Shown here: in pieces, positions 1-64,000 of the stretch
Numbering within the stretch: position 1 is the stretch's first letter
Layout: the number at the start of each line of letters is the position of its first letter
Source of the DNA: an uncultured Chloroflexia bacterium
GTDB taxonomy: Bacteria > Chloroflexota > Anaerolineae > Fen-1058
Assembly: GCA_963844815.1 (NCBI GenBank)
Contig: CAWJPR010000001.1
Span: 8,096-72,095, forward strand
Direction: 5' to 3'
Length of the DNA stretch: 64,000 bases
The notes under the pieces: model-generated
What the model was told of the DNA's origin: nothing
What the model saw: only the letters and a program-made list of their open reading frames with translations
Database searches by the model: none
Program-made: the position numbers and the translations under genes

Positions 1-490
1 TGGTGGACGACGACACGGCGCGCTCGATGTCGGCCAGGCGCGGATAGAAGCCGCCGTCTTCCGGCGTAACGATGACGGGCACGCCGCGCACCATCTTGAC
101 CATTTCGGGATAGCTCACCCAGTATGGCGCGTTGATGATCACTTCGTCGTTGGGATCGAGCAGCGCGTAGAAGATGTTGAACAACGATTGCTTTGCGCCC
201 GACGAGACGATGATATTCTCCGGCGCCACCAGGCGATCGTAGTTGTCCTCGGTGTAGCGGACGATGGCTTTCTTCAGGGTGGGAAGGCCGTCGGTGGGGG
301 AGTATTTGATGTCGCCGCTATTCAACTTCGCCGCGGCGCTCAACAGGGCCGGAAACGGTGTCTTGTTCTTGGGCTCGCCGATACCCAGATGAATCACGGC
401 TTCGCCGCGCTCGCGCAGCAGCCGCGCTTCTTCGTTCATTTTAAGCGTCGGCGACTCGGCAATGGAGCGGGCCAACAGGCTGATGGTCAT
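1..490 (-). CDS. Fold-type I PLP aminotransferase (aspartate/aromatic aminotransferase-like), N-terminal ~163 aa; 3' end lies beyond window start
   Basis: Reverse-complement translation from ATG at 490 gives MTISLLARSIAESPTLKMNEEARLLRERGEAVIHLGIGEPKNKTPFP...NAPYWVSYPEMV, typical class I/II aminotransferase N-terminus. The + strand ORF 188..511 is antisense to it. Confidence 0.7.
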   Translation of the reverse strand, partial: MTISLLARSIAESPTLKMNEEARLLRERGEAVIHLGIGEPKNKTPFPALLSAAAKLNSGDIKYSPTDGLPTLKKAIVRYTEDNYDRLVAPENIIVSSGAKQSLFNIFYALLDPNDEVIINAPYWVSYPEMVKMVRGVPVIVTPEDGGFYPRLADIERAVSSST

Positions 491-850
491 AGTCCTTCTC
501 CTCAAGGGTGAGTGGTGGCGGGGTAACCAGCATTGCGCATAGACAATACGCTATGAACGCTCTGCTGCCAAACGCCCGGTCTGAAACACTATAACGCAAC
601 CATTTAGTCTCGTCAATCGATTGTTTGTCACCTGTGCCGCGTGTCATTCATAACTGGGCTAACTGGCTGCAAACTTTCAGCCGAATTGTGTGCACGCAAA
701 ATGTGTCAGCAAAGGCGGCTCCCACGCCGCCGTCACGCTTCGCGGGGCGTGGGAGCCCGAACCGCTAGTTGCCTGACACGCGAAGCGTCTGCGTGCACAC
801 GTCGAATTGGCAGGCCTGCTGCGCGGTTTCGATATGGTAGAATAGGTTGC

Positions 851-1406
851 ATGTGTCGCACGGGTTACGTTCCCTTCATCGGCAATTGGCGCAGCCGCCT
901 GCTGCAGGATGTGCACGGCCTGGTTCTTGAAGTGGGCGCGGGCAGCGGGCCAAATCTTGATCATTACCCGCGCGCTGCCCGTGTCATCGCGTCCGAGTTT
1001 AACGAAGAGTCCATCGCGCTTGCCCGGCCTCGATCGAACGCCCACATCCGCCTGGCTTCTGCCGATATCGAGCATCTGGCTTTTCCCGACAATACGTTCG
1101 ATGCCGGGGTGGCGACGCTGGTCTTTTGCAGTGTCGAGCGCCCGATCGCCGGCTTCCAGGAAGTCCGGCGGGTGCTCAAGCCCGGCGGACAGACTGCATC
1201 TCATCGAGCACGTGCGCAGCCACCATGCAGGGTTGGGCCGGCTGCAAGACCGGCTGAATCCGCGCTGGAGCGTCTGGGCCGAGGGCTGCAACCTCAATCG
1301 CGATACGGAAGCGAATGTGCGCCTGGCCGGTTTTGTTCTACAATCGGTGCGCGTGAATTATCTCGGCCTGATCAAGACCATGATCGCGCGCAAGCCGACC
1401 ATCTGA
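851..1406 (+). CDS. Class I SAM-dependent methyltransferase (LEVGAGSG motif) with apparent frameshift near 1195
   Basis: Two overlapping frames (641..1423 and 909..1406) together give VLEVGAGSGPNLDHYP...VLKPGG then LHLIEHVRSHHAGLGRL. Contiguous homology requires a frame change at about 1190-1200. Confidence 0.55.
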
Positions 1407-1415
1407 CCTGGACCA

Positions 1416-2750
<1,335 letters not shown>

Positions 2751-2859
2751 ACAGAGTGGCGGGTAGTGCAAGATACCAACTGAGTTTATCTTAAAGTAAA
2801 AATTCTATGCGAAATTTACGTCGCTAGAGGTAAAGATCGGCCCTGCTCCCTACCCGCAA

Positions 2860-4275
2860 ATGTCTAGTGCTTTTTTGTTCTTGCGCCCGCAAGCGAGCAG
2901 GGCGGATACCCACCATCATGGGCTCTTCCCTACTCAGGATTTGCGCAAGAGTTCATCTCGCAGTATAAATGGATCAGCTGGAGCAAATACGGCTATGACA
3001 ACGACACCTCTTCGTCCCGATCTGGCGCATCGCGCGATGCTAGGCCGTTGGCTGCGCGTGCAGGCCGAGGTGATTGCGCCGCCGTGGATGAACAGCGTGC
3101 TGGCGCGCCGCAGCTACCAGCCTGAGCAGGCGAACTCTTGCCTGACTGAAGCCGGTTTGCGCGCGCTGTACGACAGCCTCGCCAACGCTCTGGAGAGCGG
3201 GCGCTATGCGGCCCTGGACGCCGCGACCACGGCGATCACACGTGACGGCTTTCTGAGCGGCTACCCGCTGAATGACCTGCTGTTGATTCTCTCATCGTTG
3301 AAGTCTGAGGTATGGAAGGCGGTGACCGCCGCCTATCCGGCACGCGAGGCGCTGGGTTACCTGCGCTCGATCGAGACCGTCTTTCAGACCGGATTGTCGT
3401 ATCAGGCGCGCGTGTTCGCCGACCTCGTCCAGTACGACCTGGCGAGCGAGCTCGATCAGACCCGCAGCCAGCTGCGCCAGATCGATCAGACGAAGAGCCG
3501 TTTCATCAGCATCGCCGCGCACGAACTGAAGACGCCTTTGACCCTGATTCAGGGCTATACCGACATGCTCAACCGCGAGCTGGGCGCCCGCGCCAGCGAC
3601 CAGGCGCACATGGCGATTACGGGCCTGGTGTCCGGCGCGCGCCGCCTGTTGACCACCGTGAACGACATTATCGCCGTGGCGCAGATCGACGAGCAGTCGC
3701 TGCAGCTGAACTTTCAACTCATGTCGCTGCCGCACATTCTGCAGATTGTCCTGCACGACCTGCGCACCAACCTGGAAGAGCGCGTCTTGAATTTCAAGAT
3801 GAAGCCCATTCCACCGGAACTGGGATCGTTCTACGCGGATCCGCAGCGCGTGTATCAGATCTTCGAGTACGTGATCGGCAACGCGATCAAATACACGCCC
3901 GACGGCGGTTCGATCACCATCACGCTCGATCTGCTGGAGGCGCCGGCCGACGTGGAGCGCTTCGTCGAAGTGGGCATCGCCGACACCGGCATTGGCATCG
4001 CGCCCGAGGATATCCCGCGCATTTTCGATAAGTTCTATAGCAAAACGGACATCTCGCACCATTCCAGCGGGCGCACCAAATTCAAAGGCGGCGGCTCGGG
4101 CCTGGGCCTGTCGGTCGTGAAGGGCGTCGTGGAAGCGCACGGCGGAAAAATCGTCGTGGAAAGCCCGGGCTACGATGAAGAAGGCTGTCCCGGCACACGG
4201 GTGCGCATTTTCCTGCCCGTGCGCAACGATCTGCCAGCGCCGGACGGGCGCGATCGTCTGGGACTGGCGACCTGA
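2860..4275 (+). CDS. Sensor histidine kinase (HisKA + HATPase_c)
   Basis: H-box ISIAAHELKTPLTLIQGYTDML. N/G1/G2 boxes (IGNAIKYTPDGG, DTGIGI, GGSGLGLSVV). The true start may be an internal Met near 2995. Confidence 0.8.
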   Translation: MSSAFLFLRPQASRADTHHHGLFPTQDLRKSSSRSINGSAGANTAMTTTPLRPDLAHRAMLGRWLRVQAEVIAPPWMNSVLARRSYQPEQANSCLTEAGLRALYDSLANALESGRYAALDAATTAITRDGFLSGYPLNDLLLILSSLKSEVWKAVTAAYPAREALGYLRSIETVFQTGLSYQARVFADLVQYDLASELDQTRSQLRQIDQTKSRFISIAAHELKTPLTLIQGYTDMLNRELGARASDQAHMAITGLVSGARRLLTTVNDIIAVAQIDEQSLQLNFQLMSLPHILQIVLHDLRTNLEERVLNFKMKPIPPELGSFYADPQRVYQIFEYVIGNAIKYTPDGGSITITLDLLEAPADVERFVEVGIADTGIGIAPEDIPRIFDKFYSKTDISHHSSGRTKFKGGGSGLGLSVVKGVVEAHGGKIVVESPGYDEEGCPGTRVRIFLPVRNDLPAPDGRDRLGLAT

Positions 4276-4373
4276 TGCACCAGCAGGGACGGCTCCCATG
4301 CCGTCCCTGACCGGGCATATCCACTCGCTTTGCTCGGGAGGCTGCGCTCGGAGCCCGGTCTGCTGATGCCAAA

Positions 4374-4637
4374 TTGAAAAATTCACACGGAGGCATAAAC
4401 ATGATCGCGTTATATGACGTCGCATCCGGCGCCAAGGTTGGCCGCATCACCGAGCAGCAGCTGGAAGCGCTGATGGGTTGGATGGAAGAAGAGAGCACGG
4501 AAGATCGCGACTACTACCTGACGGCGGAGGATTGCGATCTGATGGTCGAGCAGGGCATCGATCCGACGTTGATCGACGTGCTGCGCGAGGCGCTGAAGGG
4601 CCGCGACGATATGGATCTGCGTTACGCGCAGGACTGA
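4374..4637 (+). CDS. Hypothetical small acidic protein
   Basis: 87-aa ORF with a plausible RBS (cacggaggcataaacATG). No recognisable domain. Confidence 0.35.
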   Translation: MKNSHGGINMIALYDVASGAKVGRITEQQLEALMGWMEEESTEDRDYYLTAEDCDLMVEQGIDPTLIDVLREALKGRDDMDLRYAQD

Positions 4638-4650
4638 AACTGGCCGCGCC

Positions 4651-6241
4651 ATGACACCACTGTCCTCTCACATCGTCGAGGTCGTCGTGTTTCCCGATCG
4701 GGCCCGTGTGACCCGGCGCGGCGCGATCGCGCTGGAGGCCGGGCTGCACCACATCGAGATTACGGATCTGCCGCTGGCGGTTCAGGCCGATTCGCTGCGC
4801 GCGGCCGGCCGCGGCAGCGCTGCCGCCGTGCTGCTGGGGGTGGAAGCGCGCCAAACCTTCTACAGCGAAACGCCGACCGGCACGATCCGCGAGCTGGAAC
4901 GACAGATCGAGCTGCTGCAGCGGCAAGATCGAACCCTGCTCGATCAACAGGCCGCGGCGGAAGTCCGCCTGGGATTTGCCAGGAACCTGGCGGACAAAGC
5001 GGCCGAGCAGACTGGCGCGCGGGCTGGCCTTCGGCCGCGCCGACATCTCGCAGAGCGGCACGCTGATCGATTTCGTGCAGCAGCAGATCGATCAGGCGCA
5101 GGCCGCGCTGCGCGAGGCGCAGCAGCAGCGGAGCGAGCTGAGCAAGCAGATCGAGAAGTTGAACAACGAACTGAACCAGCGCCGCGCCGAACGGCCGCGC
5201 GAGCGCCTGACCGCCGCGGTCGAGATCGAAGTGAAACAGGCCGGCGAGCTCACGCTGGATTTGACGTACGTGATCGGCCAGGCGGGGTGGAAGGCCCTGT
5301 ACGATATGCGCCTGTCTGAAGTGAACGCGGCGCGTTTGCTGCTGACGTATCTGGGGCAGGTCACTCAGCGCACGGGCGAGGACTGGACCGACGTCGCGCT
5401 GACGCTCTCGACGGCGCGGCCGTCGCTGACGACGGTGCAGCCTGAATTGTCGCCCTGGTATCTCGACGTCTTTGCGCCGCTGCCGCCCCCGCAGCCCAGA
5501 GCGGCTGCGCCGGCGCCCATGCTGCATGCCAAAGCCGCACTCAGTGCAGCGGCTGCCGAGGGCGTTTCATTCGACGCCGCCCCGCAGCTGGAAATGGCGT
5601 TTCAAGAAGCGCAAGCGTCCACGGAAGGCGCCTCCGTCACCTTTCAACTGGCGCAGAAGGTCAGCGTGCCGGGCGATGGCTCGCCGCATAAAGTCACCGT
5701 GACCACGCTCGATCTGACGCCCAGGTTCGACTATCTCAGCGTGCCCAAAGTGGCCGAGGCGGTTTACCGGCGCGCGAAGTTGACGAATCAGAGCGACTTT
5801 CTGCTGCTGGACGGCCCGGCGAGCCTGTTTGTCGAGGGCGACTTCGTGGGCACACTGCCGCTCAAGCGCATCGCGCCGCGCGAAGAATTCGAGCTGACCC
5901 TGGGCGTGGACGATCGGGTGACGGTGAAGCGCGAATTGAAGGCGCGCGATGTGGACAAGAAGATCATCGGCGATCGCCGCCGCCTGCGCGCCGCGTACGA
6001 AATCGAAGTGAAGAATTGGCGGCCGGCTCCGCTGGAAGTGGAAGTGCGCGATCAAATCCCGGTCGCGCGCCACGAGCAGATCAAGGTCAGGCTGGAGGCG
6101 TGCGATCCCAAACCGATCGAGCAAACCGACCTGGGCGAGTTGAAGTGGCGGCTGAGAATCGAGCCCAATGCCAAACAGACGAGCCGCTTTGAATTTTCGA
6201 TCGAGCATCCGGTCAATTTGACGGTCACCGGACTACCCTAA
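4651..6241 (+). CDS. DUF4140/DUF4139-family protein (mucoidy-inhibitor MuiA-like), apparent frameshift near 5000
   Basis: ORFs 4651..5319 and 4976..6241 overlap in different frames. Together they match the DUF4140 N-domain plus a coiled coil plus the DUF4139 C-domain (TVTTLDLTPRFDYLSVPK...). Confidence 0.55.
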
Positions 6242-6374
6242 GAGTAGCAGACCGGGCTCCCACGCCCGTGGGCCTTCGGACAAGAACTAGTCGAGTGAGG
6301 TTACTATTACCAAACACCGTGAAGCCATACCCACTGCAGCGCCCCGCCTGCGCGCGTTTCTGATTGGCGTCGAC

Positions 6375-7652
6375 GTGCGCGACGCGAACCATTTGCTGGC
6401 CGTGGACGATTCGCTCGAAGAACTGCGCGCCCTGGCCGACACGGCCGGGCTGGAGGTCGTGGGCGAGATGACGCAGAAGCTGGAGCGGATCGAGCCGGCG
6501 ACCTTTATCGGGAAGGGCAAAGTCGAGGAGCTGAAGACGTGGCAGTCCGAGCTGGGCTTTGAAGTGGCCCTGTTTGACGACGAGCTGTCGCCGCGCCATC
6601 AGCGCAATCTGGAGCAGGAACTGGGCGAGAAGGCGCGCGTGCTCGATCGGACGGCGCTGATCCTCGACATCTTCGCGCAGCACGCGCACACGCGCGAAGG
6701 CGCGCTGCAGGTCGAGCTGGCGCAGTACGAATACCGGCTGCCGCGCCTGACGCGCGGTTGGACGCACCTGGTGCGGCAGACCGGCGGCGGGGCGGGGCGA
6801 TCGGGCACGGCCGGCGTGGGCCTGCGCGGCCCCGGCGAGACGCAGCTGGAAGTCGATCGCCGCCAGATCCGGGCGCGCATTACGCTCCTGAAAGAGCAGC
6901 TGGAGGACGTGCGGCAGCACCGGCAGCAGCACCGCGCGCAGCGGCGGCGCGCCCAGGTTCCGGTGGTTTCGATCGTCGGCTACACGAATGCCGGCAAGTC
7001 GTCCCTGCTGAATGCGCTGGTGGACGCGGCGGGGGCGAAACAGACGCTGCCCGTGCTGACCGAAGACAAGCTATTCGCAACGCTCGATCCCACGACGCGG
7101 CGGGTGCGCTTGCCGGCCGGCAAGACCGCGCTGTTTACCGATACGGTGGGTTTCATCCAGAAACTGCCAACGCAGCTGGTGGCGGCCTTCCGCGCGACGC
7201 TCGAAGAGATTGAAGAGGCCGATCTGCTGCTGCACGTGGTCGATATCACGCATCCCAATGCCGTGGAGCAGGCCAAGGCCGTCGAGCAGACGTTGAACGA
7301 CCTGGAGATCAGCGACATCCCGATCGTGGTGGCGCTGAACAAGATCGATCGGCTGGAGCCGGAGCAGCGCGAGGCCCTGCTGGCCGGGCCCTTCCCGCAC
7401 AGCGTGCCGATCTCGGCGCTGCAGCAGATCAACCTCGAGCCGCTGCTGGCGCGCATCGAGCACGAACTGTACGAAAGCCTGCTGCCCGTGCAGGTGCGCC
7501 TGCCCTATCGCCGATCGGACCTGGCCGCGCTGTTTCACGATCACGGCCGCGTCGACGCGGAGCGCTTTGTCGAGAACGCCGTCGTGATTGAGGGCCGGCT
7601 GCCGGCGCGTTACCTGGCTGTCTTCCGGCCTTACCTGGTCAAGGTGGATTAG
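6375..7652 (+). CDS. hflX: GTPase HflX
   Basis: HflX N-domain, then G-domain with G1 VSIVGYTNAGKSSLLNAL, DTVGF, NKID. 425 aa. Confidence 0.85.
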   Translation: MRDANHLLAVDDSLEELRALADTAGLEVVGEMTQKLERIEPATFIGKGKVEELKTWQSELGFEVALFDDELSPRHQRNLEQELGEKARVLDRTALILDIFAQHAHTREGALQVELAQYEYRLPRLTRGWTHLVRQTGGGAGRSGTAGVGLRGPGETQLEVDRRQIRARITLLKEQLEDVRQHRQQHRAQRRRAQVPVVSIVGYTNAGKSSLLNALVDAAGAKQTLPVLTEDKLFATLDPTTRRVRLPAGKTALFTDTVGFIQKLPTQLVAAFRATLEEIEEADLLLHVVDITHPNAVEQAKAVEQTLNDLEISDIPIVVALNKIDRLEPEQREALLAGPFPHSVPISALQQINLEPLLARIEHELYESLLPVQVRLPYRRSDLAALFHDHGRVDAERFVENAVVIEGRLPARYLAVFRPYLVKVD

Positions 7653-7663
7653 GACACCTGCCG

Positions 7664-7700
7664 CCAGACCATGGAACAGGCATAGGGATGCCTGTTCACC
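7664..7700 (+). terminator. Stem-loop (9-bp stem GAACAGGCA/TGCCTGTTC) followed by a T-rich run, downstream of hflX
   Basis: Hairpin visible in sequence, followed by ACCAAGTTTTGAT. Confidence 0.45.
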
Positions 7701-7732
7701 AAGTTTTGATATGAACTCCAGGAGCATGGCGC

Positions 7733-7963
7733 ATGGACAAGTTGGACGCGTGGTTATCCAGGCTGCTCGACCGGATCTCGGACTACGTGTCCACGCATCG
7801 CGGCGTGCCGGTATTGATGGGCGTGCTGCTGGTCGTGTTGAACTACCTGCTGGTGATCATTCCGGGCGTGCAGCTGGGCTTTGTCGAGACGACGAACTTG
7901 TGCCTGCATCTGGGGGTCATCGTCGGATTGCTGGGGGTGCTGCTGGGCGATGCCTTGAGTTGA
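7733..7963 (+). CDS. Hypothetical small membrane protein (2 TM helices)
   Basis: 76-aa hydrophobic ORF. Confidence 0.3.
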   Translation: MDKLDAWLSRLLDRISDYVSTHRGVPVLMGVLLVVLNYLLVIIPGVQLGFVETTNLCLHLGVIVGLLGVLLGDALS

Positions 7964-7973
7964 TCTTCTTGCT

Positions 7974-9218
7974 TCAGTCTCTACGCATAATCATATGGTG
8001 AATATAGACTGGGCCGCGCTCGGCTTTTAATCCAAGCACAATCGCGTTGCCCAAATCGGAATCCAGCGCGGCCTGACATTCGGGCGCGATGGATTCCTTG
8101 CCTGCGATGATCTGATTGAGTTGGGCAGCGGTATAGATGTGGATGCTTTGCGTAATGGGTGTGTAGAATGACACTTGCGTTTGATTGGTGTCGAAGCGGA
8201 AATACTTCGTCGCCAGCGTGCCGCTGAAGAAATAGGCGCCGGTTATGACCGGCGAGACTTGAATGCGTCCCATGAAGGCTGGCGTGTTTTCGATGTGATA
8301 ATCATACGGACCACTGCTGTAGATGAAACCACAGATGGGCAAGGCTTCACCGCCTGTGCCACGAGGCGGATATTCGACGTTAACCGGGCTGGCGGAAGTA
8401 GCGACGTTAAAACGATAGACTTGCGGGGTGAGAATCTTGTCCGGATAGGGGAGCAAAGCCACTTGAACGCCGCCAGCTCCGGTCGTGGTGAAATAATGCG
8501 TTTGTCCGGGGCGCAGTGTGCCGTAGAATCGGACATTTCCGCCGGTCGTCGCGGCTGACACGAACGCGTCAACGGCATGAATGTCGATACTGCCTTCTGC
8601 AGCGCGCGTCGTGATGTCCCGACCGGGCATGATGTCGGCGATGATCGATCCCCGTTGAGTCGAGAGATTCACATTGCCGTCCGCGCCGCGCACTTCGATA
8701 TTGCCGCTATTCGAGATCACGGCCGTCACATTTCCTACATTCCCGTAGACTTCAATATTGCCACCAGCAGGCGTGCCAATGTAGTGCAGATCGGTGCCAA
8801 GTGGCACCGCTACATGAAGCAGCGCGCTCAATTGCAGAGCCGGAGCCTTTTCGTCAGCCTCCGGCAGAAGCAGCACTTCTACGTTATTGGCCGCGTCGTT
8901 CGTCACGGTAATGCGGCGACCGGCTCCAATTCGCACGATTTCCAGAAGGTTGCCCGATGCTGTTGCTATGCCGTCTGCGTCAACTTCACCGCTGCGACCG
9001 GTAACGACGATAATGCCCCCGCCGCCGAGGTTATTGATCACATGTTGCAATGTCAATTTATCGGAGACCCCTGTGCGGGGATGAGTCAAGTAGACGTCTG
9101 CCGACGCAGAAGCAGCGCTGGAATTCCGGGAGTCGCAGCCGGTCGACACGAACACCAGGCTGCACCACAGGCCAATCACCACCAGCCAAACTGGGGACAT
9201 TCGATTCACTCCGCGCAA
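7974..9218 (-). CDS. Lipoprotein with DUF4097 (putative adhesin / YvlB-LiaG-like beta-helix) repeats
   Basis: Signal peptide plus lipobox (VSTGC). Repeated GNIEV/GNVN-type segments. Locally lower GC (~50%). Confidence 0.6.
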   Translation of the reverse strand: MRGVNRMSPVWLVVIGLWCSLVFVSTGCDSRNSSAASASADVYLTHPRTGVSDKLTLQHVINNLGGGGIIVVTGRSGEVDADGIATASGNLLEIVRIGAGRRITVTNDAANNVEVLLLPEADEKAPALQLSALLHVAVPLGTDLHYIGTPAGGNIEVYGNVGNVTAVISNSGNIEVRGADGNVNLSTQRGSIIADIMPGRDITTRAAEGSIDIHAVDAFVSAATTGGNVRFYGTLRPGQTHYFTTTGAGGVQVALLPYPDKILTPQVYRFNVATSASPVNVEYPPRGTGGEALPICGFIYSSGPYDYHIENTPAFMGRIQVSPVITGAYFFSGTLATKYFRFDTNQTQVSFYTPITQSIHIYTAAQLNQIIAGKESIAPECQAALDSDLGNAIVLGLKAERGPVYIHHMIMRRD

Positions 9219-9575
9219 CCGTTGCGGGATTGAAGAACAGTATGCACGAATTGCTTGTTCTTGTCTATCGGCAAACTTACTTAGTTCACCGGATATTCGT
9301 CACTCTTTGCAGACCCCTCCACGGTTAAAGCGCTCTATAGAATCAACGACTTCACCGGCTATTTTTCATGCCTCTGGTTAGAATCCAGTATCAAATATGG
9401 TAAATTTCCATGCCGATTATTTTGCATGAGGAACATAAAAATATATTTGGTTATAAACCAGTAAAAAATGTTGCAAATTTACACGCCGATTCTTCCGGAG
9501 AGGAACATAAAAAGGAAAAGGAGTGCCCTCAAAGTTAGAGCACTCCAACTGAAATCAAACTGAAACGAGCAGAAG

Positions 9576-10472
9576 TCAACGTCCCTGGCGAATCTCAATC
9601 GGGCCGTTGCTGGTATGCAGTTCCAGCGTCGTGCCCGGATCATTGCCCACCGTGCCGCTCAGGCGGTCGTCCGAGAAGTCTTGCGCGGTCACCGCGAAGT
9701 CGCTGCTGATTTTGGAGTTGCTCGTGTCGGCGTTGACGACGAACTGCGCGCCGGCGGGCAGGGTGACGACGAGGCTGCCATTGCTCGTGCGCATTTCACT
9801 GCGCCCGGGCGCCAGCGATCCGCTGAAGCGGAACGGGCCGTTGCTGGTGCGGCCCACGACCACGGCATCCTCGGCCGTCACGTCGATCGGGCCGTTGCTC
9901 GTTTCGACGTCAATCGTCCCGCTGCCGCCGTCGACCGTAATCGGGCCGTTGCTGGTCTGCAGATCGATCTGGCCGAGCGCGCCGCGCGCCGCAATCGGGC
10001 CGTTGGAGGTCTGCGCCTTCACATCGCTCACCGGGCCGGACGTGGTGATCGGGCCGTTGCTGGAGCGCAGATCGAGGATCGCGCCGGCGGGCACGCGCAG
10101 TTTGGCCGACGCGCCGGTGTTGCCGATGTTGACGGCCTGGTCGGTGCGCCGGGCCACGACGCGGATCGTGTCGCCGTCCTGCGTCAGGGTGACTTCGACA
10201 TTCTTCAGGTCGTCTTTGGCGGCCTGCTGCGACATGCCGCCGCCGCGCTTGATCACGTCGACCTTGACGGTGTTGTCGCTGCCGGTCACGACGTCGACGC
10301 TGCCGTTGAACATCTCGACGACGAGGCGGGGCGCCGCGCCGGGCGTGAACGACTGGGTCACGGTTTCTTCGGCGGTAAAGGGGTTGAGGCTGATGTTGGC
10401 GCCGCAGGCGGCCAGCATCAATACGGCGATGGTCAATACGGTGAGGCGCAATAGCGTTATCTTGCGAAACAT
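9576..10472 (-). CDS. Lipoprotein with DUF4097 repeats (TSNGPI repeats), paralogue of the neighbouring gene
   Basis: Signal peptide plus lipobox (LAACG). At least 9 copies of TSNGPI[T/D]. RBS present. Confidence 0.65.
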   Translation of the reverse strand: MFRKITLLRLTVLTIAVLMLAACGANISLNPFTAEETVTQSFTPGAAPRLVVEMFNGSVDVVTGSDNTVKVDVIKRGGGMSQQAAKDDLKNVEVTLTQDGDTIRVVARRTDQAVNIGNTGASAKLRVPAGAILDLRSSNGPITTSGPVSDVKAQTSNGPIAARGALGQIDLQTSNGPITVDGGSGTIDVETSNGPIDVTAEDAVVVGRTSNGPFRFSGSLAPGRSEMRTSNGSLVVTLPAGAQFVVNADTSNSKISSDFAVTAQDFSDDRLSGTVGNDPGTTLELHTSNGPIEIRQGR

Positions 10473-10583
10473 GATGGATTCTCCTTAGAGCGTGATGCGT
10501 ACGCAACCCGTAGTGGGAAGCGGCATGATAAGAATACAGCTTTTGCGGCAGATGTGCCTATCAATCGGCTAACGGGAAGCAGG

Positions 10584-10700
10584 CAGTCAGTCGTCAGTCG
10601 TCAGGAATCAGTAGACAGAAGCCAGAAGGCAGAAGTCGGAGACAGAAGGCAGAAGTCAGGAGGCAGAAGATAGCATTCAGCGGTCAGCGGTCAGATCGTT
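10584..10700. repeat. Heptanucleotide-periodic tandem array (~17 units, consensus CAGNAGN)
   Basis: cagtcgt cagtcgt caggaat cagtaga cagaagc cagaagg cagaagt ... agcggtc agcggtc. Lies in the 5' region of the DUF4097 lipoprotein gene. Confidence 0.7.
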
Positions 10701-11034
10701 ATACCGCACTGCCGCACAGGGGGCCTATGGGCACGCACGAAGTCCCCGCAGTACCACTGACGCAAAGTGTCGGGCATGGGCAAGCGCAGTGGGAATGGGT
10801 GCAATTGTAGTACACTGGGGGCAAAATAGCACTTTTCTGACTCACGGTCGGCGTCAGCCAGTGGGCCTCGACATCGGCGGCGTCGCGCCCGTGCGCGTGC
10901 CGGTGGAGTTGTTGGTGGTGGAGGTGGAGCGGGTGTTCTTGCCGATGATTCGGCGGTAAATCGCGCGGCGCTGTTGCCGTACTGGCAACAGGTCACCTCT
11001 ATGCTGTGGTCATCTTTTACAGCAGAGGTGACCC

Positions 11035-11241
11035 ATGTTTGGCAAGAAGGATGAAAAGCAGAATCGGCTGGAGCGCATGGTGGAGATCATTGCGAAAGCG
11101 CCTGGCGGCATTACCCAGGCAGCCTTGGCCCGCCTGTTGGGCGTGACGCGCTCGACAGTGAACAAGGATTTGGGGGCGCTGGAGAAACGCGGCGTGCGTT
11201 TGTCAGAGGATCATCGAGGACGGTTGCACCGCTCGGATTGA
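11035..11241 (+). CDS. Small HTH DNA-binding protein (resembles the N-terminal HTH of WYL/DeoR-type regulators)
   Basis: 68 aa; ...ITQAALARLLGVTRSTVNKDLGALEKRGV.... The start codon sits inside a 15-bp-stem hairpin (10991..11033). Confidence 0.5.
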   Translation: MFGKKDEKQNRLERMVEIIAKAPGGITQAALARLLGVTRSTVNKDLGALEKRGVRLSEDHRGRLHRSD

Positions 11242-11334
11242 GCAGGCCCGGGAGTATTCGGCAACGGGGGAACATAAAGTGTTTCCATTATTCACTACAT
11301 GTTGTGCTATGCTGTTGTCGTAAAGGAGCGAACG

Positions 11335-12297
11335 ATGAGCAAAGGCTTGAGCCGCGCCGAGCGACTGCGCGAGATGGAACGGCTATATCTTGAGCATGGA
11401 TGGACCGACATTGAGATGGCTGAGCGGTTAGGCGTAGACCGCACGACGGTTTACAAGGATCGCGATCTGCTCTCCAGCGAGTGTCCAATTGAGCCTGACG
11501 ATGACGGGCGCTACAAAATCAACCGGACACGTTACCTGTCCCACATCCGGGTCAACGCCTACGAAGCACTGGCGCTGTATTTGCCCGCGCGGCGCGCGGC
11601 GCGACAGACGTTGGTGGCGCAGCCCCATATCGCCAAGGGGCTGGAGAAGTTAGCCGTTGCGCTCAAGCGGCCCATGACTGAGCGCCTAGTGAAAGCGGCG
11701 AACATCATCCTGGCACAGGCGGCTCTGCCTGAACGAGTGGCAATTATGGAAACGGTGACACGCGGCTGGATCGAACAGCGCAAGATTCGCCTCGCTTACC
11801 GAGGCTTGCGCGCGAGGCAGACCGGCCACCACATCGTCAAACCTTATCTGATCGAGCCGTCACTCTGGAGTGATGGATCATACGTGATCGGCCACAGCGA
11901 TTATTTTGACGACATCGCAGTGTTCAAGATCGAGCGGATTGAATCTGCCGAACTGAAACTTGAGACGTTTGAGATTCCAGAGGATTTCGACGAGCAGCGT
12001 ATGCTGCGCTACGCGTGGGGCATCTGGTCGAGCGAAGAAGAACCGGTCACCGTGCGGCTTAAGTTCAGCGGGCATGAAGCCATCACGCGCATGAAGGAAA
12101 CCATCTGGCATCCGCTCCAGGCCAAGCCTCTGGACCAGCCCGACGGCGACTGCCTCTGGGAAGCGCCCATCGCCGAATGGCAGGAGATGCTGCCGTGGGT
12201 GAGAGGGTGGGGGGCCGATGTGGAGGTGATCGCACCGGAGGAGTTGAGAGAGAAGTTGATGCGCGAAGCGCAGAAGATGGCGGAGCTGTATCAGGTG
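11335..12297 (+). CDS. HTH-WYL-domain transcriptional regulator (CRISPR-associated WYL type); the reading frame continues without a stop into cas3
   Basis: RBS aaggag; N-terminal HTH (EMAERLGVDRTTVYKDRDLL). WYL core (EPSLWSDGSYVIGHSDYFDDIAVFKIERI). Characteristic C-terminal VEVIAPEELREKLMREAQKMAELYQ. Host-like GC (~58-60%). Confidence 0.7.
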
Positions 12298-14760
12298 ATG
12301 GAAATGAAAAAACAACTGATTGCCCACATCCGCGAAAAAGACAAAGCGCGTCAGTCTCTTATCGAGCATTTGACAGTAGTTTCCAAACTTGCAGGGCAGT
12401 TTGCCAGCAAGATTGGGTTGAAAGAGGCAGGTGAAATTCTCGGACTGCTCCATGATTTTGGCAAGGCAAGCGAACAGTTTCAGAATTATTTGCTGTCTGG
12501 AGCCGGTGAGAAAAATCCAGACGCAGATGGCTACATTGACCCAGAGGCAATGCGTGGAAAAATTGACCACTCAACCGCAGGCGCGCAGGTGCTTTACGAA
12601 AATCTTTGGAGCAAAGGGCAGAAGGAAAAAATCGCCGCGCAGGTGCTCACCCTATGTGTCGCTTCCCATCACTCAGGGTTGATTGACTGCCTTGCGCCAG
12701 ACGGAGAAAACAACTTTAAGCGGCGCATGGAAAAAACGGATAAAGATACTCACAAGTCAGAGGCATTATCAAATTTACAGGGAATCGAAACCGCGTTCAA
12801 AGATCTACTCTCGAAAAATGTTGTAGACCAAATCGTGACAAAACTGCAAAGCCTGAAAGAGGAATCCAATGAATCACAGACCAACCTAAATTTCAAAGCG
12901 GGATTGCTTGTCCGTTTTCTGCTCAGTTGCCTGATCGACGCAGACAGGCTCGACACTGCCGATTTTGAGTCCCCAGGCAATGTCCGCATCCGTAACTATG
13001 GGCAATATCACCCTTGGGAGATTTTAATTGAGCGCTTGGAAGACAGGTTAAAGGCGTTTGAGAAAAAGAACGAAGTGGATGAATTGCGCGCCCAGGTGTC
13101 GCAAGCCTGCTTTGAGTTTGCCGTGAAGCCAAAGGGCATTTATCAGTTGACCGTCCCGACAGGCGGCGGCAAGACGCTGGCAAGCTTGCGGTTTGCGTTG
13201 AACCATGCCAGAGAGCACTCAATGGAAAGAGTGTTTTACGTTATTCCTTACACTCTCCATCATTGACCAGAACGCCGAAGAAATCAGAAAGATTTTGGAA
13301 GATACGGACAAAAACGGCAAGTATTTGGATAGAGTGGTTCTTGAACACCACTCCAATTTGATGCCCGAAGAAGAAAGTTACAGGCAGAACCTGCTGGCGG
13401 AAAACTGGGACGCGCCGGTTGTCCTCACGACACAAGTTCAATTTCTGGAAGCGTTATTTGGCGGGCATACGCGCAGCCCGCGCAGAATGCACCAGTTGGC
13501 AAACTCGGTGATTATTTTGGATGAAGTGCAGACCGATCCCAATCAACATGATTCACATGTTGAACCTTGCGCTTCGTTTTCTCGTTCATACTGCGGCGCG
13601 ACAGTCGTGCTTTGTACTGCAACACAGCCGCCGCTTGACAAGCTGGAAAATCCCTATCGCGCTTTAATCATCACCCCGAGCAGCGCATCATCCAGAATGA
13701 GGGAACTATTCGAGCGGTTGAAGCGTGTCGAAGCGTTTGATAAGCGCAAACTCGGTGGATGGAGCGAGGAGGAAGTGGCGGAATTGGCTGAGAGAGCAAT
13801 TGCAAGAAAAAGGCAGCGTGCTGATTGTGGTCAACACCGAGAATCGGCCAAAGCGCTGTATCAAGCCAATCGAACAGGAAAATCGCAGGCGTGCAATCTA
13901 TCATCTCAGCACGAACATGTGTCCTACCCACCGCCTGAATGTACTGAATGAAATCAAAGACGAAACTTAAAGCCGAAAAGAAGCCTGTGATTTGCGTCAG
14001 CACGCAACTCATCGAAGCGGGCGTGGATATTGACTTCGGCGCGGTTATCCGCTATCTGGCAGGGCTGGATTCGATTGCCCAATCAGCAGGGCGGTGCAAC
14101 CGTCACGGAGTGCGCGAGGGATTGGGGAGCGTCTGGGTGGTCAATCCACAGGAGGAAAATATCGAAAGATTGCAGGACATCAAGATCGGCGTGAACAAGC
14201 CCAACGCGTGTTAGACGAATTCGAGAAGAACCCCGAATAGTTTGGAAATGAGCGAATTGGCCTGTACGCGATTGCCGCGTATTACAAGTATTACTACTAC
14301 GAACGAAGAAATGAAATGGAATATCCAGTCGGCGAAAGTCGTCCGCGGAACAAGATGATACGTTGTTCAACTTGCTCTCGACAAATACGCTTTCAGTGGA
14401 CGCATACAAGAGAATTCATAAAGCCGTGCCCGAAATCCTTTTGGGCAGTCATTTCAAACCGCCGCAAAGGAATTTCGGGTGATTGACTCAGCCACGCGGG
14501 GCGTGATCGTTCCATACAAGGAAGGTGATGAGATTATCAAAGACCTGTGCGGCGCGTTTGAGTTGGACAAGCAGGGTAAACTACTCAAAAGGGCGCAGCG
14601 GTATTCCGTTAATTTGTTTCCAACATGAATTCGAAAATTGGCTAAAGTGGGAGCCATCCATGAGGTACAGGCAGGAACAGGGGTTTACTATCTCAATGAA
14701 GCAATACTACAGTGAAGAGTTTGGCTGGAGCGATGAGCCAGTCAATGACATGAAGTTCTT
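12298..14760 (+). pseudogene. cas3: cas3 (type I-C HD nuclease/helicase), fragmented by at least 4 frameshifts
   Basis: HD domain (HLTVVSKLAGQFASKIGLKEAGEILGLLHDFGK, CVASHHSG, CLIDADR). Walker [55 protein letters not shown] and a Cas3 C-terminal domain lie in successive different frames (13205.., 13725.., 13948.., 14525..). GC ~48%. Confidence 0.8.
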
Positions 14761-14790
14761 ATCGGCGAGCGCACTTCAAATTCAACCGAA

Positions 14791-15413
14791 ATGCAACATG
14801 AATGTCGTGGTCGAAAACAATCGAAGTCTAATCAAAACAGCGTAACGTTCAAGGTGTGGGGCAGGTACGCCCTGTTCACCGACCCGCTGACCCGCATTGG
14901 CGGCGAAAAATACTCCTACCAAATTCCCACATACGAGGCATTGAAAGGAATTTTGAGCTCGGTGTATTGGAAACCGACCATCGTATGGGTGATCGACAAG
15001 GTGAGGGTGATGAAGCCCATCCGCACGCAGACCCGCAGCGCAAAGCCAATAAAGTATTCGCTGGCGGAAATGACCTTTCAATTTATACCTATCTCTCGGA
15101 TGTCGAGTATCAGGTGCAGGCGCATTTCGAGTGGAATGAAAATCGCTAAGACCTGGCGCATGACAGCAATGAGAACAAGCATTTCTACATTGCACGGCGG
15201 ATGATCGAGCGCGGCGGCAGAAGGGATGTGTTTCTCGGAACACGGGAATGCCAGGGATATGTCGAGCCGTGTAAATTTGGCGAAAAGGGCTTTTACGACG
15301 ACTATGGCGAAATGTCCTTCGGGCTGATGTTTCACGGCTTTGATTATCCCGATGAAGGCAAGCTGGCGATTTCTGGCACGCTTCTGGCGGCCGAAAATGG
15401 ATTGACGGCGTAA
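14791..15413 (+). pseudogene. cas5: cas5c (Cas5d), at least 2 frameshifts
   Basis: [60 protein letters not shown], then [25 protein letters not shown] and [17 protein letters not shown] in other frames. Confidence 0.8.
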
Positions 15414-15544
15414 TCCAGTTATCCGCCCCGAGGGATTGCAAAGGATTCGCAAGTTTGTGCGCCCGATGAAATCCAATCCGCCCGCCACGATTGGACTAGA
15501 AGAAGAAGGTTGCTCGAAGGCTACAGGAAGGGAGGGCGTGAGAT

Positions 15545-17392
15545 GAACTGGAGCAAAGTTTGTATGAGACATACGAGAATTGTCAAAACATGATTGGCTA
15601 TACCCAGATGACAATGATGTTCCGCTTCTTCCAATATGTCACATTACTGCAAAAGGCGCAGATTGAAATAGTGATAGATGGCAAAGGCGATTTTCGAGAG
15701 AGCACGAGTGTACACAAAGAAGACTCAAGGACAATTATTCCCTGCACCGAAAGCTCTGGCGGCAGCAGAGCTGGGAGTAAGCCGAGCGCATCCCTTATGT
15801 GACAAATTGCAGTACCTTGCTGGCTGATTACCTGACTACGGCGGAGTAAGAGACTCCTAGTTTTGCCAAAGATCCAATGAACCATATGGAATTTTATTAT
15901 CGCTGACTGAATGGTGTCATTCGCAATACACCCACCCAAAAGCCTGTGCAGTTTAGCAATATACCAAAAGGAAACTCTGAATGCAAGATCTAGTAAATCA
16001 CAGGATTTTGCTTGCTAGATGCAAGTGGAAAATTATTGTCCAAAGATAGGTGAAAAGAGAGAAAAATCCAAGGATATCTTCGATTCGTGGTTCTGACCAC
16101 TGCAAGATAGTGCAGGTGCTTTATACGGTGGGAAGTGGAAATTCCTGGACGATTCGAATCGAGAGTCTGGAGCGATGAAGTAATCCAACTTTGGGAATAG
16201 TTGGACTAACTTACTACTTAAACACAAAGATGAAAGAGACATTTGTCTAGGTACCGGGCGAGAAAAATTTATCGCTGACCACCATCCCGAAATACATCCG
16301 AACGATGGGGATAATGCCAAGATAATTTCACCAAACGATACTAGTGGATTCACTTTCCGGGACGTTTCTCTACAGTCAAGACCAAGCGGCGTGGGGCTGG
16401 AGACGACACAAAAAGCCCATTTATGCCCTTCGCTGGCTAATTAGCCGACAAGGCTATTTAGGCAGGAGATTTGGCGGTTGTCGCTTGGGCATTTCGGGCG
16501 CAAACCTGCCCCAGCCGACAGATGATCCATTATCCGGCCCTGATATGGCGACTTACCGCCTGAAGAAAGCAAAGACGGCTGAACTGCTCAGGATATTGGC
16601 CATTCAGACTGAAAAAGAAAATCGCTGGATATCGTCAAGAGATCGGTGAACGTAAGATGTAGTTGTCATGGCAGTGGATTCTGCCACACCGGGGCGGTTG
16701 GCCATCGTCTATTACCGTGCCCTGAAGGCTCCGAGTTCCTGCGAGCGAATTGAAGACTGGCATGAATCTTGTGCTTGGCGGCACATATCGCTCGATCAAG
16801 TTCAGGATCAACAAAGCGGAAAACTAAAAATGTTATATCCCTTTTCATTGGTGCTCCTGCCCCAGCCGATATTGCGGAAGCCGTCCTATGGACGCCGCCT
16901 AGATGACAAACTCCGGAAAGCCAGATCAAACGCCTGCTCCCCTGTATCGTGGACGGTCAGCCCATCCCGCGTGATCTTGTTGAGTCGGTGGTCAGGCGGG
17001 CGTCCAATCGGGCGGGAATCAGAAACCCGGATGAAAAAAATACGTGGGATGGAGATTTACATGGAAGAAAACTCTCAGCATCGCCTGTGCATTATTCGAA
17101 AACACAAAGATGGAAAGGAGAATTACGAGATGGCACTCGATGAACAGAAAGACGAGAGATATCTCTATGGAAGGCTACTCGCCTTGCGGAAAATCCTTGA
17201 AGAATGGGCGTTAAACAAAGCCAAGGAAAATCGGCCGACGAATGCTGCCCGATTACATGCAACGATTCTTCGGAACACCCATATCAGTACATGGGAACGA
17301 TCGAATGATCGCTTACTCCCTACAAGGCGAGGCTTGGCGGAAAGTCAAATAACGCCAGCGAATGATAGATGAAGTTATTGCTTCTTCAATCT
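15545..17392 (+). pseudogene. cas8c: cas8c (Csd1) remnant, heavily degraded (stops in all frames, AT-rich middle)
   Basis: N-terminus MNWSK..YETYENC. C-terminal blocks CIVDGQPIPRDLVESVVRRASNRAG and YEMALDEQKDERYLYGRLLALRKILEEWAL...RPTNAARLHATILRNT lie in two different frames. 15800-16350 is ~40-45% GC with no long ORF. Confidence 0.65.
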
Positions 17393-17539
17393 GAAGATTT
17401 TACAACGATAAGCGGTTAAGCGGAGAATTTTTGATTAGGCTACCATTGCCAACGAGAATATCTACGCAGGAACACCCGACGAATTGCAAATAAAGAAAAT
17501 AACAATCTGAAACAACCAGATAATTCAACCATATCATGA

Positions 17540-18450
17540 TAAGGAGAATTTACCATGACTACCTTAATCGAATAAAATTGACTTTGCCGTAATTATTTGT
17601 GTCAACAATGCCAATCCCAACGGCGACCCGCTCAACGGCAACCGCCCGCGTACCAATTACGAAGGCCTCGGCGAAATGTCCGATGTTTCCATCAAGCGCA
17701 AAATCCGAAACCGCCTGATGGATATGGGCAAATCCGATCTTTGTTCAATCCGATGACAACCGAGTGGACGATTATCGAAGTCTGCGTGACGGGCAGAAGC
17801 GACGCTCAAGGGTGTTGACCAGGACAAAAAGAAATATCGGGAAGCGGCCTGCAAGCATGGCTGGATGTGCGCGCTTTTGGGCAGGTCTTTGCGTTCAAGG
17901 CAAAAAGGGAAGAAGAGCGAAGGTGAAGAGGAAGCGATGGCGTTTCCATTCCCGTACGTGGTCCTGTTTCAATTCATCCTGCTTTTTCAGTGGCTTCCTG
18001 TGCTGGACCGCGTAACCAGCATTCAAATCACCAAAAGCGTCAGCGGCGAAGCCGGCGGAAAAGCGCGGCTCGGACACCATGGGTATGAAGCACCGTGTTG
18101 ATCACGGCGTCTATGTCTTCTATGGCAGCATGAATCCGCAGCTTGCCACAAAAACGGGATTTTCGGATGAGGATGCCGAAGCCATCAAAGAGGCATTGAG
18201 GACACTGTTCCGCAATGACGCCTCGTCTGCGAGGCCTGAAGGAAGCATGGAAGTTTACAAAGTGTATTGGTGGAAGCATAACAACCACAATGGGCAATAT
18301 TCTTCAGCCAAAATACACCGTTTGCTTGATGTGACAGTGAAGCCCAAGAGTAGACAGAACCAAAGAGTATCGGAGATTACGACATTACTCTGAACGAACT
18401 GCCTGGCCTGGGATGTGAAGTGATAGATGGCGATAGGAAATTGCTTCGAC
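17540..18450 (+). pseudogene. cas7: cas7c (Csd2), frameshifts and an early stop
   Basis: KIDFAVIICVNNANPNGDPLNGNRPRTNYEGLGEMSDVSIKRKIRNRLMDMG; later GMKHRVDHGVYVFYGSMNPQLATKTGFSDEDAEAIKEALRTLFRNDASSARPEGSMEV in another frame. The ATG at 17558 is followed by a stop 6 codons later. Confidence 0.75.
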
Positions 18451-18469
18451 CAATTTGGCGCTCGCAATG

Positions 18470-19110
18470 ACAGGATAATGAAGTCCGAATACACCCCGAA
18501 GACCTGCTGCCGCTTTCGGGCATCCAGCACTTCCTGTTCTGCCGCCGGCAGTGGGCGTTGATCCATGTTGAGCGGCAGTGGCAGGAGAACGCGCTCACTG
18601 CCGAAGGCCGGCTTCATGCACAAGCGCATGGATGATCCTTCTTCACCGAAATGCGGAACGGGGTGATCACGGCGCGGGCGGTGCCGGTCGCCTCGTACCG
18701 TCTGGGGCTGTCGGGCGTGTGCGATGTGGTCGAGTTCACCGAGTCGCCGGAAGGTGTTAAGCTGCCGGGACGGAAGGACTGTACCTGCCTGCGCCGGTGG
18801 AATACAAACGCGGCAAGGAAAAACACGATCACAGCGACGAGGCGCAGCTATGCGCCCAGGCCATGTGCCTGGAAGAAATGCTGTCGGTGACCATCCCCAG
18901 AGGATATCTGTATCTACGGCGAGACCCGCCACCGGGTTGAGGTGGAGTTGACGCTGAGCTGCGGAGCCTGGTGCAGGACATGGCAGATGAAATGCATGGC
19001 TATTTCAGCGCGGCTACACCCCCGCGTCAGACCGTCCAAGGCCTGCCGTTCCTGTTCGCTGGCCGATATCTGCCTGCCGAGTTTGCAGGAGAAAGGATGC
19101 ATGCCAGCTT
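18470..19110 (+). pseudogene. cas4: cas4 (RecB-like nuclease with C-terminal Cys cluster), multiple frameshifts
   Basis: [77 protein letters not shown] and C..CSLADICLP are spread over three frames. Confidence 0.7.
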
Positions 19111-19124
19111 CGAAATACATCCGA

Positions 19125-20190
19125 CAGCAGATCGAGAGCACGCTTAAGACTCATGAAGAAACTTGGCAATGTTCTGTATGTCACCACTCCCGAAGCCTAT
19201 CTCTCCCTGGATGGCGAAAATGTCGTCGTCAAGAAGGAACTGAGCATGGCTCTTCGACGCGCCTGCCACTGCACAACCTGGAAAACATCGTCTGCTTCAC
19301 TTAGCAGGGAGCCAGCCCGGCGTTGATGGGCGCCTGCGCCGATCGTAATATCGGTTTGTGTTTCCTCACCCCCAACGGAAAATTCCAGGCGCGGGTCACC
19401 GGCAAGGTAAAGGGCAATGTGCTGCTGCGCAAGAAACAGTACGAATGTCTCGGAGAAGGACAGACAGAGCGTCCCAATTGCCGCCTCCTTCCTGCTGGGC
19501 AAGATCGCCAACTGCCGCAAGGTGATCGAACGCGCCGTCCGCGATCATGCCATGCTGGTGGACGTACCGGCGCTCACCAGGCGCTCCGCCTGTCTGAAGG
19601 AGACGCTGCGCGCCATCCCACAGTGTAAATCGATCGGCGAACTGATGGGCTTCGAAGGCAGCGCGGCGAAAATCTACTTTGGCGTGTTCGATCAGCTGAT
19701 CCTGCAGCAGCGCGAGGAGTTTTTTTCAAGGAACGCTCCCGCCGTCCGCCGCTGGACAACATGAACTAGCTTGCTTTCGTTCCTGTATACCCTGTTGACG
19801 AACGAAGTCGCTTCTGCCCTGGAAACGGTGGGGCTGGACCCCTATGTTGGCTTTTTGCATCAGGACCGTCCTGGGCGTCCTTCGCTGGCGCTGGACTTGA
19901 TGGAAGAGCTGCGCCTGTCTTTGCCGACCGCCTGGCGTTGTCACTGGTGAACCGTAAACAGATCACTGGCAAAGGATTCACACAAAAGGAAAGCGGCGGC
20001 ATCCTGATGGACGATGAGACCCGAAAAGCGGTATTGACCGCCTGGCAGGAGAGAAAAAAAGAGGAGATCCTGCATCCTTATCTCAAGGAACAGATTCCCT
20101 TTGGATTGATCCCCCATGTCCAGGCGATGCTGCTGGCGCGCTATCTGCGCGGCGACCTGGACGCCTATCCGCCATTCTTCTGGAGTTAGC
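19125..20190 (+). pseudogene. cas1: cas1 (type I-C), multiple frameshifts
   Basis: MPASKYIRQQIESTLKTHE.., [104 protein letters not shown] and a terminal YPPFFWS sit in at least 5 frame segments. Confidence 0.85.
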
Positions 20191-20206
20191 GATGCGATGA
20201 TGGTTC

Positions 20207-20566
20207 TTGATCACATATGATGTGAACACGGAAACCGGCCGGGCAAAAAGCGTCTGCGCAAAGTGGCCAAAGAAATGTCAGAATTATGGTCAGCGCGTGC
20301 AGAACTCGGTCTTTGAGTGTCTGATCGACCCGGCCCGTCTGAAGCAATTGCAGAAGTCCCCTGGCAAAATCATCGATACCGAAAAGGATAGCTTACGTTA
20401 TTACTACCTGGGAGATCACTGGAACACACGGGTCGAGCATGTGGCGCCAAAGCCAGGCTTGACCTGGAGGGAACGATCATTGCCTGAAAGTCCGTTCTGC
20501 GAACCCGAAGTTCACATGAAAACCGGGAACGGTTCGCAGGGAATTTGCACTTTAACAACCTGATAT
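20207..20566 (+). pseudogene. cas2: cas2, two closely spaced frameshifts in the N-terminal third
   Basis: MMVLITYDVNTETGR, then KKRLRKVAKEM in the +2 frame, then CQNYGQRVQNSVFECLIDPARL..DSLRYYYLGDHWNTRVEHV back in the original frame. Confidence 0.75.
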
Positions 20567-20665
20567 TTCTCAATCCACAGTGATTTTCTGTTTATTCTTG
20601 ACTTTACCTGTATGATGAAAGCACAATATCTGGGGGGCAGGTGGCCTGCTGCACCAGATATTGCG
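20567..20665 (+). promoter_or_regulatory. CRISPR leader (cas2-proximal, AT-richer)
   Basis: ~100 nt between cas2 and the first repeat: tatttctcaatccacagtgattttctgtttattcttgactttacctgtatgatgaaagc.... Confidence 0.5.
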
Positions 20666-21348
20666 GTCGCCCCTCATGCGAGGGGCGTGGATTGAAACAT
20701 TCGTCGAGGCGCTGGCGGAAAAGGTGCACATGTCGCCCCTCATGCGAGGGGCGTGGATTGAAACCCATCGACAAGGACAACTGCTACGAGATCGAGTCGC
20801 CCCTCATGCGAGGGGCGTGGATTGAAACAGCCAGGCCCAGCGTAATGGCAATGCCGCGCCAGTCGCCCCTCATGCGAGGGGCGTGGATTGAAACCTCAGT
20901 CAGCCCGGTGTCGCCGCTGGTCATCAGGTCGCCCCTCATGCGAGGGGCGTGGATTGAAACACGCCCAACCAGCGGGCGCGGTCGCGCACGAGATGTCGCC
21001 CCTCATGCGAGGGGCGTGGATTGAAACATGTGCTCCTGGTCGTTTCCGCATCTGAGGAAAGGTCGCCCCTCATGCGAGGGGCGTGGATTGAAACCCTAGT
21101 GTCGGTGATCTTTGGCGCGCCAAAATGCCGGTCGCCCCTCATGCGAGGGGCGTGGATTGAAACAGCGGGACGAGCGGCCATGTTACACCGTCAACTGATG
21201 TCGCCCCTCATGCGAGGGGCGTGGATTGAAACACGGAGAGCAGCATGCCTAATAAGAATTCGTTCCGTCGCCCCTCATGCGAGGGGCGTGGATTGAAACC
21301 CGTCCAGCGCCATGTCACGGGTTAGGGAAGCCAGTCGCCCCTCATGCG
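20666..21348 (+). CRISPR. CRISPR array part 1: 10 full 33-nt repeats plus a 15-nt repeat stub interrupted by the IS; type I-C-like repeat GTCGCCCCTCATGCGAGGGGCGTGGATTGAAAC
   Basis: Repeats at 20666, 20732, 20796, ... 21268; spacers 31-36 nt. The repeat ends GTGGATTGAAAC with an internal GCCCCTC/GAGGGGC stem. The final unit is truncated after ...CTCATGCG at 21348. Confidence 0.95.
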
Positions 21349-21565
21349 TGTTTTTGTCAAGCGAAAAGTAGGCCATTTGATGATCGAAAATGGAGCCAGA
21401 GGGTATCAGTTAACCGTAATGTGTTGATCGAAAACAGGGCCAGTTGCTGATCGAAAAGAGGGCCACGGGAGCTACGGCGAGGCTGGCCGCCGTCGTCGCC
21501 GTAGGGGCTGTGGACATGTGGGCAACTGGGCTGTTGCAGTTGTCCACATGTCCACAACCCAGACC

Positions 21566-22330
21566 TCACGGGCCGTGCCCGTTGGTCCGGGCCGCTTGTT
21601 GCTGTCGTTGCCGAAAGCGATAGGACTCACCGATAAATTCCAGGATATGGGCGCGATGCGTGAGCCGATCGAGCAAAGCGCCCGTCAAACGTTCATCGCC
21701 AAAGACCTGCGTCCAATCGGTAAAGCGCAAATTGGTGGTGATAATCAACGCCACGCGTTCGTAGAGTGCCGAGCAGACCTGAAACAACAGCTGCGCACCG
21801 CTGGCCGTAAACGGGATAAAGCCGAGTTCATCGATCACCACCACGCTGTTGAGCAAGCCGTTCAAAACTTTGGGGAGTTGGTGTTTGTCCTGAGCCAGCA
21901 GGAGTTCATTGACCAAGCCAGCGGCATTGTAGAAGCGGACGCGGCGACCTTGGCGACAGGCGGCGAGCGCCAACCCGGTCGCGAGATGGGTTTTCCCTAG
22001 GCCGGGATTGCCGATCAAGATTAAGGGCTCGGCCTGCTCGATGTAAGCGCCCCGCGCCAGATCCAATACGGTCAGTTTAGCCGGGCTGGTCAAGCAACTG
22101 AAGTCGAAATCGGCCAAGTCTTTGAGCACGGGCAAGTGGGCGGCCCTGATGCAACGTGTTTGAAGGTTCTTGTCGCGTTGCATCACTTCGAGTTCCGCCA
22201 GCGCCAGCAGGTAGTGCTCGTAGTCATGATGATTGCGGGTGGCGTCTTCGGCCACGACCCGATGTTGGCGCACGAAGGTTGGCAAGCGCAGTTGTTTCAG
22301 ATAGGTGTCGAGCAGCAAGGTTTCGGCCAT
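21566..22330 (-). CDS. istB: IS21 helper ATPase IstB
   Basis: 254 aa; Walker A LIGNPGLGKTHLATGLA; IS21 IstB signature blocks. Confidence 0.9.
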   Translation of the reverse strand: MAETLLLDTYLKQLRLPTFVRQHRVVAEDATRNHHDYEHYLLALAELEVMQRDKNLQTRCIRAAHLPVLKDLADFDFSCLTSPAKLTVLDLARGAYIEQAEPLILIGNPGLGKTHLATGLALAACRQGRRVRFYNAAGLVNELLLAQDKHQLPKVLNGLLNSVVVIDELGFIPFTASGAQLLFQVCSALYERVALIITTNLRFTDWTQVFGDERLTGALLDRLTHRAHILEFIGESYRFRQRQQQAARTNGHGP

Positions 22331-22333
22331 GGC

Positions 22334-23918
22334 TCACCGCCCGACCTGTAGGAGTTGATCATAGCGCTGCAGATCGAGCGTTTGGTTGCCGACCTGAGCC
22401 AACTGCGGGCGATCCGTCAAATCCAAGGCGGCGGCAACGGCATATCTTCGCGCTGCTGATGCAGGCACAAGCGAATCCCATCCAGATCGGGCAGCCCAGC
22501 GCGAGGGCGCGTTGAATGGCCTGTTCGATCTGGGCAGCGGAATAATCGCGATGCAGTTTCAATACCCGGATGAATTCGCGCACACCACGACCCTCAGGCC
22601 AGGTCGCGCGTAACTGCGCCAGCAGTTGTTCATACACCGGCGGCCAGGTCTTGCGCCAGGCGCGCAGCGGACGGGCGTGCTCAAAAGCCCCCGGCCGTTG
22701 TTCCAGGAGCGGCAGATAGTGCTGTGCGTCAAACAGATCCTGGTCGCGCTCATAACAGCGCGAATGGCGCGCGATAAGTTGCTGGTCGTCCAGAATTCGA
22801 TCCGAAACGGATACGCCTTGAGCGTCAACGTCGCACGCGCGGCTTCGACCGGCACCGAGTAACGATTGGTTTCAAACGTCACCTGGCTGTACGGATTCAG
22901 TGCCACGGTGAGCGTGACACAACAGTCAAAGTCATGATCCGGGAGCGGCCCGCAGGAGGGCCTGTTCTTGCGCAAAGGCCTCGGCGATTGTCCGCGTCCA
23001 ACCATCGGGTTGCCGCTGGCCATCGGCTGCACAGGCGGCACGCAGGTGCGCGTTGAGCGCCTCCAACGAGGCGAAGGCGGGACAGCCCGCCAGAAAGTTG
23101 CGCCGGGCATAGCCAACCCCATGTTCCACACCACCTTTTTCGTGGCCTTCGCCAGGGGTGCAGAAGCGGTCTCAAACAAGTAGTGACTGCGAAACTGGAT
23201 AAAGCTCGGATTCAAGTCTCGTTCGTGCCCCAGCAGCACGCGGGTGACCGCGCTGCCGAGATTGTCGTAAGTCAAAGTGTGGGGCACCCCGCCGAAAAAG
23301 TGAAAGGCGTGGACATGACCATCAAAGAACGATTCTTGTTTCTGGGAAGGAAAGGCCATCACAAACAGTCGGCGCGAATAGCACAACCGCATGACAAACA
23401 ACTGCACCGTGATCCGTTCCCCTGCCACTCCACTTCGGCCTCGCCCCAATCGACCTGGGCGTCGCGACCGGGATCAAATTCAAGCGGGAGATAACCAGCG
23501 GACGACGCCGGGCCTGACGCACCCGCCCGATGTAGCCCCGCACCGTCGATTCACCACCCGTGAAGCCGTCCGCCTGCAATTTGGTGAAGATCACGTGGCT
23601 CGTGTAGCGTTGCTTGCGCGGCAAGGTCTCGTTGTCAGCCAGCCACTGATCGATCTGAGCCTTCACCGGTCCCAACATCGGCGCCGACCGCGGCGCGGTC
23701 AACTGATATTTCGGCATCTCCGCCTCCTCGACCGCCTTGTCAACCGTCGCCCGCGAGTGCCCCATTTCACGGGCGATCTGCCGTTTCGATTTCTGTTCCA
23801 CATAGTACGCCCGCCGAATGCGTTCACGTTCATCCACAGGAATCATCTCCTCGCCTCCGCTAAAGTGGGTCGCCCAACGATAGCAGAGGATGGCGGTGGC
23901 CCTGTTTTCAACCATCAA
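22334..23918 (-). pseudogene. istA: IS21 transposase IstA, at least 3 frameshifts
   Basis: N-terminal HTH (ERIRRAYYVEQKSKRQIAREMGHSRATVDKAV). Downstream DDE-region blocks GGVPHTLTYDNLGSAV, HEKGGVEHGVGYARRNFL (ORF 22932..23129) and NRYSVPVEAA are in different frames. Confidence 0.8.
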
Positions 23919-23957
23919 TTTCTGAGCAGGTGGCCTACTTTTAGAATATCAAAAACA

Positions 23958-26202
23958 CATGCGAGGGGCGTGGATTGAAACATCCTGTCATCGCCTGTGC
24001 TGACCGGCCATAGGGTCGCCCCTCATGCGAGGGGCGTGGATTGAAACAATAACGGAGTTCGCAAGAACATCAATCTGACCGGTCGCCCCTCATGCGAGGG
24101 GCGTGGATTGAAACTGAGCAGCCCCGCGTCCTGCCGCTAGAATGCACCCGTCGCCCCTCATGCGAGGGGCGTGGATTGAAACTGCTTGAATCGATGAAGG
24201 GCAAATTCGGCGGCATGTCGCCCCTCATGCGAGGGGCGTGGATTGAAACCCGTTCGAGCCGTTCACCATCAGCAAGAAACTCCTGTCGCCCCTCATGCGA
24301 GGGGCGTGGATTGAAACATCGGGCGTGACGTTCGCCAATAAACCCGATGGGCGCCCGGGTCGCCCCTCATGCGAGGGGCGTGGATTGAAACAATCATCCC
24401 AGCGAAACGCAGGGCGCGTATCGCCTGTCGCCCCTCATGCGAGGGGCGTGGATTGAAACCGAGAGTCGCAGCGCGTCGAGTAGATCGGTTACTGGTCGCC
24501 CCTCATGCGAGGGGCGTGGATTGAAACCACCTCGATCCCGCTGATGTGCGTTGGGAAACAGTCGCCCCTCATGCGAGGGGCGTGGATTGAAACTTTACGC
24601 TGCTCTTGCGCCATGTTGCCCCGTTCGTGTCGCCCCTCATGCGAGGGGCGTGGATTGAAACAGCAATTTGTCGCCGGCGACGCAGCAGACGATTGGTCGC
24701 CCCTCGCATGGAGGGGCGTGGATTGAAACTTTCTGGAACGGCCGCGCATCGCACCAGGATCGCGTCGCCCCTCATGCGAGGGGCGTGGATTGAAACACAT
24801 ACCGTTACGCTCGTAAACGTCGATACGCTTCTGTCGCCCCTCATGCGAGGGGCGTGGATTGAAACCTTCGACATCGGTCTTAAAGTATGGCCTGACATCG
24901 TCGCCCCTCATGCGAGGGGCGTGGATTGAAACGTTCGCGCTCTGTTGCGTGGTCTGTGGCGTCATGTCGCCCCTCATGCGAGGGGCGTGGATTGAAACCC
25001 CCGTGTAGGGGTCAAAGGTCGCCCGGATCGGGCGTCGCCCCTCATGCGAGGGGCGTGGATTGAAACCCCCGTGTAGGGGTCAAAGGTCGCCCGGATGGGC
25101 GTCGCCCCTCATGCGAGGGGCGTGGATTGAAACAGCTTGCGCAATCTGTCTATGACTCTCTGAAGCGTCGCCCCTCATGCGAGGGGCGTGGATTGAAACG
25201 GCTTACAATCCTGTCTCGTCCATAGGGTATCGCGTCGCCCCTCATGCGAGGGGCGTGGATTGAAACTGTGCGCGGCGCTCTAGCGCCTGCTGCCATCGGG
25301 TCGCCCCTCATGCGAGGGGCGTGGATTGAAACCGCGCGCAGCGCGCACCAGCGGGGCGGGGACAAGTCGCCCCTCATGCGAGGGGCGTGGATTGAAACCG
25401 CCGCTCTGCCGTTTCCGTGCCGCTTTGTCGTGTCGCCCCTCATGCGAGGGGCGTGGATTGAAACAACGCCGAGCTCTCACCGCAGGAACTCGAAGACGTC
25501 GCCCCTCATGCGAGGGGCGTGGATTGAAACGCAATTGTCTACCATCAACAGCGCAATTGAAACTTGTCGCCCCTCATGCGAGGGGCGTGGATTGAAACGC
25601 GCTGGAAAAGCGCATCAAATCACACCCGCCTAGTCGCCCCTCATGCGAGGGGCGTGGATTGAAACCTGTCGATGCGGCCGGGGCCTGAATGGGCAGGCCG
25701 TCGCCCCTCATGCGAGGGGCGTGGATTGAAACACAGAGGCGTGAGACGGATGTGGCGGTGCGGCGGAAGTCGCCCCTCATGCGAGGGGCGTGGATTGAAA
25801 CCCACGTCACTCCCCGCCCCCATCACCGCCTTACTGTCGCCCCTCATGCGAGGGGCGTGGATTGAAACGCGGCATGGTCGAGAGCATCGCCGAAGATCGT
25901 GCGTCGCCCCTCATGCGAGGGGCGTGGATTGAAACGCGGCATGGTCGAGTAGCAATCGCGACGATCGTGCGTCGCCCCTCATGCGAGGGGCGTGGATTGA
26001 AACTTCACGCGTTCGGCTGCCAGGCACGCGATCGCGAGTCGCCCCTCATGCGAGGGGCGTGGATTGAAACTGCGGCGTGCAGATTGGTCTCGCGCGGCTT
26101 CGACGTCGCCCCTCATGCGAGGGGCGTGGATTGAAACATCGCGATACGCGACGCTGGAGCAGCTGGCGAGTCGCCCCTCATGCGAGGGGCGTGGATTGAA
26201 AC
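23958..26202 (+). CRISPR. CRISPR array part 2: the remainder of the split repeat plus 33 full repeats. One variant repeat sits at 24696..24729. The last repeat (26170..26202) is perfect
   Basis: Same 33-nt repeat. Adjacent near-identical spacers at ~24999 and ~25067. Adjacent related spacers at 25869 and 25936. The variant repeat GTCGCCCCTCGCATGGAGGGGCGTGGATTGAAAC keeps the stem. Confidence 0.95.
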
Positions 26203-26317
26203 GCGGAGGCCGGATTGCTCTGATCATCACAAGACAATAGGATGAAGTCGGGTGGCGGCATACGCCCATGTGCTATGATTAATTGGAGGAGATATCAGCA
26301 CCGGGGGAGATGATTAT

Positions 26318-26584
26318 ATGAGCATAGGTTCTGCTGCCGCCGCCAGCATCGGGGGATTGTGGGATGTGTTTGACCGCTGCGCAGCCGTCATCAACGATCA
26401 GATTGCGCGCCTGTCGGAACTGGATCATGAGGACGCCGACAGCATGGTGGATTACACCATGATCGAGGGCGAGCTGGTCGAGCTGGGCGGCCGCGAGGAA
26501 TCGGTTGAAATGCTGGAGGCGGCCATGATTGAACTGGACAACATCCGATTGCTGTGCCAGCGCGTGGAAGCCACCATACCGTGA
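26318..26584 (+). CDS. Hypothetical small acidic, probably coiled-coil protein, immediately distal to the CRISPR array
   Basis: 88 aa; good RBS (gggggagatgattatATG); no known domain. Confidence 0.4.
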   Translation: MSIGSAAAASIGGLWDVFDRCAAVINDQIARLSELDHEDADSMVDYTMIEGELVELGGREESVEMLEAAMIELDNIRLLCQRVEATIP

Positions 26585-26612
26585 TCGGGATCCGGCGCGG
26601 AGAAAAACAGCC

Positions 26613-26668
26613 GACGACTGACAACTGACTACTGACCACTGACCACTGACTACTGACACTGACTACGG
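26613..26668. repeat. Heptanucleotide tandem array (TGACNAC x8)
   Basis: tgacaac tgactac tgaccac tgaccac tgactac tgacac tgactac. Confidence 0.7.
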
Positions 26669-26756
26669 ATGGCTGAAAACGTGACAACTGGCAAAAATGG
26701 GCTATACTGAATGAAGCGACACTGATGCGCAGTCATCGATTACTTAGCCGGTATTC

Positions 26757-27911
26757 ATGAAAGGAGCCACCATGTCCCCGCAGCGACATCCTATCGAATG
26801 CATTCTTCCCCCGCACATGCTCAACGAGATCGCCAAAAACGGCACGCCCGCACAGCAGGTGTCCGCCGAGAAAACGCTGCTGGCCTCGGCCGCGCTGCGT
26901 GGAAAGCGCGCGATCCTCACCGACTATCCGCGGATGGCCGCTTCGGCCACCGCCGCCGGAAGATCCCGGATCGTCTACAGCGCCGATAACGGATCGAACT
27001 TGCCCGGCCGGCAGGTGCGCACTGAGGGCGACCCGCCCACGGGCGATGCGGCGACCGACGAGGCGTACGACGGCGCCGGCGCGACCTATGATCTGTACAA
27101 GGATATCTACGCGCGCAACTCCATCGACGGCAACGGCCTGCGGCTCGACTCGACGGTGCACTATCAGAAGAACTACGATAACGCCTTCTGGGACGGCCAG
27201 CAGATGGTCTACGGCGACGGCGACGGGGATCTGTTCAACCGCTTCACGATCTCGATCGACGTGATCGGGCACGAGTTGACCCACGGCGTCACCCAGTACG
27301 AAGCCAAGCTCGTCTACAGCAATCAACCGGGCGCGCTGAACGAATCGATGTCGGACGTGTTCGGCTCGCTGGTCAAGCAGCGCCAGCTCGGCCAGACTGC
27401 GGCCCAGGCCGACTGGCTGATCGGGGCGGGGCTGTTCACCGCCAAGGTCAACGGCGTGGCGCTGCGCTCGATGAAGGCGCCCGGCACGGCCTACGACGAT
27501 CCCGTGCTCGGCAAGGACCCGCAGCCCGCGCACATGCGCGACTACGTGAACACGCTCAGCGATAACGGCGGCGTCCACATCAACTCCGGCATCCCCAACC
27601 ACGCCTTCTACCTCGCGGCGCTGGAGCTGGGCGGCAATGCCTGGGAGAAAGCCGGCCGCATCTGGTACGTCACCCTGCGCGACAAGCTGGGCATCAACTC
27701 GCAATTCAAGGACTGCGCGCAGCTGACCTACCAGGTGGCGGGTGAATTGTACGGCCAGAACAGCCTGGAGCAGCAGGCCGTGCGCAAGGGCTGGGATGGC
27801 GTCGGCATCAGCGTCGACACGGGCGGTGGCGGCACTTCCGGTTGTCTATTATCCGCGCTCGGGATGGCCAGCCTGTTATTCGGCAAGGACAAGACGCAGA
27901 ACAAAGCGTGA
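26757..27911 (+). CDS. M4 (thermolysin/protealysin-like) zinc metallopeptidase
   Basis: HEXXH at VIGHELTHGV; downstream NESMSDVFG (Glu-x3-Asp). 384 aa with a short propeptide-like N-terminus; RBS aaaggag. Confidence 0.85.
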   Translation: MKGATMSPQRHPIECILPPHMLNEIAKNGTPAQQVSAEKTLLASAALRGKRAILTDYPRMAASATAAGRSRIVYSADNGSNLPGRQVRTEGDPPTGDAATDEAYDGAGATYDLYKDIYARNSIDGNGLRLDSTVHYQKNYDNAFWDGQQMVYGDGDGDLFNRFTISIDVIGHELTHGVTQYEAKLVYSNQPGALNESMSDVFGSLVKQRQLGQTAAQADWLIGAGLFTAKVNGVALRSMKAPGTAYDDPVLGKDPQPAHMRDYVNTLSDNGGVHINSGIPNHAFYLAALELGGNAWEKAGRIWYVTLRDKLGINSQFKDCAQLTYQVAGELYGQNSLEQQAVRKGWDGVGISVDTGGGGTSGCLLSALGMASLLFGKDKTQNKA

Positions 27912-27916
27912 CACAG

Positions 27917-28036
27917 TCTCGCGCGGTCCTCTCGATGCTGAGCATTCTGATGCGGAGTGAAACGCAGTCCGAAGAATGCTCAGCGCGGTGTGCTGGGCGA
28001 GGCAGATCTGGCCCGGGGAAGAGAGGACCGCGCAGG
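27917..28036 (+). promoter_or_regulatory. Nested inverted repeats between the protease and the downstream small gene
   Basis: GCGCGGTCCTCTC (27917-29) pairs with GAGAGGACCGCGC (28024-36). GATGCTGAGCATTC (27930-43) pairs with GAATGCTCAGC (27981-91). Confidence 0.3.
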
Positions 28037-28052
28037 CAAAGGTTGGATAGAC

Positions 28053-28370
28053 ATGCGCATAGATTACGAGCGAACCGGCGGCTTCGCGGGGATGCGTCTG
28101 GCGGCCCAGATCGACACCGCCGCGCTGCCGGCGGATCAGGCCAGGGCGCTGCACGACTCGATCGAAGCGGCGCACTTCTTCGATCTCCCGGCCAGGATCC
28201 CCGCGGCCCCCAAGGTTGCCGATCAATTTCACTACCACGTGGCGATGGAAGCCGAGGGCAAACGGCACACGGTCGATGTGGGCGAGGCGTCGGCTTCCCC
28301 CGCGCTGCAAGAACTGCTGCAGCAGTTGACGGTGCTGGCGCGCGAAGCGCGCTCCGCGCGCAGCAAGTAG
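28053..28370 (+). CDS. Small protein downstream of the M4 peptidase; candidate emfourin-like protealysin inhibitor
   Basis: ~105 aa from MRIDYERTGGFAGMRL.... Operon position matches the protealysin-emfourin gene pairs described for M4 peptidases. Family assignment by position and size only. Confidence 0.4.
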   Translation: MRIDYERTGGFAGMRLAAQIDTAALPADQARALHDSIEAAHFFDLPARIPAAPKVADQFHYHVAMEAEGKRHTVDVGEASASPALQELLQQLTVLAREARSARSK

Positions 28371-28419
28371 CTGGCCGCGTCACACCGCGCCAGTCAGAGG
28401 CAGAGATTTCTCAGCCCTG

Positions 28420-28795
28420 CGGGCTTCGAAATGACACGCGTGGTTGCGCTTGTCATTCCCGCGCGCTTTTTAGTGGGAATCCAGGTGTTACGAGACGTAC
28501 AGCGCGTAGCGCGGTGTCATTCCGAGCGAAGCGAGGAATCTCTCGCAGCACGGCTAAGATTCCTCGTCGCACACTACGCTCCTCGGAATGACACGTCAAC
28601 AGCGTGGATGCCTGACACGCCCTGTCCGCGCTTTTTGCGCGGGGGCGCGCTTGGCGAAGGCACTCGGGGGCACACCTGCACCCACTGGCGTGCAGTGCGG
28701 TGTAACGGCGCGCCACGGTCACCCCGTCACTCTGTCACCCCTTCATCTTGTCATCCTGTCACACTTGCACCTGCGCTGCAAGTGCAGGTATCCCT
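28420..28795. repeat. Cluster of dispersed palindromic repeat elements: GTCATTCCGAGCGAAGCGAGGAATC-type hairpins, 8-nt periodic GTCANNNN/CCCTTCAT runs, and a CACTTGCACCTGCGC...GCAAGTGCAGGT hairpin
   Basis: Related copies at 41000-41110, 54589-54706 and 56561-56675. Translation gives the ...SFRAKRGISRS... motif. Confidence 0.6.
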
Positions 28796-29866
28796 TCATC
28801 CCTTCATCCCTTCATCCTCTGCCGCGTCCCTGGCCGAGCGCCCGAACGTCTCCAACTGATCGCGCACCTTCTCCGCCGCCGTGTACGGCGCGTAAATCCG
28901 GCGCGTGGTGCTGATGTCGGCGTGCCCCAGATACGCTTGCAGCACGTCCAGATCCATGCCTTCGTGTAATAACTGCTGCGCGCGGAAATGCCGGAAGGCG
29001 TGCGGCGAGGTGCCTTTGAACAGCCCCAGTTCACTTGCCGCCTTCTTCACCACCGCCCACAACGTGCCGCGCCCCAGCGTCTTGCCCACGTCGCGCCCGT
29101 GCGACACAAACAGCCCCGGCGATCGATCGCCGATCCGATCGCGCTCCCGGCAGTAGGCCGCAATCGCTTGCCGCGCCTCCTTCGTCAGCAGCAGCAGGCG
29201 ATCCTTGCTGCCCTTGCCCGTGATGCGCACCTCGGCTTTGCGTCCATCCAACACCATCTCGCGTGTGAGCGAGGCCACTTCGCTGACGCGGCCGGCGGAG
29301 GCATACAGGGTGTGCACGATGGCCCTGGCGCGCAGAATCTGCAGCCGCTTGATCTGTCCGCGTTTCTCGTCGGGAGCGGGCAGGGGGATGGCGTCGTAGT
29401 AAGTCACGATGCGCGGAATGCCGGGATCGGGCTCGCGCCCGGCTCTAACCGTTCGACGCGACCCGCGCGCCGCCTTCAGACGATTGACCGCTTTGCCGAC
29501 CTGAAATCCTGATGACAAATAATCGTTCGCATCGAGCCAGATCAGAAATCGCTTCACGGCGGCGAGGTAGTTCTCCTGCGAAGCGGGCGAATAGCGCCGC
29601 TTCAACAGCCAATCTTGAAATTTCAACAGCAGGTCATCGCGAAACTTCGCCGGCGAATACGGAGAGGGCAGGGGGATGTATTTCGTGTCGGCGATGAATC
29701 TAGCCAGGCCCATCAGCCCAAAGCGATACGTTGCCGCTGTGCGCGGGCTGGTCATGATCGTGGCAATGAAAGCCTCGGCATATTCAATCTCCGGAGCGGG
29801 CTGCGTGCTTTTGTCCGGAGAGGGCTTTCGAGAGGTGGAAGGGCGTTTAGGCTTCGTCTTAGCCAA
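28796..29866 (-). CDS. Tyrosine-type site-specific recombinase/integrase
   Basis: 356 aa; C-terminal catalytic block HAFRHFRAQQLLHEGMDLDVLQAYLGHADISTTRRIYAPY; N-terminal SAM-like domain. Confidence 0.85.
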   Translation of the reverse strand: MAKTKPKRPSTSRKPSPDKSTQPAPEIEYAEAFIATIMTSPRTAATYRFGLMGLARFIADTKYIPLPSPYSPAKFRDDLLLKFQDWLLKRRYSPASQENYLAAVKRFLIWLDANDYLSSGFQVGKAVNRLKAARGSRRTVRAGREPDPGIPRIVTYYDAIPLPAPDEKRGQIKRLQILRARAIVHTLYASAGRVSEVASLTREMVLDGRKAEVRITGKGSKDRLLLLTKEARQAIAAYCRERDRIGDRSPGLFVSHGRDVGKTLGRGTLWAVVKKAASELGLFKGTSPHAFRHFRAQQLLHEGMDLDVLQAYLGHADISTTRRIYAPYTAAEKVRDQLETFGRSARDAAEDEGMKG

Positions 29867-29910
29867 GGTCGATTTCCAAGATTATAGTTTTGGACTTAAG
29901 GTGCATTAAG

Positions 29911-30407
29911 TCATATTATACCAGATTTTGGAAAATTGGTCTTGGCGTGCTCACCGAAGACGATTCCGGCTAATTGGTCGTAGGCTTGTGCGGCCTCTTC
30001 GGCTGAATCGAATAAGACCCGTATTGACATCACCCATTTTCCAGATTTCCTGTCGAACGTTACACCTTTATAACCGGTCTGATTGTTGCGCCCTCTGCTG
30101 CGATTCTGGCGGTTTTGTTGCACCGTCACAAGCCTAAGATTTTCGCGGCGATTGTCCAGCCCATTGCCATTGACATGATCCACCTCAATCCCTCAGGCGC
30201 ATTGAGGATCTCCCGATGCATGAGAATGGTTTTGCCAGATCGATTGTCATTACGCATGGCATAACCGCCATTTCGCCGCTGTGTGCTGACCGCGCTCCAG
30301 TTCCACTGGCTGAGCCATTCGTAGTCTTCATCGCTGACCAGAGCGACCAAACCCCTATTCCTCGAATTGCGCCGTTTTTGCTGCGATAGCGGAATCTGCT
30401 TTGCCAT
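29911..30407 (-). pseudogene. HNH endonuclease with AP2-type DNA-binding domain (homing-endonuclease-like), one frameshift near 30180
   Basis: N-terminal part VALVSDEDYEWLSQWNWS...ILMHREILNAPEGL (30126..30407). C-terminal part DHVNGNGLDNRRENLRLVT + GYKGVTFDRKSGKWVMSIRV...AEEAAQAYDQ (29911..30183) is in another frame. Confidence 0.7.
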
Positions 30408-30585
30408 AGCACTCCTTATAAGGCGAAATTGTAGACCATGGACCTGTATGAGTCAACAAGCGCGCAATTGACAGTGCGTGACGAATCAGTGATAATCGCG
30501 CAGAATGAAATGGGCTTGCCTGTTTAGAACATTTGTGCTATATTTCAATCCAATCTCTAATCGCTAACTTCCAACATCCAGAACC

Positions 30586-31014
30586 ATGAGCCGCATCACA
30601 CATATCGACGGAACACCCACCCAACAACGCAACGCCATCCGCCGCTCCATCGCCGAGATTCTGCGCCGCCTGATGGACAAGCGCAGCATCGACGACGAGA
30701 CGAAGGACATGCTGGCCTTCATCGTGTTCGGCCTGCGCAGCATGGATCAATCGATCGATCAGTCGGCCACCGCCTGGGAAAAGCGCGACTATTATCTCAA
30801 AGCCGATCAGTTCCGCCGCGAATGGTTGTGGCTGCCCGATACCGCCAGACGGCTGGAGGAGATTCTGCGCAGCGGCGATTGGGCCACCGCCCCGATCGAG
30901 CTGGCCGGCCTCTCGGCGCGCTTCTCGGACATCAAGGTCACCACCTACACCAAGCCCCCTGCCCTGTGGCAAGGCGCGTACCAGAAACTGCTGGCCGCCA
31001 AACCTGTCAGGTGA
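30586..31014 (+). CDS. Hypothetical protein; stop lies 23 nt before the dinB start
   Basis: 142 aa, no recognisable domain. Confidence 0.4.
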   Translation: MSRITHIDGTPTQQRNAIRRSIAEILRRLMDKRSIDDETKDMLAFIVFGLRSMDQSIDQSATAWEKRDYYLKADQFRREWLWLPDTARRLEEILRSGDWATAPIELAGLSARFSDIKVTTYTKPPALWQGAYQKLLAAKPVR

Positions 31015-31036
31015 GCCGCCAGCAGATCGAACCGAG

Positions 31037-32251
31037 GTGAATACCGTGGCTCACCTGACAGGTTTCGATCGCACGATTCTGCACGTCGATCTGGATGCCT
31101 TCTTTGTTTCAGTCGAGCTGCTGGAGCGGCCCGATCTGCGCGGCCAACCCGTGGCGGTGGGCGGCCGTGCCGATGAGCGCGGCGTGATCTCCTCAGCCTC
31201 CTACGAAGCGCGCCGGTTCGGCGTTCGCTCGGCTCTGCCCACCCGCGCGGCCTTTCAACTCTGCCCCCAACTCATCCTGCTCCCCGCCCGGCACGACCAT
31301 TACGCGCAGCACTCGCGCCGCATCATGGCGGCGCTGCGCGAGATCACGCCGCAGGTCGAGCAGATCTCCATCGACGAAGCGTTCCTCGATATAACCGGCA
31401 CCGAGCTGCGCTATGGATCGCCGGAGCAGCTCGCGCGCCTGCTGCACGATCGCATTCGCGACGAGTTCGGGCTGCCATGCTCCATCGGCGTGGCCAGCAA
31501 TAAACTCGTGGCCAAGATCGCCACGGAACAGGCCAAGCCCAACAACCTGCGCCTTGTGCCTGCCGGCGAAGAAGCAGCGTTTCTCGCTCCGCTGCCCGTG
31601 CGCGCCCTGTGGGGCGTCGGCCCCAAGACGGCCGAGATCCTCAAGAGCCTCGGCCTCGAAACGATCGGGCAGATCGCGCAGGCGCGGCCGGATGCGTTAG
31701 CCTCGCGGCTGGGCCAGCGCGGCGCGGATGATCTCCTGCGCCGCGCTCACGGTCTCGACGATTCGCCCGTCGAAGATGAACGCGTGGTGAAACAGATCAG
31801 CCAGGAGACGACTTTCACTAAAGACATCGCCGACGTGAAGCGGCTGCGCGCCGTCCTGCTGGAATTGAGCGAGGGCGTGGGCCTGCGGCTGCGTGAAGAC
31901 GATCTGAGCGCGCGCACGATTGCGGTCAAGCTGCGTTACGGCGACTTCACGACCTTCACGCGCCAGACCACCCTGCCCCGGCCGACCCAGCTCGATCAAG
32001 ATATCTTCGAGCTGGCGTGGACGCTGTTCGAGCGCCATTGGAATAAGCGCGCGGTGCGCTTGATTGGCGTTGCGGCGCGGCACTTGAGCCCGTCTGCGCG
32101 CCAGCTCGAGTTATTCGAGCAGAGGGACGATCGGGCCGATCGCCTCACCCGCGCCGTCGACGATATCCGTCACAAGTACGGCGCCGAATCGCTGAAGCGC
32201 GGCTCGACCCTGCGCCCGCCTAAAAAGGGCAATGTGCCGAAGATTGTGTAG
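31037..32251 (+). CDS. dinB: DNA polymerase IV (Y-family)
   Basis: ILHVDLDAFFVSVE, SIDEAFLDIT, polymerase IV little-finger region; 404 aa. Confidence 0.9.
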   Translation: MNTVAHLTGFDRTILHVDLDAFFVSVELLERPDLRGQPVAVGGRADERGVISSASYEARRFGVRSALPTRAAFQLCPQLILLPARHDHYAQHSRRIMAALREITPQVEQISIDEAFLDITGTELRYGSPEQLARLLHDRIRDEFGLPCSIGVASNKLVAKIATEQAKPNNLRLVPAGEEAAFLAPLPVRALWGVGPKTAEILKSLGLETIGQIAQARPDALASRLGQRGADDLLRRAHGLDDSPVEDERVVKQISQETTFTKDIADVKRLRAVLLELSEGVGLRLREDDLSARTIAVKLRYGDFTTFTRQTTLPRPTQLDQDIFELAWTLFERHWNKRAVRLIGVAARHLSPSARQLELFEQRDDRADRLTRAVDDIRHKYGAESLKRGSTLRPPKKGNVPKIV

Positions 32252-32443
32252 TTTCCCCGCAGTTAAACTGCGGACGAACGAATTTACACAAGATTTGGCA
32301 TGCCGCCCAAAAGCAGGGCGCACCCAAAAGGCAGGGTGCGTAGATTTCGCATAGCGTTTTTTCTTTTCAAGAAACATTAAGATAATCGCACTCACACGCT
32401 GTATTGTCTACGCGAAGCGCTCGCCGCGTGCTACAATGATCTT

Positions 32444-34507
32444 ATGAACCTGTTGCGGACTTTCTTGACTGGCCCTGCCGGCACGGGCAAGACTACCGAG
32501 GCCGTGGAATACCTGCGCGGGCTGCTGCAATCAGGCCGCCAGGCCGAGGGCATACTCGTCATCGCCCCACAGCGCAGCCTGCTGCAGCCCTATCAGGATG
32601 TGGTGCGCGGGGCGGATTTACCCGGCGGCGAGGAGATCGAGACGCTCACGATCGGCGGCCTGGCCAGGCGATCGGTCGACCTGCTGTGGCCCGCCATCGC
32701 GGGTGAAGCGGGCTTCACCCGCCCCAATCGACCTCCGACCTTCCTGACGCTGGAAACGGCGCAATACTACATGGAGCGCGTCGTGCAGCCTTTCATCGCC
32801 GAGCGCTACTACTTTGAAGAAGTCCGCCTGCCGCACGCGCGCATCTACAGCCAGCTGCTCGACAATCTCAATAAGGCGGCGCTGGTCGGATTTCCTTACG
32901 GCGAGGTCGGCCAGCGTTTGATTCGCGCCTGGGCCGGTCCGCCGCAGCAGACCACCACCTTTGCGCAGGTGCAGGATTGTCTCAACCGTTTTCGCGCTTA
33001 CTGCCTGGAGCACAACCTGCTGGACTTCTCCTTGCAGATTGAATTGTTCCGCGGCCTGCTGCAGCACGCCTGGTTTCGCGACAAACTCTACGGGCGTTAT
33101 CGGCACTTGATTGTGGACAACGTGGAAGAAGACACGCCCCTGGCGCACGAGCTGCTGCGCGAATGGATCCCGCAGGCCGCCTCGGCGCTGATCGTGTACG
33201 ACACGGACGCCGGGTACCGCTCGTTTCTGGGCGCCGACGCCCGATCGGGCGAGACGCTCCGCTCGGTGTGTGACGAAGTCGTCGAGCGGCGTGAATCGCG
33301 CGTAATGTCGCCTGCCGTGCAGTCACTTGAAGCGATGGTGACGCATGTGTTGGCGGATGGTGATAGCGATCTGCCTATGCGAACCGGCGACCTGCACCCG
33401 GCGCTGGTGTATGGCGGCGGCCGCTTTCATCCCCAGATGCTCGATTGGGTGGCGCAGCACATCACCGAACTGATCCAGCGCCAGCAAGTTTCGCCGCATG
33501 CGATCGTGGTTCTCGCGCCGTTCCTGAGCGATGCCCTGCGCTTCGCGCTGGCCGATCGCCTGCAGCGCCAGGGCATTCCCACACGCTCGCTCCGGCCTTC
33601 GCGCTCGTTGAATGAAGAAGTCGTGACACGCGGACTGCTGACGCTGGCCGCGCTGGCGCATCCCCGGTGGCAAATCGTGCCGCCGCAAGCCGATGTGGCC
33701 CAGGCCATCATCCTCTCGATCGATCAGCTGGATCCCGCGCGCGGACATCTCGTCGCCGAGCGGTTATATCACGCCCGCAGCGGCGACGCCGAGATCCGCG
33801 CTTTCGACAATCTCAGGCCGGAGCTGCAGGATCGCATCGGGTTCGAGACCGGCGCCAGGCTCGATCGCCTGCGGTCGTGGCTGCAAGACTACGCGCAGGC
33901 TGAGACGCCGCCGCCGCTCGACGTCTTCTTCGCGCGGCTGTTCGGCGAAGTGCTCTCGCAGCCCGGCTACGGGTTTCATCGCCAGATCGATCCGGGCCGC
34001 ATCACGGCGCAGCTCGTCGAATCGGCGCGCAAGTTCCGCCAGACCGTGAATCCCGATCCGTATGCTGCGACGCTCGATCCGAGCGTGGGACGCGACTACA
34101 CGCGCATGGTGAGCGAGGGCGTCGTCGCCGCCACGTATGTCGAGAGCCCCTACGCCGAAAAGGCGGAGGCGGTGCTGCTGGCGCCGGCCTATACCTTCCT
34201 GCTGAGCAACGAATCGGTGGGCTATCAGTTCTGGCTGAACGCGGGCAGCCCCGCCTGGTGGGAGCGGCTCTACCAGCCACTGACGCATCCCTACGTGTTG
34301 AGCCGCCAGTGGCCGCCGGAGAAGAAGTGGGGCGACGAGGACGAAGTCGCGGCGCGCCGGGCCGCCCTGCTGCGCCTGGTGCGCGGCTTGCTGCGGCGGT
34401 GCGGCACGCAGGTCTACCTTGCCATCAGCACGCTGAATGAGCAAGGCTTTGAAGAGCGCGGGCCGCTGTTGACGCTGACACAGCAGGTGCTGCGCGAGGC
34501 CGCGTAG
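32444..34507 (+). CDS. P-loop NTPase, UvrD/Rep-like SF1 helicase-family protein with atypical motifs
   Basis: Walker A LTGPAGTGKT; LIVDNVEED (motif II-like); AGYRSF (motif III-like). 687 aa. Confidence 0.5.
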   Translation: MNLLRTFLTGPAGTGKTTEAVEYLRGLLQSGRQAEGILVIAPQRSLLQPYQDVVRGADLPGGEEIETLTIGGLARRSVDLLWPAIAGEAGFTRPNRPPTFLTLETAQYYMERVVQPFIAERYYFEEVRLPHARIYSQLLDNLNKAALVGFPYGEVGQRLIRAWAGPPQQTTTFAQVQDCLNRFRAYCLEHNLLDFSLQIELFRGLLQHAWFRDKLYGRYRHLIVDNVEEDTPLAHELLREWIPQAASALIVYDTDAGYRSFLGADARSGETLRSVCDEVVERRESRVMSPAVQSLEAMVTHVLADGDSDLPMRTGDLHPALVYGGGRFHPQMLDWVAQHITELIQRQQVSPHAIVVLAPFLSDALRFALADRLQRQGIPTRSLRPSRSLNEEVVTRGLLTLAALAHPRWQIVPPQADVAQAIILSIDQLDPARGHLVAERLYHARSGDAEIRAFDNLRPELQDRIGFETGARLDRLRSWLQDYAQAETPPPLDVFFARLFGEVLSQPGYGFHRQIDPGRITAQLVESARKFRQTVNPDPYAATLDPSVGRDYTRMVSEGVVAATYVESPYAEKAEAVLLAPAYTFLLSNESVGYQFWLNAGSPAWWERLYQPLTHPYVLSRQWPPEKKWGDEDEVAARRAALLRLVRGLLRRCGTQVYLAISTLNEQGFEERGPLLTLTQQVLREAA

Positions 34508-34647
34508 GCCAATCGCCCCTCGCGGCATTGCCCATTTTGCGGTAAGATTGCCCTGTCGTTCGACACACCGACGAGCACTCGAAGCATCACGGAGCAACTC
34601 GCCATCCGGGTTGTTCCGTTTCTCGTCCACCGCCCTGCCCTGATATC

Positions 34648-36398
34648 ATGCAATCCGAATTCGCCATTCAACTGAAGTGGGCGCCCACGCGCCGCGATGA
34701 TGCCACGCGCTGGATCCTGGCGCACGTGCTGCGCAACAAAATCTGGATCGTGATCATGGTCGTCGGCGCGATCGGCAATGCGGCCGGCGCGGCGCTGGTA
34801 CCGATCTTCATCGGGCAAGCGTTCAACGCGGTCGTCAACACGCCGATCGACTACGACCTCATCGGCTGGGCCGCCCTCGGCATCGTCGTGTCGCAGGTCG
34901 TGCGCGCCGTCTTGCAGCTGGGCCGCAATTTTGGCAGCGAGGTCATCGGGCAGCGGCTGGAGCGCGACACGCGCCACGAACTGTACGCCAGCCTGATCGG
35001 CAAGAGCATGACGTTTCACGATCAGCAGTCCGTGGGCGAAGTGATGGCGCGCGCCACCAACGACGTGCGCGAGATCAACCTGATGCTCAACCCGGGCGTC
35101 AATCTGGTCGTCGGCTCGTTCATGTTTCTGGTAATGCCCATCCTCATCGCGCCGCGCATTTTCCGGCGCTGATCATCACACCGCTGGCCTTTCTGGTATT
35201 GTATTTCATCTCGCTGCAGCGCTATCTGCACGAGTTGAAACCGGCCACCGAATCAGTGCGCAGGCAGTTCGGGAACATGAACGCCACGCTGGCCGAAAAC
35301 ATCGAGGGCATTGAAACGGTCAAGGGAGCCGCGCAGGAGGATCAAGCGATCGAGCGTTTCGAGAGCGGCGCGCGCGCTTATCGTGATGCCTTTGTGCGGC
35401 AGGGCTACATCGAATCGCGGTTCATGCCCCTGCTCTGGCAGGGCCTGGCCTCCGCCGTGGCGCTGGCGCATTCGCTGCTGTTGTACAACCAGGGGCAGAT
35501 CGACGTGGGGCAAGTGGTGGCCTACAACCAACTGATCCTGCTCTTTGGTTTTCCCACGTTCACTTCGGCCTTCGCCTATCCGCAAATCGCCTCCGGCCTG
35601 ACCAGCGCGCGCCGCATCCTGGCGCTGATCAACGCCGAGACGAATCTGGACGAAAACACCGCCGGTTACGCCGGGCGGATGCGCGGCGCGATCCAGTTCG
35701 ATCGCGCGACGCTGCAATATCGATCGGAAGCGCCGGTGCTGGAAGACGTGTCGTTCGAAGTTCAACCTGGCCAGACGGTGGCGCTGGTGGGCCAGACCGG
35801 CTCAGGCAAGACCAGCATCGTCAAGCTGCTCAATCGGATTTACGACGCTGCCGGAGGCCGCGTCTTGATCGACGGCGTGGACGTGCGCGACTGGCAGCTG
35901 GCCGCGCTGCGCTCGCAGATTTCCATCATCGAGCAGGACCTGTTCCTGTTCTCGCGCACGGTGGCGGAGAACATCAAGTTCGGCCATCCCGAGGCGACGC
36001 AGGCACAGGTGGAGGCGGCGGCTAAAGCCGCGCAGGCGCACGACTTCATCTTGAATTTTGCCGACGGCTACAACGCCGTCGTCGGCGAGCGCGGCGTGAC
36101 GTTGTCCGGCGGCCAGCGGCAGCGCCTGGCGCTGGCCCGGGCGCTGCTCACCGATCCCAAGATCCTGATCCTCGACGACGCGACCAGCGCCATCGACAGC
36201 GCCACCGAAGATCAGATTCAGCAGGCGATCTACAACGCCGCGCAGGGACGCACCACCATTCTGATCACCCATCGCCTCTCGCAAATTCGCTGGGCGGATG
36301 TGATCGTCGTGATGAAGCAGGGCCGCGTGGCGGCCATTGGCACGCACGAGGAATTGCTCGAAAAATCTGCCGCCTATCAGCGCATCTTTGCCAGATAG
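34648..36398 (+). CDS. ABC transporter, fused permease/ATP-binding (exporter type), apparent frameshift near 35155
   Basis: TMD ORF 34648..35172 continues as 35199..36398 (Walker [25 protein letters not shown], Walker [13 protein letters not shown]). Confidence 0.7.
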
Positions 36399-36403
36399 GC
36401 AGC

Positions 36404-36480
36404 TGACGAGTGACGAGTGAAAAGTGACGAGTGAAGAGTCCATCACGCGTTACGCATGACTCATTACTCATTACGGAGTT
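36404..36480. repeat. Heptanucleotide-periodic array between the two ABC genes
   Basis: tgacgag tgacgag tgaaaag tgacgag tgaagag ... ctcatta ctcatta. Confidence 0.6.
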
Positions 36481-36483
36481 TCC

Positions 36484-38325
36484 ATGGGCATGTTTGGCGG
36501 CCTCAATGCCGAGGCTTATGACCGCAGCTATTCCGATCGGGTATTGCTGGCCCGCATCTTCCATTACTTCGGCGCGTTCCGCACCCGCATGATTGCGCTG
36601 GCGGCTGTCACCATCTTCATGGCGATCCTCGGCGCGCTCAATCCGCTGCTGGTGTCGAGCGGCGTGCAATCGATGATGCAGGCTCACGCCGACTGGTATC
36701 TGGTCGGGCTGGTGCTGGTGGTGCTGATCGTCGGCGTGCTGACCTGGGTGGTCAACCTGGTGCGCCGGCGCCTGACGGCGATTGTCACCGGCGATGTCGT
36801 GCTGGCGCTGCGCAGCGATGCGTTCAATGCCTCGGTCAAACACGATCTGTCGTTCTACGACGAGTTCCAGACCGGCAAGATCGTCAGCCGCATCACCTCG
36901 GACACGCAGGAATTCGCGCAGATGGTGACGCTGGTCACCGACGTGATCAGCCAGGTCTTGACCGTGCTGATCCTGCTGCCGATCCTGTTGGCGATCGAAT
37001 GGCGCTTGACGCTGGCGATGCTGGCGATGACGCCGGTGGCGTACTTTACGGCCAGCGCCTTTCGCTCACTGGCGCGGCGCGCCACGCGGCAGGGTTTCCG
37101 CGCCATGGGCGAGGTCAACGCCGCCATTCAGGAAGCGGTGACGGGCATCAGCATTGCCAAGAATTTCCGGCAGGAAGCGGCGCTGTATCAACGCTTCATC
37201 GACATCAACGACATCTCCTATCGCGTGAATCTGCGGCGCGGCTTTGTGCTGGCGAATGTCTTTCCCGTGCTTAACGCTTTAACGGGCGTGGGCACGGCCA
37301 TGCTGGTGTATTTTGGCGGGCTGGCGGCGGCCTCGGGCGACATCTCGATCGGCGCGTGGTATTTGTTCGTCGCCAGCGTCGATCGGTTCTGGTTCCCCGT
37401 CATCAACATCGCCGCGTTCTGGAGCCAATTCCAGGCCGGCCTGTCGGCGGCTGAGCGCGTGTTTGCGTTGATCGACGCCGAGCCGGTGGTGCGCCAGATC
37501 GATCCGCGCCCGGCCCCCGTGCTGCGCGGCGCGATCACCTTCGACCGCGTCAACTTCCGCTATTCAGCACAGGAAGCCGTGCTGAACGATTTTTCGCTGC
37601 GCATCCGCGCGGGCGAGACGCTGGCGCTGGTGGGCCACACGGGCGCGGGCAAGAGCAGCCTCGCCAAGCTCATCGCGCGCTTCTACGAATTTCAGGGCGG
37701 CGCGATCCTGATCGACGGGCAGGACATCCGCGCGTTCGATCTGAACAGTTACCGCAAGCAGCTGGGCGTCGTCTCGCAGACGCCGTTCCTGTTTGCCGGC
37801 ACGGTGGCCGACAACATCCGTTACGCCAACGCCGAGATCGGCGATCGGGAGATCGAAGAGATCGCGCGGCAGGTCGGCGGCGGCGAATGGCTGGACGTGC
37901 TGCCGAACGGCCTGCTCACCGAAGTCGGCCAGCGCGGCTCACGGCTCTCGATGGGTCAGCGCCAGCTCGTCGCGTTGATGCGCGTGCTGGCGCAGCGCCC
38001 GGCCATCTTCATTCTCGACGAAGCGACCGCCTCGATCGATCCCTTCACCGAAAGCCAGATCAAAGAGGCGCTCGATCTGATCCTGGCCAAGAGCACCTCG
38101 ATCCTGATCGCGCACCGCCTCTCGACGGTCAAGACCGCCGATCGGATCATCGTGCTGAAGCAGGGCCGGATCATCGAAGAAGGCCATCACGATCAATTGA
38201 TGCAGCAGGGCGGTCACTACGCCGAGCTGTACAACACCTACTTCCGGCATCAATCGCTGGAGTTTATCGACACACAGCCTGGCCTCAAGTTTCCGCGGTC
38301 ATCCCCGGAACCCCGCGCCAGCTGA
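36484..38325 (+). CDS. ABC transporter, fused permease/ATP-binding (likely heterodimer partner)
   Basis: 613 aa; 6-TM domain; Walker A GHTGAGKSS, signature LSMGQRQLVALMRVL, Walker B IFILDEATASID. Confidence 0.85.
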   Translation: MGMFGGLNAEAYDRSYSDRVLLARIFHYFGAFRTRMIALAAVTIFMAILGALNPLLVSSGVQSMMQAHADWYLVGLVLVVLIVGVLTWVVNLVRRRLTAIVTGDVVLALRSDAFNASVKHDLSFYDEFQTGKIVSRITSDTQEFAQMVTLVTDVISQVLTVLILLPILLAIEWRLTLAMLAMTPVAYFTASAFRSLARRATRQGFRAMGEVNAAIQEAVTGISIAKNFRQEAALYQRFIDINDISYRVNLRRGFVLANVFPVLNALTGVGTAMLVYFGGLAAASGDISIGAWYLFVASVDRFWFPVINIAAFWSQFQAGLSAAERVFALIDAEPVVRQIDPRPAPVLRGAITFDRVNFRYSAQEAVLNDFSLRIRAGETLALVGHTGAGKSSLAKLIARFYEFQGGAILIDGQDIRAFDLNSYRKQLGVVSQTPFLFAGTVADNIRYANAEIGDREIEEIARQVGGGEWLDVLPNGLLTEVGQRGSRLSMGQRQLVALMRVLAQRPAIFILDEATASIDPFTESQIKEALDLILAKSTSILIAHRLSTVKTADRIIVLKQGRIIEEGHHDQLMQQGGHYAELYNTYFRHQSLEFIDTQPGLKFPRSSPEPRAS

Positions 38326-38449
38326 GAGCGGCATGCCAAATCTTGTGTAAATTCGTTCGCCCGCAGTTTAACTGCGGGGAAACTACACAATCTTCGGAAC
38401 ACTGCGCATCTGAGGCGGTTTCTACCTGGACTATGGCGCGTGATAGGGT

Positions 38450-39474
38450 TTACTTCAGCACGAACAGGGCGGGCAGGCCGCCAGTGTGGAGAAAGATGAT
38501 CGGCTCATTGCGCCCCAACTGCCTGCGCTCCACCAGATCGATCAGTCCCGCGAATGCTTTGCTGGTATAGACCGGATCGAGGATGACGCCTTCTGACTTC
38601 GCCAGACGGTGGATTGCCGCAAGGCCCTGCTCGCTTGGCACCGCGTAACGTGATCCGACGTAGGTATTCTCAATCAATGGAATCTCGGCGGGCATGAAAG
38701 TATGCGGTTGATTCAACCGCGCGCATATTTCACTCGCCAGGCGCGCGATTGAGATCGGGAAGTCTTTCCACAAGCGTCCCACGTCGATCCCCAGCGGGCA
38801 CAGTGACGAGCCAATCAAATGCAGCCCGGCGATCAGCCTGCCAGTGTGCCGCCCGATCCGGCGGCCATCACGATGTGGGCCTTGTCAATCCCCAGAGCGC
38901 GGGCCTGCTCGTCGAGTTCGAGCGCGGCGCGCACGTAGCCCAGACCGCCGCGCCACGAATGCCCGCCCACGGGAATGAAATAGTGCGGCCCGATTCGCAG
39001 CCAGGCAATAAAGCGCACCAGGCGAATCGTCGTCTCAAGCGTCATACGCGCGTCGCCACCTCCGCCGAAGGGGATGAAGTGCATCTCCGCGCCGAACAAT
39101 TCGTTGAGAAACAGATTGCCTTCCAGCCGCGGCGGCCTGCGCTCGAAATAGAAGAGATGCGGCTCCAGCCCGATTTGACGCGCGGCGGCCGCCGTGATAC
39201 GCGCATGATTCGATTGCAGCCCGCCAAACGTCGCCACTTTGCGCGCGCCGCGCTGCTGCGCCCGCTGCTGCGCCTCGGCCAGCAAATACTCCAACTTGCG
39301 CGTCTTGTTGCCACCCCCGCCAGGGCCGATCTCGTCGTCGCGCTTGAGGTAGATGGGGCGCTGCAGCTGCTCGCTCAGATGCGGCAGGAACTGCAGCGGC
39401 GTTGGATATTCCGCCAACGGCAGGCGTGGATAGCGATCGAGTTGGGTATACAGCCAGTCACGCTTGTTATCCAT
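38450..39474 (-). CDS. PLP-dependent ACC deaminase / D-cysteine desulfhydrase family protein, apparent frameshift near 38825
   Basis: ORFs 38833..39474 (GGNKTRKLEYLL...) and 38450..38818 (...FLHTGGLPALF) are in different frames and together match a ~335-aa family member. Confidence 0.65.
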
Positions 39475-39549
39475 GCTTGATTGTTCGGCAGGAGTGGCAT
39501 GGGGATGCCAGCCCTACTGCATCACACGCAAGGCATAGGAATGTCCCGC

Positions 39550-40860
39550 CTATGGCGCCAGATGTTTGGCCAGCCGTTTCGCCAGACCGATGATCGTCAG
39601 CACCGTGGGCCGATCGAGCGCTTCGGGGAAGACGCTGGCATCACACACATACAGGCCCCGCGCTTCCGTCTGCAAGTCCTGATTGACCATCGTTCCGAGC
39701 CGCACCGTGCCGCTGGGATGCGTGCCGCGCAGCGGCGTCATGAAGATCGACGATCGATCCGCTCCAGCCTCGATCAGGATCCTGCGGCACATCTCTTCGG
39801 CCTGAGCCAGGCGCGCTCGATCGCCGGCCGTCAGCGGCTTGCTGATCTTGCCGTCGGGAAAGACACCGCCTGAGATTTCATCCTTGAGTTTGATCATCAC
39901 GCCGAGGATATGATTCCAGCGCGGCCACGTCAACGCATACTTCAAGTCCTTCAACGAATTAATCAGCGGATAGAGCAGCCACGGATCCAGCAGCGTGCTG
40001 AGCATGTAGCCTTCGTCGTCGTTCTCCCACGACCACGTCATGGGCGGCTCGTGGCCGATGCCGCGCTCTTTCACGAAGCCGTACATCATCACCGTCGTGT
40101 CCATCGTCATGCCGCGGCCGGCTTCGCGAAAGCCCGAGGCTTGCAGGATGCGCGGCGAACCGATCCCGCCTGCGGCCAGCACGACGGTTTCAGCGCGAGC
40201 GGTGAAGGGCGCGCGCCCGATCGTGCCTTCCACCCCGACGGCCTGCCCATCTTCGATCAAGATGCGCCGCGCGTGGGCGCGCGTGCGCAGATCGGCCCCG
40301 GCAGCCACCGCCTCGTCGACGTATTCGGCCGCGCTCCATTTCGCGCCGCAGCGACAACCGAGCATGCACTTCGCGCCGCAGTCGAACGGATGCGCGCGAG
40401 CCGGTTTCATGAATTTCAGCTGGGGCTGCCAGGCGTAGCCCAGCGCCTGTGCGGCTTGCGCGATGCGCGTGGAAGCCTCGCCGCGCAGTTCGGCGGGCAG
40501 CGGCGCAATCTCCAACTCGTCGATCACTTCCGAGACTTCGGCGTCGATGTCCACCCCGTATTTGCCCTGGAGCCAGACGGGCGGCGGCGCGGCGCAGCCG
40601 CAGTACATGCTCGTCGCGCCGCCCACCAGCAGAGGGCGCACGATGTTCAGGCCTTCCTGTGTGAACAGCAGGCTGAGCCGATCCGAGTAGATCATCGCGC
40701 CCGGATAGGTGCCATAATAGAAGCGCGAACGCTGATCGATCCCGCGCTCCAGCAGCAGCACCCGTTTGCCGCGCCGCGCCAACTCACGGCTCACGGTGGC
40801 GCCGCCGGGCCCGGAACCGACGACGATGACATCCGCCTGCAGAGTAAGAGGGGCCGGCAT
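39550..40860 (-). CDS. FAD-dependent (GMC-like) oxidoreductase
   Basis: ADVIVVGSGPGGATVSRELARRGKRVLLLERG dinucleotide fold; start at the internal Met with RBS aaggag. Confidence 0.6.
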   Translation of the reverse strand: MPAPLTLQADVIVVGSGPGGATVSRELARRGKRVLLLERGIDQRSRFYYGTYPGAMIYSDRLSLLFTQEGLNIVRPLLVGGATSMYCGCAAPPPVWLQGKYGVDIDAEVSEVIDELEIAPLPAELRGEASTRIAQAAQALGYAWQPQLKFMKPARAHPFDCGAKCMLGCRCGAKWSAAEYVDEAVAAGADLRTRAHARRILIEDGQAVGVEGTIGRAPFTARAETVVLAAGGIGSPRILQASGFREAGRGMTMDTTVMMYGFVKERGIGHEPPMTWSWENDDEGYMLSTLLDPWLLYPLINSLKDLKYALTWPRWNHILGVMIKLKDEISGGVFPDGKISKPLTAGDRARLAQAEEMCRRILIEAGADRSSIFMTPLRGTHPSGTVRLGTMVNQDLQTEARGLYVCDASVFPEALDRPTVLTIIGLAKRLAKHLAP

Positions 40861-40999
40861 GTACGCGCTCCTTAACGAGAAGGATAGACAAACAGTATGA
40901 CCCATATTCCATTTTCAGGCAACCGAGATCAGTCTGAGCGTGGATTCACTTTGGGGCAAGTTAAGCATTCCGCCTGGCGCACCCGTTTCGCGGACAGGC

Positions 41000-41110
41000 G
41001 TGAGCGAACGCAGTGGAGTCACACTTGCACCTGCGCGCACCGCGGTGCAGTGCAGGTGAGGATGCGCCACGGCTAAGCAAGCGTTCTTCGACTGTGCTAC
41101 GCTCCGCTCG
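41000..41110. repeat. Copy of the dispersed palindromic repeat family (CACTTGCACCTGCGC...GCAGTGCAGGTG; ...CGCTCCGCTCGGAATGC)
   Basis: Matches the elements at 28420-28795 and 54589-54706. Confidence 0.55.
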
Positions 41111-41310
41111 GAATGCTTGCTCAGCCAAGTCTGCTCCCAGATTGAAATGCACCGCAGTCTGAGGTCGTTCTCCCGTAACCAGTTTCAAACCGTAGAACAG
41201 CATCCCCAAATCAATCCCCCTGCCCGGGCCTGATATGAAGCCGGGCTTTTGCATAACAGGCGGCTCTGGTATACTCCCGGCTAGAGACCTCGCATTGACA
41301 AGGAGACTCG

Positions 41311-42168
41311 ATGATCCCACTTGCTCCCTTTGGCCGCACCGGACATTTGAGCACACGCGCCATCTTCGGCGCCGCCGCATTCTGGAGCACACCCCAAAAA
41401 GAGGCCGATGCCGTGCTGGACGTGCTCCTGGAATACGGCATCAACCACATCGACACGGCCGCCAGCTACGGCGAGGCCGAAAAACGACTGGGCCCGTGGA
41501 TGCCGCGCTACCGCGAACGCTTCTTCCTGGCAACCAAAACCGAGGAGCGCACCCGGCAAGGCGCGCGCGAATCGCTGCACCGTTCACTCGACCGGCTGCA
41601 GACCGATCACGTCGATCTCTTTCAGATTCACAATCTGAGCGACCCGCAGGAATGGGAAATCGCGCTCGGGCCGGGCGGCGCGCTGGAGGCATTCGTTGAG
41701 GCGCGCGAGCAGGGACTGACGCGCTTCATCGGCATTACGGGTCATGGCGTGAACATCGCCGGGCTGCATCGCCAGGCGCTGGCGCGCTTCGATTTTGATA
41801 CGGTGCTCCTGCCATACAGTTACATTCTGATGCAGAATCCGCGCTACGCCGCCGAGGTGGAGGCGCTGCTGCAAGTTTGCCGCGAACGCAACGTCGCCGT
41901 GCAGACGATCAAAGGCATCACGCGCGCGCCGTGGCATGATCGCCCGCACACGGCCAACACCTGGTACGAGCCGCTGACCGAACAGGCCAGCATCGACAAA
42001 GCGGTGCACTGGGTGCTCGGCAATCCGGTCGCCTTTCTCAATACTGCCGCTGAGATCTCCCTGCTGCCTAAAGTCTTCGACGCGGTCCGCCGCTTCACGG
42101 CGCGGCCCACAGAGGAAGAGATGCAGACCTTGCTCCGTGAGCAAGCGCTGGAGCCGTTGTTTGCCTGA
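41311..42168 (+). CDS. Aldo/keto reductase family oxidoreductase
   Basis: 285 aa; [20 protein letters not shown], and other AKR blocks. Confidence 0.85.
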
Positions 42169-42209
42169 CGATTCATTTTTTCTCTTGCCGGCGCCGACCG
42201 CGCCAGTCT

Positions 42210-42237
42210 TTGACTTATCAAAAAATTAGTCTATACT
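42210..42237 (+). promoter_or_regulatory. Sigma70-type promoter, consensus -35 TTGACT / 16 nt / -10 TATACT
   Basis: tcTTGACTtatcaaaaaattagtcTATACTgctc, ~95 nt upstream of the yegP-like gene. Confidence 0.5.
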
Positions 42238-42336
42238 GCTCAATGGAAAGCGGTCTCGCTGAACAGGAAGTCATTCTGGATCAAACAAGCGTGCATGTCG
42301 CGCTGGTTAATACTCAATCTTTTTTGGAGGCCCCGC

Positions 42337-42672
42337 ATGGCAGGTAAGTTCGAACTCAAGAAGAGCGATAGTGGTAAGTTCATGTTCAACCTCAAGGCTG
42401 GGAACGGGAAGGTCATTATGACCAGCCAGTTGTACCGCACCAAAGCCGCCGCCCTGGCCGGAATTGAATCGGTTAAACAGCACGCCACCGCCGATGCCAA
42501 TTTCGAGCGTAAGACCTCGACCGCAGGCCAACCCTACTTCGTGCTGAAGGCAGTCAACAAGCAGGTCGTCGGCAGCAGTGAAATGTACAGCTCCACTGCG
42601 GCCAGAGAAAATGGAATCGCCTCCGTCAAAGCGCATGCGCCGGACGCCGCCGTGGTCGATTTAACAGCATAA
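42337..42672 (+). CDS. YegP/DUF1508 (UPF0339) family protein, two tandem DUF1508 repeats
   Basis: MAGKFELKKSDSGKFMFNLKAGNGKVIMTSQLY... then PYFVLKAVNKQVVGSSEMY...; RBS ggagg. Confidence 0.7.
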   Translation: MAGKFELKKSDSGKFMFNLKAGNGKVIMTSQLYRTKAAALAGIESVKQHATADANFERKTSTAGQPYFVLKAVNKQVVGSSEMYSSTAARENGIASVKAHAPDAAVVDLTA

Positions 42673-42805
42673 AAACGCAGTTCCAAAACTGGATAAGTGG
42701 CCGTAAATTGAAGCGATTGGCCGCAGCGCGCAGCCAGCCGGCAGTGGTTTGCGCGCCGCGGCCAATCGGAAGCCGGGTGACCGTTGTGTATCGATTCGCG
42801 GATCA

Positions 42806-43951
42806 TCAGTACTGCGGCAGACTCGGATCGATCTCCCGTGCCCAGGCATTAATGCCACCCCGCAAGCTCTTCACCCGGAAACCCGCCGACTTCATCAGGC
42901 GTGCCGCCTCCAGCGAACGCACTCCGCTCTTGCAGTGCAGCACGTACTCCTTCGTCGCATCGAACTCTTTCAGGTGATCAGGCAGTTCGCCTTTGGGGAT
43001 CAACCGCGTAAAATCCAGGTGCGAGATATCCCACTCGTGCGGCTCGCGCACATCGATCACGACGAGGCCCCGGCCGTCATTATCCAGGCGCGCCTTCAAA
43101 TCCTTGACCGTGATCTCCAGCCCCTGCTCGGCTTCCACTTCGTGCGGCACGACGCCGCAGAATTGATCGTAATCGATCAGGTGATCGATCGTCGGATGAT
43201 CGGAACAGATCACGCAGTCGGGATTCTTGCGCAGTTTCAGCGTCGTGAAACTCATCTCGAGCGCATCGTACAGCAGCAGCCGCCCGATCAGCGGCTCGCC
43301 CTGCCCGATGATCAACTTCACCACTTCGGTCGCTTGAATCGTGCCGATGACACCGGGCAGCACGCCCAGCACTCCGCCCTCCGCGCACGAGGGCACCAGC
43401 CCCGGCGGCGGCGGCTCCGGGAACAGGCAGCGATAGCACGGCCCTTCTTTCGCGTAAAACACCGAGGCCTGTCCCTCAAAGCGGAAGATACTGCCATATA
43501 CGTTAGGCTTGCCCAGCAGCACGCAGGCATCGTTGGTCAAATAGCGCGTCTGGAAATTGTCCGTGCCGTCGGCCACGATGTCATAGTGCGGCACGATATC
43601 CATGGCGTTAGCCGAGGTCAACGGCTCTTCGTAGCCCGAAATCTCGATGAGCGGATTCAGATCGAGCAGGCGCTGTTTGGCCGATTCGAGTTTGGACTTA
43701 CCCAGCACCGATGTGCCGTGGATGATTTGCCGCTGCAAGTTGCTTTCGTCGACGACGTCGAATTCCACCAGGCCGATGTGCCCCACGCCCGCGGCGGCCA
43801 GATACAGCGTCAGCGGCGATCCCAATCCGCCCGCGCCCACGCACAACACGCTGGCCTCTTTCAACTTGCGCTGGCCGTCCATGCCCACTTCCGGCATGAT
43901 CAAGTGGCGGCTGTAACGCCGGATCTCTTCGTGACTTAACTGGGTTGCCAT
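42806..43951 (-). CDS. moeZ: Adenylyltransferase/sulfurtransferase MoeZ (ThiF/MoeB E1-like + rhodanese domain)
   Basis: GAGGLGSP nucleotide loop; CxxC pairs; C-terminal rhodanese with active-site Cys (HCKSGVRS). Confidence 0.85.
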   Translation of the reverse strand: MATQLSHEEIRRYSRHLIMPEVGMDGQRKLKEASVLCVGAGGLGSPLTLYLAAAGVGHIGLVEFDVVDESNLQRQIIHGTSVLGKSKLESAKQRLLDLNPLIEISGYEEPLTSANAMDIVPHYDIVADGTDNFQTRYLTNDACVLLGKPNVYGSIFRFEGQASVFYAKEGPCYRCLFPEPPPPGLVPSCAEGGVLGVLPGVIGTIQATEVVKLIIGQGEPLIGRLLLYDALEMSFTTLKLRKNPDCVICSDHPTIDHLIDYDQFCGVVPHEVEAEQGLEITVKDLKARLDNDGRGLVVIDVREPHEWDISHLDFTRLIPKGELPDHLKEFDATKEYVLHCKSGVRSLEAARLMKSAGFRVKSLRGGINAWAREIDPSLPQY

Positions 43952-44379
43952 TCTTTCTCACCTCGCCGGTCAAGCGCCGGCTCCGCTCCCGCAGCCCGCG
44001 CGATCTGTTCGCGCAAGCGGTGTTCGTGCGCCACGCCTTGATTGATCGCGATCACCTTCCGCTGCGCATCCAGCACGATCGTCGTCGGCAGCGACCACAC
44101 GCCATACTGCGCAGCCGCCTCTGGCTGCTCTGTGACATCGACGATCTCCACCTCGATCTTATCATGCCAGTCAAGCCGGATGCGATCGACGATGGGCAGC
44201 TGCTGCAACTTGCACGGCGCGCACGTCGGGCTGGTGAACACCAACAGCGCCACTCGACCGGCAGCCGCCCGTTCGAGCGATCCGCGCGCCGCGCGGCGTC
44301 GCTGCGCCTGCAGGATAAGGTGATACGCCAGCACGCCGAGGCCGGCAATTGCGATTGCTATTAAAATTCGTTCCCACAT
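43936..44379 (-). CDS. Thioredoxin-like protein (CxxC: TCAPCK) with N-terminal TM helix
   Basis: FTSPTCAPCKLQQLPIVDRI; 147 aa. Confidence 0.6.
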   Translation of the reverse strand: MWERILIAIAIAGLGVLAYHLILQAQRRRAARGSLERAAAGRVALLVFTSPTCAPCKLQQLPIVDRIRLDWHDKIEVEIVDVTEQPEAAAQYGVWSLPTTIVLDAQRKVIAINQGVAHEHRLREQIARAAGAEPALDRRGEKEWQPS

Positions 44380-44390
44380 GATCGAGCCCG

Positions 44391-44870
44391 CTATTCCCTG
44401 TGCTGCGCTTCAACTCGCGCATACTTGAAGCCGGGCACGCCCAGGCGATTGAGCCAGTAGTACATCAGGCAGCCCACGCAGATGCCCGCCAACAAGTTCA
44501 ACGCCGCCAGCGCCACGACGACCCACGCCAGCGCCCAACCGGCCACAGGCGCACCGGCCAGAAAGGCCAGCGTCGCCGCCAGCAGCACGATGCCGCCCAC
44601 GCCCTGCGCAAACAAATGCGGCTCGGGATTATCCCGGCGCACGTCGGGCCGCGCAATCTTCAACGGCTTCAAGACGAACCAGTACACGGCCTTGAACAAG
44701 GCGATGTTGGGAAAGAATGTCCCGATCAGCATCACCGCCGACACGCAGGCCACCAGCCACTCCGCGTCCAGCACAAACGCGATCACCAACAACCCGATGA
44801 TGAACACCTGATTCGTCCTGATGGCCGAATGATCCACTTTTCTCTGAGCCATGCTCTCCTCCTCTTTCAA
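44391..44870 (-). CDS. DUF4395-family membrane protein
   Basis: 159 aa, 4 TM helices. Confidence 0.5.
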   Translation of the reverse strand: MKEEESMAQRKVDHSAIRTNQVFIIGLLVIAFVLDAEWLVACVSAVMLIGTFFPNIALFKAVYWFVLKPLKIARPDVRRDNPEPHLFAQGVGGIVLLAATLAFLAGAPVAGWALAWVVVALAALNLLAGICVGCLMYYWLNRLGVPGFKYARVEAQHRE

Positions 44871-44964
44871 TCGGCATTGCGAGCCGCGTCGTATGTGGCA
44901 AAGCGATCTCCGCCAACCTTATAAGGAGACTGCTTCGCTACAAAGCGCTCGCAGTGACGTATCG

Positions 44965-45240
44965 TCAGCCCCCCGCCACCGACGGCACGATGGCCAGCTT
45001 ATCGCTCTCCTGCAGCGGCGTCTCGACATGCTTCAGATAGCGCACGTCCTCGTCGTTCAAATACACATTGACGAATGACCGCAGCTGGCCGCCTTCCGCA
45101 AACAAATGCGGCCGCAAAGTAGGGTACTGCGTCGTCAGAGCATTCAACGCTTCGCCCACCGTTGCCCCTTCCACGCTCACCGTTTTCTGTCCCCCGGTAT
45201 AGCCCCGCAACGGTGTAGGAATTGTGACTGGCACTCCCAT
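44965..45240 (-). CDS. cysO: MoaD/ThiS-family sulfur-carrier protein (CysO-like), C-terminal GG
   Basis: 91 aa ending ...IVPSVAGG; beta-grasp pattern. Confidence 0.7.
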   Translation of the reverse strand: MGVPVTIPTPLRGYTGGQKTVSVEGATVGEALNALTTQYPTLRPHLFAEGGQLRSFVNVYLNDEDVRYLKHVETPLQESDKLAIVPSVAGG

Positions 45241-45295
45241 ATATCTCCTCCTCTTGTTTTATCCGGACGATGTGTGATGAGGCGTCAGAGTCAAG

Positions 45296-45727
45296 CTACT
45301 GTCGCGCCACGATCTCTTCCTCATCGAACCCGCTGCGATCCTCCCGCAGTTCCCAACTCAGCACCTCGGCCGCCCTGCCCTGCTGCACAGACACGATCAC
45401 GTACGACCACCACGGCAAAGCATGTTCCCGATCGAACTCCGAAGGCCGCGCGGGATGATCCGGGTGCGAGTGGAAGAAACCGATCAGCAGCAGATCCTTG
45501 TTATCCGCATACGCTTCACCCTCACGATACATCTGATCGGTGATCAAAATCCGATTGTGCTGATCCTCGATCGCGCGCTGATTCTCGAACGGCCTGATCT
45601 CCACGACCACCTTACGCCCCTGCTCGTCAGCGCTGCCGATGAGCAAACCGCCGCCTTCGTAGGGATAGGTTCCCTCGACATGCTGCTGCAGCAGTGTTGC
45701 CTGCCGGCGATCGAGCACGAGAGTCAT
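45296..45727 (-). CDS. mec: JAMM/MPN+ metallopeptidase (Mec-like CysO-cysteine peptidase)
   Basis: JAMM motif E..(x)..HSHPDHPARPS.FD; 143 aa. Confidence 0.8.
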   Translation of the reverse strand: MTLVLDRRQATLLQQHVEGTYPYEGGGLLIGSADEQGRKVVVEIRPFENQRAIEDQHNRILITDQMYREGEAYADNKDLLLIGFFHSHPDHPARPSEFDREHALPWWSYVIVSVQQGRAAEVLSWELREDRSGFDEEEIVARQ

Positions 45728-45853
45728 CGGGCCGGCTCCTCGGCCCTGGCACGCTGGACTTGCGATCCCTGCGGCGTATCTTCAACCTCATAGCCTGCCG
45801 CGCTGATGCGGGTGGTGGTGTCGTATAGGCGCAGAGTCATCACGGCGCCGCCT

Positions 45854-46807
45854 TCAGGCTTCATTCCAGAATCTTTCGCTCAAGTACTTCAAGGCCGCAT
45901 CGGGAAACACTGTAACAATCACGCCCTGCTCAATCTGCGCCGCGATCTTCGTCGCCGCCAGCGCCGCCGCGGCCGCCGAAATGCCGACGAACAGCCCCTC
46001 TTCACGCGCCAGCCGCCGGGCCATGCGGAAGGTTTCCTCCGTGTCGACGGGCAGCGTCCGATCCGGCAGCGCCTGATCGAAGATGCCGGGCACGATGGCG
46101 GTCTCCATGTGCTTCAACCCTTCCAGTCCATGCAGCGGCGAATCGGGCTGCACGGCGATCAATTCGATGCCGGGATTCAACTCCCGCAAGCAGCGGCCGG
46201 TGCCCATCATGGTGCCGCTGGTGCCCAACCCTGCCACAAAGTGCGTCACGCGCCCGGCGGTCTGTTCCCATACTTCAGGACCGGTGGTGCGATAATGCGC
46301 CTGCCAGTTGGCCTGATTGTTGTACTGATCGGCATAGAAATACCTGGCAGGGTCGGCGGCGTAAAGCGATTGGGCTTCACGCTGCGCGCCGTCCGTGCCA
46401 TCGAGCGGATCGGTCAGGATCAGGTCGACGCCCAGGGCTTTCAGCGTGATGATGCGTTCCCGGCTCGCATTGGCAGGCATGGTCAGCGTCACCTGGTAGC
46501 CGCGCGCCGCGCACAAGGTGGCATAGGCGATGCCCATGTTGCCCGAAGTCGCATCGAGCAGAACCCGGTCGGGCGTCAGCTCTCCACTGCGTTCCGCCGT
46601 GAGGATAATCTCACGCGCGGCGCGATCTTTCACCGAGCCGCTGGGATTGAACCATTCGGCTTTGGCGTAAATCTCAACCTGCGGAAACTCCGCGCCGATG
46701 CGCCGCAAAGGGAAGAGCGGCGTGTGTCCAACGCGGGCCAAGAGTTCATCGCCCGGCAGCGTGGCCGCATACTTCACTTGCCAGAGCGGTAAAGCGGTAG
46801 TTGTCAT
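45854..46807 (-). CDS. cysM: PLP-dependent cysteine synthase (CysM/CysK family; CysO-thiocarboxylate-dependent type by context)
   Basis: NPSGSVKDRAA lysine motif; TSGNMG; GTGGT loop; RBS gggagg before MTTTALPL. Confidence 0.85.
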   Translation of the reverse strand: MTTTALPLWQVKYAATLPGDELLARVGHTPLFPLRRIGAEFPQVEIYAKAEWFNPSGSVKDRAAREIILTAERSGELTPDRVLLDATSGNMGIAYATLCAARGYQVTLTMPANASRERIITLKALGVDLILTDPLDGTDGAQREAQSLYAADPARYFYADQYNNQANWQAHYRTTGPEVWEQTAGRVTHFVAGLGTSGTMMGTGRCLRELNPGIELIAVQPDSPLHGLEGLKHMETAIVPGIFDQALPDRTLPVDTEETFRMARRLAREEGLFVGISAAAAALAATKIAAQIEQGVIVTVFPDAALKYLSERFWNEA

Positions 46808-46832
46808 GTCTCCTCCCTTGTTTCCAGGCCCG

Positions 46833-46926
46833 ATAAACAAAACAAGACCAACACACGCCCATACGGCGAATGCCCCTGCTCTCTTATTTGAGGCAAAGGC
46901 CACCGTCTGCGGGGGTGTTGGTCTTG
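46833..46926 (-). promoter_or_regulatory. 5' leader structure upstream of cysM: 12-bp stem (CAAGACCAACAC/GTGTTGGTCTTG) enclosing ~60 nt, followed by UUUUGUUUA
   Basis: Visible in sequence 26-120 nt upstream of the cysM start on the minus strand. Confidence 0.3.
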
Positions 46927-47145
46927 AAGTAAGCCGTTGTGCTTACCGTCGCAGGACGATGGCTACCGCCTCATCCTGCAACACATGCAAACCTGCTGCT
47001 TCATATGAATCTCCATCACTGCTCAATTGCTAAGAAAATTGTAACACGTCCAGAAGCGGCGTCAAGGGTCGCGCCGGGCAACAACCCGCTTGTTTTGTGG
47101 CAAAACGAACAAGGATTCTGCGGCCCGCCTGCGGTGTGATGCCGG

Positions 47146-47580
47146 TTACCTGATCGAAATCGTCTCAACCGGAACACCCAACTGCCGCGCCAGCGTCGCC
47201 AGATCGAAATACAGGCGCTCGCCCATGATTTGACCGCGGAGGATGGGAAAGACGATCGTCAAAGGCAGCGCAATTTCGCGGCCCGTGGCTGGAATACCAA
47301 ATAACGCGCCGCGCTGCGCGCCTCTCAAAATGGATTCTTCCACCACGCCTTCCTCGCCGACGAAAGCATTGATCAGCTCGAATGTGGCGTCAGGCACGCC
47401 TTCGAACAACCCGGCGTAAAACTGCGCCACCTGATCGCGCCCCTTGAAGGTGGCGCTCGTCGCCATGATCTTGTAGATGGGATCGTCGCACAGCGTCTCC
47501 AATAACCCGGCGATGTTGCGGCGGGTTTCGGCCAGCACATGACGTTGCCACACGCGGCGGTTCTCATGCAGCAGAGACAT
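47146..47580 (-). CDS. SnoaL-like / NTF2-fold protein (ester-cyclase-like)
   Basis: ~144 aa from MSLLHENRR with RBS ggaggtagg; weak family-level similarity. Confidence 0.5.
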   Translation of the reverse strand: MSLLHENRRVWQRHVLAETRRNIAGLLETLCDDPIYKIMATSATFKGRDQVAQFYAGLFEGVPDATFELINAFVGEEGVVEESILRGAQRGALFGIPATGREIALPLTIVFPILRGQIMGERLYFDLATLARQLGVPVETISIR

Positions 47581-47782
47581 CCATCCTACCTCCGAAAAGA
47601 AATGACGATCTATTGTAGTCCGCGACCGGCGGAAAGACAACTCCGATCTCTTCACGCGGCGGCGCATCCGGCGTCAAGGCGCGCCGCGCGCAAGCAGGCC
47701 CGGCACGGGGCGGCCTGACGCGATTTTATGAGCACTGTGTGCGCGTTGACTTGCGCGCCCTCTCCGAGTATCATTAGCCCTA

Positions 47783-48643
47783 ATGGCACGCCGCATCGTT
47801 CAGTCTTCCACCCAGCGCAGCCGCAAAACAGCACAGCGCGGACAGCGACCTGGCGTCAATGGCTGGCAGGTAATCACCCTGGCAGCCATCGGCCTGGTTG
47901 GCGCACTGCTGCTCTTCGTCATCACCGGCGCGGCAGCCAGTCGCCCGACCGATCGAAAGGTCATCATCGAATCGAGCCAGGCAGACCTCACACCGGCAAA
48001 CCTTACACAGGCGGATCTCACGCCGGATGCCGCGCCGGCCGCTCCGATCGCGATTGCCAGTGCCACACCACCGCAGCCGACCGCCGAGCGCCCGGCCGGG
48101 CCTTACGTCGGCATTGTCGCCGGCCACTGGGGGAATGACTCCGGCGCGGTCTGTTGGGACACCGATGTCACGGAGCGAGACACTAACCTGCGCATTGCGG
48201 AGTTAGTCGTGAAGCGTCTGCGCGCACGCGGCGTGTGGGTCGATCTGCTGCAGGAGTTCGACAGCCGGTTGAATGGTTTCCGCGGCGATGTGCTGGTCTC
48301 CATTCACGCCGACTCGTGTGATCCGATCGATGCCGATCCGCCCGCCACCGGCTTCAAAATCGCGCGCTCGCAGGCCAGCCAGAATCCCACCGCCACCGGC
48401 AAACTGGTTGATTGTCTGCGCGCCGAGTATCAACGCGCGACAAACATGGCTTTTCATGAAAACAGTATTACGAACGACATGACCTTCTACCACTCCTTCA
48501 GAGAGCTTGATCCGGACACACCGGCCGCCATTATTGAGACTGGCTTTTTGCGCCTTGATTATGATATGATCGTAAAGCAGCCTGAATTGCCCGCCGAGGG
48601 CATTGCCAACGGAATCCTGTGTTTCCTGAAATCTCAACTATGA
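47783..48643 (+). CDS. N-acetylmuramoyl-L-alanine amidase (Amidase_3) with N-terminal TM anchor and Pro/Ala-rich linker
   Basis: GIVAGHWGNDSGAV..., VLVSIHADS, zinc-ligand pattern of Amidase_3. Confidence 0.75.
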   Translation: MARRIVQSSTQRSRKTAQRGQRPGVNGWQVITLAAIGLVGALLLFVITGAAASRPTDRKVIIESSQADLTPANLTQADLTPDAAPAAPIAIASATPPQPTAERPAGPYVGIVAGHWGNDSGAVCWDTDVTERDTNLRIAELVVKRLRARGVWVDLLQEFDSRLNGFRGDVLVSIHADSCDPIDADPPATGFKIARSQASQNPTATGKLVDCLRAEYQRATNMAFHENSITNDMTFYHSFRELDPDTPAAIIETGFLRLDYDMIVKQPELPAEGIANGILCFLKSQL

Positions 48644-49767
48644 CCACAGAACCACGCCTCACCCTTCAACAGCTCCTGCAATACGGCATCCGGCTTGTCC
48701 AAGAAAACCAGCCGGAAGCAGCCCGGCCTTTCTTTGAAAAGATGCTGGAACGCGATCCTGGAAACATCCCGGCATTGATGTGGCTGGCCGGGTTGAGCCC
48801 GACGCCGGCTGACAGCTTTGCCTACATCGCCCGCGCCCTGACGATCGATCCGCAGAACGAGCGGGCGCACGCCGCCATTCGCTGGAATCATTGGCGCCAA
48901 CAAGCCGACAGGCTGCGCGCCGCCGGCTTCGAGCCCAGCGGACTGGCAGCAGCCACTCGGGCGGGCAAGAGCGCATCCCCAGCACGCACGGCGCCGGCCT
49001 GGCTGGGCGCGGTCGCGGCCCTGATCGTTTTCCTGGGCGCGTTCGCCTCGATCTATTTTGGCCAACCCCGGCCCGTCTCGGCCACGGCGCTGCAGCCTGG
49101 CGCGCCAGGGGTGGAAGCGGCACAGGTGCTGCCGCCTTCGGCCACGCCGCCGCCACTGGCAACGCTGGCGCAGCCGGATCCGGCCGCGCTGCCGCCACTG
49201 ACAACGCCCACACTGCCGCCCTCGGCCACGCCTGCGCCCACTGAAACTCCCGCCACTACGCCAACGCTCCCTCCCACAATCCTTCCCACCGCAACGCCGC
49301 CGCCTCCCACAGAAACGCCTGAGCCGCTTGCGGCGACACTGGAGCTGCCGACGCCGCTGCCCGTGCCGCCGGCCGATACGCCGGTTAGCGCGGTTAATCC
49401 AACGGGATCGAGCGGTGAGCGCTGGATCGATGTGGATCTGTCGAATCAAAAGCTGGTGGCTTACGAAGGAGATACGCCCGTCTACTGGGTCACCGTGTCG
49501 ACAGGCCTGCCGGACACGCCGACGGTTACCGGGCAATATCACATCTACGTGAAGTATCCGGCCCAAACGATGAGCGGCCCCGGCTATTATTTGCCTGACG
49601 TGCCCTACGTGATGTATTTCTATCTAGGTTATGGCATCCACGGCACGTACTGGCACTCCAATTTCGGCCACCCAATGAGCCACGGCTGCGTCAACACGCC
49701 CACGCCCGATGCACAGTGGTTGTACAACTGGGCCGAGGTGGGCACGCTGGTCAATGTCCATTATTAA
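48619..49767 (+). CDS. TPR-like N-domain, then Pro/Thr-rich linker, then L,D-transpeptidase (YkuD) catalytic domain
   Basis: C-terminal ...GYGIHGTYWHSNFGHPMSHGCVNTP (catalytic His/Cys). Confidence 0.75.
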   Translation: MFPEISTMTTEPRLTLQQLLQYGIRLVQENQPEAARPFFEKMLERDPGNIPALMWLAGLSPTPADSFAYIARALTIDPQNERAHAAIRWNHWRQQADRLRAAGFEPSGLAAATRAGKSASPARTAPAWLGAVAALIVFLGAFASIYFGQPRPVSATALQPGAPGVEAAQVLPPSATPPPLATLAQPDPAALPPLTTPTLPPSATPAPTETPATTPTLPPTILPTATPPPPTETPEPLAATLELPTPLPVPPADTPVSAVNPTGSSGERWIDVDLSNQKLVAYEGDTPVYWVTVSTGLPDTPTVTGQYHIYVKYPAQTMSGPGYYLPDVPYVMYFYLGYGIHGTYWHSNFGHPMSHGCVNTPTPDAQWLYNWAEVGTLVNVHY

Positions 49768-50290
49768 TCGGACTTCGCTCGAACTGATCCAGGCCGACAT
49801 CACCACGCTGGATGTCGACGCCATCGTCAATGCCGCGAACCACTCGCTGCTGGGCGGGGGTGGCGTCGACGGCGCGATTCACCGCGCGGCCGGGCCGCAG
49901 CTGCTGGCCGAATGCCGCACGCTGGGCGGGTGTGAAACCGGCGAAGCCAGGATCACCCGGGGGTATCGTCTCAAAGCGCGGCACGTGATTCACACCGTCG
50001 GACCGGTCTATTCCGGCGCGCCGCGCGACGCCGAACTGCTATCAGCCGCCGTGCGCAACTCGCTGCGCCTGGCCGATGAACAGCACCTCGCCTCGATCGC
50101 TTTTCCGGCCATCAGCACCGGCGCGTACGGCTATCCTCTGCGCGAGGCGGCGCAGGTCATGCTCTCCACCACGATCACCTACCTGAACGGCGATACGCGC
50201 CTCAGCCGGGTCATCATGTGCCTCTTCGATCATCGCGCCCTGAATATCTTTGACGAAACCCTGGCCGGCCTCAGACAGAATCTGGACTGA
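49754..50290 (+). CDS. Macro-domain protein (O-acetyl-ADP-ribose deacetylase, YmdB-like)
   Basis: [28 protein letters not shown]...; overlaps the previous stop. Confidence 0.8.
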
Positions 50291-50382
50291 GACTTCCCCT
50301 GCCTGACACCGCCAGCCAGCCAGCCGCAGCCCTTCGCTGTGGTAGAATTGCTGCGCTATTGACCGGACACAAAGGAGAGCAC

Positions 50383-51318
50383 ATGCGAGTACTGATCACG
50401 GGCGGGGCGGGCTTTCTGGGTTCGCACCTGTGCGACAAATTCCTGAGCGAAGGCCACACGGTCATCGCGATGGACAATCTCATCACCGGCAGCACTCGGA
50501 ACATCGAGCATCTGGCGGGGCGCGACGACTTCCTCTTCATCAAGCAGGATGTGACCAACTACCTCTACATCGAAGGGCCGATCGATGCGGTGCTGCACTT
50601 TGCGTCCCCGGCCAGCCCGATCGATTACCTGAACCTGCCCATTCAAACGCTCAAAGTCGGCGCGCTGGGCACGCACAAGGCGCTGGGGCTGGCCAAGGCC
50701 AAGGGAGCGCGCTTCTTGCTTGCCTCCACCAGCGAAGTCTATGGCGATCCGCAGATCCATCCGCAGCCGGAAACTTACTGGGGCCACGTCAACCCGATCG
50801 GGCCGCGCGGCGTCTACGACGAAGCCAAACGTTTCGGCGAAGCCATGACGATGGCCTACCATCGCTATCACAGCGTCGACACGAAGATCGTGCGCATCTT
50901 CAATACTTACGGCCCGCGCATGCGATTGGAGGACGGGCGCGTGGTGCCGAACTTCATTCCGCAGGCATTGCGCGGCGAGCCGTTGACGGTGTACGGCGAT
51001 GGCCAGCAAACCCGATCGTTCTGCTACTGCGCCGATCTGATCGAAGGCATCTATCGCCTGTTATTGAGCGGTGAACACGATCCGGTCAACATCGGCAACC
51101 CCAACGAACTGACCATCCTCCAGTTTGCCGAAACCATCAATCGGTTGACGGGCAATCAGGCGGGCATCGTCTTTCAGCCGGAGAAGCGCATCAAAGACGA
51201 CCCGCAGACGCGCCGGCCGGACATCGCCAAGGCGCGCGCGCTGTTGAACTGGGAACCGAAAGTCCAGCTGGAAGAAGGCCTCAGCCGGACGATTGAGTAT
51301 TTTCGCAACCGGATCTAG
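50383..51318 (+). CDS. uxs: UDP-glucuronate decarboxylase (UDP-xylose synthase), SDR family
   Basis: [18 protein letters not shown], YxxxK catalytic pair; strong RBS aaggagag. Confidence 0.85.
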
Positions 51319-51329
51319 GGATCAGGCTC

Positions 51330-52889
51330 TTGTTCGCGTCATCCTCGCCACGCGCGCGGCGCGCGCCGCGCTCATTGATCATCGAGCACCTTGCCCCCTC
51401 GCGGAGATGGGCGGTAATCATTGCCATGTCAGTGCTGATTGGCTCATTGGCCATCGCGCTCTTACCCGTGACCACAGCCATCGGGCTGGCGCTGATTGCC
51501 GCCGTGGTGGTGGGCACGCTGCTGGAACCGGGAATCGGCTTGATCGTCACGCTGCTGGTCGGGCCGTGGGCGGCGTGGATGAACACGTACACGCCCGGAC
51601 TGCTGCCGATCGATGCGGGGCAGATCATGGTGGGCTTCACGCTGGGCGCGTGGGTGCTGGGCGGCCTGGCCCGGCGCGAATTCGTCATTCCCCGATCGCC
51701 CCTGCTGATCCCGCTTGGCTTATTTGTGGGCTGGGCGGCGCTGTCCATGCTGTGGGCGCCCGATCTGGCTTTCGGCCTGCCTGAAGTGATCAAGTGGGTC
51801 GAGATCATTCTGGTCATGCTGCTGGCCATTGATGTGGCGCAGCGGCGCGGCGCACAGTGGATTCTGACGGGGGTCTTCACGACGGCGGCGCTGCAGGCGC
51901 TCATCGGTATCTACGAAGCGCGCATTCGGGGAGCGGGGCCATTGGGCTTTCAACTCTCTACAGGCGTCTACCGCGCCTACGGCACGTTCGAGCAGCCCAA
52001 TCCATTTGCGGGGTTCGTCGGGATGGTGCTGCCGATCGCCATCGCAGTAACTGCGTATTACGCGCTGCGTGTTGCGCATTCATTTCGCGCCCGCAACTTG
52101 CCATGGATTACGCCTGACGCCTTGCGTTTTGCGTGGCACGCCCTGGTCACGCTCTTGCTGGCCGCCGGTCTCTATCTGTCTTTTTCGCGCGGCGCATGGC
52201 TGGGCACGGCGGCGGCGATCGGAGCCATCATCGTGTTTGCGCCCCGGCGGTTGTGGATAGGCCTGGCGCTGGGCGCAGTCGCGCTGCTGGGACTGGTCGC
52301 ACTGTCGGGCGCGGGGCTGCTGCCTGCCGCCATCAGCGAACGGCTGGCGGACGCGGGCACCTTGCTGGAAATCCGCGATGTGCGCGGCGTTGCAATTAAC
52401 GACGCAAACTACGCGCTGATCGAGCGGCAGGCGCACTGGCAGGCCGCGCTGAACATGCTGACCGGGCACCCGTGGACGGGCGTCGGTTTCAGCAACTATC
52501 AACCGCTGTACGAACAATATCGCCTGCTGAACTGGCCCATGCCGCTGGGTCATGCTCACAACATCTATCTGAACGTCGCCGCCGAAACCGGGGTGATCGG
52601 GTTGGGGTTGTATCTGCTGTTATGGATCAGCGTCTTTGTGCTGACGTTTCGCGCCATCCGCCGGGCGCAGGGTTTCGATCGGGCGGCAGCCGTGGGGCTC
52701 ATGGGCGCCTGGGTCTTCCTGAGCACGCACATGCTGGTCGACAACCTGTACGTGAACAATACGCATCTGATGATCGGCGCATTGTTTGGACTGCTCGCCG
52801 TCATCGCGGGACGCGCGCTTCATCCGGCATCCAACCCCACAGGGGCGCTTCACAGCCTCCACGCGGGGCGTCCAACTTCCAACATCTAA
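51330..52889 (+). CDS. Polytopic membrane protein, O-antigen ligase/polymerase-like (Wzy_C-type)
   Basis: At least 10 predicted TM helices with a large periplasmic loop; the start may be an internal Met at ~51426. Confidence 0.5.
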   Translation: MFASSSPRARRAPRSLIIEHLAPSRRWAVIIAMSVLIGSLAIALLPVTTAIGLALIAAVVVGTLLEPGIGLIVTLLVGPWAAWMNTYTPGLLPIDAGQIMVGFTLGAWVLGGLARREFVIPRSPLLIPLGLFVGWAALSMLWAPDLAFGLPEVIKWVEIILVMLLAIDVAQRRGAQWILTGVFTTAALQALIGIYEARIRGAGPLGFQLSTGVYRAYGTFEQPNPFAGFVGMVLPIAIAVTAYYALRVAHSFRARNLPWITPDALRFAWHALVTLLLAAGLYLSFSRGAWLGTAAAIGAIIVFAPRRLWIGLALGAVALLGLVALSGAGLLPAAISERLADAGTLLEIRDVRGVAINDANYALIERQAHWQAALNMLTGHPWTGVGFSNYQPLYEQYRLLNWPMPLGHAHNIYLNVAAETGVIGLGLYLLLWISVFVLTFRAIRRAQGFDRAAAVGLMGAWVFLSTHMLVDNLYVNNTHLMIGALFGLLAVIAGRALHPASNPTGALHSLHAGRPTSNI

Positions 52890-52901
52890 TCATCCAACAC
52901 A

Positions 52902-53377
52902 TGGCACGCATTATCACTCTCGCAAAACGCAATCGCAAAGAGGCCAAACGCTTCATCAAGTTCATGTTCGTGGGCGCCATGGGCGCCATCGTGGACTTTG
53001 GCGCGTTGAACCTGCTGGCGCATGTCTTCGACGTGCCGGTGACCATCGCCGGAGTGATTTCGTTCACCCTGGCGGTGTCCCAGAATTTTCTGTGGAACCG
53101 TTACTGGACCTATCCCGAATCGCGCGCCTTTCCGGCGATTCCGCAGTATCTGCAGTTCTTTGTCATCAACGCGACCGCGCTGCTGATCCGCGTGCCGATT
53201 CTGGTGCTGGTGCCCGGCCCGGTGATCAGCCTGCTGGAATCTGCGGGGGTCGCGCCCGCGACCGCCGAAGTGCTGGGCAACAACTTCGCGCTCGCGCTGG
53301 CGGTGGGCATTGCCATGTTCTGGAATTTCTTTGTCAATCGCTTCATTACCTACCGGCACATCAAGGTCGGACAGTAG
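52902..53377 (+). CDS. GtrA-family membrane protein
   Basis: KFMFVGAMGAIVDFGALNLL... FLWNRYWTY; 4 TM helices. Confidence 0.7.
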
Positions 53378-53384
53378 GGCGCCC

Positions 53385-53900
53385 ATGTCTCAACTGATCA
53401 CGCTGGCGAAAACCAACCGCAACGAGTTCAAGCGCTTCACGAAGTTCCTGGTAGTGGGGGTCACCGGCTTCATCGTGGACTTCGGCATTTTCAACCTGCT
53501 GCTGCGCGCCTTGAACTTTCCGCCGGTGCTGGCGCAGGCGATTTCCTTTACCTCGGCGGCCATCAACAACTTCGTCTGGAACCGTTACTGGACTTATCCC
53601 GATTCGCGCAGCAAACCGCTGCTGCGGCAGTTCGGCATGTTCTTCGTGCTGAGCGTGATCGGCCTGCTGATCCGCACGCCGATCTTCGCGCTGTTCAGCG
53701 GCCCGATGGTGGCGTTGGTCGAAACGATGCAGTCTGGCGTGTTCGCCGGGGTAATCAATTTCGTGACCGGCACGCTGCACATCTCGATCGAGCAGTTGGG
53801 CCTCAACCTGGCGCTGGCTGTCGCCGTGCTGGTCGTGCTGTTCTGGAACTTCTTCTCGAACCGCTTTATCACGTACGGCGACGTGAAATTTGGCAAATGA
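53385..53900 (+). CDS. GtrA-family membrane protein (tandem paralogue)
   Basis: KFLVVGVTGFIVDFGIFNLLL... FVWNRYWTY. Confidence 0.7.
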   Translation: MSQLITLAKTNRNEFKRFTKFLVVGVTGFIVDFGIFNLLLRALNFPPVLAQAISFTSAAINNFVWNRYWTYPDSRSKPLLRQFGMFFVLSVIGLLIRTPIFALFSGPMVALVETMQSGVFAGVINFVTGTLHISIEQLGLNLALAVAVLVVLFWNFFSNRFITYGDVKFGK

Positions 53901-55151
53901 AAGTCGGCATCGACTACACCTCCGCCGCCACGCAAGGCGCCGGCATCGGCCGCTACACCCGCGAGTTGCTGCGCGCGCTGCTGGCGCTGCCCTCGGATAA
54001 CCGCTATACCTTCTTCTACGCCAGTCCGAAAAGAATGCGGAATGCGGAATTCGCGAATTCGGAATTCCGCATTCCGCATTCGTCATTTGCCGTTCCACGA
54101 CAAGTGGCTGATGCGCGCCTGGCACCGGCTGCGCCTCCCGATCCCCGTCGAGCTGATCGTCGGCAAAGTCGATCTGTTTCATTCGCCCGATTTCACACTG
54201 CCCCCCACCCTGCCCGGCGTGCCGACGCTGCTGACCGTGCACGATCTGTCCTTTATCCGCGATCCCGATTCAGCCTGGCCGAGCCTGCGCGCCTTTCTCA
54301 ATCAGGCCGTGCCGCGCTCGGTGAAGCGCGCCACGCGCGTGCTGGCCGATTCGCAGGCGACGAAGGACGATCTGATCGAGTTGTTGGGAACGCCCGCCGA
54401 GAAGATCACGGTGCTGTACAGCGGCGTCGAGGCCCGCTTCAAACCGGTGCGCGATCAGGCCGAGATCGATCGGGTGTGCGCGAAGTATCAACTGCCCCGG
54501 CCGTTCATTCTGTCCGTCGGCACGCTGCAGCCGCGCAAGAATTACGGGCGGCTGATTGAGGCGTTCGGGCAGTTAGTCGCCGCGCATGCTGAGCGGAACG
54601 CAGTGGAGTCGAAGCACGCGCGGAACGCAGTGGAGTCGAAGGATGCGCAGCAGTCCACTCAATTGCATTCTTCGACTTCGCTTCGCTCCGCTCAGAATGC
54701 GTGGCATTTAGTCATCACCGGCGGCAAAGGCTGGATGGTCGAATCGATCTTCGAGCAGGTCAAGCGATCGGGGCTGGAGGGCCGCGTGCACTTTCCCGGC
54801 TTTGTGGACGACGCCGATCTGCCCGCGCTCTACTCCGCCGCCGAGGTCTTCGCGTATGTGTCGTTGTACGAAGGTTTCGGCCTGCCGCTGCTGGAAGCGA
54901 TGGCGTGCGGCACGCCCGTCATCGGGTCCAATGCGTCGTCGCTGCCGGAAGTGATCGGCGAGGCGGGACTGCAAGTCGATCCGCGCGACGTGGACGACAT
55001 CGCCCGCGCCCTGCAGCAGATGATCGATCAGCCGGAGCTGCGCGAGAGATCGATCGAGTTGGGGCTGGAGCGCGCGAAGTTGTTCACGTGGGACAAGGCC
55101 GCGCGGGAACTGCTGGCGATCTACGAACAGTTGAGACCTCGAAGGTTTTAG
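53897..55151 (+). CDS. GT4-family glycosyltransferase (Glycos_transf_1), interrupted by a 49-bp palindromic insertion (frame change) and a 114-bp in-frame repeat-element insertion
   Basis: The N-terminus MKVGIDYTSAATQGAGIGRYTRELLRAL (frame of 53897) continues after 54081 in the frame of ORF 54042..55151 (...VDLFHSPDF..., EGFGLPLLEAMACGTPVIGSNASSLPEV). Confidence 0.65.
54033..54081. repeat. 49-bp (7 x 7 nt) palindrome GAATGCG GAATGCG GAATTCG CGAATTC GGAATTC CGCATTC CGCATTC inside the glycosyltransferase gene
   Basis: Two 20-nt arms are exact reverse complements around GCGAATTCG. The length is not a multiple of 3, giving a +1 frame change. Confidence 0.7.
54589..54706. repeat. Dispersed palindromic repeat element inserted in frame (38 codons: AERNAVESKHARNAVESKDAQQSTQLHSSTSLRSAQNAW) in the glycosyltransferase
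   Basis: GCGGAACGCAGTGGAGTCGAAG x2 ... CTTCGACTTCGCTTCGCTCCGCTCAGAATGC; same family as 28420-28795 and 41000-41110. Confidence 0.55.
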
Positions 55152-55547
55152 CCTGACAATCAGGCTTGCCGTGGTCGTCGATCAACGCCGCGGGCAGGCT
55201 GTGCTTCCTGAAATGAGAAAACCTCCGAGGTCTTGTCGGTTTTACCTTTTCCCTGCAAGTGTTGTATCATGAGGGCGCACCCTCGCGCGGAGTGCATCCA
55301 TGACCACAACCCTCCCCCCAAGCGTCCCCGGTTTCATCTCGGCTATCTAATCGTCGCAGCGATCCTGGCTTTCATCCTGTTTTTCGGCAGTCTGGCGCTC
55401 TTTCCCGAATGGGGTCAATCGATCGGCATACTGCTTGCGCTGATCAGTCATCATCGCTGCTGCTGTCGTGACGTTTCTGGCCGACTGGCGTACCGCCTTC
55501 GCGCCAAAGTCGCAGGAACAATCGTCAGCACACAGGATGACAGATCA

Positions 55548-57960
55548 CAAATGTCACAACAGGCCGCGCCCGATCCCCTCGCGCAATATTTCCATCAACT
55601 TCCCCCGCCGCCGGGTGACTTCGTGGGGCGCGAGGAGGAACAACGCGACCTGCTGGAGAGCATCGAGCGCGGCGCAGTGATCACGGGCCTGCGCGGCATG
55701 GGCGGCATCGGCAAGACGGCGCTGGCGCTGGTCATCGCCCATCAACTCAAGGCGCGTTATCGCGACGCGCAGTTCTTCCTCGATTTGCGCGGCGCGGGCG
55801 ATAATCCCGTCACGCCGCTCGAGGCGCTGACGCACGTCGTCCGCGCTTTTTACCCCACGTCCAAACTGCCCGACAGTCTTGAAGAAATGCAGAAGTTGTA
55901 TCGATCGGAATTGGACGGCAAACGCGCCTTGGTCTTCTTCGACAATGCCAGAGACGCCCGGCAGGTGATGCCGCTCTTGCCTCCGGCATCCTGCCTCCTG
56001 CTCATCACCTCGCGCGAGCATTTCACGCTGCCGGGCTTGAAGGCCAAGGACTTGAATGTGCTGCCGCCCGATAAGGCGCGCGAGTTGTTGACTGAGCATT
56101 GCAGATCGACTCGACGGCGTCATCCCGAGCCGCGAAGCGGCGAAGCGATCTCCCGGCCGATCACCGAGATTCCTCGCCGCCTGCGGCGGACTCGCAATGA
56201 CGACGATCCCTGGTCGCCGACCTCATCGCGCAGTTGTGCGGCTACCTGCCGCAGGCCCTGCGCGCCAGCGCCAGCCTGCTGGCCGAAACGAGCGATCTCG
56301 ATCCGGTGGAGTACGCGCGGCAGTTAAGCGACGAGCGTAAACGCCTGCAGCGCATCGGCATCGATCCCGCCAGCAGCCTCGATATGGAAGCGTCGCTGAA
56401 CCTCAGTTACAGGACGCTGACGCCTGAGGCGCAGCGCGTGCTGGCCCGCCTGAGCGTCTTCCCGGCGGACTTTAGCGCCGAGGCCGAAGAAGTGATATGC
56501 GAGGACAAGGCCCACGCGCACTTGAGCCGGTTGGTGAAGTTGAGTTTGGTGCAGTTTTCTGACCCCCACCCCAACCCTCCCCCGTCCCGCGAAAAGCAGC
56601 GGTACAGGGGAGGGAGCGACACCACTCCCTTCCCCTGCGTCAGCGGGGGAAGGGTCGGGGATGGGGGTTCAGGGCCGCTACTCCCTCCACGACCTGGTGC
56701 GCCTCTTCGCCCGCGCCCGCCTGACCGACGACGAGCGCACCGCCGCCCAGCGCAGACACGCCGAGCATTACGAAAGCGTGCTGAGCGACAGTCCAAAGAA
56801 CTATACAAGCAAGGCAGTGAATCCATAGCGCAGGGCTTAGCCCTGTTTGACCGCGAATGGGTCAACATTCAAGCCGGGCAGCAGTGGGCACAGCCAAGCC
56901 GATGATGCGCAATGTGCAGTGACTATCCCGACGCAGGCGATATGTACTTGACCTGCGCAGCATCCGCGCGAGATTCGCTGGCTGCAAGACGCGCTCACTG
57001 CAGACGCATCGGCACCTCGGGCTCAAATACTGCCGACCTCGGCGAAGCGCAAGGCGATTGAGTTCTATGAAGAGTCATCGATCGCGAAGGTGAGGCGCGG
57101 CGAAGGCATGCTGGGCAACCTCGGCATCGCCTACGCCGACCTCGGCGAGACGCGCAAGGCGATTGAGTTCTACGAGCAGCATTGGTCATCGCGCGAGATC
57201 GGCGACCGGCGCGGCGAAGGGGCTGCGCTGGGCAACCTCGGCATCGCCTACGCCGACCTCGGCGAGACGCGCAAGGCGATTGAGTTCTACGAGCAGCATT
57301 GGTCATCCGCGCGAGATCGGCGACCGGCGCGGCGAAGGCGATGCGCTGGGCAACCTCGGCCTCGCCTACGCCGAACCTCGGCGAGACGCGCAAGGCGATT
57401 GAGTTCCACGAGCAGGCATTGGTCATCGATCGCGAGATCGGCGACCGGCGCGGCGAAGGCGCGGACCTGGGCAACCTCGGCATCGCCTACGCCGACCTCG
57501 GCGAGACGCGCCAGGCGATTGAGTTCTACGAGCAGGCATTGGTCATCGCGCGCGAGATCGGCGACCGGCGCGGCGAGGCAACGACTTGAGAACATCGGCA
57601 ACGCTCACTACAGTCTCGCCGAATACGCCGGCGATTGAGTATCACGATCAAGCGTTGCCGATTTTCCGCGAGATTGGCGACCGGCGCGGCGAAGGCAATG
57701 CGCTGGGCAACCTCGGCATCGCCTACCCGAACCTCGGCGAGACGCGCAAGGCGATTGAGTTCTACGAGCAGGCATTGATCATCGCCGCGAGATCGGCGAC
57801 CGGCGCGGCGAAGGCAATGCGCTATTCAATATGGCGTTGTCGTTGGATAGCCTGGGCGAGCGCGAAAACGCAATCGCCAATGCCAGAGCGACGTTGAAGA
57901 TTTTCGAGGCGATTGAAGATCCTCACGCGGAAATGGTGCGCCGCAAGTTGGCGGAGTGGA
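55548..57960 (+). pseudogene. STAND NTPase (NB-ARC) with C-terminal TPR array, multiple frameshifts and a GC-rich hairpin insertion (56561..56675)
   Basis: Walker A GLRGMGGIGKTALA, hhhhD ALVFFDNA, and LLITSR lie in frame 55233..56327. The NB-ARC winged-helix part lies in 56234..56905. At least 7 copies of a ~120-nt DNA repeat encoding GNLGIAYADLGETRKAIEFYEQAL.I.REIGDRRGEG are spread over at least 4 frames (57000-57960). Confidence 0.55.
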
Positions 57961-57969
57961 AGGCAGCGT

Positions 57970-58110
57970 GAAGACCTGACAGGTTTTTCAAGGCGATCTG
58001 GCCCTGGGTGTTGCACCGAAAAACCTGTCAGGTCTAGGCGAACTGAAGACCTGACAGGTTTTTCAAGGCGATCTGGCCCTGAGGCTTGCACCGAAAAACC
58101 TGTCAGGTCT
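57970..58110. repeat. Two tandem copies of a 66-nt hairpin element (17-bp stem AGACCTGACAGGTTTTT/AAAAACCTGTCAGGTCT, 28-nt loop)
   Basis: Copies at 57970..58035 and 58045..58110 differ only in the loop (GGGTGTT vs GAGGCTT). Confidence 0.6.
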
Positions 58111-58266
58111 GGTCATCGGCGTTGTTCATCCGTTGCCACGTCTCAGATGCGCTGCTTCGCTGTTGAACATCTAATCCGCTCCCAGCGGTTGATCTTGATT
58201 CCCACGGCTTACCGTTATCTTCAGGCGGCAAAAAGATCGGCGGAATTTAGATCGGACTCCGTTTTG

Positions 58267-58330
58267 GTCTACACCGCCCCGGACTCGAGCCTTGCCCGCC
58301 GCCGCAAAGCGACGGGAACGGGCAAGCCTC
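58267..58330 (+). terminator. Long GC-rich hairpin (22-bp arms CCCCGGACTCGAGCCTTGCCCG / CGGGCAAGCCTCGAGTCCGGGG); no T-tract
   Basis: Visible in sequence; may be a REP-like element rather than a terminator. Confidence 0.35.
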
Positions 58331-58480
58331 GAGTCCGGGGCGTAAATCAATTCGGAAATCGCCCTTGATAGCCATGAAACTGGATGCCCGACGCGAAGCG
58401 TGCACTCGGGCATGACGACCGGACAGTTGCTGCGCGGCGAATGTCTGGGCGTGGGAGCCCAGAGCTGCTCGAGACAGACA

Positions 58481-58543
58481 TATCACTCTTCACTTTTCAC
58501 TCTTCACTCTTACTCATCACTCATCACGCCTCACGCCCCACGA
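58481..58543. repeat. Heptanucleotide-periodic array (TTCACTC/TCACTCA/TCACGCC)
   Basis: atcactc ttcactt ttcactc ttcactc ttactca tcactca tcacgcc tcacgcc; its reverse complement is the GANNAGT family seen at 36404. Confidence 0.65.
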
Positions 58544-58583
58544 AATGTGCTAGAATCAAACTACGCCAACCAAGGAGACTCGC

Positions 58584-60848
58584 ATGGGCAGTAAAATCCT
58601 CAACGTCCCGTACAAGTGCCAGAACGATCCGGATGCAAACTTGAAGCGAACCGACTGCGGCCCGTGCTGCATCGCCATGATCCTGGGCGGCATCGGGCAG
58701 CAGGTCACGACCAATGCCGTCGTGGCCGCGGCCAACCAGCAGGGCGACAACGGCCTGATGCAGACCCAGGTGATCAACGCCGCGCGCGCCTTTGCCCTGG
58801 AAATGGATTGGGGACAGGGCTTCACCCTGGACGATCTGAAGCGCCTGATCGATAACGGCCAGCCGCCGATCGCGCTGGTCAAGTACGCCAATCTGCCGGA
58901 GCGCGTCGATAAAGCCTCCACCGGCGGGCACTACGTCGTGGTGGCCGGATACGACGACGCGACCCAACGCGTCTTCATCAACGATCCCGATTACTTCCCC
59001 GGCACCAACGGCGGCTATCAGAAGGCTTACGGCTATGACACGTGGCTATCCGCGTGGGGCGGCTTTGCCGCCGGCGAGAACCTCAACTTCTGCCTGATCT
59101 ATCCGACGAAGGCCGACCTCATTGGCGGCCCGGCTGCCGGCACGCCGGACGTCGCGCCGCAGCCGCCGGCGCCCGCTGCCGACGTCTACGTCCTCGCTCC
59201 CGCGGGCTTGCTGCTGCGCACGCAGCCGAATGCAGGCGCGAGCGCGCTGGGCGGCATCGTCTTCGGCCAGCATCTCACGGCGCTCGGCGCAGAAAGCGGG
59301 CTCGACGGCACGGGACGCACGTGGCAGCAGGTTCGCTCGAACGCGGGCGTGATCGGGTTTGTCGCAGCCTCACTCGGCCGCGATCGGCTGCTGTCAAACA
59401 CGAAGCCGGCCGATCCCTACGTCGTGCAAGTGATCGATGCCCAGCCGCTGCGCGAGGCAGGCGGCCTGGCCGTGCGCGACGCGCGCCGCCTCGACCTCAA
59501 CCCGATCGATCGCGTGCAGCCCAACGAGCGCCTGACGGTCTTTCAGCGCGTCCTCGAAGCCGATGGCACGCCGTGGCTGTGGGTGCAGTCGCCGCGCAAC
59601 CAATACGGCTGGTCACGCGAGACTTCGCACGATCAGATGCTGGTCAGCCGGCTCACGCCCGATCTCAGCGGCGCCGCCGGCACCGGCGCAACGCCCGAGC
59701 CGCCGCGCAAAGATCCGCCGCCCGCGGCCGCCACACAAGACGTCTTTGTCTCCGCCGCCGACGGCCTGAATCTGCGCAAGGAGCAGAATACCACTTCGCA
59801 AGTTATCGTCATTGTGCCATTCGGGACCAGGCTCACCACGATTGGGCCGACGGTCGGCCCGGATGCCAGGGGGATCGTGTGGCAGCAAGTGCGCACAGCG
59901 CAGAATCAATTGGGCTGGGTGGCAGTGAAAATTGGCAGTGATGCGACTGTGACCGCCAGCGCGCCCACGCCCGTGCAAGTGGCCAATGCGGTCCCGTGGG
60001 GCAAGTGCCTGGCCGGCCTGGGCATGGGTAACCCGCAGCCGCTCACTGCCGGGCAACTGAGACTGATCGCCGATGCGAAACTGGAAGCGTTCAAGACCCT
60101 GACCCTGCCCGACCCTGACGAGAACAGGCAGCTCATCGGGCAATTGAAGAGGATCCGCCCGGACATGTTCATCGTGACGCGGCTGTTCTTCTCGGTCGAC
60201 GCGGGCAGCAGGACCAGATTCAGTCCGCAGAATTTTGTGGACTTCGTGATGAACGGACTGACGGGCTGCTATCAGGCAGGCGTGCGCTACTTTGAAGTGC
60301 ACAACGAGCCGAACCTTGACATCGAGGGGATGAATTGGAACTGGGCCAGCGGCGCAGAGTTCGGCAGCTGGCTGACGCAGGTGATCAACCTTCTGAAGCC
60401 CAGGTTCCCCGAGGCCAAGTGGGGCTATCCGGGCCTCTCGCCGCAGCCGAACGTCGACGCTTTCCTCGACGGATCAGCCGCCGCCGCCAACGCCTGCGAC
60501 TGGATCGGCGCGCACTGTTACTGGCAGCAGCCGGCGCACCAGCCGCCCTTCCCGATAAACGGCGATAACGCCGGCTTCTACTGGCACGCCAAGTTCAAGC
60601 CGCGCTTCCCCGACAAGATGCTGCTGATCACCGAGTTCAGCAACAACAGCGCGGACGTGTCGCCCCATGACAAAGGCGCGCAATACGCCGACTATATCCA
60701 GCTGCTGCGCACCGAGCTCAACCTCGGCGCGGCCTTTGGCTTTGCGCTGAACTGGCCGGGGCAGGATCGCAACAAAGAAGGCTGGGAAGGCAGCGCTATC
60801 CCGGGCACGTTCCTGGCCCGCGCGAGCAGCGTGGGTGCGCTCGTGTAA
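58584..60848 (+). CDS. Multidomain secreted/cell-wall enzyme: peptidase C39-like (Peptidase_C39_2) N-domain + 3 SH3b-like domains + clan GH-A (TIM-barrel) glycoside hydrolase C-domain
   Basis: N-terminus CGPCCIAMIL...GGHYVVVAGYDD...NDPDY (Cys/His dyad). Three repeats of the VYV.APAGLNLR...G..W..V pattern. C-terminus YFEVHNEPN (acid/base) and LLITEFS (nucleophile). RBS aaggag. Confidence 0.7.
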   Translation: MGSKILNVPYKCQNDPDANLKRTDCGPCCIAMILGGIGQQVTTNAVVAAANQQGDNGLMQTQVINAARAFALEMDWGQGFTLDDLKRLIDNGQPPIALVKYANLPERVDKASTGGHYVVVAGYDDATQRVFINDPDYFPGTNGGYQKAYGYDTWLSAWGGFAAGENLNFCLIYPTKADLIGGPAAGTPDVAPQPPAPAADVYVLAPAGLLLRTQPNAGASALGGIVFGQHLTALGAESGLDGTGRTWQQVRSNAGVIGFVAASLGRDRLLSNTKPADPYVVQVIDAQPLREAGGLAVRDARRLDLNPIDRVQPNERLTVFQRVLEADGTPWLWVQSPRNQYGWSRETSHDQMLVSRLTPDLSGAAGTGATPEPPRKDPPPAAATQDVFVSAADGLNLRKEQNTTSQVIVIVPFGTRLTTIGPTVGPDARGIVWQQVRTAQNQLGWVAVKIGSDATVTASAPTPVQVANAVPWGKCLAGLGMGNPQPLTAGQLRLIADAKLEAFKTLTLPDPDENRQLIGQLKRIRPDMFIVTRLFFSVDAGSRTRFSPQNFVDFVMNGLTGCYQAGVRYFEVHNEPNLDIEGMNWNWASGAEFGSWLTQVINLLKPRFPEAKWGYPGLSPQPNVDAFLDGSAAAANACDWIGAHCYWQQPAHQPPFPINGDNAGFYWHAKFKPRFPDKMLLITEFSNNSADVSPHDKGAQYADYIQLLRTELNLGAAFGFALNWPGQDRNKEGWEGSAIPGTFLARASSVGALV

Positions 60849-60964
60849 ACCTCACCCTCAGCTCCTCTCCTGAAACAAGCAAGGTTTCAGGAGAGGCCAT
60901 CTTCGCGCAACCCGTCAGCGATCCGGCGAGCACGCCTGAACTCAGCAGCGAAGCCGGCAGAGGA

Positions 60965-61477
60965 ATGATGAGTCACTATCAACGCACGACCCGCAATTGC
61001 ACGCTTGACGAGCTGCGCCCCGAACTGGCCGAGGCCATTCGCGCCTACGCGACACGGCAGCAGTGGGACAATCTGGAAGCCGAGGTTTTGGCGTGCTGCG
61101 AGACCACGACCGAGCGGACCAGCGCCAACCGGCTGGACGCGTGGTTGAACGGCAGCGCCGCCGCGATCTCGCATGTGGCATTGATCGCCACGCCGCACCG
61201 CCTGATCTGGGCTTACAGCAGCGATCGCGTCCGCGCGGGCGCCGCCTCGGCGCAGTATCATGAGATGCGCCTCAAGATCTTCACGCCCAAGCTCACCGCG
61301 GGCATTGCCGTGGATATTTATGCGCGCATGGATGGGACACGTGAGAAAACGGGGGGACGGTTCATGCTGGACGGCAGCCCTGCCGCGCTGGAATTCTGTG
61401 AAGAATTCCAGCGCGCCACCGCCCCGCTCCGTCTGCCCGCAGAAAAAAAGCCGCGCCGCAGGTGGTTCGGGCGGTAA
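60965..61477 (+). CDS. Hypothetical protein
   Basis: 170-aa ORF; no recognised domain. Confidence 0.35.
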   Translation: MMSHYQRTTRNCTLDELRPELAEAIRAYATRQQWDNLEAEVLACCETTTERTSANRLDAWLNGSAAAISHVALIATPHRLIWAYSSDRVRAGAASAQYHEMRLKIFTPKLTAGIAVDIYARMDGTREKTGGRFMLDGSPAALEFCEEFQRATAPLRLPAEKKPRRRWFGR

Positions 61478-61493
61478 AGAATGGCTGTCCCTG

Positions 61494-62822
61494 TCATCCG
61501 ATCGGAATGACATTCGAATGACGGCGCGGAAACAACACTTCGAAGAGCGCCGCGGCCTCGTCCTGCAGCACGCAGTCGGGGAACATGGCGCGCAGATCGC
61601 CCTGTGAGCGCCGCCCGAACAGCAGTTGCAGGAACGTGTACGGCGGGAACATGGCATGGTCGCTGTCGTCGGGCGTCCACGGCTCCGCGCCGATCACCCC
61701 CTGCTCGATCTTCAACTTGAAGCCGCGCACGTACTCGGTCACCTTGATCTCGCCCGAGAAGCCGTTCAACGCCGACTGCGCCAGCCGGCGCTCCAGCACC
61801 GGCGCGATGCAGTTAAGGAACTTCGGCACATCGGCCACGCGCATATACCACGCGTAGGACGGCGTGATCTTGTGAAAGCATTCAGGCGCGGCCTCGAAGA
61901 CCGGATGCTGCTCACCCAACTCAAAATGCAGCGCAGGCTGTGGCTTCTGCGCCGCAGCCCCCACGGCCTCGGCCTGAACTTTCAGCCAGCGCAGCGCGGC
62001 CGGCAGCACGGCGCGCAGCGATTGTCCCTCGATCACGCTGAACATGCGCACCGGGAACAGGCCGCGCCACGACAGTTCGCGCGAAGTCCGGATCAGGCCC
62101 ACGGAGCGGCCTGCGCTCGTCTCGACGATGTGCAGCGCGTGATGGGCCGCCGACTCGGTTGACGCGTCAAATATCGAGCGCTTCCACTCTGCCGCCGACC
62201 GGGGACAGGCCACCAGCGATCGAGCGCAATCCCGATCGTACAGGTCCATCACCAGCGGCAGATCGTCCGGCGCCGCCACACGGAAGCGATACGCCTCGAC
62301 CTCACCTTCCTTCAGCGGCGCGATCAACGACGGGTACACGCAGCGCCCGCCATCCAGATCGATGGCATACTCGTAGCCAAACTGGCGGTAATACCACGGA
62401 ATGCCGGTGATGCCCTGCGCCAGATGTCCCGCGCCATCGCTCCGGGCGTGCAGCACGTCGAACTGCGCGCGCACCAGCCCGCGCCGCCGATAACCGGGAT
62501 CAGTCCCGACGGCTTCGGGCCGCCCGACTGGGAATGGAATCCCGTCGTACGTCCACGTCTGCGGAATCAGGCACATCGATGAGACGATCTGACCCGTCCG
62601 CGTATCCTCAACCAGCGTCACATTGTCCGGCCCGCACGTCGGATGCGAGGGTGACGCAAACTCACGCGTCCACTGCGCCACAAAGGCATTGAAGCCTTCG
62701 TTGGCGTGGATGCGGCCATTGAACTGCGCCAGCGCTTCGATGTCGTCCACCGTGGCGAAACGCAGCCGCAGATCATCGCCGAGGTTGTAAGCGGTGGTCA
62801 TGTTTTGTTGTTCAAGAATCAT
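61494..62822 (-). CDS. GNAT-family N-acetyltransferase with large C-terminal extension (Eis-like architecture)
   Basis: N-terminal GNAT block ...GTDPGYRRRGLVRAQFDVLHARS...; ~443 aa; RBS ggagaaag. Confidence 0.55.
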   Translation of the reverse strand: MILEQQNMTTAYNLGDDLRLRFATVDDIEALAQFNGRIHANEGFNAFVAQWTREFASPSHPTCGPDNVTLVEDTRTGQIVSSMCLIPQTWTYDGIPFPVGRPEAVGTDPGYRRRGLVRAQFDVLHARSDGAGHLAQGITGIPWYYRQFGYEYAIDLDGGRCVYPSLIAPLKEGEVEAYRFRVAAPDDLPLVMDLYDRDCARSLVACPRSAAEWKRSIFDASTESAAHHALHIVETSAGRSVGLIRTSRELSWRGLFPVRMFSVIEGQSLRAVLPAALRWLKVQAEAVGAAAQKPQPALHFELGEQHPVFEAAPECFHKITPSYAWYMRVADVPKFLNCIAPVLERRLAQSALNGFSGEIKVTEYVRGFKLKIEQGVIGAEPWTPDDSDHAMFPPYTFLQLLFGRRSQGDLRAMFPDCVLQDEAAALFEVLFPRRHSNVIPIG

Positions 62823-63050
62823 GGCTTTCTCCAATAACGAGTAACAGGTAACGTGCCGTTGGCAAGCACCCGTATCTTCGGCTGGAGTCAAGGCTTGCCC
62901 GTACCCGCCGCTTTGCGGCGGCGGGCCGCTGGGCGTAGCCGGAAATGCAGCAGTCGGTCAACCCGGCTAAAGCCTCGATTCCGGAATTTGTCAAAGTCCA
63001 GCAAGTAACGATTAAAACGCGCGGCTGCCCCATTACGCATTACTCGTTAC

Positions 63051-63968
63051 TTATACATACGCACTACGCAACACCTTGGCGTAGCACAGCGTCTCGAACG
63101 CGCGATGCATGCCGGCGCGCACATACAACCGATCGGCCCCGGTATAGCTCGTCGCGTCGACGCCCAGACCCGCGCCGCGCTTGCCGCGCCGAGCCATGCC
63201 GCCGAAGGCCGCGTGCAGCAAGGCCAGCGCAATGCCGCGCTTGCGCCAGGGCCGGCGCACGGCCAGATAGCGCACCGTCGATCGATCCGGCTCGCCCGCG
63301 CGATCCCAGCGGCACAGCGCATACCCGACGATGGTTTCGCCTTCGACAGCCAGGAACCACGCCTCGGGATCAAAGTCCTCTTCCACTTCGATGAAATAGT
63401 AGCGCCATTTGTCGAACGGCATCCCTTCGTGGCCCCATTCGTCGGCCTGCGCTTCCTCGAAGGCTTCATACACGGCGCGATCCTCCTGGCCCAGTTGAAA
63501 GGATCGGATCGTGATGCCTGCCGGCAATCGCGGTTCGGGGGGAGGTCCATCGAACTCGATCGCCATGCGATAGAAGACACGCTCGCGCGCATAGCCGAAT
63601 CGCTCCAGGCGCTGTTGGGCCGCCCGGTTTTGCGCATAAACGTAGATATGCTCGATCGACGCCGGTACGCCCGCCGGAGCACGCTCCAGCGCCTGCCGGG
63701 CGCGCTGATCGATCCACTGCAGCAAGGCATCACCCGCTCCGGTTTCGACATAGGCCGGATGCATCCATGAATCCGCATCATACGGCGTGGGCGGCATCTC
63801 TTCTATGAATTGCGCGAAGCCCGCCGCCCGCCCGTCAGGCGCAAAGATCAACAGCGTGTCCGTCGCCAGATTCAGATCGCCGCCTTCCCAGTAACGCCTC
63901 ACGGAAAACGGCGTAGTGTCGCTCTTGCCCACATCGGCCTGCGTGACCGCGTTCATCACATCCACCAC
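63051..63968 (-). CDS. Tandem-GNAT N-acetyltransferase (MshD-like two-domain architecture)
   Basis: Two acetyl-CoA binding blocks (RRYWEGGD.., ...VRRPWRKRGIALALLHAAF). Confidence 0.6.
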   Translation of the reverse strand: MVDVMNAVTQADVGKSDTTPFSVRRYWEGGDLNLATDTLLIFAPDGRAAGFAQFIEEMPPTPYDADSWMHPAYVETGAGDALLQWIDQRARQALERAPAGVPASIEHIYVYAQNRAAQQRLERFGYARERVFYRMAIEFDGPPPEPRLPAGITIRSFQLGQEDRAVYEAFEEAQADEWGHEGMPFDKWRYYFIEVEEDFDPEAWFLAVEGETIVGYALCRWDRAGEPDRSTVRYLAVRRPWRKRGIALALLHAAFGGMARRGKRGAGLGVDATSYTGADRLYVRAGMHRAFETLCYAKVLRSAYV

Positions 63969-64000
63969 GGTCTGCAGATCATCCCCCGTGGCAGGCCGCG

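Follow-up and report, generated by a model that had tools for sequence, protein, structure and literature searches.

Why a stretch of bacterial DNA should carry several arrays of direct repeats with a period of 7 nt, one of them inside a glycosyltransferase gene whose reading frame is broken, is the question addressed here. The window, by which we mean the whole stretch of 64,000 nt that was analysed, comes from an uncultured Anaerolineae-class (Thermoflexales-like) bacterium. We consider it probable that the arrays are STRR-like heptameric simple-sequence repeats (SSRs), a property of the lineage rather than of particular genes, and conclude that Chloroflexota is a new host lineage for this known type of repeat.

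Period-7 arrays in the window

An initial annotation had listed five period-7 loci, and all five were recovered by two methods. TRF placed arrays at 10586-10694, 26613-26694, 36404-36474, 54033-54082 and 58483-58542. A sliding self-match test, with a threshold of at least 21 of 28 identical positions at lag k, found exactly the same loci at lag 7. Of the other lags in this test, 4-6 and 9-13 yielded no regions, lag 8 gave a single one (28781-28826), and lag 14 gave echoes of three arrays. Not one region passed the threshold in 100 third-order Markov shuffles of the window; by this comparison with shuffled sequence, which the annotation had proposed, the arrays are non-random. Contrary to the annotation, the periodicity is not strict: one base is added at 54054, the unit at 58511-58516 has 6 nt, and the phase slips within 10586-10700. 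The features are as follows.

10584-10700, no strand assigned: array 1, a composite direct array of (GTCAGTC)x2.7, (CAGAAGN)x~8 with one phase slip, and (TCAGCGG)x2.6
26613-26694, plus strand: array 2, direct, with GACNACT / TGACNAC units, of which about the first 7 are good copies and the later ones degenerate
28718-28826, no strand assigned: a sixth locus, arrays of the 8-nt units GTCACCCC / TCATCTTG / ATCCCTTC x3.5 on either side of a short palindrome
36404-36441, plus strand: array 3, 5′ arm, TGACGAG TGACGAG TGAAAAG TGACGAG TGAAGAG
36443-36480, plus strand: array 3, 3′ arm, TCACGCG TTACGCA TGACTCA TTACTCA TTAC, pairing with the 5′ arm
53897-55151, plus strand: GT4 glycosyltransferase gene, in two reading frames
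54026-54086, plus strand: array 4, a 61-nt heptamer tract at the position of the GT4 linker in orthologues
58481-58543, plus strand: array 5, direct and pyrimidine-rich, TCACTCT/TCACTTT x4, one 6-nt unit, TCACTCA, and TCACGCC x2
58548-58556, plus strand: extended -10-like motif TGCTAGAAT, read directly from an alignment of orthologous upstream regions

The 8-nt locus had been overlooked in the annotation. It lies in a convergent spacer, adjoining the stop of the minus-strand ORF 28796-29866, and its unit family is also present in the hairpins between the GT4 and C39 genes of related loci L001 and L006. By crude gene calls, about 19% of the window is gene-free and holds five of the six loci (binomial p ~0.001, by our own arithmetic).

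Distribution among relatives

Related loci (L numbers) were sampled around two gene neighbourhoods only. In 1.36 Mb of such loci, period 7 accounts for 63 arrays, and each of the other periods for 0-14. For one orthologous neighbourhood, the density is 17.9 arrays per 100 kb in the close clade and 27.4 in a second clade, with 0.28 in 65 other Anaerolineae loci (1.08 Mb). The arrays are restricted to these two Anaerolineae clades and are a lineage trait.

Array sites are conserved in position while their units turn over fast and in phase; the arrays are length- and sequence-polymorphic among relatives. The 69 arrays comprise 48 canonical heptamers with 56% A+T (the genome has 60% G+C), and T-N-A-C-G, the pattern of TTACGCA-like units, occurs in 17 of the arrays. 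Because the families TGA[CA]GAG, TTACGCA-like and TTGGTCA (L008) recur at unrelated loci and across species, there are hints of selection on unit sequence or of spread between loci.

An association with surface or secreted products had also been proposed. The neighbours in the window include, as stated, a DUF4097 lipoprotein (lipobox LAAC), an M4 protease and a C39+SH3 protein; the glycoside-hydrolase domain ascribed to the last was not detected. A preference for surface genes does not follow from only five loci, and arrays in relatives also adjoin PFK/UvrD and TPR genes.

Intergenic arrays and predicted hairpins

The DUF4097 lipoprotein gene (9576-10472, minus) and a WYL-WCX-Cas3HD ORF (11299-13266, plus) diverge from a spacer of 826 nt that contains array 1. 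Neither strand of this array showed significant folding (z = -1.7 and -0.3), and a scan for promoter- or terminator-like sites in it found none. Array 2 precedes the M4 protease ATG (26757) by 63 nt and is predicted to be unstructured (MFE -6.8, z = 0.06). Its last unit supplies the -35 element of a promoter-like site at 26681-26708 (GTGACA, 16 nt, TATACT; 10/12 matches).

Array 3 separates two ABC transporter genes. The 5′ arm begins 6 nt past the ABC1 stop codon (36396-36398), and the 3′ arm extends into the ABC2 Shine-Dalgarno sequence GGAG (36475-36478; ATG at 36484). The predicted hairpin has a free energy of -28.5 kcal/mol (z = -2.9). Separate folds of each spacer, on which our statements about hairpin conservation are based, gave z = -3.3/-3.2/-3.5 for the orthologous ABC1-ABC2 spacers of L098/L100/L101, whose arms consist of other units; the L097 spacer folds overall no better than shuffles (z = -0.75). 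Because the repeat register is ambiguous, an alignment-based test of the hairpin returned 0 compensatory pairs. The T-run of an intrinsic terminator was not found after the hairpins.

Array 5 is the reverse complement of the unit variants TGAAGAG and TGAAAAG from 36404-36441, and to that extent the relationship to the array 3 family noted earlier holds. Its position corresponds, in relatives, to the 3′ arm of a hairpin after the GT4 stop. The GT4-to-C39 spacers of L002/L003/L004 are predicted to form this hairpin with z = -4.3/-4.0/-3.2. In the window, a 3.3-kb block (55152-58480) has cut the 5′ arm down to GAGACAGAC (58471-58479), and array 5 is unstructured (MFE -2.6, z = +1.0). Just 3′ of it, and 28 nt before the ATG of the C39-SH3 gene (58584), the motif TGCTAGAAT is conserved and common to the window, L002-L005 and L084; a consensus promoter scan requiring a -35 hexamer found nothing at 58548-58556.

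These contexts raise the possibility that the arrays are multimeric sites for a putative single-strand RNA/DNA-binding protein or transcription factor that sets downstream expression, a reading that we regard as unlikely. Consistent with it, array 3 ends at the ABC2 Shine-Dalgarno sequence, arrays 2 and 5 are strikingly unstructured and have promoter-like sites directly beside them, and arrays in L007, L019, L024, L047 and L077 abut the GT4 or Wzy ATG without a Shine-Dalgarno sequence. Furthermore, the units of array 2 (CNACTGA) and L077 (ATACTGA) are one base off TAACTGA (PMC4679880). However, the number of canonical units is difficult to reconcile with one sequence-specific binder. Arrays also occur on either side of genes and within coding loops, and at one orthologous site the units are fully replaced between species with the architecture kept.

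The GT4 linker tract

The GT4 gene is indeed broken, as the annotation had noted, with one frame running from 53897 and another from 54042 to 55151. The N-terminal 43 codons stop at FFYAS (54025), and the rest continues from LPFHDKW (54087). Array 4, between them, consists of GAATGCG x2, GAATTCG, the extra C at 54054, GAATTCG, GAATTCC, GCATTCC and GCATTCG. The reported perfect-arm palindrome at 54033-54081 is likewise present: its 20-nt arms (54033-54052/54062-54081) are fully complementary around a 9-nt centre, and the predicted hairpin has a free energy of -38.1 kcal/mol (z = -6.9).

In the annotation, the palindrome frameshifts GT4. It is not an insertion: every clade orthologue has a heptamer-periodic tract there, encoding a linker of 18-25 amino acids. 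It is in frame in 20 distinct alleles (54, 60 or 75 nt, the extremes differing by 21 nt or three units) and out of frame in two, those of the window and L095; a frame-agnostic pattern scan gave 12/12 matches in frame. The same-species contig L088 (96.6% identity over 1641 nt) has a tract of 60 nt against 61 in the window, and relative to it the frame is broken by one added base at the centre of the palindrome, not by a change in 7-nt units. The window carries an off-frame form of a tract that normally has 60 nt and is in frame. Either it is a real inactivating mutation that arose as the tract turned into a longer perfect palindrome, or it is a one-base assembly error. An assembly or sequencing error is possible because the window has at least one further 1-nt gene break: compared with three relatives, one base is missing from an ABC transporter gene.

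Tract and flanks diverge at different rates, with 12/61 differences from L088 in the former and 44/1580 in the latter (Fisher p = 3.6e-7). Differences within the tract keep to the phase of the repeat (T vs G at 54059/54066/54073; C vs T at 54045/54052). The homogenised unit varies from species to species (GAATTCC, AATCAGA, TTCCAAC or GCAATCA), and all of these fit TC-N-R-M-A-W. Since the linker that more distant orthologues (L009-L014) have at the same site is non-repetitive, with 14-20 amino acids, we infer that the tract probably arose in situ.

The annotation considered coding copies to be potential phase-variation switches, and in its full form this reading has tract unit number turning GT4, Wzy, the C39 enzyme and the M4 protease (O-antigen/surface) on and off. 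Several observations are in accord with it: a 7-nt unit alters the frame, GT4 of the window is itself off-frame, the GT4 tract evolves ~7 times faster than its flanks, relatives carry tracts in GT4 and at two Wzy sites, and the 7-bp SSRs found in H. influenzae upstream of hmw1A offer a precedent (PMC8262952, PMC12721329). Unit-number variation, which the annotation suggested looking for, is seen in one relative, L095, whose tract of 40 nt is exactly two units below 54 and out of frame, so that unit loss can break GT4; the same-species pair shows no unit change. Nevertheless, ON and OFF alleles are unbalanced, which makes a frequently switching contingency locus unlikely, and chance would give the scan result with a probability of (1/3)^12 ~2e-6. 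Identical adjacent units in the window tract number at most two, and high slippage rates go with copy numbers well above that. The length of the Wzy loop tracts varies in steps of 21 nt (7 amino acids between L047 and L019/L024), and further arrays are found between the genes of an ABC operon and next to housekeeping genes. We find no support for routine phase variation, and programmed switching seems to us doubtful.

That the palindrome is a small MITE-like mobile element inserted in GT4 is very improbable: deleting 54033-54081 restores a 401-codon ORF and the window has other palindromic elements, but the tract is present in all clade orthologues, L088 aligns through it base for base with one gap, a target duplication is absent, and the deletion would lose a linker kept even by distant orthologues. 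Equally remote is chance or assembly artefact, which the shuffles and like arrays at orthologous positions in dozens of separately built assemblies, JGI and MEGAHIT-style (k141_) contigs among them, contradict for the arrays, even though the window's single-base gene breaks could be errors and assemblies L001 and L002 look error-prone; it may apply only to the extra base at 54054.

Origin and relation to known repeats

For heptameric SSRs of the kind we favour, replication slippage would make and remodel the tracts as units are gained, lost and homogenised. Intra-strand template switching at quasi-palindromes, reviewed in PMC7202029, may copy one arm onto the other. Persistence would be limited to tolerated or useful sites. 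Within genes, a tract would last only if it lay in a loop or linker and kept an in-frame length; the GT4 linker and the two Wzy loops of relatives are examples. Paired inverted arrays after stop codons (array 3 and the orthologues of array 5) may form RNA or DNA hairpins that probably terminate or stabilize the upstream message, and the putative array 3 hairpin would abut the Shine-Dalgarno site of the following gene. Single unstructured arrays (2 and 5, by promoter-like sequences) and array 1 may be passengers or weak modulators. Slippage alone does not predict the 7-nt unit or the restriction to two clades.

Stable stem-loops of the REP/BIME type occur directly after stops or between cistrons at conserved positions. 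The stem-loops described here are similarly placed, but they have no conserved sequence family, their arms being heptamer arrays that differ between species. Contingency loci such as the hmw1A repeats and the tetranucleotide repeats in LPS genes (PMC2651432) resemble the GT4 tract in placing a non-multiple-of-3 repeat within a glycosyltransferase gene of a surface-polysaccharide cluster, with off-frame alleles. They differ from it in that copies here are few and imperfect, most alleles are in frame, and the same-species pair differs by substitutions and a 1-nt indel rather than copy number.

TAACTGA direct repeats are found in Beggiatoaceae, some cyanobacteria and Bacteroidetes; in Beggiatoaceae they abut start codons, have coding copies at protein peripheries, and have been proposed to act in cis (MacGregor 2015, PMC4679880). 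Like our arrays, they lie near start codons, often in place of a Shine-Dalgarno sequence, with occasional peripheral intra-ORF copies and a patchy phylogenetic distribution, and array 2 shares much of their unit. One unit dominates there, whereas dozens occur here, and array 3 is the one array of the window that adjoins a start region.

Rehm et al. (2015) described G-rich heptameric SSRs, GGGAATC in Xanthomonas and GGGGAYT in Nostoc, with a heptamer excess, convergent inverted pairs, and fixed positions with variable length (PMC4692102). According to a 2007 survey as cited there, heptamer SSRs are over-represented in many bacteria (PMC4692102). Our arrays share the period-7-specific intergenic excess, the frequent convergent inverted pairs capable of forming stem-loops, and positions kept between related species as length and sequence differ; L001 even has a GGGATYA array (7004-7042). 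However, most units here are not G-rich and allow no G-quadruplex, unit diversity is much higher, and coding tracts are held in frame.

The resemblance to cyanobacterial STRR heptamers pointed out in the annotation is borne out, as the arrays are of the same kind as these and other heptameric SSRs. Both the arrays and the STRRs of heterocystous cyanobacteria (Calothrix, Nostoc, Anabaena) are tandem 7-nt units with several families per genome, mainly intergenic and lineage-restricted. They differ in host, here a member of the Chloroflexota (Anaerolineae) with 60% G+C, in the many arrays paired as hairpins, and in the conserved in-frame coding tracts. The window units are not canonical STRR units; the TTGGTCA units of L008 (6492-6533) are identical to the STRR2 unit.

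Period-7 arrays in the window

The initial annotation described recurrent repeat arrays with strict heptanucleotide periodicity at five loci, which occupy the following positions.

Array 1, 10584-10700: divergent spacer between a DUF4097 lipoprotein gene (lipobox LAAC) and a WYL-WCX-Cas3HD ORF
Array 2, 26613-26694: 63 nt 5′ of an M4 protease gene; its last unit is the -35 element of a promoter-like site
Array 3, 36404-36480: occupies the whole 85-nt spacer between two ABC half-transporter genes (ABC1 and ABC2)
Array 4, 54026-54086: within the glycosyltransferase gene GT4 (53897-55151, read in two frames)
Array 5, 58481-58543: immediately 5′ of the TGCTAGAAT motif and of the C39-SH3 gene

TRF places period-7 arrays at 10586-10694, 26613-26694, 36404-36474, 54033-54082 and 58483-58542, with 2.6-11.7 head-to-tail copies of a 7-nt unit per array. 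A lag-k self-match scan of the window (G+C content 60.4%), with a threshold of at least 21 identical positions in 28, found six period-7 regions confined to exactly these five loci; no region exceeded the threshold at lags 4-6 and 9-13, and lag 8 gave a single locus, 28781-28826. None of 100 third-order Markov shuffles yielded a region at this threshold. The five period-7 loci are thus borne out by both methods, with a signal above chance, and an origin of the arrays by chance or artefact is contradicted. The period itself holds, but the claimed strictness does not, as there is an extra base at 54054, a 6-nt unit at 58511-58516 and a phase slip in array 1.

At most two adjacent units are identical in array 4, and the same maximum applies to arrays 1-3 and 5. 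Four of the five loci are non-genic (five of six when an 8-nt-unit locus is included) by crude gene calls that cover ~81% of the window. The promoter-like site at array 2 (GTGACA-16-TATACT) has 10 of 12 matches, and the motif that follows array 5 resembles an extended -10 element and is kept in relatives; both arrays are predicted to be practically without structure. A scan of the whole window against Rfam returned no family match. The 8-nt-unit locus lies in a convergent spacer at 28718-28826, where units GTCACCCC, TCATCTTG and ATCCCTTC (3.5 copies) flank the palindrome CACTTGCACCTGCGCTGCAAGTGCAGGT; the same unit family makes up the hairpins between GT4 and C39-SH3 in the related contig loci L001 and L006.

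A heptamer-periodic linker tract in GT4

Array 4 had been described as a palindrome that frameshifts GT4. The palindrome is real: its perfect 20-nt arms (54033-54052 and 54062-54081) enclose a 9-nt centre, and the predicted fold has a free energy of -38.1 kcal/mol (z = -6.9). Excision of 54033-54081 gives back a 401-codon ORF, which is an arithmetic coincidence and no evidence of insertion. In the close clade, one of two array-rich Anaerolineae groups, every orthologue carries a heptamer-periodic linker-coding tract between the flanking residues FFYAS and LPFHDKW, and in distant orthologues the same position holds a non-repetitive linker of 14-20 aa, from which it follows that the tract arose in place. 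An insertion is therefore rejected, and a MITE in particular is contradicted, because there is no empty site, the tract is present in all orthologues of the clade, the same-species contig L088 aligns through it, and terminal repeats with a target duplication were not found.

Length of the GT4 tract
54 nt: fourteen DNA loci and three proteins (P0001, P0003 and P0100)
60 nt: L003, L004 (identical to L089) and L088
75 nt: L008
61 nt: the window
40 nt: L095 (JGI contig), out of frame and exactly two units shorter than 54 nt

The initial annotation had looked to length polymorphism, and it is evident both in these tracts and in the spacers, which vary between species. The homogenised unit is species-specific (GAATTCC, AATCAGA, TTCCAAC, GCAATCA and others), and all units of the GT4 tract fit TC-N-R-M-A-W, encoding the peptide heptad S-[AEN]-[FIL]-x-x-[QP]-x. 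Metagenome contigs scanned for the tract pattern irrespective of frame gave 12 matches, all in frame. The retention of frame across many species shows that selection filters such coding repeats.

The window and L088 are 96.6% identical over 1641 nt. The L088 tract is in frame and aligns base for base with that of the window, with a single gap at 54054, so that the frame break is a gain of 1 nt relative to L088 rather than the product of an inserted palindrome. Differences are concentrated in the tract (12 of 61 positions, vs 44 of 1580 in the flanks; Fisher p = 3.6e-7), and five of them recur in phase: T vs G at 54059, 54066 and 54073, and C vs T at 54045 and 54052. Such a pattern marks copying at the level of units as opposed to independent point mutations, and shows directly that units turn over in phase and in concert within a divergence of about 3%. 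The L088 tract is chiefly a direct array with an inverted match of only 8 nt, that of L004 has a 20-nt palindrome, and the palindrome is longest in the window; GAATTC-centred palindromy therefore grows and shrinks within the sub-clade.

Two simple routes to the window allele were considered. Slippage by one extra unit (+7 nt, 61 vs 54 nt) is rejected in view of the 60-nt alleles of the nearest relatives and of the L088 alignment. Template switching in one step from an L088-like allele is not fully consistent with the data, as the alleles differ in both arms.

Programmed phase variation, in which heptamer tracts would serve as contingency loci, had been proposed for the coding copies. The tract resembles SSR contingency loci in that its unit is indivisible by three and lies inside GT4, among O-antigen genes, and arrays 2 and 5 adjoin promoter-like sites; L095 moreover provides an off-frame allele that is shorter by whole units, the sole GT4 allele of this kind. 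However, ON and OFF states are not both common (20 alleles in frame vs 2 off-frame), long runs of identical units are lacking, and the window differs from L088 by +1 nt and not by ±7 nt. The tract of the window is not a demonstrated contingency locus. These counts leave out L096, whose tract passes into unrelated sequence near the contig end, and the out-of-frame GT4 genes of L001 and L002, which were rejected as independent OFF alleles because their assemblies hold many split genes and obvious indels (for example TTCTTTCTACGCCAAGC).

Reliability of the frame break

A second frame break occurs in ABC1 (34648-36398), which is split near 35159 into ORFs of 174 aa and 399 aa through the loss of one base at CGCAT-TTTCC; L098, L100 and L101 have an intact gene. 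Either the gene is a pseudogene or the assembly has an indel here, which affects the trust to be placed in any 1-nt frameshift of the window. The size of the source contig (653 kb) suggests a long-read assembly. Over the 1.6 kb common to the window and L088, the only indel besides that at 54054 is intergenic. Given the ABC1 split, the suggested long-read assembly, the apparent decay of the cas genes and the single other indel relative to L088, the extra base in the GT4 tract could be either a true mutation that inactivates the gene or an error. In MAG annotation, a frame break that lies in a repeat calls for inspection of the reads before the gene is labelled a switch or a pseudogene.

Hairpin arrays after stop codons

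A hairpin is predicted for array 3 (-28.5 kcal/mol, z = -2.9), with its 3′ foot directly against the GGAG of ABC2. Four relatives with 89-95% protein identity keep the plan of the ABC1-ABC2 spacer, which runs from stop codon through 5′ arm, loop, 3′ arm and TTAC-GGAG to ATG. The arms are built of TAACGAG/CTCGTTA in L098 and of TGACGAG/TTTTCAC in L100, and L101 has a non-periodic stem; folds are significant in these three (z = -3.2 to -3.5), and the overall fold of the L097 spacer is not significant. RNAalifold found no double-sided (compensatory) changes in the array 3 hairpin, a count that is uninformative because the repeat register is ambiguous in the alignment.

The spacer between GT4 and C39-SH3 in L002-L006 consists of a purine-rich array, its complement and then the TGCTAGAAT motif, and the orthologues fold with z = -3.2 to -4.3. 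In the window a 3.3-kb block (55152-58480) lies between GT4 and the array 5 region, and of the 5′ arm only GAGACAGAC is left, which makes array 5 an orphaned 3′ arm. These hairpins are like REP elements in placing a predicted stable stem-loop directly after a stop codon at a conserved position, and unlike them in that no single dispersed sequence family is involved, the arms differing between loci and species.

The block at 55152-58480, which is absent from L001-L006, carries TPR-repeat ORFs with a DNA periodicity of 236/356 nt (57032-57819). A 75-nt palindromic element, whose arms of 18 nt are AGACCTGACAGGTTTTTC / GAAAAACCTGTCAGGTCT, occurs twice at 57969-58110; related arms (GAGACCTCGAAGGTTTT...AAAACCTCCGAGGTCT) are found at about 55134-55235, and a further hairpin, at 58275-58342, has arms of 24 nt. 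The block has the appearance of an insertion with small palindromic elements at its borders.

Tracts within and before genes of relatives

A Wzy-like gene (O-antigen polymerase/ligase-like) of relatives also holds in-frame heptamer tracts in two loops, which encode peptides such as RITDYRL..., SRLTPHA... and LRITHYA..., and L047 is shorter by 7 aa (21 nt) than L019 and L024. The window Wzy gene (51330-52889) retains degenerate remnants only. As the in-gene labels of our home-made gene caller are unreliable in relatives, we used only Wzy and GT4, verified by protein alignment. The Wzy-like tracts lie at L019 7998-8350, L024 7951-8273, L047 7991-8367 and L003 2228-3000. In both heptamer-rich clades they occupy two predicted loops and the N-terminus, with peptides that include RITDYRLRITDYG and SRLTPHASRLTPH and with 7-aa length differences between species.

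In some relatives, arrays of CAATCTC, GATCTCY or TTCCAAY reach the ATG of GT4 or Wzy without a Shine-Dalgarno sequence (L007 5034-5090; L019 9770-9811; L024 7422-7468 and 9771-9808; L047 9768-9812), and CTCC, which is complementary to GGAG, occurs in their units. This arrangement suggests SD-independent initiation on the array leaders of these relatives. In the window, array 3 ends at the Shine-Dalgarno sequence, 5 nt before the ATG region, and arrays 2 and 5 end 63 and 41 nt upstream of their genes.

Lineage distribution and unit diversity

The nearest relatives of the GT4 protein come from MAGs labelled Thermoflexales or Anaerolineae (76-81% amino-acid identity). Array density was compared across 80 loci taken around one orthologous gene, which keeps the neighbourhood constant.

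Period-7 arrays per 100 kb
Close clade: 17.9
Second clade (CHL1 / CFX4 / Ardenticatenaceae-like MAGs): 27.4
Other Anaerolineae (65 loci, 1.08 Mb): 0.28
The window: 9.4

The period-7 excess is restricted to particular lineages. Related loci hold 63 period-7 arrays vs at most 14 at any other period; period 8 ranks second, and its arrays co-occur with those of period 7 in the same lineages. The units are diverse, with 48 canonical heptamers among 69 arrays and an A+T content of 56%. No single common motif was found, T-N-A-C being weakly enriched (36 of 69 arrays), an enrichment that we do not press because the sample includes orthologous arrays that are not independent.

This ~60- to 100-fold on/off contrast between related lineages is seen at one gene neighbourhood, so that a comparative search for its cause is feasible. 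Together with the same-species comparison, it makes these bacteria a good system for asking how heptamer repeats originate.

Relation to known heptamer repeats

Heptanucleotide tandem repeats have been recognised since 1990 as STRR sequences, whose canonical units in heterocystous cyanobacteria are CCCCAGT, TTGGTCA and CAACAGT. To our knowledge, their origin and function are still without explanation. The resemblance to STRR repeats noted in the initial annotation stands for the broad heptameric SSR or STRR-like kind, which the arrays match in tandem units, period-7 excess, intergenic bias and polymorphism. Taken strictly, STRR does not include the window: its units differ, none of them being canonical, and so does the host, whose nearest relatives are Thermoflexales/Anaerolineae MAGs. 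Only L008 has TTGGTCA units (6492-6533), which are identical to cyanobacterial STRR2.

Over-representation of heptanucleotide tandem repeats in many bacteria was shown in 2007 by a survey that PMC4692102 cites. In Xanthomonas and Nostoc, an excess of heptamer SSRs is accompanied by convergent inverted pairs and by conserved positions with variable length (PMC4692102), and in Haemophilus influenzae 7-bp SSRs tune hmw1A (PMC8262952, PMC12721329). In Beggiatoaceae, TAACTGA repeats lie beside start codons and coding copies lie at protein peripheries (PMC4679880). Among the related loci, GGGATYA (L001 7004-7042) resembles the G-rich type of Xanthomonas and Nostoc, and ATACTGA (L077 7738-7806) is one base off the Beggiatoaceae unit.

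The arrays might alternatively be multimeric binding sites. In favour of this, several arrays of relatives abut the ATG, and array 2, with CAACTGA, CTACTGA and CCACTGA, is similar to the TAACTGA unit, whose arrays stand within a few nucleotides of the start codon in place of a ribosome-binding site; TAACTGA itself is absent from array 2, and the diversity of units argues against this explanation. All main features of the arrays have precedents in other phyla. Our literature search found no paper that pairs heptanucleotide or heptamer repeats with Chloroflexi, Chloroflexota or Anaerolineae, and the present case adds the phylum Chloroflexota to the known hosts.

Origin and possible roles of the tracts

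The comparisons establish a lineage-restricted period-7 excess, positional conservation with in-phase turnover, in-frame filtering and hairpin potential. Slippage combined with quasi-palindrome template switching (PMC7202029) would generate and reshape such tracts. Hairpin pairs, if they fold as predicted, may act as 3′-end or intercistronic structures, and single arrays would be passengers or weak modulators beside promoters. Slippage and template switching account neither for the seven-base size of the unit nor for the restriction to these clades.

A broader reading, which we regard as improbable, is that an active process restricted to certain lineages, based for instance on a dedicated enzyme or on some factor of replication or repair, produces the tracts and is common to scattered STRR-like bacteria (Nostocales, Microcystis, Beggiatoaceae, Xanthomonas and some Bacteroidetes). 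The cell would use the tracts as evolvable modules, namely hairpins that grow downstream of genes, leaders, and linkers that vary, and the GT4 and Wzy tracts would form a low-frequency, heptamer-based system of surface-polysaccharide variation. If an active process were responsible, the factor should be findable by phylogenetic profiling, given ~18-27 vs 0.28 arrays per 100 kb.

Other features of the window

The M4 protease (26757-27911) has no N-terminal signal peptide. Its N-terminus is a short segment with ILPPHML, a start that resembles that of the protealysin-like subgroup, so that the protease is perhaps not secreted in the classical manner.

A type I-C CRISPR-Cas locus spans 11299-26206, with arrays at 20665-21164 and 24427-26206 and the 33-nt repeat GTCGCCCCTCATGCGAGGGGCGTGGATTGAAAC. 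The cas genes lie in many pieces (a Cas3 C-terminus, Cas5d in two parts, Csd1 fragments, and partial Cas7 and Cas1), which gives the operon the appearance of decay, and part of the Cas5d profile is missing, a loss that looks like real decay. The ORF at 11299-13266 fuses WYL, WCX and Cas3-HD domains, and a near-perfect duplication of a spacer plus repeat is present at 24966-25133.

What the first reader, a model, noticed from the sequence alone, without database searches (positions are those of the whole stretch)
11335..26202. Whole type I-C cas operon is pseudogenised, yet its 44-repeat array is essentially pristine
All seven cas genes are recognisable by strong protein-level identity to canonical I-C proteins. 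Each is broken by several frameshifts and/or stops, and cas8c is reduced to AT-rich debris. In contrast, 43 of 44 repeats are identical to the consensus and the leader is intact. Arrays normally decay or get deleted once adaptation and interference are lost. So either the decay is very recent, or the array is maintained or used in trans by another cas locus elsewhere in the genome. The other explanation is localised assembly errors in a low-GC island, which would be notable too. The baseline frameshift rate in the housekeeping genes is about 1 per 5-10 kb, against at least 20 lesions in 8.3 kb here.
Basis: partly seen in the sequence, partly recalled or inferred. Interest (0 to 1): 0.65.

Follow-up and report, generated by a model that had tools for sequence, protein, structure and literature searches.

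The report
Broken cas genes: likely assembly errors
An ordinary type I-C CRISPR-Cas locus looks riddled with about 80 gene-breaking lesions, but their pattern points to local long-read assembly errors, not real gene decay, so the "dead genes, perfect array" paradox most likely does not exist.

Summary
All seven type I-C cas genes (11335-20484, + strand) are recognisable. Between 13255 and 20441 they carry about 69 frameshifts and 11 in-frame stops, one per 90 nt. A control on intact operons gave 0-1 false calls.

The interpretation as decay is not supported:
- After frame correction the proteins are as conserved as intact homologues. Unique amino-acid changes are 121 against 121. Cas1 deviates at 1 of 254 conserved columns, where intact homologues average 5.3.
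- The indels are ±1-2 nt and are not in homopolymers.
- The first 1.9 kb of cas3 and 42 repeats have no lesions.
- An independent contig of the same array and IS (L094) carries a sister cas cassette. It differs mainly at third codon positions, has its own frameshifts elsewhere, and lacks at least 18 of the window's 24 comparable ones.
- An ABC transporter and a PLP enzyme on the same contig are also split.

- cas8c is full length at 55-61% identity, not debris.
- The low GC is typical of this cassette family.

Verdict: most likely a poorly polished, strain-variable segment of a long-read assembly. Read mapping is needed for proof.

The parts
11335..14761 (+). cas3 with an N-terminal HTH-WYL-WCX regulator domain fused to the HD nuclease and helicase. 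Uninterrupted from 11335 to 13254, then 14-16 frameshifts and 1-2 stops.
   Evidence: Homologues of about 1070 aa have the same fused architecture.
14833..15533 (+). cas5c (Cas5d family), 3-5 frameshifts and 1-2 stops
15543..17524 (+). cas8c/csd1. Full length after frame correction, with 23-30 frameshifts and 6-8 stops.
17555..18434 (+). cas7/csd2, 7-9 frameshifts
18478..19139 (+). cas4, 8 frameshifts
19153..20186 (+). cas1c, 5 frameshifts and one TAG (19302) at a conserved Trp. Otherwise 85-89% identical to hundreds of intact 343-aa Cas1c proteins.
20207..20484 (+). cas2, 3-4 frameshifts
13255..20441 (.). Lesion-dense segment: 69 frameshifts and 11 stops, one per about 90 nt. Interpreted as poorly polished consensus.
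20485..20665 (+). Leader. Its repeat-proximal motifs are shared with the leader of intact locus L001. Its last 108 nt differ from L094 at only 4 positions.
20666..21348 (+). Array part 1: 10 exact repeats plus the left 15 nt of the 11th
21349..23957 (-). IS21-family element inside repeat 11. istB (21566-22330) is intact and istA (about 22334-23918) is in pieces. Terminal inverted repeat TGTTTTTG, 6-bp target duplication CATGCG (21343-21348 and 23958-23963). The same insertion is present in L094.
23958..26202 (+). Array part 2: right part of repeat 11, 32 exact repeats and one variant
24696..24729 (+). 34-nt variant repeat (loop ATGC changed to GCATG, stem kept). Shared with L094, so it is real.

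Best explanation
The locus is an ordinary type I-C CRISPR-Cas system of an uncultured Anaerolineae-like Chloroflexota bacterium, and it is probably functional or was until recently. It consists of a WYL-Cas3 fusion, cas5c, cas8c, cas7, cas4, cas1, cas2, a leader and a 44-repeat array.

The roughly 80 lesions between 13255 and 20441 are most likely consensus errors. They sit in a segment of a long-read-based metagenome assembly that was poorly covered or not polished.

The inferred cause is that the cas cassette varies between co-occurring strains, while the 5' part of cas3, the leader end and the array are shared. Reads or polishing data from the dominant strain would then correct the shared parts and the repeats but not this cassette. 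The multicopy IS would be corrected only in part.

What is shown: the lesion spectrum, the absence of substitution decay, the private nature of the lesions, the sharp edges of the segment, and broken housekeeping genes elsewhere on the contig.

What is inferred: the technical cause, that is low coverage or failed polishing in a strain-variable segment.
For: 1. No decay signal.
- Unique amino-acid changes after frame correction are 121 in the window and 121 in intact L001 over 2,561 columns.
- Cas1 deviates at 1 of 254 columns that are at least 90% conserved. Forty intact homologues average 5.3.
- Cas8c is full length at 55-61% identity.

2. Purifying selection is visible in the corrected frame. 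Window and L094 differ at 25-36% of third codon positions but only 2-9% of first and second positions.

3. Spectrum. There are 54 ±1-nt and 15 ±2-nt indels, and the -1 to +1 counts are 32 to 22. They are not enriched in homopolymers. Natural bacterial indel rates are about ten-fold lower than substitution rates and are biased towards deletions (PMC6054270).

4. The lesions are private. L094 carries the same array, variant repeat and IS. It has 15 frameshifts at other positions, and at least 18 of the window's 24 comparable frameshifts are absent from it. None is shown to be shared.

5. Sharp edges. There are no lesions in 1,920 nt of cas3 (about 18 expected) and none in 1,386 nt of exact repeats (about 13 expected). 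Spacer lengths match short-read arrays with the same repeat.

6. Other genes on the contig are split: an ABC transporter, a PLP enzyme and istA.

7. Small-indel frameshifts are a known problem of long-read metagenome data (bioRxiv 10.1101/2021.08.23.457338).

8. The method control gave 0-1 false calls.
Against: - No reads were available, so coverage and per-site support are unknown. The sequencing platform of the source contig is also unknown.
- Eleven clean in-frame stops are more than a random substitution process would give for the small missense excess.
- L094 carries a different cas allele (about 13% nt divergence). Its lack of the window's lesions therefore does not exclude lesions that arose recently in the window's lineage.
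- A 100-fold local rise in error rate, with a left edge in the middle of a gene, is unusual. Its cause is inferred, not shown.
Confidence: 0.8

Rival explanations
1. True, very recent pseudogenisation. The cas cassette was inactivated and then gained dozens of small indels and stops in the genome itself. The array is kept because it is young or because another I-C system in the genome uses it in trans.
For: - The lesions are in the public record.
- Eleven point-like nonsense codons exist.
- The array is already damaged by an IS21 insertion shared with L094.
- The same 33-nt repeat serves other, divergent I-C operons (L088, L089). A compatible trans system is therefore conceivable.
Against: - About 70 indels would normally come with hundreds of substitutions, yet none in excess is seen.
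- Third-position-dominated divergence shows selection on the corrected frame.
- The indels are ±1-2 nt, lie outside homopolymers and show only a weak deletion bias.
- No lesion is shown to be shared with L094.
- Neutral decay cannot explain 1.9 kb of cas3 and 1.4 kb of repeats with no lesions.
Confidence: 0.06
2. Mixed case. One or a few lesions are real, for example a nonsense codon or a frameshift that inactivated the cassette in this strain. These sit on top of a majority of consensus errors.
For: - There are more stops than expected relative to missense changes.
- Lesion density in cas8c is about twice that of the other genes.
- The IS insertion in the array is real, so the locus is not under perfect maintenance.
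Against: Nothing singles out any individual lesion as real. The stops in cas8c can arise from short garbled patches, that is paired +1/-1 indels a few nt apart, as at 17306.
Confidence: 0.12
3. Chimeric or blended consensus. Reads from two cas alleles about 13% apart were piled onto one path, and the polisher produced indels where the alignments disagreed.
For: - Two alleles are attached to the same array.
- The lesion-dense segment ends where the alleles converge, at about 20557.
Against: The window's corrected proteins are not mosaic or aberrant. Divergence from L094 is evenly spread rather than patchy. This is a sub-case of the best explanation, not a separate biology.
Confidence: 0.3

Closest known systems
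Type I-C (Dvulg/Csd) CRISPR-Cas systems, e.g. of Desulfovibrio vulgaris and Bacillus halodurans
   Same: Gene order is cas3-cas5c-cas8c-cas7-cas4-cas1-cas2 with no cas6. The repeat is 33 nt, has a 7-bp GC stem and ends in GTGGATTGAAAC. Spacers are 33-36 nt. The leader lies next to cas2.
   Different: Cas3 carries an N-terminal HTH-WYL-WCX domain. In this assembly every gene downstream of 13255 is frame-broken.
Intact I-C cassettes of Chloroflexota metagenome contigs (L001, L090, L092, L093)
   Same: Protein identity after frame correction is 72-87% (51-52% for Cas8c). The per-gene GC profile and the leader motifs are the same.
   Different: Their repeat has a different stem (L001: GTCGCCTCCCCCTCGGAGGCGTGGATTGAAAC). 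In L090 and L091 the WYL regulator is a separate, overlapping upstream gene.
Frameshift artefacts of long-read (meta)genome assemblies
   Same: The lesions are small indels that split genes. They cluster where polishing or coverage fails, and other genes on the contig are split too (bioRxiv 10.1101/2021.08.23.457338; PMC9262707).
   Different: The indels are not concentrated in homopolymers. The density (about 1%) is that of nearly raw reads and is confined to 7.2 kb.
Genuine degenerate cas loci and orphan arrays used in trans (known from the literature; recalled, not tested here)
   Same: A recognisable array sits next to non-functional cas reading frames.
   Different: Real cases show deletions, IS disruption and substitution decay. 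Here the protein sequences are fully conserved once the frame is restored.
IS21 family insertion sequences
   Same: The element has istA (HTH, rve, Mu-transposase C) and istB (IstB_IS21 ATPase), terminal inverted repeats, a 6-bp target duplication and a length of 2.6 kb.
   Different: It is inserted in the loop of a CRISPR repeat. istA is frame-broken in this assembly.

Membership tests
Type I-C CRISPR-Cas | Signature genes cas8c (Csd1), cas5c (Cas5d) and cas7 (Csd2) together with cas3, cas4, cas1 and cas2; no cas6 | tested here: met
   NCBIfam TIGR01863, TIGR01876, TIGR02589, TIGR03640, TIGR01573 and TIGR01596 hit consecutive fragments. Frame-corrected alignments cover the full length of each gene.
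Type I-C CRISPR-Cas | Adjacent array with a 32-33-nt hairpin repeat ending in ATTGAAAC and a leader next to cas2 | tested here: met
   There are 42 exact repeats plus 2 altered ones. The leader aligns with that of L001.
Type I-C CRISPR-Cas | Intact open reading frames, i.e. a functional system | tested here: not met
   The sequence as deposited has 69 frameshifts and 11 stops. They are judged to be artefacts, but this cannot be shown without reads.
True pseudogenised operon (genomic decay) | Excess, frame-independent substitutions (dN/dS near 1) accompanying the disabling lesions | tested here: not met
True pseudogenised operon (genomic decay) | Natural indel spectrum: indels much rarer than substitutions, deletion bias, varied sizes | tested here: not met
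   compared with PMC6054270
True pseudogenised operon (genomic decay) | Lesions reproduced in independent sequence of the same locus | tested here: not met
   At least 18 of 24 are absent from L094 and none is shared. Caveat: L094 carries a divergent allele.
Long-read consensus error segment | Indel-dominated lesions, private to one assembly, with other split genes on the same contig | tested here: met
Long-read consensus error segment | Low coverage or lack of read support at the lesion sites | not testable with these tools
   No reads are available. The source genome is absent from genome contigs and from the contig index.
IS21 family | istA and istB genes, terminal inverted repeats, 4-8-bp target duplication | tested here: met

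The most novel reading that the evidence does not exclude
The lesions are real. An indel-prone process confined to the cas cassette broke all seven genes within a very short time, while the array, the leader and a truncated WYL-HD protein (11335-13263) stayed under selection. The array would then be served in trans by another I-C system that uses the same repeat.
Probability: 0.05. Interest if true: 0.65.

Novelty: not a real feature. Interest (0 to 1): 0.12.

Why it matters
If the decay were real, a pristine array beside a dead operon would bear on how arrays persist and work in trans. As it stands, the value is cautionary. Public long-read MAGs can hold kilobase-scale, near-raw-quality segments exactly at strain-variable defence loci. 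Annotation pipelines would score such segments as pseudogenised cas operons or orphan arrays. Three checks separate artefact from decay without any reads: frame-corrected conservation, the distribution of differences across codon positions, and comparison with an independent contig.

Tried and rejected
- Exact look-up of the source contig failed. The repeat has no match in 185,579 representative genomes, so a second locus in the same genome could not be sought.
- A HflX-based search found no close relative. The best hit was 62-65% identical, so no orthologous locus could be compared.
- The metagenome scan with the repeat found seven arrays. None shares spacers with the window, and their cas operons are distant.
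- Searches with Cas3, Cas1 and Cas8 found no near-identical intact copy of the window's allele.
- A plasmid search gave no close IS copy to map the istA lesions.
- Three spacer cores had no exact match in viral contigs.
- No spacer targets the window itself, and there is no second IS copy in the window.
- Homopolymer slippage is rejected as the cause of the indels.
- Low GC is rejected both as decay and as the determinant of the lesions.
- An alternative genetic code is rejected because the flanking genes have long standard ORFs.
Full report
WHAT IS THERE

The + strand from 11335 to 20484 encodes a complete type I-C gene set in the canonical order cas3, cas5c, cas8c, cas7, cas4, cas1, cas2. 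NCBIfam models for each family hit consecutive fragments in shifting frames. Cas3 begins at 11335 with an HTH-WYL-WCX regulator domain fused to the HD nuclease. More than 800 homologues share this fused architecture, mostly about 1070-aa proteins from Chloroflexota metagenomes. In some relatives the WYL protein is a separate, overlapping upstream gene.

A 181-nt leader follows cas2. After it comes an array with the repeat GTCGCCCCTCATGCGAGGGGCGTGGATTGAAAC: 42 exact copies, against none expected by chance.

The array is not continuous. The 11th repeat is split by a 2,609-bp IS21-family element at 21349-23957. The element has a terminal inverted repeat TGTTTTTG and a 6-bp target duplication CATGCG. 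Its istB is intact and its istA is in pieces. One further repeat (24696-24729) is a 34-nt loop variant.

HflX and the other flanking genes place the organism among Anaerolineae-like Chloroflexota. No representative genome is closer than 62-65% identity.

HOW BROKEN ARE THE GENES

I wrote a frameshift-aware protein-to-DNA alignment and used four intact homologous operons as references (L001, L090, L092, L093). The results agree across references. Between 13255 and 20441 there are about 69 frameshifts: 32 of -1, 22 of +1 and 15 of ±2 nt. There are also 11 in-frame stops, giving one lesion per 90 nt. The same method on intact operons of the same divergence lesions.

Several of the resulting ORF fragments are in the public protein collection on one 653,289-bp contig. 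The lesions therefore belong to the deposited record.

- cas8c is not debris. After frame correction it aligns end to end with 640-660-aa Cas8c proteins at 55-61% identity (E about 1e-240). Intact homologues show the same identity to each other.
- The low GC is not decay. Gene by gene it matches the GC of the intact cassettes.

WHY THIS DOES NOT LOOK LIKE DECAY

1. There is no substitution load.
- Over 2,561 aligned columns the window has 121 amino-acid changes unique to it. Intact L001 also has 121.
- Against 40 intact Cas1c proteins, the window deviates at 1 of 254 columns that are at least 90% conserved. The intact proteins average 5.3 deviations.
- Natural bacterial indel rates are roughly ten-fold lower than substitution rates, and pseudogenes accumulate nonsynonymous changes (PMC6054270). 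Seventy real indels should therefore come with hundreds of substitutions.

2. An independent contig shows selection on the corrected frame. This is L094 (ENA ERZ25039503 contig_134737), which I found through the IstB cluster. It aligns end to end with window 26205-17273. It has the same spacers in the same order, the same variant repeat and the same IS insertion. Its cas7-cas2 genes are a different allele. The two differ at 25-36% of third codon positions but only 2-9% of first and second positions, counted in the corrected frame. That is the signature of purifying selection acting across the very sites where the window is broken.

3. The lesions are private. L094 has 15 frameshifts of its own at other positions. 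At least 18 of the window's 24 comparable frameshifts are absent from it, and none is shown to be shared.

4. The spectrum is technical. The events are almost all ±1-2 nt, show only a weak deletion bias and are not enriched in homopolymers.

5. The lesion-dense segment has sharp edges.
- The first 1,920 nt of cas3 have no lesions, where about 18 would be expected. This stretch includes 750 nt of equally low GC.
- The 1,386 nt of exact repeats have none, where about 13 would be expected.
- Spacer lengths (mean 34.2, sd 1.6) match short-read arrays with the same repeat. The spacers of the noisier L094 are shortened to a mean of 31.7.

6. The contig has split genes elsewhere. An ABC transporter is split between 34546-35169 and 35199-36398. 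A PLP-dependent enzyme is split between 38453-38884 and 38836-39513. The istA of the IS is also split.

MOST LIKELY MECHANISM

Divergence between the window and L094 falls from about 13% to about 2% at about 20557, inside the leader. This is just beyond the last detectable lesion at 20441. I infer that the cas cassette varies between co-occurring strains, while the array, the end of the leader and probably the 5' part of cas3 are shared.

In a long-read metagenome assembly such a segment is covered by few reads of the right strain. Data from the dominant strain cannot polish it, so it stays at near-raw accuracy of about 1% indels. The shared flanks and the 44-fold repeated unit get corrected. 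Frameshifts from small indels are a recognised problem of long-read metagenome data (bioRxiv 10.1101/2021.08.23.457338; PMC9262707).

This step is inference. The sequencing platform, the coverage and the polishing history are unknown to me.

WHAT REMAINS ODD

- Eleven point-like stops are more than a random substitution process predicts for the small missense excess. Only 4.6% of random substitutions would give a stop. In Cas8c the excess deviations from conserved columns come mostly in clusters (33 of 287, against a mean of 9.8). At least one stop (17306) reads as a +1/-1 pair a few nucleotides apart. Short garbled patches are my best guess, but this is not proven. A few real lesions cannot be excluded.
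- The left edge at 13255 is not covered by any outside sequence.
- Because L094 carries another allele, its intact frames at the window's lesion sites do not formally exclude very recent lesions in the window's lineage.

COMPARISON WITH WHAT IS KNOWN, AND VERDICT

The locus is a member of type I-C by gene content, repeat and leader. The WYL-Cas3 fusion is common in this clade. The IS is a typical IS21 element.

The claimed phenomenon, a dead operon beside a pristine array, fails three defining tests of true decay: substitution load, indel spectrum and reproducibility. It meets the testable criteria of a consensus-error segment.

My estimates are about 0.8 for an artefact, about 0.12 for a mix with a few real lesions, and about 0.05-0.06 for real wholesale pseudogenisation. 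Read mapping over 11-27 kb would decide.

The rest of the genome could not be reached. The repeat is absent from the representative genomes and the source contig is not indexed. The in-trans idea therefore stays untested. I note that the identical repeat serves distant I-C operons in other metagenomes (L088, L089).

Noticed in passing
window 21349-23957; L094 (same junctions): An IS21-family element sits in the loop of the 11th CRISPR repeat, with a 6-bp target duplication CATGCG. It separates 10 leader-proximal spacers from 33 distal ones. The same insertion is in an independent contig, so it is real.
   Followed up: yes
window 17273-20557 versus L094: The same array, variant repeat and IS lie next to two cas7-cas2 cassettes that differ by 11-17% nt (25-36% at third codon positions). 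Divergence collapses at about 20557 in the leader. This suggests exchange of the cas cassette by recombination, or a chimeric assembly in one of the two contigs.
   Followed up: partly
L088 12440-13478; L089 8430-8598: The identical 33-nt repeat is used by intact I-C operons whose Cas1 is only about 50% identical to that of intact operon L001, the closest reference for the window. One of these contigs is labelled as a human gut metagenome. The closer cassette L001 uses a different repeat stem.
   Followed up: partly
window 11335-12294; L090 9036-10004: The HTH-WYL-WCX regulator is fused to Cas3 here and in hundreds of Chloroflexota homologues. In L090 and L091 it is a separate gene that overlaps cas3 by 4 nt.
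   Followed up: partly
window 24999-25033 and 25067-25100; 25869-25902 and 25936-25970: Two adjacent spacers are identical except for a 1-nt indel. A second neighbouring pair shares its first 14 nt and its last 9 nt but differs by indels in the middle.
   Followed up: partly
window 34546-36398 and 38453-39513: An ABC transporter (membrane domain split between two frames) and a PLP-dependent enzyme (PALP profile 3-173 and 214-295 in two overlapping ORFs) are frame-broken. A STAND ATPase-TPR gene at 55212-57819 may be broken too.
   Followed up: partly
window 26757-29866: Directly after the array lie a thermolysin-type M4 peptidase, its emfourin-type inhibitor and a tyrosine integrase on the minus strand. 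The CRISPR locus may sit at the edge of an integrated element.
   Followed up: no
L094, repeats in the part aligned to window 24100-25000: About a dozen consecutive repeats of L094 lack the same A (GCGAGGGG reads as GCG-GGGG). This is a recurrent, context-specific consensus error and shows how noisy that contig is.
   Followed up: partly
window 57032-57819 and 57969-58110: There is a 236/356-nt tandem repeat inside a TPR-coding region. Nearby is a 75-nt unit repeated 1.9 times at 95% identity that contains a long palindrome.
   Followed up: no

Follow-up and report, generated by a model that had tools for sequence, protein, structure and literature searches.

Fusions of WYL domains to Cas3 have been reported in some type I CRISPR-Cas systems (Makarova, Anantharaman, Grishin, Koonin & Aravind 2014, Front Genet 5:102, PMC4012209), a report that overtakes the statement in the original prediction for this locus that such a fusion had not been described. 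We found no functional study of WYL-Cas3 fusions in the literature, and a search of the available part of that paper's supplements for architecture strings gave no match. Transcription factors composed of a winged helix-turn-helix (wHTH), a WYL and a WCX domain bind single-stranded DNA (ssDNA) via the WYL domain (PMC9186387, PMC11662680, PMC11804915). The sites of one of them, DriD, overlap the place expected for the -35 element (PMC13004042).

The 64,000-nt stretch of DNA analyzed here (the window) carries a type I-C locus in which a regulator of this kind reads into Cas3. We consider it probable that the locus combines a conserved fusion, an exchanged interference module, a block of frameshifts that is most likely assembly error, and autoregulation by ssDNA sensing, the last by inference.

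The fused reading frame and the frameshifts downstream

The WYL-Cas3 ORF (11299-13266, forward strand, as are all genes described below) encodes a 643-aa product. Its true start is almost certainly the ATG at 11335, because this codon is preceded by AGGAG at 11324-11328 and because the resulting N-terminus agrees with those of homologues (MSKG.. in P0008). The first 321 residues (11335-12297; GC 0.60, host-like) form a wHTH-WYL-WCX regulator module of the DriD/CapW type, with a three-helix linker between the wHTH and the WYL domain. Its WYL domain (PF13280, 30.0 bits against a cut-off of 21.8, aa 137-206) and WCX domain (PF25583, 61.3 bits against a cut-off of 23.9, aa 236-316) are both above the Pfam cut-offs, and an HMM search therefore bears out the WYL domain of the original prediction. 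HTH_11 reached 17.8 bits, under its 25-bit cut-off. The N-terminal wHTH is recognizable from the family profile, which aligns to DriD from residue 5, and from the AF2 fold of the homologue P0004, in which residues 7-62 form three helices and a beta hairpin (pLDDT 87-89).

As originally predicted, the regulator reads in frame into the Cas3 HD domain (TIGR01596, 117.6 bits against a cut-off of 43.45, aa 342-542, 12358-12960). The same frame, continuous from 11335, includes helicase motif I, PTGGGKT, which begins at aa 608 (13156-13176). The module is thus not one of the free-standing wHTH-WYL-WCX factors of ~300-350 aa. The Cas3 body (12298-14767) comprises the HD nuclease, an SF2 helicase and a C-terminal domain, based on TIGR01596, Cas3-like_C_2 and the alignment to P0124. 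It is unbroken to 13254 and has 9-16 frameshifts beyond. No single intact ORF in the window encodes the SF2 helicase core and the Cas3 C-terminal domain, which were recovered only after frame correction. Cas3-like_C_2 was found by Pfam in a separate fragment (52.4 bits, 13948-14211), and the TIGR01587 fragments in the Cas3 part were all below the cut-off.

The genes that follow are all frameshifted: cas5c (14824-15539; TIGR01876, 95.7 bits, cut-off 85), cas8c (15543-17536; a TIGR01863 fragment, 58 bits), cas7 (17555-18434), cas4 (18478-19142), cas1 (19153-20186) and cas2 (20197-20484). The first three are each supported by frame-aware alignments to proteins of the independent contig L001. The cas4-cas1-cas2 adaptation module has a host-like GC content of 0.57, and its genes have frame-corrected identities to L004, a locus syntenic with the window, of 84%, 90% and 78%, respectively. 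The adjacent CRISPR array (20666-26202, forward strand) contains 42 identical 33-nt repeats (GTCGCCCCTCATGCGAGGGGCGTGGATTGAAAC), all perfect and ending in ATTGAAAC, and is split by an IS21-family element at 21300-24014, in which Pfam identified IstB and IstA fragments. No cas6 occurs among the annotated cas genes of the locus. With Cas5c, the Cas8c fragment and a gene order that is the same as in L001 and L004 (Pfam-annotated), the original assignment to type I-C stands.

The stop of the ORF (13264-13266) is not the natural end of the gene, because it follows a +1 frameshift at ~13255. This is the first in a block dense in ±1-nt frameshifts (13255-20441), which break cas3, cas5, cas8c, cas7, cas4, cas1 and cas2 and number 46 in a strict count of the frame-aware alignments and ~66 in a lenient one. 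By comparison with L004 and P0124, the stretch 11335-13254 has none, and the flanking genes have ~1, in a host gene at ~5011. The fusion gene is not intact in the present assembly. Errors left uncorrected in the assembly are the most likely source of the block, and in that case the true product would be ~1150 aa. The annotated 643-aa protein is a truncation that comes from a low-quality or decayed stretch; the read-through itself is real biology and not an artifact.

If the frameshifts were real, the cas operon and the fusion gene would be decaying pseudogenes, the 643-aa product, if made, would be a truncated WYL-HD protein, and the locus would be dead. Consistent with decay are the restriction of the frameshifts to cas genes, the interruption of the array by the IS21 element, and the in-frame stops that persist despite frame correction (14238, 15147, 15954, 17306 and 19302). 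The indels also have no obvious tie to homopolymers; no clear homopolymer bias was detected, which means that the sequencing platform cannot be deduced from them. However, a single frameshift suffices to kill a gene, and in natural decay substitutions far outnumber indels, whereas the 46-66 indels here come without a corresponding excess of substitutions. After frame correction, the clean part of Cas3 is 79.6% identical to P0124 and the broken part 77.5%; amino-acid identity in the block is depressed only locally, around the indels, and Cas1 retains 89-90% identity to intact homologues. The abrupt edges of the block, at 13255 and 20441, coincide with neither gene nor recombination boundaries. 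We therefore regard real decay as unlikely and prefer assembly error as the source of the block.

Mosaic composition of the locus

The GC content shifts sharply from 0.595 (GC3 0.725) over 11335-12240 to 0.481 (GC3 0.345) over 12300-13254, in agreement with the predicted change from ~59% to ~48% at the junction. This change had been taken to mark a foreign I-C cassette beside a host WYL gene. The break does mark imported DNA, but L004 already carries a fused WYL-cas3 gene and a full I-C operon at this place, and what was exchanged is the interference module. The WYL half shares 85% amino-acid identity with P0008, the L004 protein, over aa 1-300, without frameshifts. Identities for the WYL part, the last helix and Cas3 are 85%, 45% and 38% to P0008, and 36%, 68% and 79% to P0124. 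The switch falls at the domain junction, in the last WCX helix and a linker of ~5 residues (12230-12300, forward strand), where identity to L004 in 60-nt windows drops from 0.88-0.90 to 0.42-0.53 and identity to L003 (I-C lineage A) rises to 0.82-0.83. Homology to L004 in blastn stops at 12292 and returns at 18485 (82.5% in cas4). The GC content of 12300-18480 is 0.486, and the cas5-cas8c-cas7 DNA has 69-77% identity to L001, L002 and L003, and no homology to L004.

These alignments indicate that the GC break is the edge of an interference module (Cas3 body, cas5, cas8c and cas7; ~12.24-18.48 kb) exchanged within a gene that was already fused. In the window genome, the module would have been replaced by a cassette of lower GC content that came from a different fused lineage; because the crossover fell where the 3' end of the WCX coding region is conserved, the reading frame was kept. 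A similar mosaic, with low-GC cas3-cas7 and host-like cas4-cas2, occurs in L001, which bears the scar of a comparable replacement. GC content generally falls past the WYL part in the family (by 0.063 on average and by 0.19 at most), and the nearest WYL neighbor has a different partner class in 38 of 83 cases. In L009 and L060, for example, WYL modules that are 95% identical are followed by unrelated sequence past '...AELYK.VE'. The latter comparison comes from visual alignments, used in place of an automatic breakpoint finder that was misled by conserved HD motifs (I-C lineage A vs B).

A break of this kind might also be an assembly chimera, in which contigs or reads of two different organisms or strains were put together within the conserved WCX sequence and the hybrid exists in no cell. 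The source looks like a metagenome-type assembly, the sequence to the right was assembled or polished differently, judging by the indel block, and a stretch of ~50 nt at the crossover is strongly conserved across lineages. On the other hand, synteny with L004 returns at cas4, cas1, cas2 and the array, so that two precise mis-joins would be required, and the crossover lies ~1 kb within clean sequence. The parallel mosaic in L001, the general GC drop past WYL and the discordant WYL/Cas3 pairings that are common across unrelated assemblies also argue against it. We consider a chimera improbable and favor exchange inside a fused gene.

The junction and its conservation

The codons from 12295 are GTG ATG GAA ATG (V321 M322 E323 M324), and a stop is absent; the TGA (12296-12298) within GTGATGG (12295-12301) is out of frame. 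The linker between WCX and Cas3 is ~5-10 residues, and the junction of the window aligns without gaps, and at equal length, with those of the lineage-A loci L003 and L001. M322 or M324, with AGGTGA upstream, was considered as an internal start for a free Cas3 and rejected, as the Met is missing in several homologues, among them P0004, P0081 and L081. A sigma-70 scan found no convincing internal promoter at the junction.

The database searches proposed with the original prediction returned both fused homologues and WYL genes upstream of cas3. More than 100 protein clusters align to both halves (42-60% identity, 1060-1250 aa, 99-100% query coverage), and the fused clusters carry WYL, WCX, Cas3_HD, DEAD and Cas3_C domains. 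Among the 80 best species-level loci (the window's own genome is not among the species representatives), 60 have a single continuous ORF, coding for full-length homologues of 1058-1250 aa, and the remaining 20 a stand-alone WYL gene. The fused loci divide into 11 of I-C lineage A, 29 of I-C lineage B and 20 that are I-E-like, and type I-E genes are present downstream of the fusion in L053 and L010. P0124, from the closest Cas3 lineage, is a full-length fused homologue of 1157 aa. At least one carrier of the family, Bellilinea caldifistulae GOMI-1, has been cultured. The stand-alone relatives, found in other genomes, are 323-378 aa long; 15 of 19 such genes have a cas3 match downstream, which in about ten begins ~65 nt past the WYL stop. 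The simpler reading first offered, a WYL-regulated I-C locus, was thus right in spirit, although WYL is fused here.

Together, these comparisons indicate that the ORF represents the 5' portion of a real fusion gene, that it is a member of a large conserved Chloroflexota family, and that the fusion is old and conserved, not a one-off accident. Could an indel near 12296 hide a stop, making the read-through a sequencing error and WYL and cas3 separate genes? The many frameshifts that begin 1 kb downstream, and the one in the flanking host gene, lend this some plausibility, but the clean stretch that contains the junction has none relative to L004 and P0124, the length of the junction equals that in L003 and L001, and most members of the family are fused; we think it very improbable. 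Least credible is a recent, genome-specific fusion of a host WYL gene with an adjacent foreign cas3 through a 1-nt change in a former stop/start overlap, since, although an out-of-frame TGA overlaps an ATG (12296-12301) where the GC content changes, this TGA merely spans the codon pair GTG ATG, the frame is continuous in most species-level loci and across clusters as divergent as 42-60% identity, the junction aligns gap-free with L003 and L001, and both the syntenic L004 and the closest Cas3 relative, P0124, are already fused.

Upstream elements, proposed function and known systems

A 19-bp palindrome, TGTTGCCGTACTGGCAACA (TGTTGC-N7-GCAACA; 10972-10990, forward strand), is a candidate operator upstream of a small HTH gene, based on its conservation. 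In 60 of 82 loci a copy lies no more than 700 nt upstream of the WYL(-cas3) gene, and 1.31 Mb of loci contain only 63 matches, nearly all of them at this upstream position. DNA homology to L004 restarts exactly at the palindrome. Immediately downstream is a hairpin (10991-11033, forward strand; GGTCACCTCT...AGAGGTGACC), identified as inverted repeat I2 with 10-nt arms that are 100% complementary, the 3' arm of which holds the Shine-Dalgarno (SD) sequence of the small HTH gene. The hairpin of the window has a folding energy of -26.1 kcal/mol (z = -6.6). For the leaders of 50 loci, folded one by one, MFE averages -19.6 and z averages -4.3; in 88% of these loci 80% or more of the SD is paired, and the arm sequences vary. 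Such folding measures stability and SD pairing and is not a formal covariation test. RNAalifold gave no structure on a MAFFT alignment of the leaders, in which the hairpin arms were misaligned, and Rfam had no match in 10400-12500.

The small HTH gene (11035-11241; 68 aa; Pfam HTH_11, 36.4 bits) was found by tblastn upstream of the WYL gene in ~58 of 84 loci, both fused and stand-alone, mostly 95-425 nt away. A 68-aa small HTH gene is also called in L004. Between this gene and the fusion, a promoter-like block with a ribosome-binding site (TGTTTCCATT..TGCTATGCTGTTG..AGGAG; 11280-11334, forward strand) is conserved in seven aligned loci and includes TGTTGC-like half sites. Its promoter-like role is putative; a simple sigma-70 scan called neither of the conserved upstream blocks.

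We propose that the N-terminal module dimerizes and binds the TGTTGC-N7-GCAACA palindrome, and possibly the related half sites, before the small-HTH/WYL-cas3 operon. By analogy with DriD, CapW and PafBC, the WYL domain would sense ssDNA, and operon expression, possibly also Cas3 availability, could be coupled to ssDNA from infection, DNA damage or Cas3 unwinding. Extra layers of control may come from the small HTH protein and from the hairpin that sequesters the SD. The fusion would then be a DriD/CapW-like, ssDNA-sensing autoregulator tethered to Cas3. Cas3 generates ssDNA, and a bolder version, which we put forward only tentatively and think more doubtful, is that Cas3 is a self-reporting effector. 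Its DriD-like head, on a palindromic operator, would sense the ssDNA of interference and feed forward to cas/CRISPR expression or priming, and the head-body junction would be a plug-in point for interchangeable I-C and I-E modules on a host-adapted head with a small HTH partner and a leader hairpin.

WYL factors have lately been shown to sense ssDNA, and their union with Cas3 in one polypeptide makes a link between interference and regulation directly testable, helped by a recognizable candidate operator, a partner HTH gene, a leader hairpin and a cultured carrier. Cas3 bodies have been exchanged repeatedly at a single junction, which is also a clean case of modular evolution of CRISPR-Cas loci.

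A close relative in architecture of the N-terminal module is DriD of Caulobacter crescentus (8TP8/8TPK), an ssDNA-activated wHTH-WYL-WCX activator. The family profile matches it over its full length (8tp8, E = 4.8e-13, profile positions 5-313; the fold match, E ~1e-13, covers ~335 columns), and a -10-like hexamer closely follows the candidate operator, an arrangement roughly like that of DriD sites. The positions at which DriD contacts ssDNA are retained in part (Y183, F197 and K198, corresponding to DriD Y192, W206 and R207), in a region where the alignment is of low confidence. DriD, a DNA damage response protein of 327 aa with ~20% identity, stands alone, whereas the module in the window is covalently joined to a nuclease-helicase. 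CapW/BrxR repressors (PMC11662680) have the same domain organization and head an immune operon, and ssDNA has been shown to be the ligand of CapW. These are separate proteins that control CBASS or BREX, not CRISPR, and carry no fused effector. The analysis gave no direct sequence match between them and the module.

For the other half, the nearest solved structures are those of type I-C Cas3 proteins. The family profile matches 8zns and 8g9u_P (E = 1e-27 to 1e-28), and Foldseek matched the AF2 model of P0004 (pLDDT 85) both to 8ZNS and 8G9U chain P (TM 0.72-0.74, 28-30% identity) and to DriD 8TPK/8TP8. The placement of the N-terminal module in this model is not confident (linker bundle pLDDT 44-66, pTM 0.73). 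The solved I-C Cas3 proteins are 771-854 aa and lack an N-terminal regulator module, which the Cas3 of the window has. Another WYL-helicase fusion, TePif1 (bioRxiv 10.1101/163188), uses WYL as an accessory ssDNA-binding module, but its WYL domain is C-terminal, without HTH or WCX, and the helicase is an SF1 enzyme outside CRISPR.

The WYL-Cas3 fusions of Makarova et al. (PMC4012209) are like that in the window in having WYL N-terminal to an HD and SF2 helicase Cas3 in type I loci, and were described in a single sentence without anatomy. What is new here is that an entire wHTH-WYL-WCX transcription factor is fused to Cas3, that the fusions are concentrated in Chloroflexota with I-C (two lineages) and I-E-like Cas3 partners, and that they are accompanied by a small HTH gene, a palindrome and a hairpin, with the junction as a recurrent exchange point.

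The fused reading frame and its relatives

The open reading frame at 11299..13266 on the + strand was confirmed, and ATG 11335 was taken as its working start because homologues begin MSKG... or MSGM... and the codon has AGGAG 7 nt in front of it. The 643-aa product carries a WYL domain (30.0 bits, cut-off 21.8), as the original prediction had proposed, as well as a WCX domain (61.3 bits, cut-off 23.9), a weak HTH_11 match under its cut-off (17.8 bits), a Cas3 HD domain (TIGR01596, aa 342-542, 117.6 bits) and, from aa 608, the helicase motif I PTGGGKT. No stop interrupts the junction residues ...A E L Y Q V321 M322 E323 M324 K K Q L I A H..., and the TGA inside GTGATGG (12295-12301) is out of frame. 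GC content drops from 0.595 (GC3 0.725) in 11335-12240 to 0.481 (GC3 0.345) in 12300-13254. The in-frame passage from regulator to Cas3 HD domain, with its fall in GC, is therefore real.

The fusion had been thought to be undescribed, yet WYL-Cas3 fusions are already on record in a passage of Makarova et al. (PMC4012209). A search of 5.8 billion proteins returned more than 100 clusters of 1060-1120 aa (42-60% identity, 99-100% query coverage) bearing WYL, WCX, Cas3_HD, DEAD and Cas3_C. The feature is thus of a known but uncharacterised kind; a full-text literature search yielded nothing on the function of these proteins.

With each species represented by a single genome, relatives turned up in 369 genomes, and the best 80 loci were classified. 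Eleven have the head fused to type I-C Cas3 of lineage A (QLIAHxRKKDK, the window type), 29 to I-C Cas3 of lineage B (YYAHSRKGEDKSxWQ) and 20 to an I-E-like Cas3; the remaining 20 encode a stand-alone WYL protein of 323-378 aa. All 60 fused loci have a single continuous WYL-HD-helicase reading frame (1058-1250 aa). The junction is conserved, with ...ELR..L.REAQ.LAELY.V.E directly followed by the Cas3 N-terminus. The I-E-like loci L053 and L010 have Cse1 and Cse2 downstream, and L053 additionally has Cas7e and Cas6e. A cas3 match lies downstream of 15 of the 19 complete stand-alone genes, beginning ~65 nt past the WYL stop in about ten of those 15. Separate WYL genes a short distance upstream of a cas3 match do therefore occur. 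The carriers are nearly all Chloroflexota (Anaerolineae, Caldilineae, Ardenticatenia-type and Chloroflexus), and the fused form is present in the cultured Bellilinea caldifistulae GOMI-1 (locus L052). The WYL-Cas3 fusion is a conserved family. A Brevefilum fermentans metagenome-assembled genome has two fusions with distinct head variants, one I-C lineage-B and one I-E-like (loci L060 and L062).

Positions 5-313 of the family profile align with the whole length of DriD (8TP8; E = 4.8e-13), the profile also matches PafBC, and the remainder matches type I-C Cas3 (8ZNS, 8G9U_P). In the AlphaFold model of a homologue, P0004 (pLDDT 85, pTM 0.73), the head comprises a winged HTH, a helical linker of lower confidence, a WYL domain folded as a beta-barrel, and WCX, with ~10 lower-confidence residues between WCX and Cas3. 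Foldseek aligned this model with I-C Cas3 (TM 0.72-0.74) and with DriD (~335 columns, E ~1e-13). By the profile match, the model and the Foldseek alignments, the head is a complete transcription factor of the DriD/CapW/BrxR/PafBC type, more than a WYL domain alone.

Exchange of the Cas3 body within the fused gene

The syntenic locus L004 (a JGI contig) shares 80-85% DNA identity with the window over 2938-7961 and 10972-12292. It has the small HTH gene too, its WYL-Cas3 is likewise fused (P0008, 1069 aa, lineage B), and its I-C operon is full. Homology ends at 12292 and returns at 18485 with cas4 (82.5%), followed by cas1, cas2 and the array. Between these positions it is L001, L002 and L003, loci of lineage A, that the window resembles, at 69-77%. 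In 60-nt windows across 12230-12290, identity to L004 falls from 0.88-0.90 to ~0.45, and that to L003 climbs to 0.82-0.83. P0008 is 85% identical to the window protein in the WYL module (aa 1-300), 45% in the last helix and linker (aa 301-322) and 38% in Cas3 (aa 323-643), whereas the closest Cas3 relative, the 1157-aa fusion P0124, gives 36%, 68% and 79%. Two other homologues, P0002 and P0004, are intermediate in the head (56-57%, then 45-59% and 60-62%). At the protein level the fusion gene is thus a clean mosaic. GC is 0.486 in the interference module (Cas3 body, cas5, cas8c and cas7) and 0.57 in the adaptation module.

From the DNA breakpoints and the protein mosaic, we infer that the interference module was exchanged within a pre-existing fused gene, leaving the head and the adaptation module in place, and that the left crossover lies in the conserved 3'-terminal part of WCX. 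The GC boundary had been read as the edge of a foreign cassette inserted beside a host WYL gene; a foreign low-GC interference module does start there, but L004 is already fused, and the mosaic places the exchange inside the fused gene. With 60 of the best 80 loci fused as well, an origin of the fusion by a single base change has to be abandoned.

Neither the GC drop nor the change of partner is peculiar to the window. Across 52 fused genes, GC in the WYL part exceeds that in the Cas3 part by 0.063 on average (maximum 0.19), and the nearest WYL module carries a different partner class in 38 of 83 cases. In the locus pairs L009/L060, L008/L033, L062/L029 and L066/L083, the heads share 88-95% of their amino acids (for DNA, where measured, ~80-87%), and what follows them is unrelated: Cas3 bodies of I-C A, I-C B or I-E, or no Cas3 body, with divergence at ~aa 305-320. 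Upstream of the 'unfused' lineage-A Cas3 of L001 (P0033), positions 9571-10001 of that locus retain the palindrome, the hairpin, the first ~45 codons or so of an N-terminal lineage-B cas3 segment (MYYAHSKEGLEKSEWQ...), and a WCX-tail remnant, the scar of an independent, similar replacement.

Frameshifts in the cas genes and the array

All cas genes downstream of the fusion reading frame are fragmented. Frameshift-aware alignment of intact homologues to the window DNA counted ~66 frame changes of ±1 nt in 13255-20441 (46 under a much stricter penalty), from the 3' part of cas3 through cas2, and none in 11335-13254. The block has sharp edges with clean sequence on either side: the CRISPR repeats 3' of it are perfect in 42 of 42 cases, and six flanking host genes each show 0-1 frameshift against the syntenic relative. 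Frame-corrected proteins match intact homologues as closely as the undamaged part does, with no excess of substitutions (Cas3 against P0124, 79.6% before 13255 and 77.5% after; Cas1, 89-90% to those of L001 and L004). Because damage by indels only, with abrupt edges that coincide with neither gene nor recombination boundaries, resembles uncorrected long-read or gap-fill sequence, the block is probably an assembly artefact. Genuine frameshifts in a decaying cas locus would account for the fragmentation too, but are unlikely given that natural decay is not expected to leave such a pattern. The one clear case among the flanking host genes, a frameshift at ~5011, splits the DUF4140/DUF4139 gene (4651-6241), whose L004 counterpart is one 529-aa reading frame; this is either a second sign of indel errors outside the cas block or a pseudogene. 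Under artefact or decay alike, the TGA at 13264-13266 is the product of the first frameshift, so that the end of the reading frame is not the end of the gene, and the fusion gene of the window adjoins and extends into sequence marred by mis-assembly or by decay.

The array is split by an IS21-family element (21300-24014, - strand) lying between two CRISPR repeats, with IstB intact (21566-22330) and IstA in two overlapping reading frames (22559-23449 and 23322-23918). An apparent 102-nt spacer (24662-24763) holds a mutated 34-nt repeat (GTCGCCCCTCGCATGGAGGGGCGTGGATTGAAAC) with altered loop sequence. At 24966-25133, Tandem Repeats Finder reported 2.5 copies of a 68-nt repeat-plus-spacer unit (99% identity), which is a duplicated array spacer. 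Tandem repeats of 236/356 nt occur in a coding region at 57032-57819.

Upstream elements and a possible role for the head

A + strand gene for a 68-aa protein with an HTH_11 match (11035-11241) precedes the fusion gene. In ~58 of 84 loci tblastn placed a homologue of this protein 5' of the WYL gene, whether that gene is fused or stand-alone; the protein could be a co-regulator or antagonist. Just upstream of it is a 19-bp palindrome, TGTTGCCGTACTGGCAACA (10972-10990). In 60 of 82 loci the motif TGTTGC-N7-GCAACA is present in the 700 nt that precede the WYL gene; across the 1.31 Mb of locus sequence it matches only 63 times, almost exclusively 5' of the small-HTH/WYL(-cas3) pair. The palindrome, a candidate operator, ends ~9 nt from a -10-like hexamer (TACAGT, TAAAGT or TATGCT) and therefore overlaps the would-be -35 position, the same arrangement as in DriD-dependent promoters (PMC13004042). 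A second conserved block 5' of the fusion gene combines TGTTGC-like half sites with a TGcTATGCT motif.

Between the palindrome and the small gene's start codon, a strong hairpin (10991-11033) pairs the Shine-Dalgarno sequence (-26.1 kcal/mol, z = -6.6 over ~48 nt). The hairpin is conserved in 50 loci, with a mean z of -4.3, a paired Shine-Dalgarno in 88% and arm sequences that vary by locus; it matched no Rfam family. Heptamer (CAGAAGG)n-like tandem repeats occupy intergenic DNA upstream of the locus (10609-10670).

The identity and the evolution of the fusion are well supported, unlike its mechanism, for which we offer a tentative proposal. The interest lies in the family, with its putative sensor head, candidate operator, partner gene and interchangeable bodies, more than in the window copy itself. 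Passages in PMC9186387, PMC11662680 and PMC11804915 describe DriD, CapW and PafBC as binding single-stranded DNA in the WYL domain and altering transcription. By analogy, the likeliest role of the head would be to dimerise, bind the palindrome and exert ssDNA-dependent control over the small-HTH/WYL-cas3/cas operon. Fusion would set regulator and Cas3 at 1:1 and could keep idle Cas3 at its own promoter; alternatively, the fused head could supply the helicase with an ssDNA-binding module, in a manner likened to that of TePif1.

Follow-up and report, generated by a model that had tools for sequence, protein, structure and literature searches.

Xanthomonas citri pv. citri has a type I-C CRISPR array (repeat gtcgcgccctcacgggcgcgtggattgaaac) in which an IS21-family (ISRso19-like) element has inserted within a repeat and is flanked by a 6 bp target-site duplication (PMC6889575). 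The array described here, located in a 64,000-nucleotide stretch of DNA (hereafter, the window), is alike in that an IS21-family element lies in a repeat of a type I-C system between two spacers. Similarly, the target duplication in both cases is 6 bp, and the ends of the insertion sequence (IS) start with TGT (PMC6889575).

The repeat GTCGCCCCTCATGCGAGGGGCGTGGATTGAAAC is present in 42 exact plus-strand copies in the window, where none is expected by chance. Together with one variant copy (24697-24730) and one split copy, these form an array of 44 repeats and 43 spacers, in which repeat 11 holds a 2609 bp IS21-family element on the minus strand, leaving 10 spacers upstream and 33 downstream. 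The parts of the array are as follows.

20564..20665, plus strand: leader, from a promoter scan and alignment with the leaders of three metagenomic arrays having the identical repeat
20666..21333, plus strand: part of the array next to the leader, with repeats 1-10 and their spacers (1-10), from an exact repeat search
21334..21348, plus strand: 5' 15 nt of repeat 11 (GTCGCCCCTCATGCG), the last 6 nt of which (21343-21348) are the left CATGCG copy of the target-site duplication
23958..23981, plus strand: 3' 24 nt of repeat 11 (CATGCGAGGGGCGTGGATTGAAAC), the first 6 nt of which (23958-23963) are the right CATGCG copy
23982..26202, plus strand: distal part of the array, holding spacers 11-43 and repeats 12-44, one of which is the variant repeat, from a repeat search

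Complete repeats are exact in 42 of 43 copies, and the lone variant differs just in the loop. The orientation of the array is based on the order cas2-leader-array, a promoter-like site in the leader (TTGACT-18-CACAAT, 20598-20627), a leader-repeat junction that is conserved relative to the three metagenomic arrays, and a weak plus-strand match to CRISPR-DR9. As expected of type I-C systems (repeats of about 32-33 nt), the repeat forms a stem-loop, has a 3' ATTGAAAC handle and lies behind a leader downstream of cas2. Seven metagenomic contigs bear the identical repeat and have no spacers in common with this array, and in L026 this repeat lies downstream of an intact I-C operon; the exact spacer 10-repeat-spacer 11 junction of an uninterrupted allele was absent from the metagenomic contigs searched. 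None of the spacers has a match elsewhere in the window, beyond the array itself, and autoimmunity is thus no evident cause of inactivation. The original prediction placed the insertion between spacers 10 and 11, which agrees with the split of repeat 11 at 21348/23958, and its count of 33 distal spacers was accurate. Its division of the array into 10 and 34 is correct for repeats (10 whole copies, then the split copy and 33 others) but not for spacers, which number 10 and 33.

Comparative analyses define the inserted element and its genes on the minus strand.

21349..23957, minus strand: IS21-family insertion sequence, with ends TGTTTTTG...CAAAAACA that coincide with those of the intact relatives L001 and L002 (inverted repeat I1)
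21349..21465, minus strand: istB-side terminal inverted repeat and four subterminal copies, from inverted and direct repeat analysis (I1, I3, I4, D2)
21509..21556, no strand assigned: hairpin with a 20 bp stem directly 3' of istB (inverted repeat I2, fold and alignment)
21566..22330, minus strand: istB, AAA+ ATPase, an open frame of 254 aa (Pfam IstB_IS21, PF01695, 3.4e-66, profile positions 1-238 of 238)
22334..23846, minus strand: istA, with HTH, rve DDE and Mu-transposase C-like domains (Pfam matches on fragments)
23897..23957, minus strand: istA-side terminal inverted repeat (23931-23957) and two subterminal copies, from repeat analysis

Alignment with the two intact, independent metagenomic relatives fixes both ends of the element to single-base precision. 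Its length fits the IS21-family span of about 2-2.75 kb, and the target-site duplication, CATGCG, is perfect at both junctions and within the family range of 4-8 bp. When 21349-23963 (the IS plus one copy of the duplication) is excised in silico, an exact repeat is regained, raising the number of exact repeats to 43. The terminal inverted repeats are imperfect, open with 5'-TG (TGTTTTTG..AAAAGTAGGCCA at both ends) and are accompanied by multiple subterminal repeats, as in other IS21 elements. At the istB end, the inverted repeat spans 21349-21375, and AAAA(G/C/T)NNGNCCA occurs at 21364-21375, 21387-21398, 21431-21442 and 21454-21465; at the istA end, the two subterminal copies are at 23931-23942 and 23897-23908. 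Megablast of the IS against known plasmids detected no copies, and a scan of genome contigs with IstB found relatives only at 69% identity or less, from Anaerolineae and other metagenome-assembled genomes.

The gene content is likewise that of the IS21 family: a long istA is followed on the same strand by a short istB, the istA stop and the istB ATG being 3 nt apart. HTH_38, rve and Mu-transpos_C_2 match fragments of istA, and IstA homologues number in the thousands, some bearing the name IS21 family transposase. The hairpin 3' of istB is kept in the relatives, with compensatory changes in L002, and the fold of 21495-21600 has an energy of -64.7 kcal/mol (z = -6). The istB frame is open: the -1/-2 indel pair that alignment with the relatives reveals at 21844-21851 is compensated. 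In contrast to the uninterrupted transposase frame of an autonomous copy, istA as given is broken by seven single-base indels, namely six deletions (23494, 23428, 23170, 22797, 22488 and 22427) and one insertion (22951), located by nucleotide alignment. When stitched, IstA shares 90% identity across 100% of its length with P0001, an intact protein of 528 aa. The original prediction of an IS21-family element is therefore borne out by the ends, inverted repeats, subterminal repeats and both genes. Its assignment of istA and istB survives profile HMM search, and the terminal inverted repeats and target-site duplication on which it was made to depend are both present. Additionally, the two flanks, less one CATGCG, rebuild exactly one repeat as it proposed. 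It also described at least three frameshifts in istA; frameshifts are present, but they number seven.

Upstream of the leader is the cas operon.

11335..20563, plus strand: type I-C cas operon comprising a WYL-cas3 fusion, cas5c, cas8c, cas7, cas4, cas1 and cas2 (NCBIfam partial-profile matches and frameshift-aware alignment)

The gene set cas3-cas5c-cas8c-cas7-cas4-cas1-cas2 without cas6 is that of type I-C, and the genes, cas4 included, lie in the same order as in L026 and L029, where the operons are intact. NCBIfam profiles matched the cas open reading frame fragments as Cas5c, Cas8c/Csd1, Cas7/Csd2, Cas1c, Cas2 and, for Cas3, its HD and core domains. L028, a related 33-kb contig, stops short of the array. 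Frame-disrupting changes were mapped against CP129480.1, whose operon is intact, in a frameshift-aware alignment. As sequenced, the cas frames are not intact: about 60 frameshifting indels lie between 13255 and 20456, along with what appear to be seven in-frame stops, and cas3 is clean over its first 1.9 kb. There are 14 frameshifts in cas3 and 19 in cas8c, and cas2 is least affected. Read literally, the sequence leaves no cas gene free of frameshifts, a point that had earlier been overlooked.

Across the region, indels of 1-2 nt total about 67 (seven in istA and about 60 in the cas operon). Their contexts match random positions with no homopolymer enrichment, and homopolymer-driven error or slippage was rejected as their source. 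Their density is patchy, being high at 13255-20456 and 22427-23494 and nearly nil in the first 1.9 kb of cas3, istB and the repeats, a pattern for which a uniform-error model in its simple form fails to account. Most flanking genes are clean, with full-length Pfam matches. In a relative-rate test, istA has 66 lineage-specific substitutions (codon positions 13/10/43), compared to 66 (10/7/49) in an intact relative, and these are third-position biased in both. Similarly, the frame-corrected Cas proteins have 105 window-specific versus 92 L029-specific residue changes, which is no excess. Indels without excess substitution in istA or the Cas proteins are the signature of consensus error rather than gene decay. 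The most likely source of the indels in istA and the cas genes is thus consensus error where a long-read or hybrid assembly was poorly supported, and the IS and cas genes are probably intact in the organism itself. The view that frameshifts had probably rendered the IS immobile is not supported by the sequence, given that the seven istA indels belong to this regional indel-only pattern.

The frameshifts could instead be real. The CRISPR-Cas locus would then be a relic in decay, all of its cas genes pseudogenes, and the IS, itself dead, would have no effect of its own on function, having entered, or been tolerated in, a locus no longer selected for. Several features are consistent with this: the indels stand in the deposited record, where the public gene call for Cas3 (P0155) is truncated at 643 aa; the cas island has a foreign GC content of about 49% versus 62%; the cas genes contain the seven in-frame stops; and a split is also seen in at least one neighbouring gene, for an ABC exporter, and so pseudogenes may be frequent in the genome. 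However, decay is difficult to reconcile with about 67 indels and no excess of substitutions, and the indels are not at homopolymers, unlike those of replication slippage. A single frameshift is sufficient to kill a gene, and 14 in cas3 and 19 in cas8c with conserved protein would be atypical of bacterial pseudogenes. Furthermore, by our arithmetic about 12 indels would be expected in the repeats at the density of the cas region, yet they are exact apart from the one loop variant. A relic is accordingly rather unlikely. If the indels were real, the whole CRISPR-Cas system would be dead and the effect of the IS moot.

Under consensus error, the insertion itself would have consequences for the array. 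The whole repeat folds into an 8 bp stem with a 4-nt loop (-16.8 kcal/mol), and neither half-repeat does. In the proposed mechanism, the IS21-family element, through its istA transposase and istB ATPase helper, would have moved by cut-and-paste into the hairpin loop of repeat 11; the 6 bp duplication is centred on the hairpin dyad. The 8 bp hairpin needed by Cas5c cannot form from either half-repeat and so, by the known type I-C mechanism, crRNA 10 would lose its 3' handle and crRNA 11 its 5' processing site. It follows directly from the sequence that the repeat-11 hairpin needed by both crRNAs is lost. As originally described, the IS is antisense to the leader-driven array, with its genes on the minus strand and the array on the plus strand. 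Expression of spacers 12-43 would require read-through from the leader of 2.6 kb of untranslated antisense IS RNA and is thus probably reduced; silencing of all 33 distal spacers is plausible. A scan of the IS found no terminator-like or outward promoter-like sites above chance, and hence polarity is something that we infer.

Conversely, the distal array could be unsilenced, by read-through of the IS or by use of an outward or spacer-internal promoter, with just crRNAs 10 and 11 lost. Cryptic promoters within arrays are documented in other organisms (PMC10883916). Within the IS, three plus-strand terminator-like sites were found versus 4.3 expected, and the istA end has a weak -10-like TAGAAT 10 nt inward (23943-23948). 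However, no sigma-70-like site exceeded the scan threshold at the right end of the IS. Long untranslated, structured RNA is a good substrate for Rho-type polarity, and this would apply to the 2.6 kb of untranslated RNA with its -64.7 kcal/mol structured region. An unsilenced distal array is unlikely. An assembly chimera, in which an IS copy from elsewhere was misplaced into the array, is highly improbable: the region is of apparently poor consensus quality, and IS elements and CRISPR arrays are assembly trouble spots, but a misjoin would not give a complete element, a perfect 6 bp duplication and halves summing to one repeat. It is just as hard to credit a localised indel-only process that truly mutated genes gained by horizontal transfer or belonging to mobile elements, here the cas operon and istA, and spared the repeats, istB and most chromosomal neighbours. 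Taken as a whole, a genuine IS21 insertion in the loop of repeat 11, with loss of crRNAs 10 and 11, reduced distal expression and technical indels, is the explanation that we favour with reasonable, though not strong, confidence.

For the deposited sequence, the indel-only damage from 13.2 to 23.5 kb, a span of roughly 10 kb that takes in istA and most of the cas operon, is a lesson in data quality, and pseudogene calls in this interval, such as a "dead IS" or "dead CRISPR-Cas", are not to be trusted before a check of the reads. Biologically, the locus is a textbook-clean case of a CRISPR array disrupted by an IS, and its main use is as a strain marker. Mycobacterium tuberculosis IS6110 is of the IS3 family, the CRISPR system in that species is of type III-A, and the target-site duplication differs in length from the 6 bp found here. 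Nevertheless, as summarised in PMC6889575, IS6110 is alike in lying within repeats or spacers of the direct-repeat (CRISPR) locus, splitting it and serving as a strain marker.

Overall, the kind of event is already published: an IS21-family insertion with a 6 bp duplication in a type I-C repeat of Xanthomonas citri. The insertion there falls at the repeat's 3' end (duplication tgaaac), and in another strain it is inside a spacer, whereas here it is in the hairpin loop (PMC6889575). Those X. citri sites led to the rejection, as unsupported, of IS21 target specificity for hairpin loops, in a comparison that excluded more distant relatives, whose termini differ. The hosts also differ (Xanthomonas versus a probable Anaerolineae bacterium), as do the IS21-family members. 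Cyanobacterial Tn7-like transposons that target CRISPR repeats (PMC11837452) are alike as mobile elements at repeats inside arrays but choose their site specifically, of which there is no sign here. Insertion of IS elements into cas genes, which inactivates CRISPR-Cas, is similarly a natural off-switch of immunity; those insertions are in cas coding sequences, whereas here the IS is in the array and the cas damage, real or apparent, consists of point indels (PMC10359306). The present locus is one further case of mobile elements disabling immunity.

The CRISPR array is built of a 33-nt repeat, GTCGCCCCTCATGCGAGGGGCGTGGATTGAAAC, of which 42 exact copies lie on the plus strand between 20666 and 26202 (none expected by chance in an exact-match count), together with one variant copy altered in the loop alone (24697-24730) and one split copy, repeat 11. 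The initial 15 nt of repeat 11 end at 21348, its final 24 nt begin at 23958, and CATGCG flanks the insert on both sides; deletion of 21349-23963 in silico yields 43 exact repeats. The array totals 44 repeats and 43 spacers, with the insertion sequence (IS) between spacers 10 and 11 and 33 spacers downstream, and both the split repeat and its place in the array are thus as the original prediction described them. No uninterrupted junction of spacer 10, repeat and spacer 11 was present in the metagenome collection.

Several other features of the array are of note. The variant repeat is 34 nt long, with GCATG in place of the loop ATGC, and keeps the 8-bp stem when folded (-17.6 kcal/mol). Spacer 16 (24318-24358) is 41 nt, all others being 31-36 nt. 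Two pairs of adjacent spacers are near-duplicates: 24999-25033 and 25067-25100 differ by one indel, and 25869-25902 and 25936-25970 by several indels and one substitution; these may be duplications, variant acquisitions, or further consensus noise. Pentanucleotide repeats of the CTGAC type form a short run (26610-26665) about 400 nt past the final CRISPR repeat. Further right, a minus-strand tyrosine recombinase gene (28796-29866), small ORFs (29911-30407), and a local drop in GC content at 30-31 kb may be the remnant of an integrated element (28796-31000).

The insert and the operon upstream of the array comprise the following:

21349-23957, IS21-family insert, 2609 bp, with two minus-strand genes, istA and istB
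23846-22334, minus strand, istA, in fragments with HTH, rve and Mu-transposase C-terminal domains
22330-21566, minus strand, istB, an open 254-aa frame matching Pfam IstB_IS21 end to end (3.4e-66)
upstream of the array, type I-C operon (WYL-Cas3 fusion, cas5c, cas8c, cas7, cas4, cas1, cas2), fragmented throughout

When its fragments are stitched, istA translates into a protein with 90% full-length identity to an intact metagenomic protein of 528 aa, and IstA homologues number in the thousands, some of them named IS21 family transposase. The metagenomic contigs that carry the genes for the two nearest intact proteins (L001 and L002) were aligned with the element at the nucleotide level. The element starts with TGTTTTTG and ends with CAAAAACA, both coinciding exactly with the ends of these relatives. 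Its termini form an imperfect inverted repeat and are followed by copies of an AAAA-N3-GNCCA motif, of which the istA end has two and the istB end four. The size of the element, its inverted repeats beginning with TG, the several subterminal repeats, and the 6-bp target-site duplication all agree with the IS21 family; the terminal repeats, the duplication, and the istA/istB assignment, on which the original prediction depended, therefore hold. Directly 3' of istB, a hairpin with a 20-bp stem (21509-21556) is kept in both relatives, and L002 shows compensatory changes in it (ACAT/ATGT to GGAG/CTCC). The hairpin may act as a terminator or have a structural role in this group of IS elements.

The array lies directly 3' of cas2, after an AT-rich leader, about 100 nt long, that contains the sole promoter-like site of the region in a promoter scan (20598-20627). 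The leader/first-repeat junction is conserved in three metagenomic arrays with an identical repeat, one of which sits behind an intact type I-C operon (contig L026). The array therefore reads rightward, and the IS genes run antisense to it, as predicted. When folded, the repeat gives a hairpin of 8-bp stem and 4-nt loop (-16.8 kcal/mol), and the duplicated CATGCG is centred on this loop.

Neither half-repeat forms the hairpin; it is evident that a complete IS21-type element and its 6-bp duplication destroy it in repeat 11. Cas5c is the type I-C protein that recognises the stem-loop of the repeat. By the established type I-C pathway, crRNA 10 would lose its 3' handle and crRNA 11 its upstream cleavage site. 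Transcription from the leader would have to traverse 2.6 kb of antisense RNA that is not translated and within which lies a conserved and very stable structured region (21495-21600; -64.7 kcal/mol when folded), and spacers 12-43 are for this reason probably under-expressed. A scan of the IS for terminator-like and outward promoter-like sites gave none above chance.

Alignment with intact relatives revealed seven single-base indels in istA (23494, 23428, 23170, 22951, 22797, 22488 and 22427; six deletions and one insertion), where at least three frameshifts had been predicted, and a compensated -1/-2 pair in istB. Frameshift-aware alignment with the intact operon of CP129480.1 (L029) required about 60 frameshifts and seven in-frame stops in the cas operon (13255-20456), with a mean frameshift spacing of 122 nt; the first 1.9 kb of cas3 (11335-13254) aligned without any. 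Cas3 (11299-14767) carries a fused N-terminal HTH/WYL/WCX regulatory module, and intact relatives with this architecture, about 1146 aa in length, are common in Anaerolineae-like genomes. Those relatives of IstA, IstB and Cas3 that carry a name point to a member of the Anaerolineae as the probable host. Flanking genes are long and open with full-length Pfam matches, except for one split ABC exporter, which shows a low indel background outside the CRISPR region. The exporter gene (34648-36398) is split by a frameshift near 35172-35199 (about 35.2 kb), with ABC_membrane positions 2-133 in one ORF and 161-271 plus the ATPase domain in the next; similar splitting may affect a glycosyltransferase gene near 54.0 kb.

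Ordinary pseudogene decay would bring several substitutions with each indel, and indel-only damage is typical of poorly supported long-read consensus. In a relative-rate comparison of istA with L001, using L002 as outgroup, the window and the intact L001 each have 66 lineage-specific substitutions, distributed over the codon positions as 13/10/43 and 10/7/49 respectively, giving no sign of relaxed selection. Similarly, the frame-corrected Cas proteins show 105 window-specific and 92 L029-specific residue changes (outgroup L026). Compared with random positions, the indels lie no nearer to homopolymers, unlike those left by replication slippage. Additionally, at the cas-region indel density the repeats would hold, by our arithmetic, about a dozen indels, yet only 1 of 43 complete repeats is non-canonical, and that one keeps its hairpin. 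Because substitutions are not in excess, homopolymers are not favoured, and the repeats are nearly all clean, the istA and cas indels are likely to be a technical artefact. Genuine decay of the locus appears unlikely on the same evidence. Two points call for caution. The frameshifts stand in the public record too, as the source's own truncated Cas3 gene call shows (P0155, 643 aa), and uniform error does not account for the clean 5' part of cas3, istB, and repeats; speculatively, this patchiness may stem from polishing that was only partial, in places to which reads from other loci or strains could be mapped.

Should the cas frameshifts be genuine, the system is already dead and the effect of the IS on the array is moot; should they be artefacts, the element probably remains mobile. 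The immobility predicted from the istA frameshifts is not upheld, since indels of this kind also run through the cas operon, with no excess of substitutions in istA or the Cas proteins. Overall, the original observation is confirmed and its interpretation partly supported, and the chief value of the result is a sequence-quality warning for 13.2-23.5 kb.

Inactivation of cas genes by IS elements is documented (PMC10359306), and IS insertions are described as frequent in the M. tuberculosis CRISPR locus, as cited in PMC6889575. An IS21-family insertion in a type I-C repeat is a kind of event already published: in Xanthomonas citri pv. citri, an ISRso19-like IS21-family element lies inside a type I-C array repeat with a 6-bp duplication, and a second insertion of this element lies within a spacer (PMC6889575). 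The two cases are alike in IS family, array type, insertion within a repeat, and duplication length. However, the X. citri insertions lie outside the loop (PMC6889575), whereas that in the window is centred on it, and given this difference its dyad-centred position is best read as chance.
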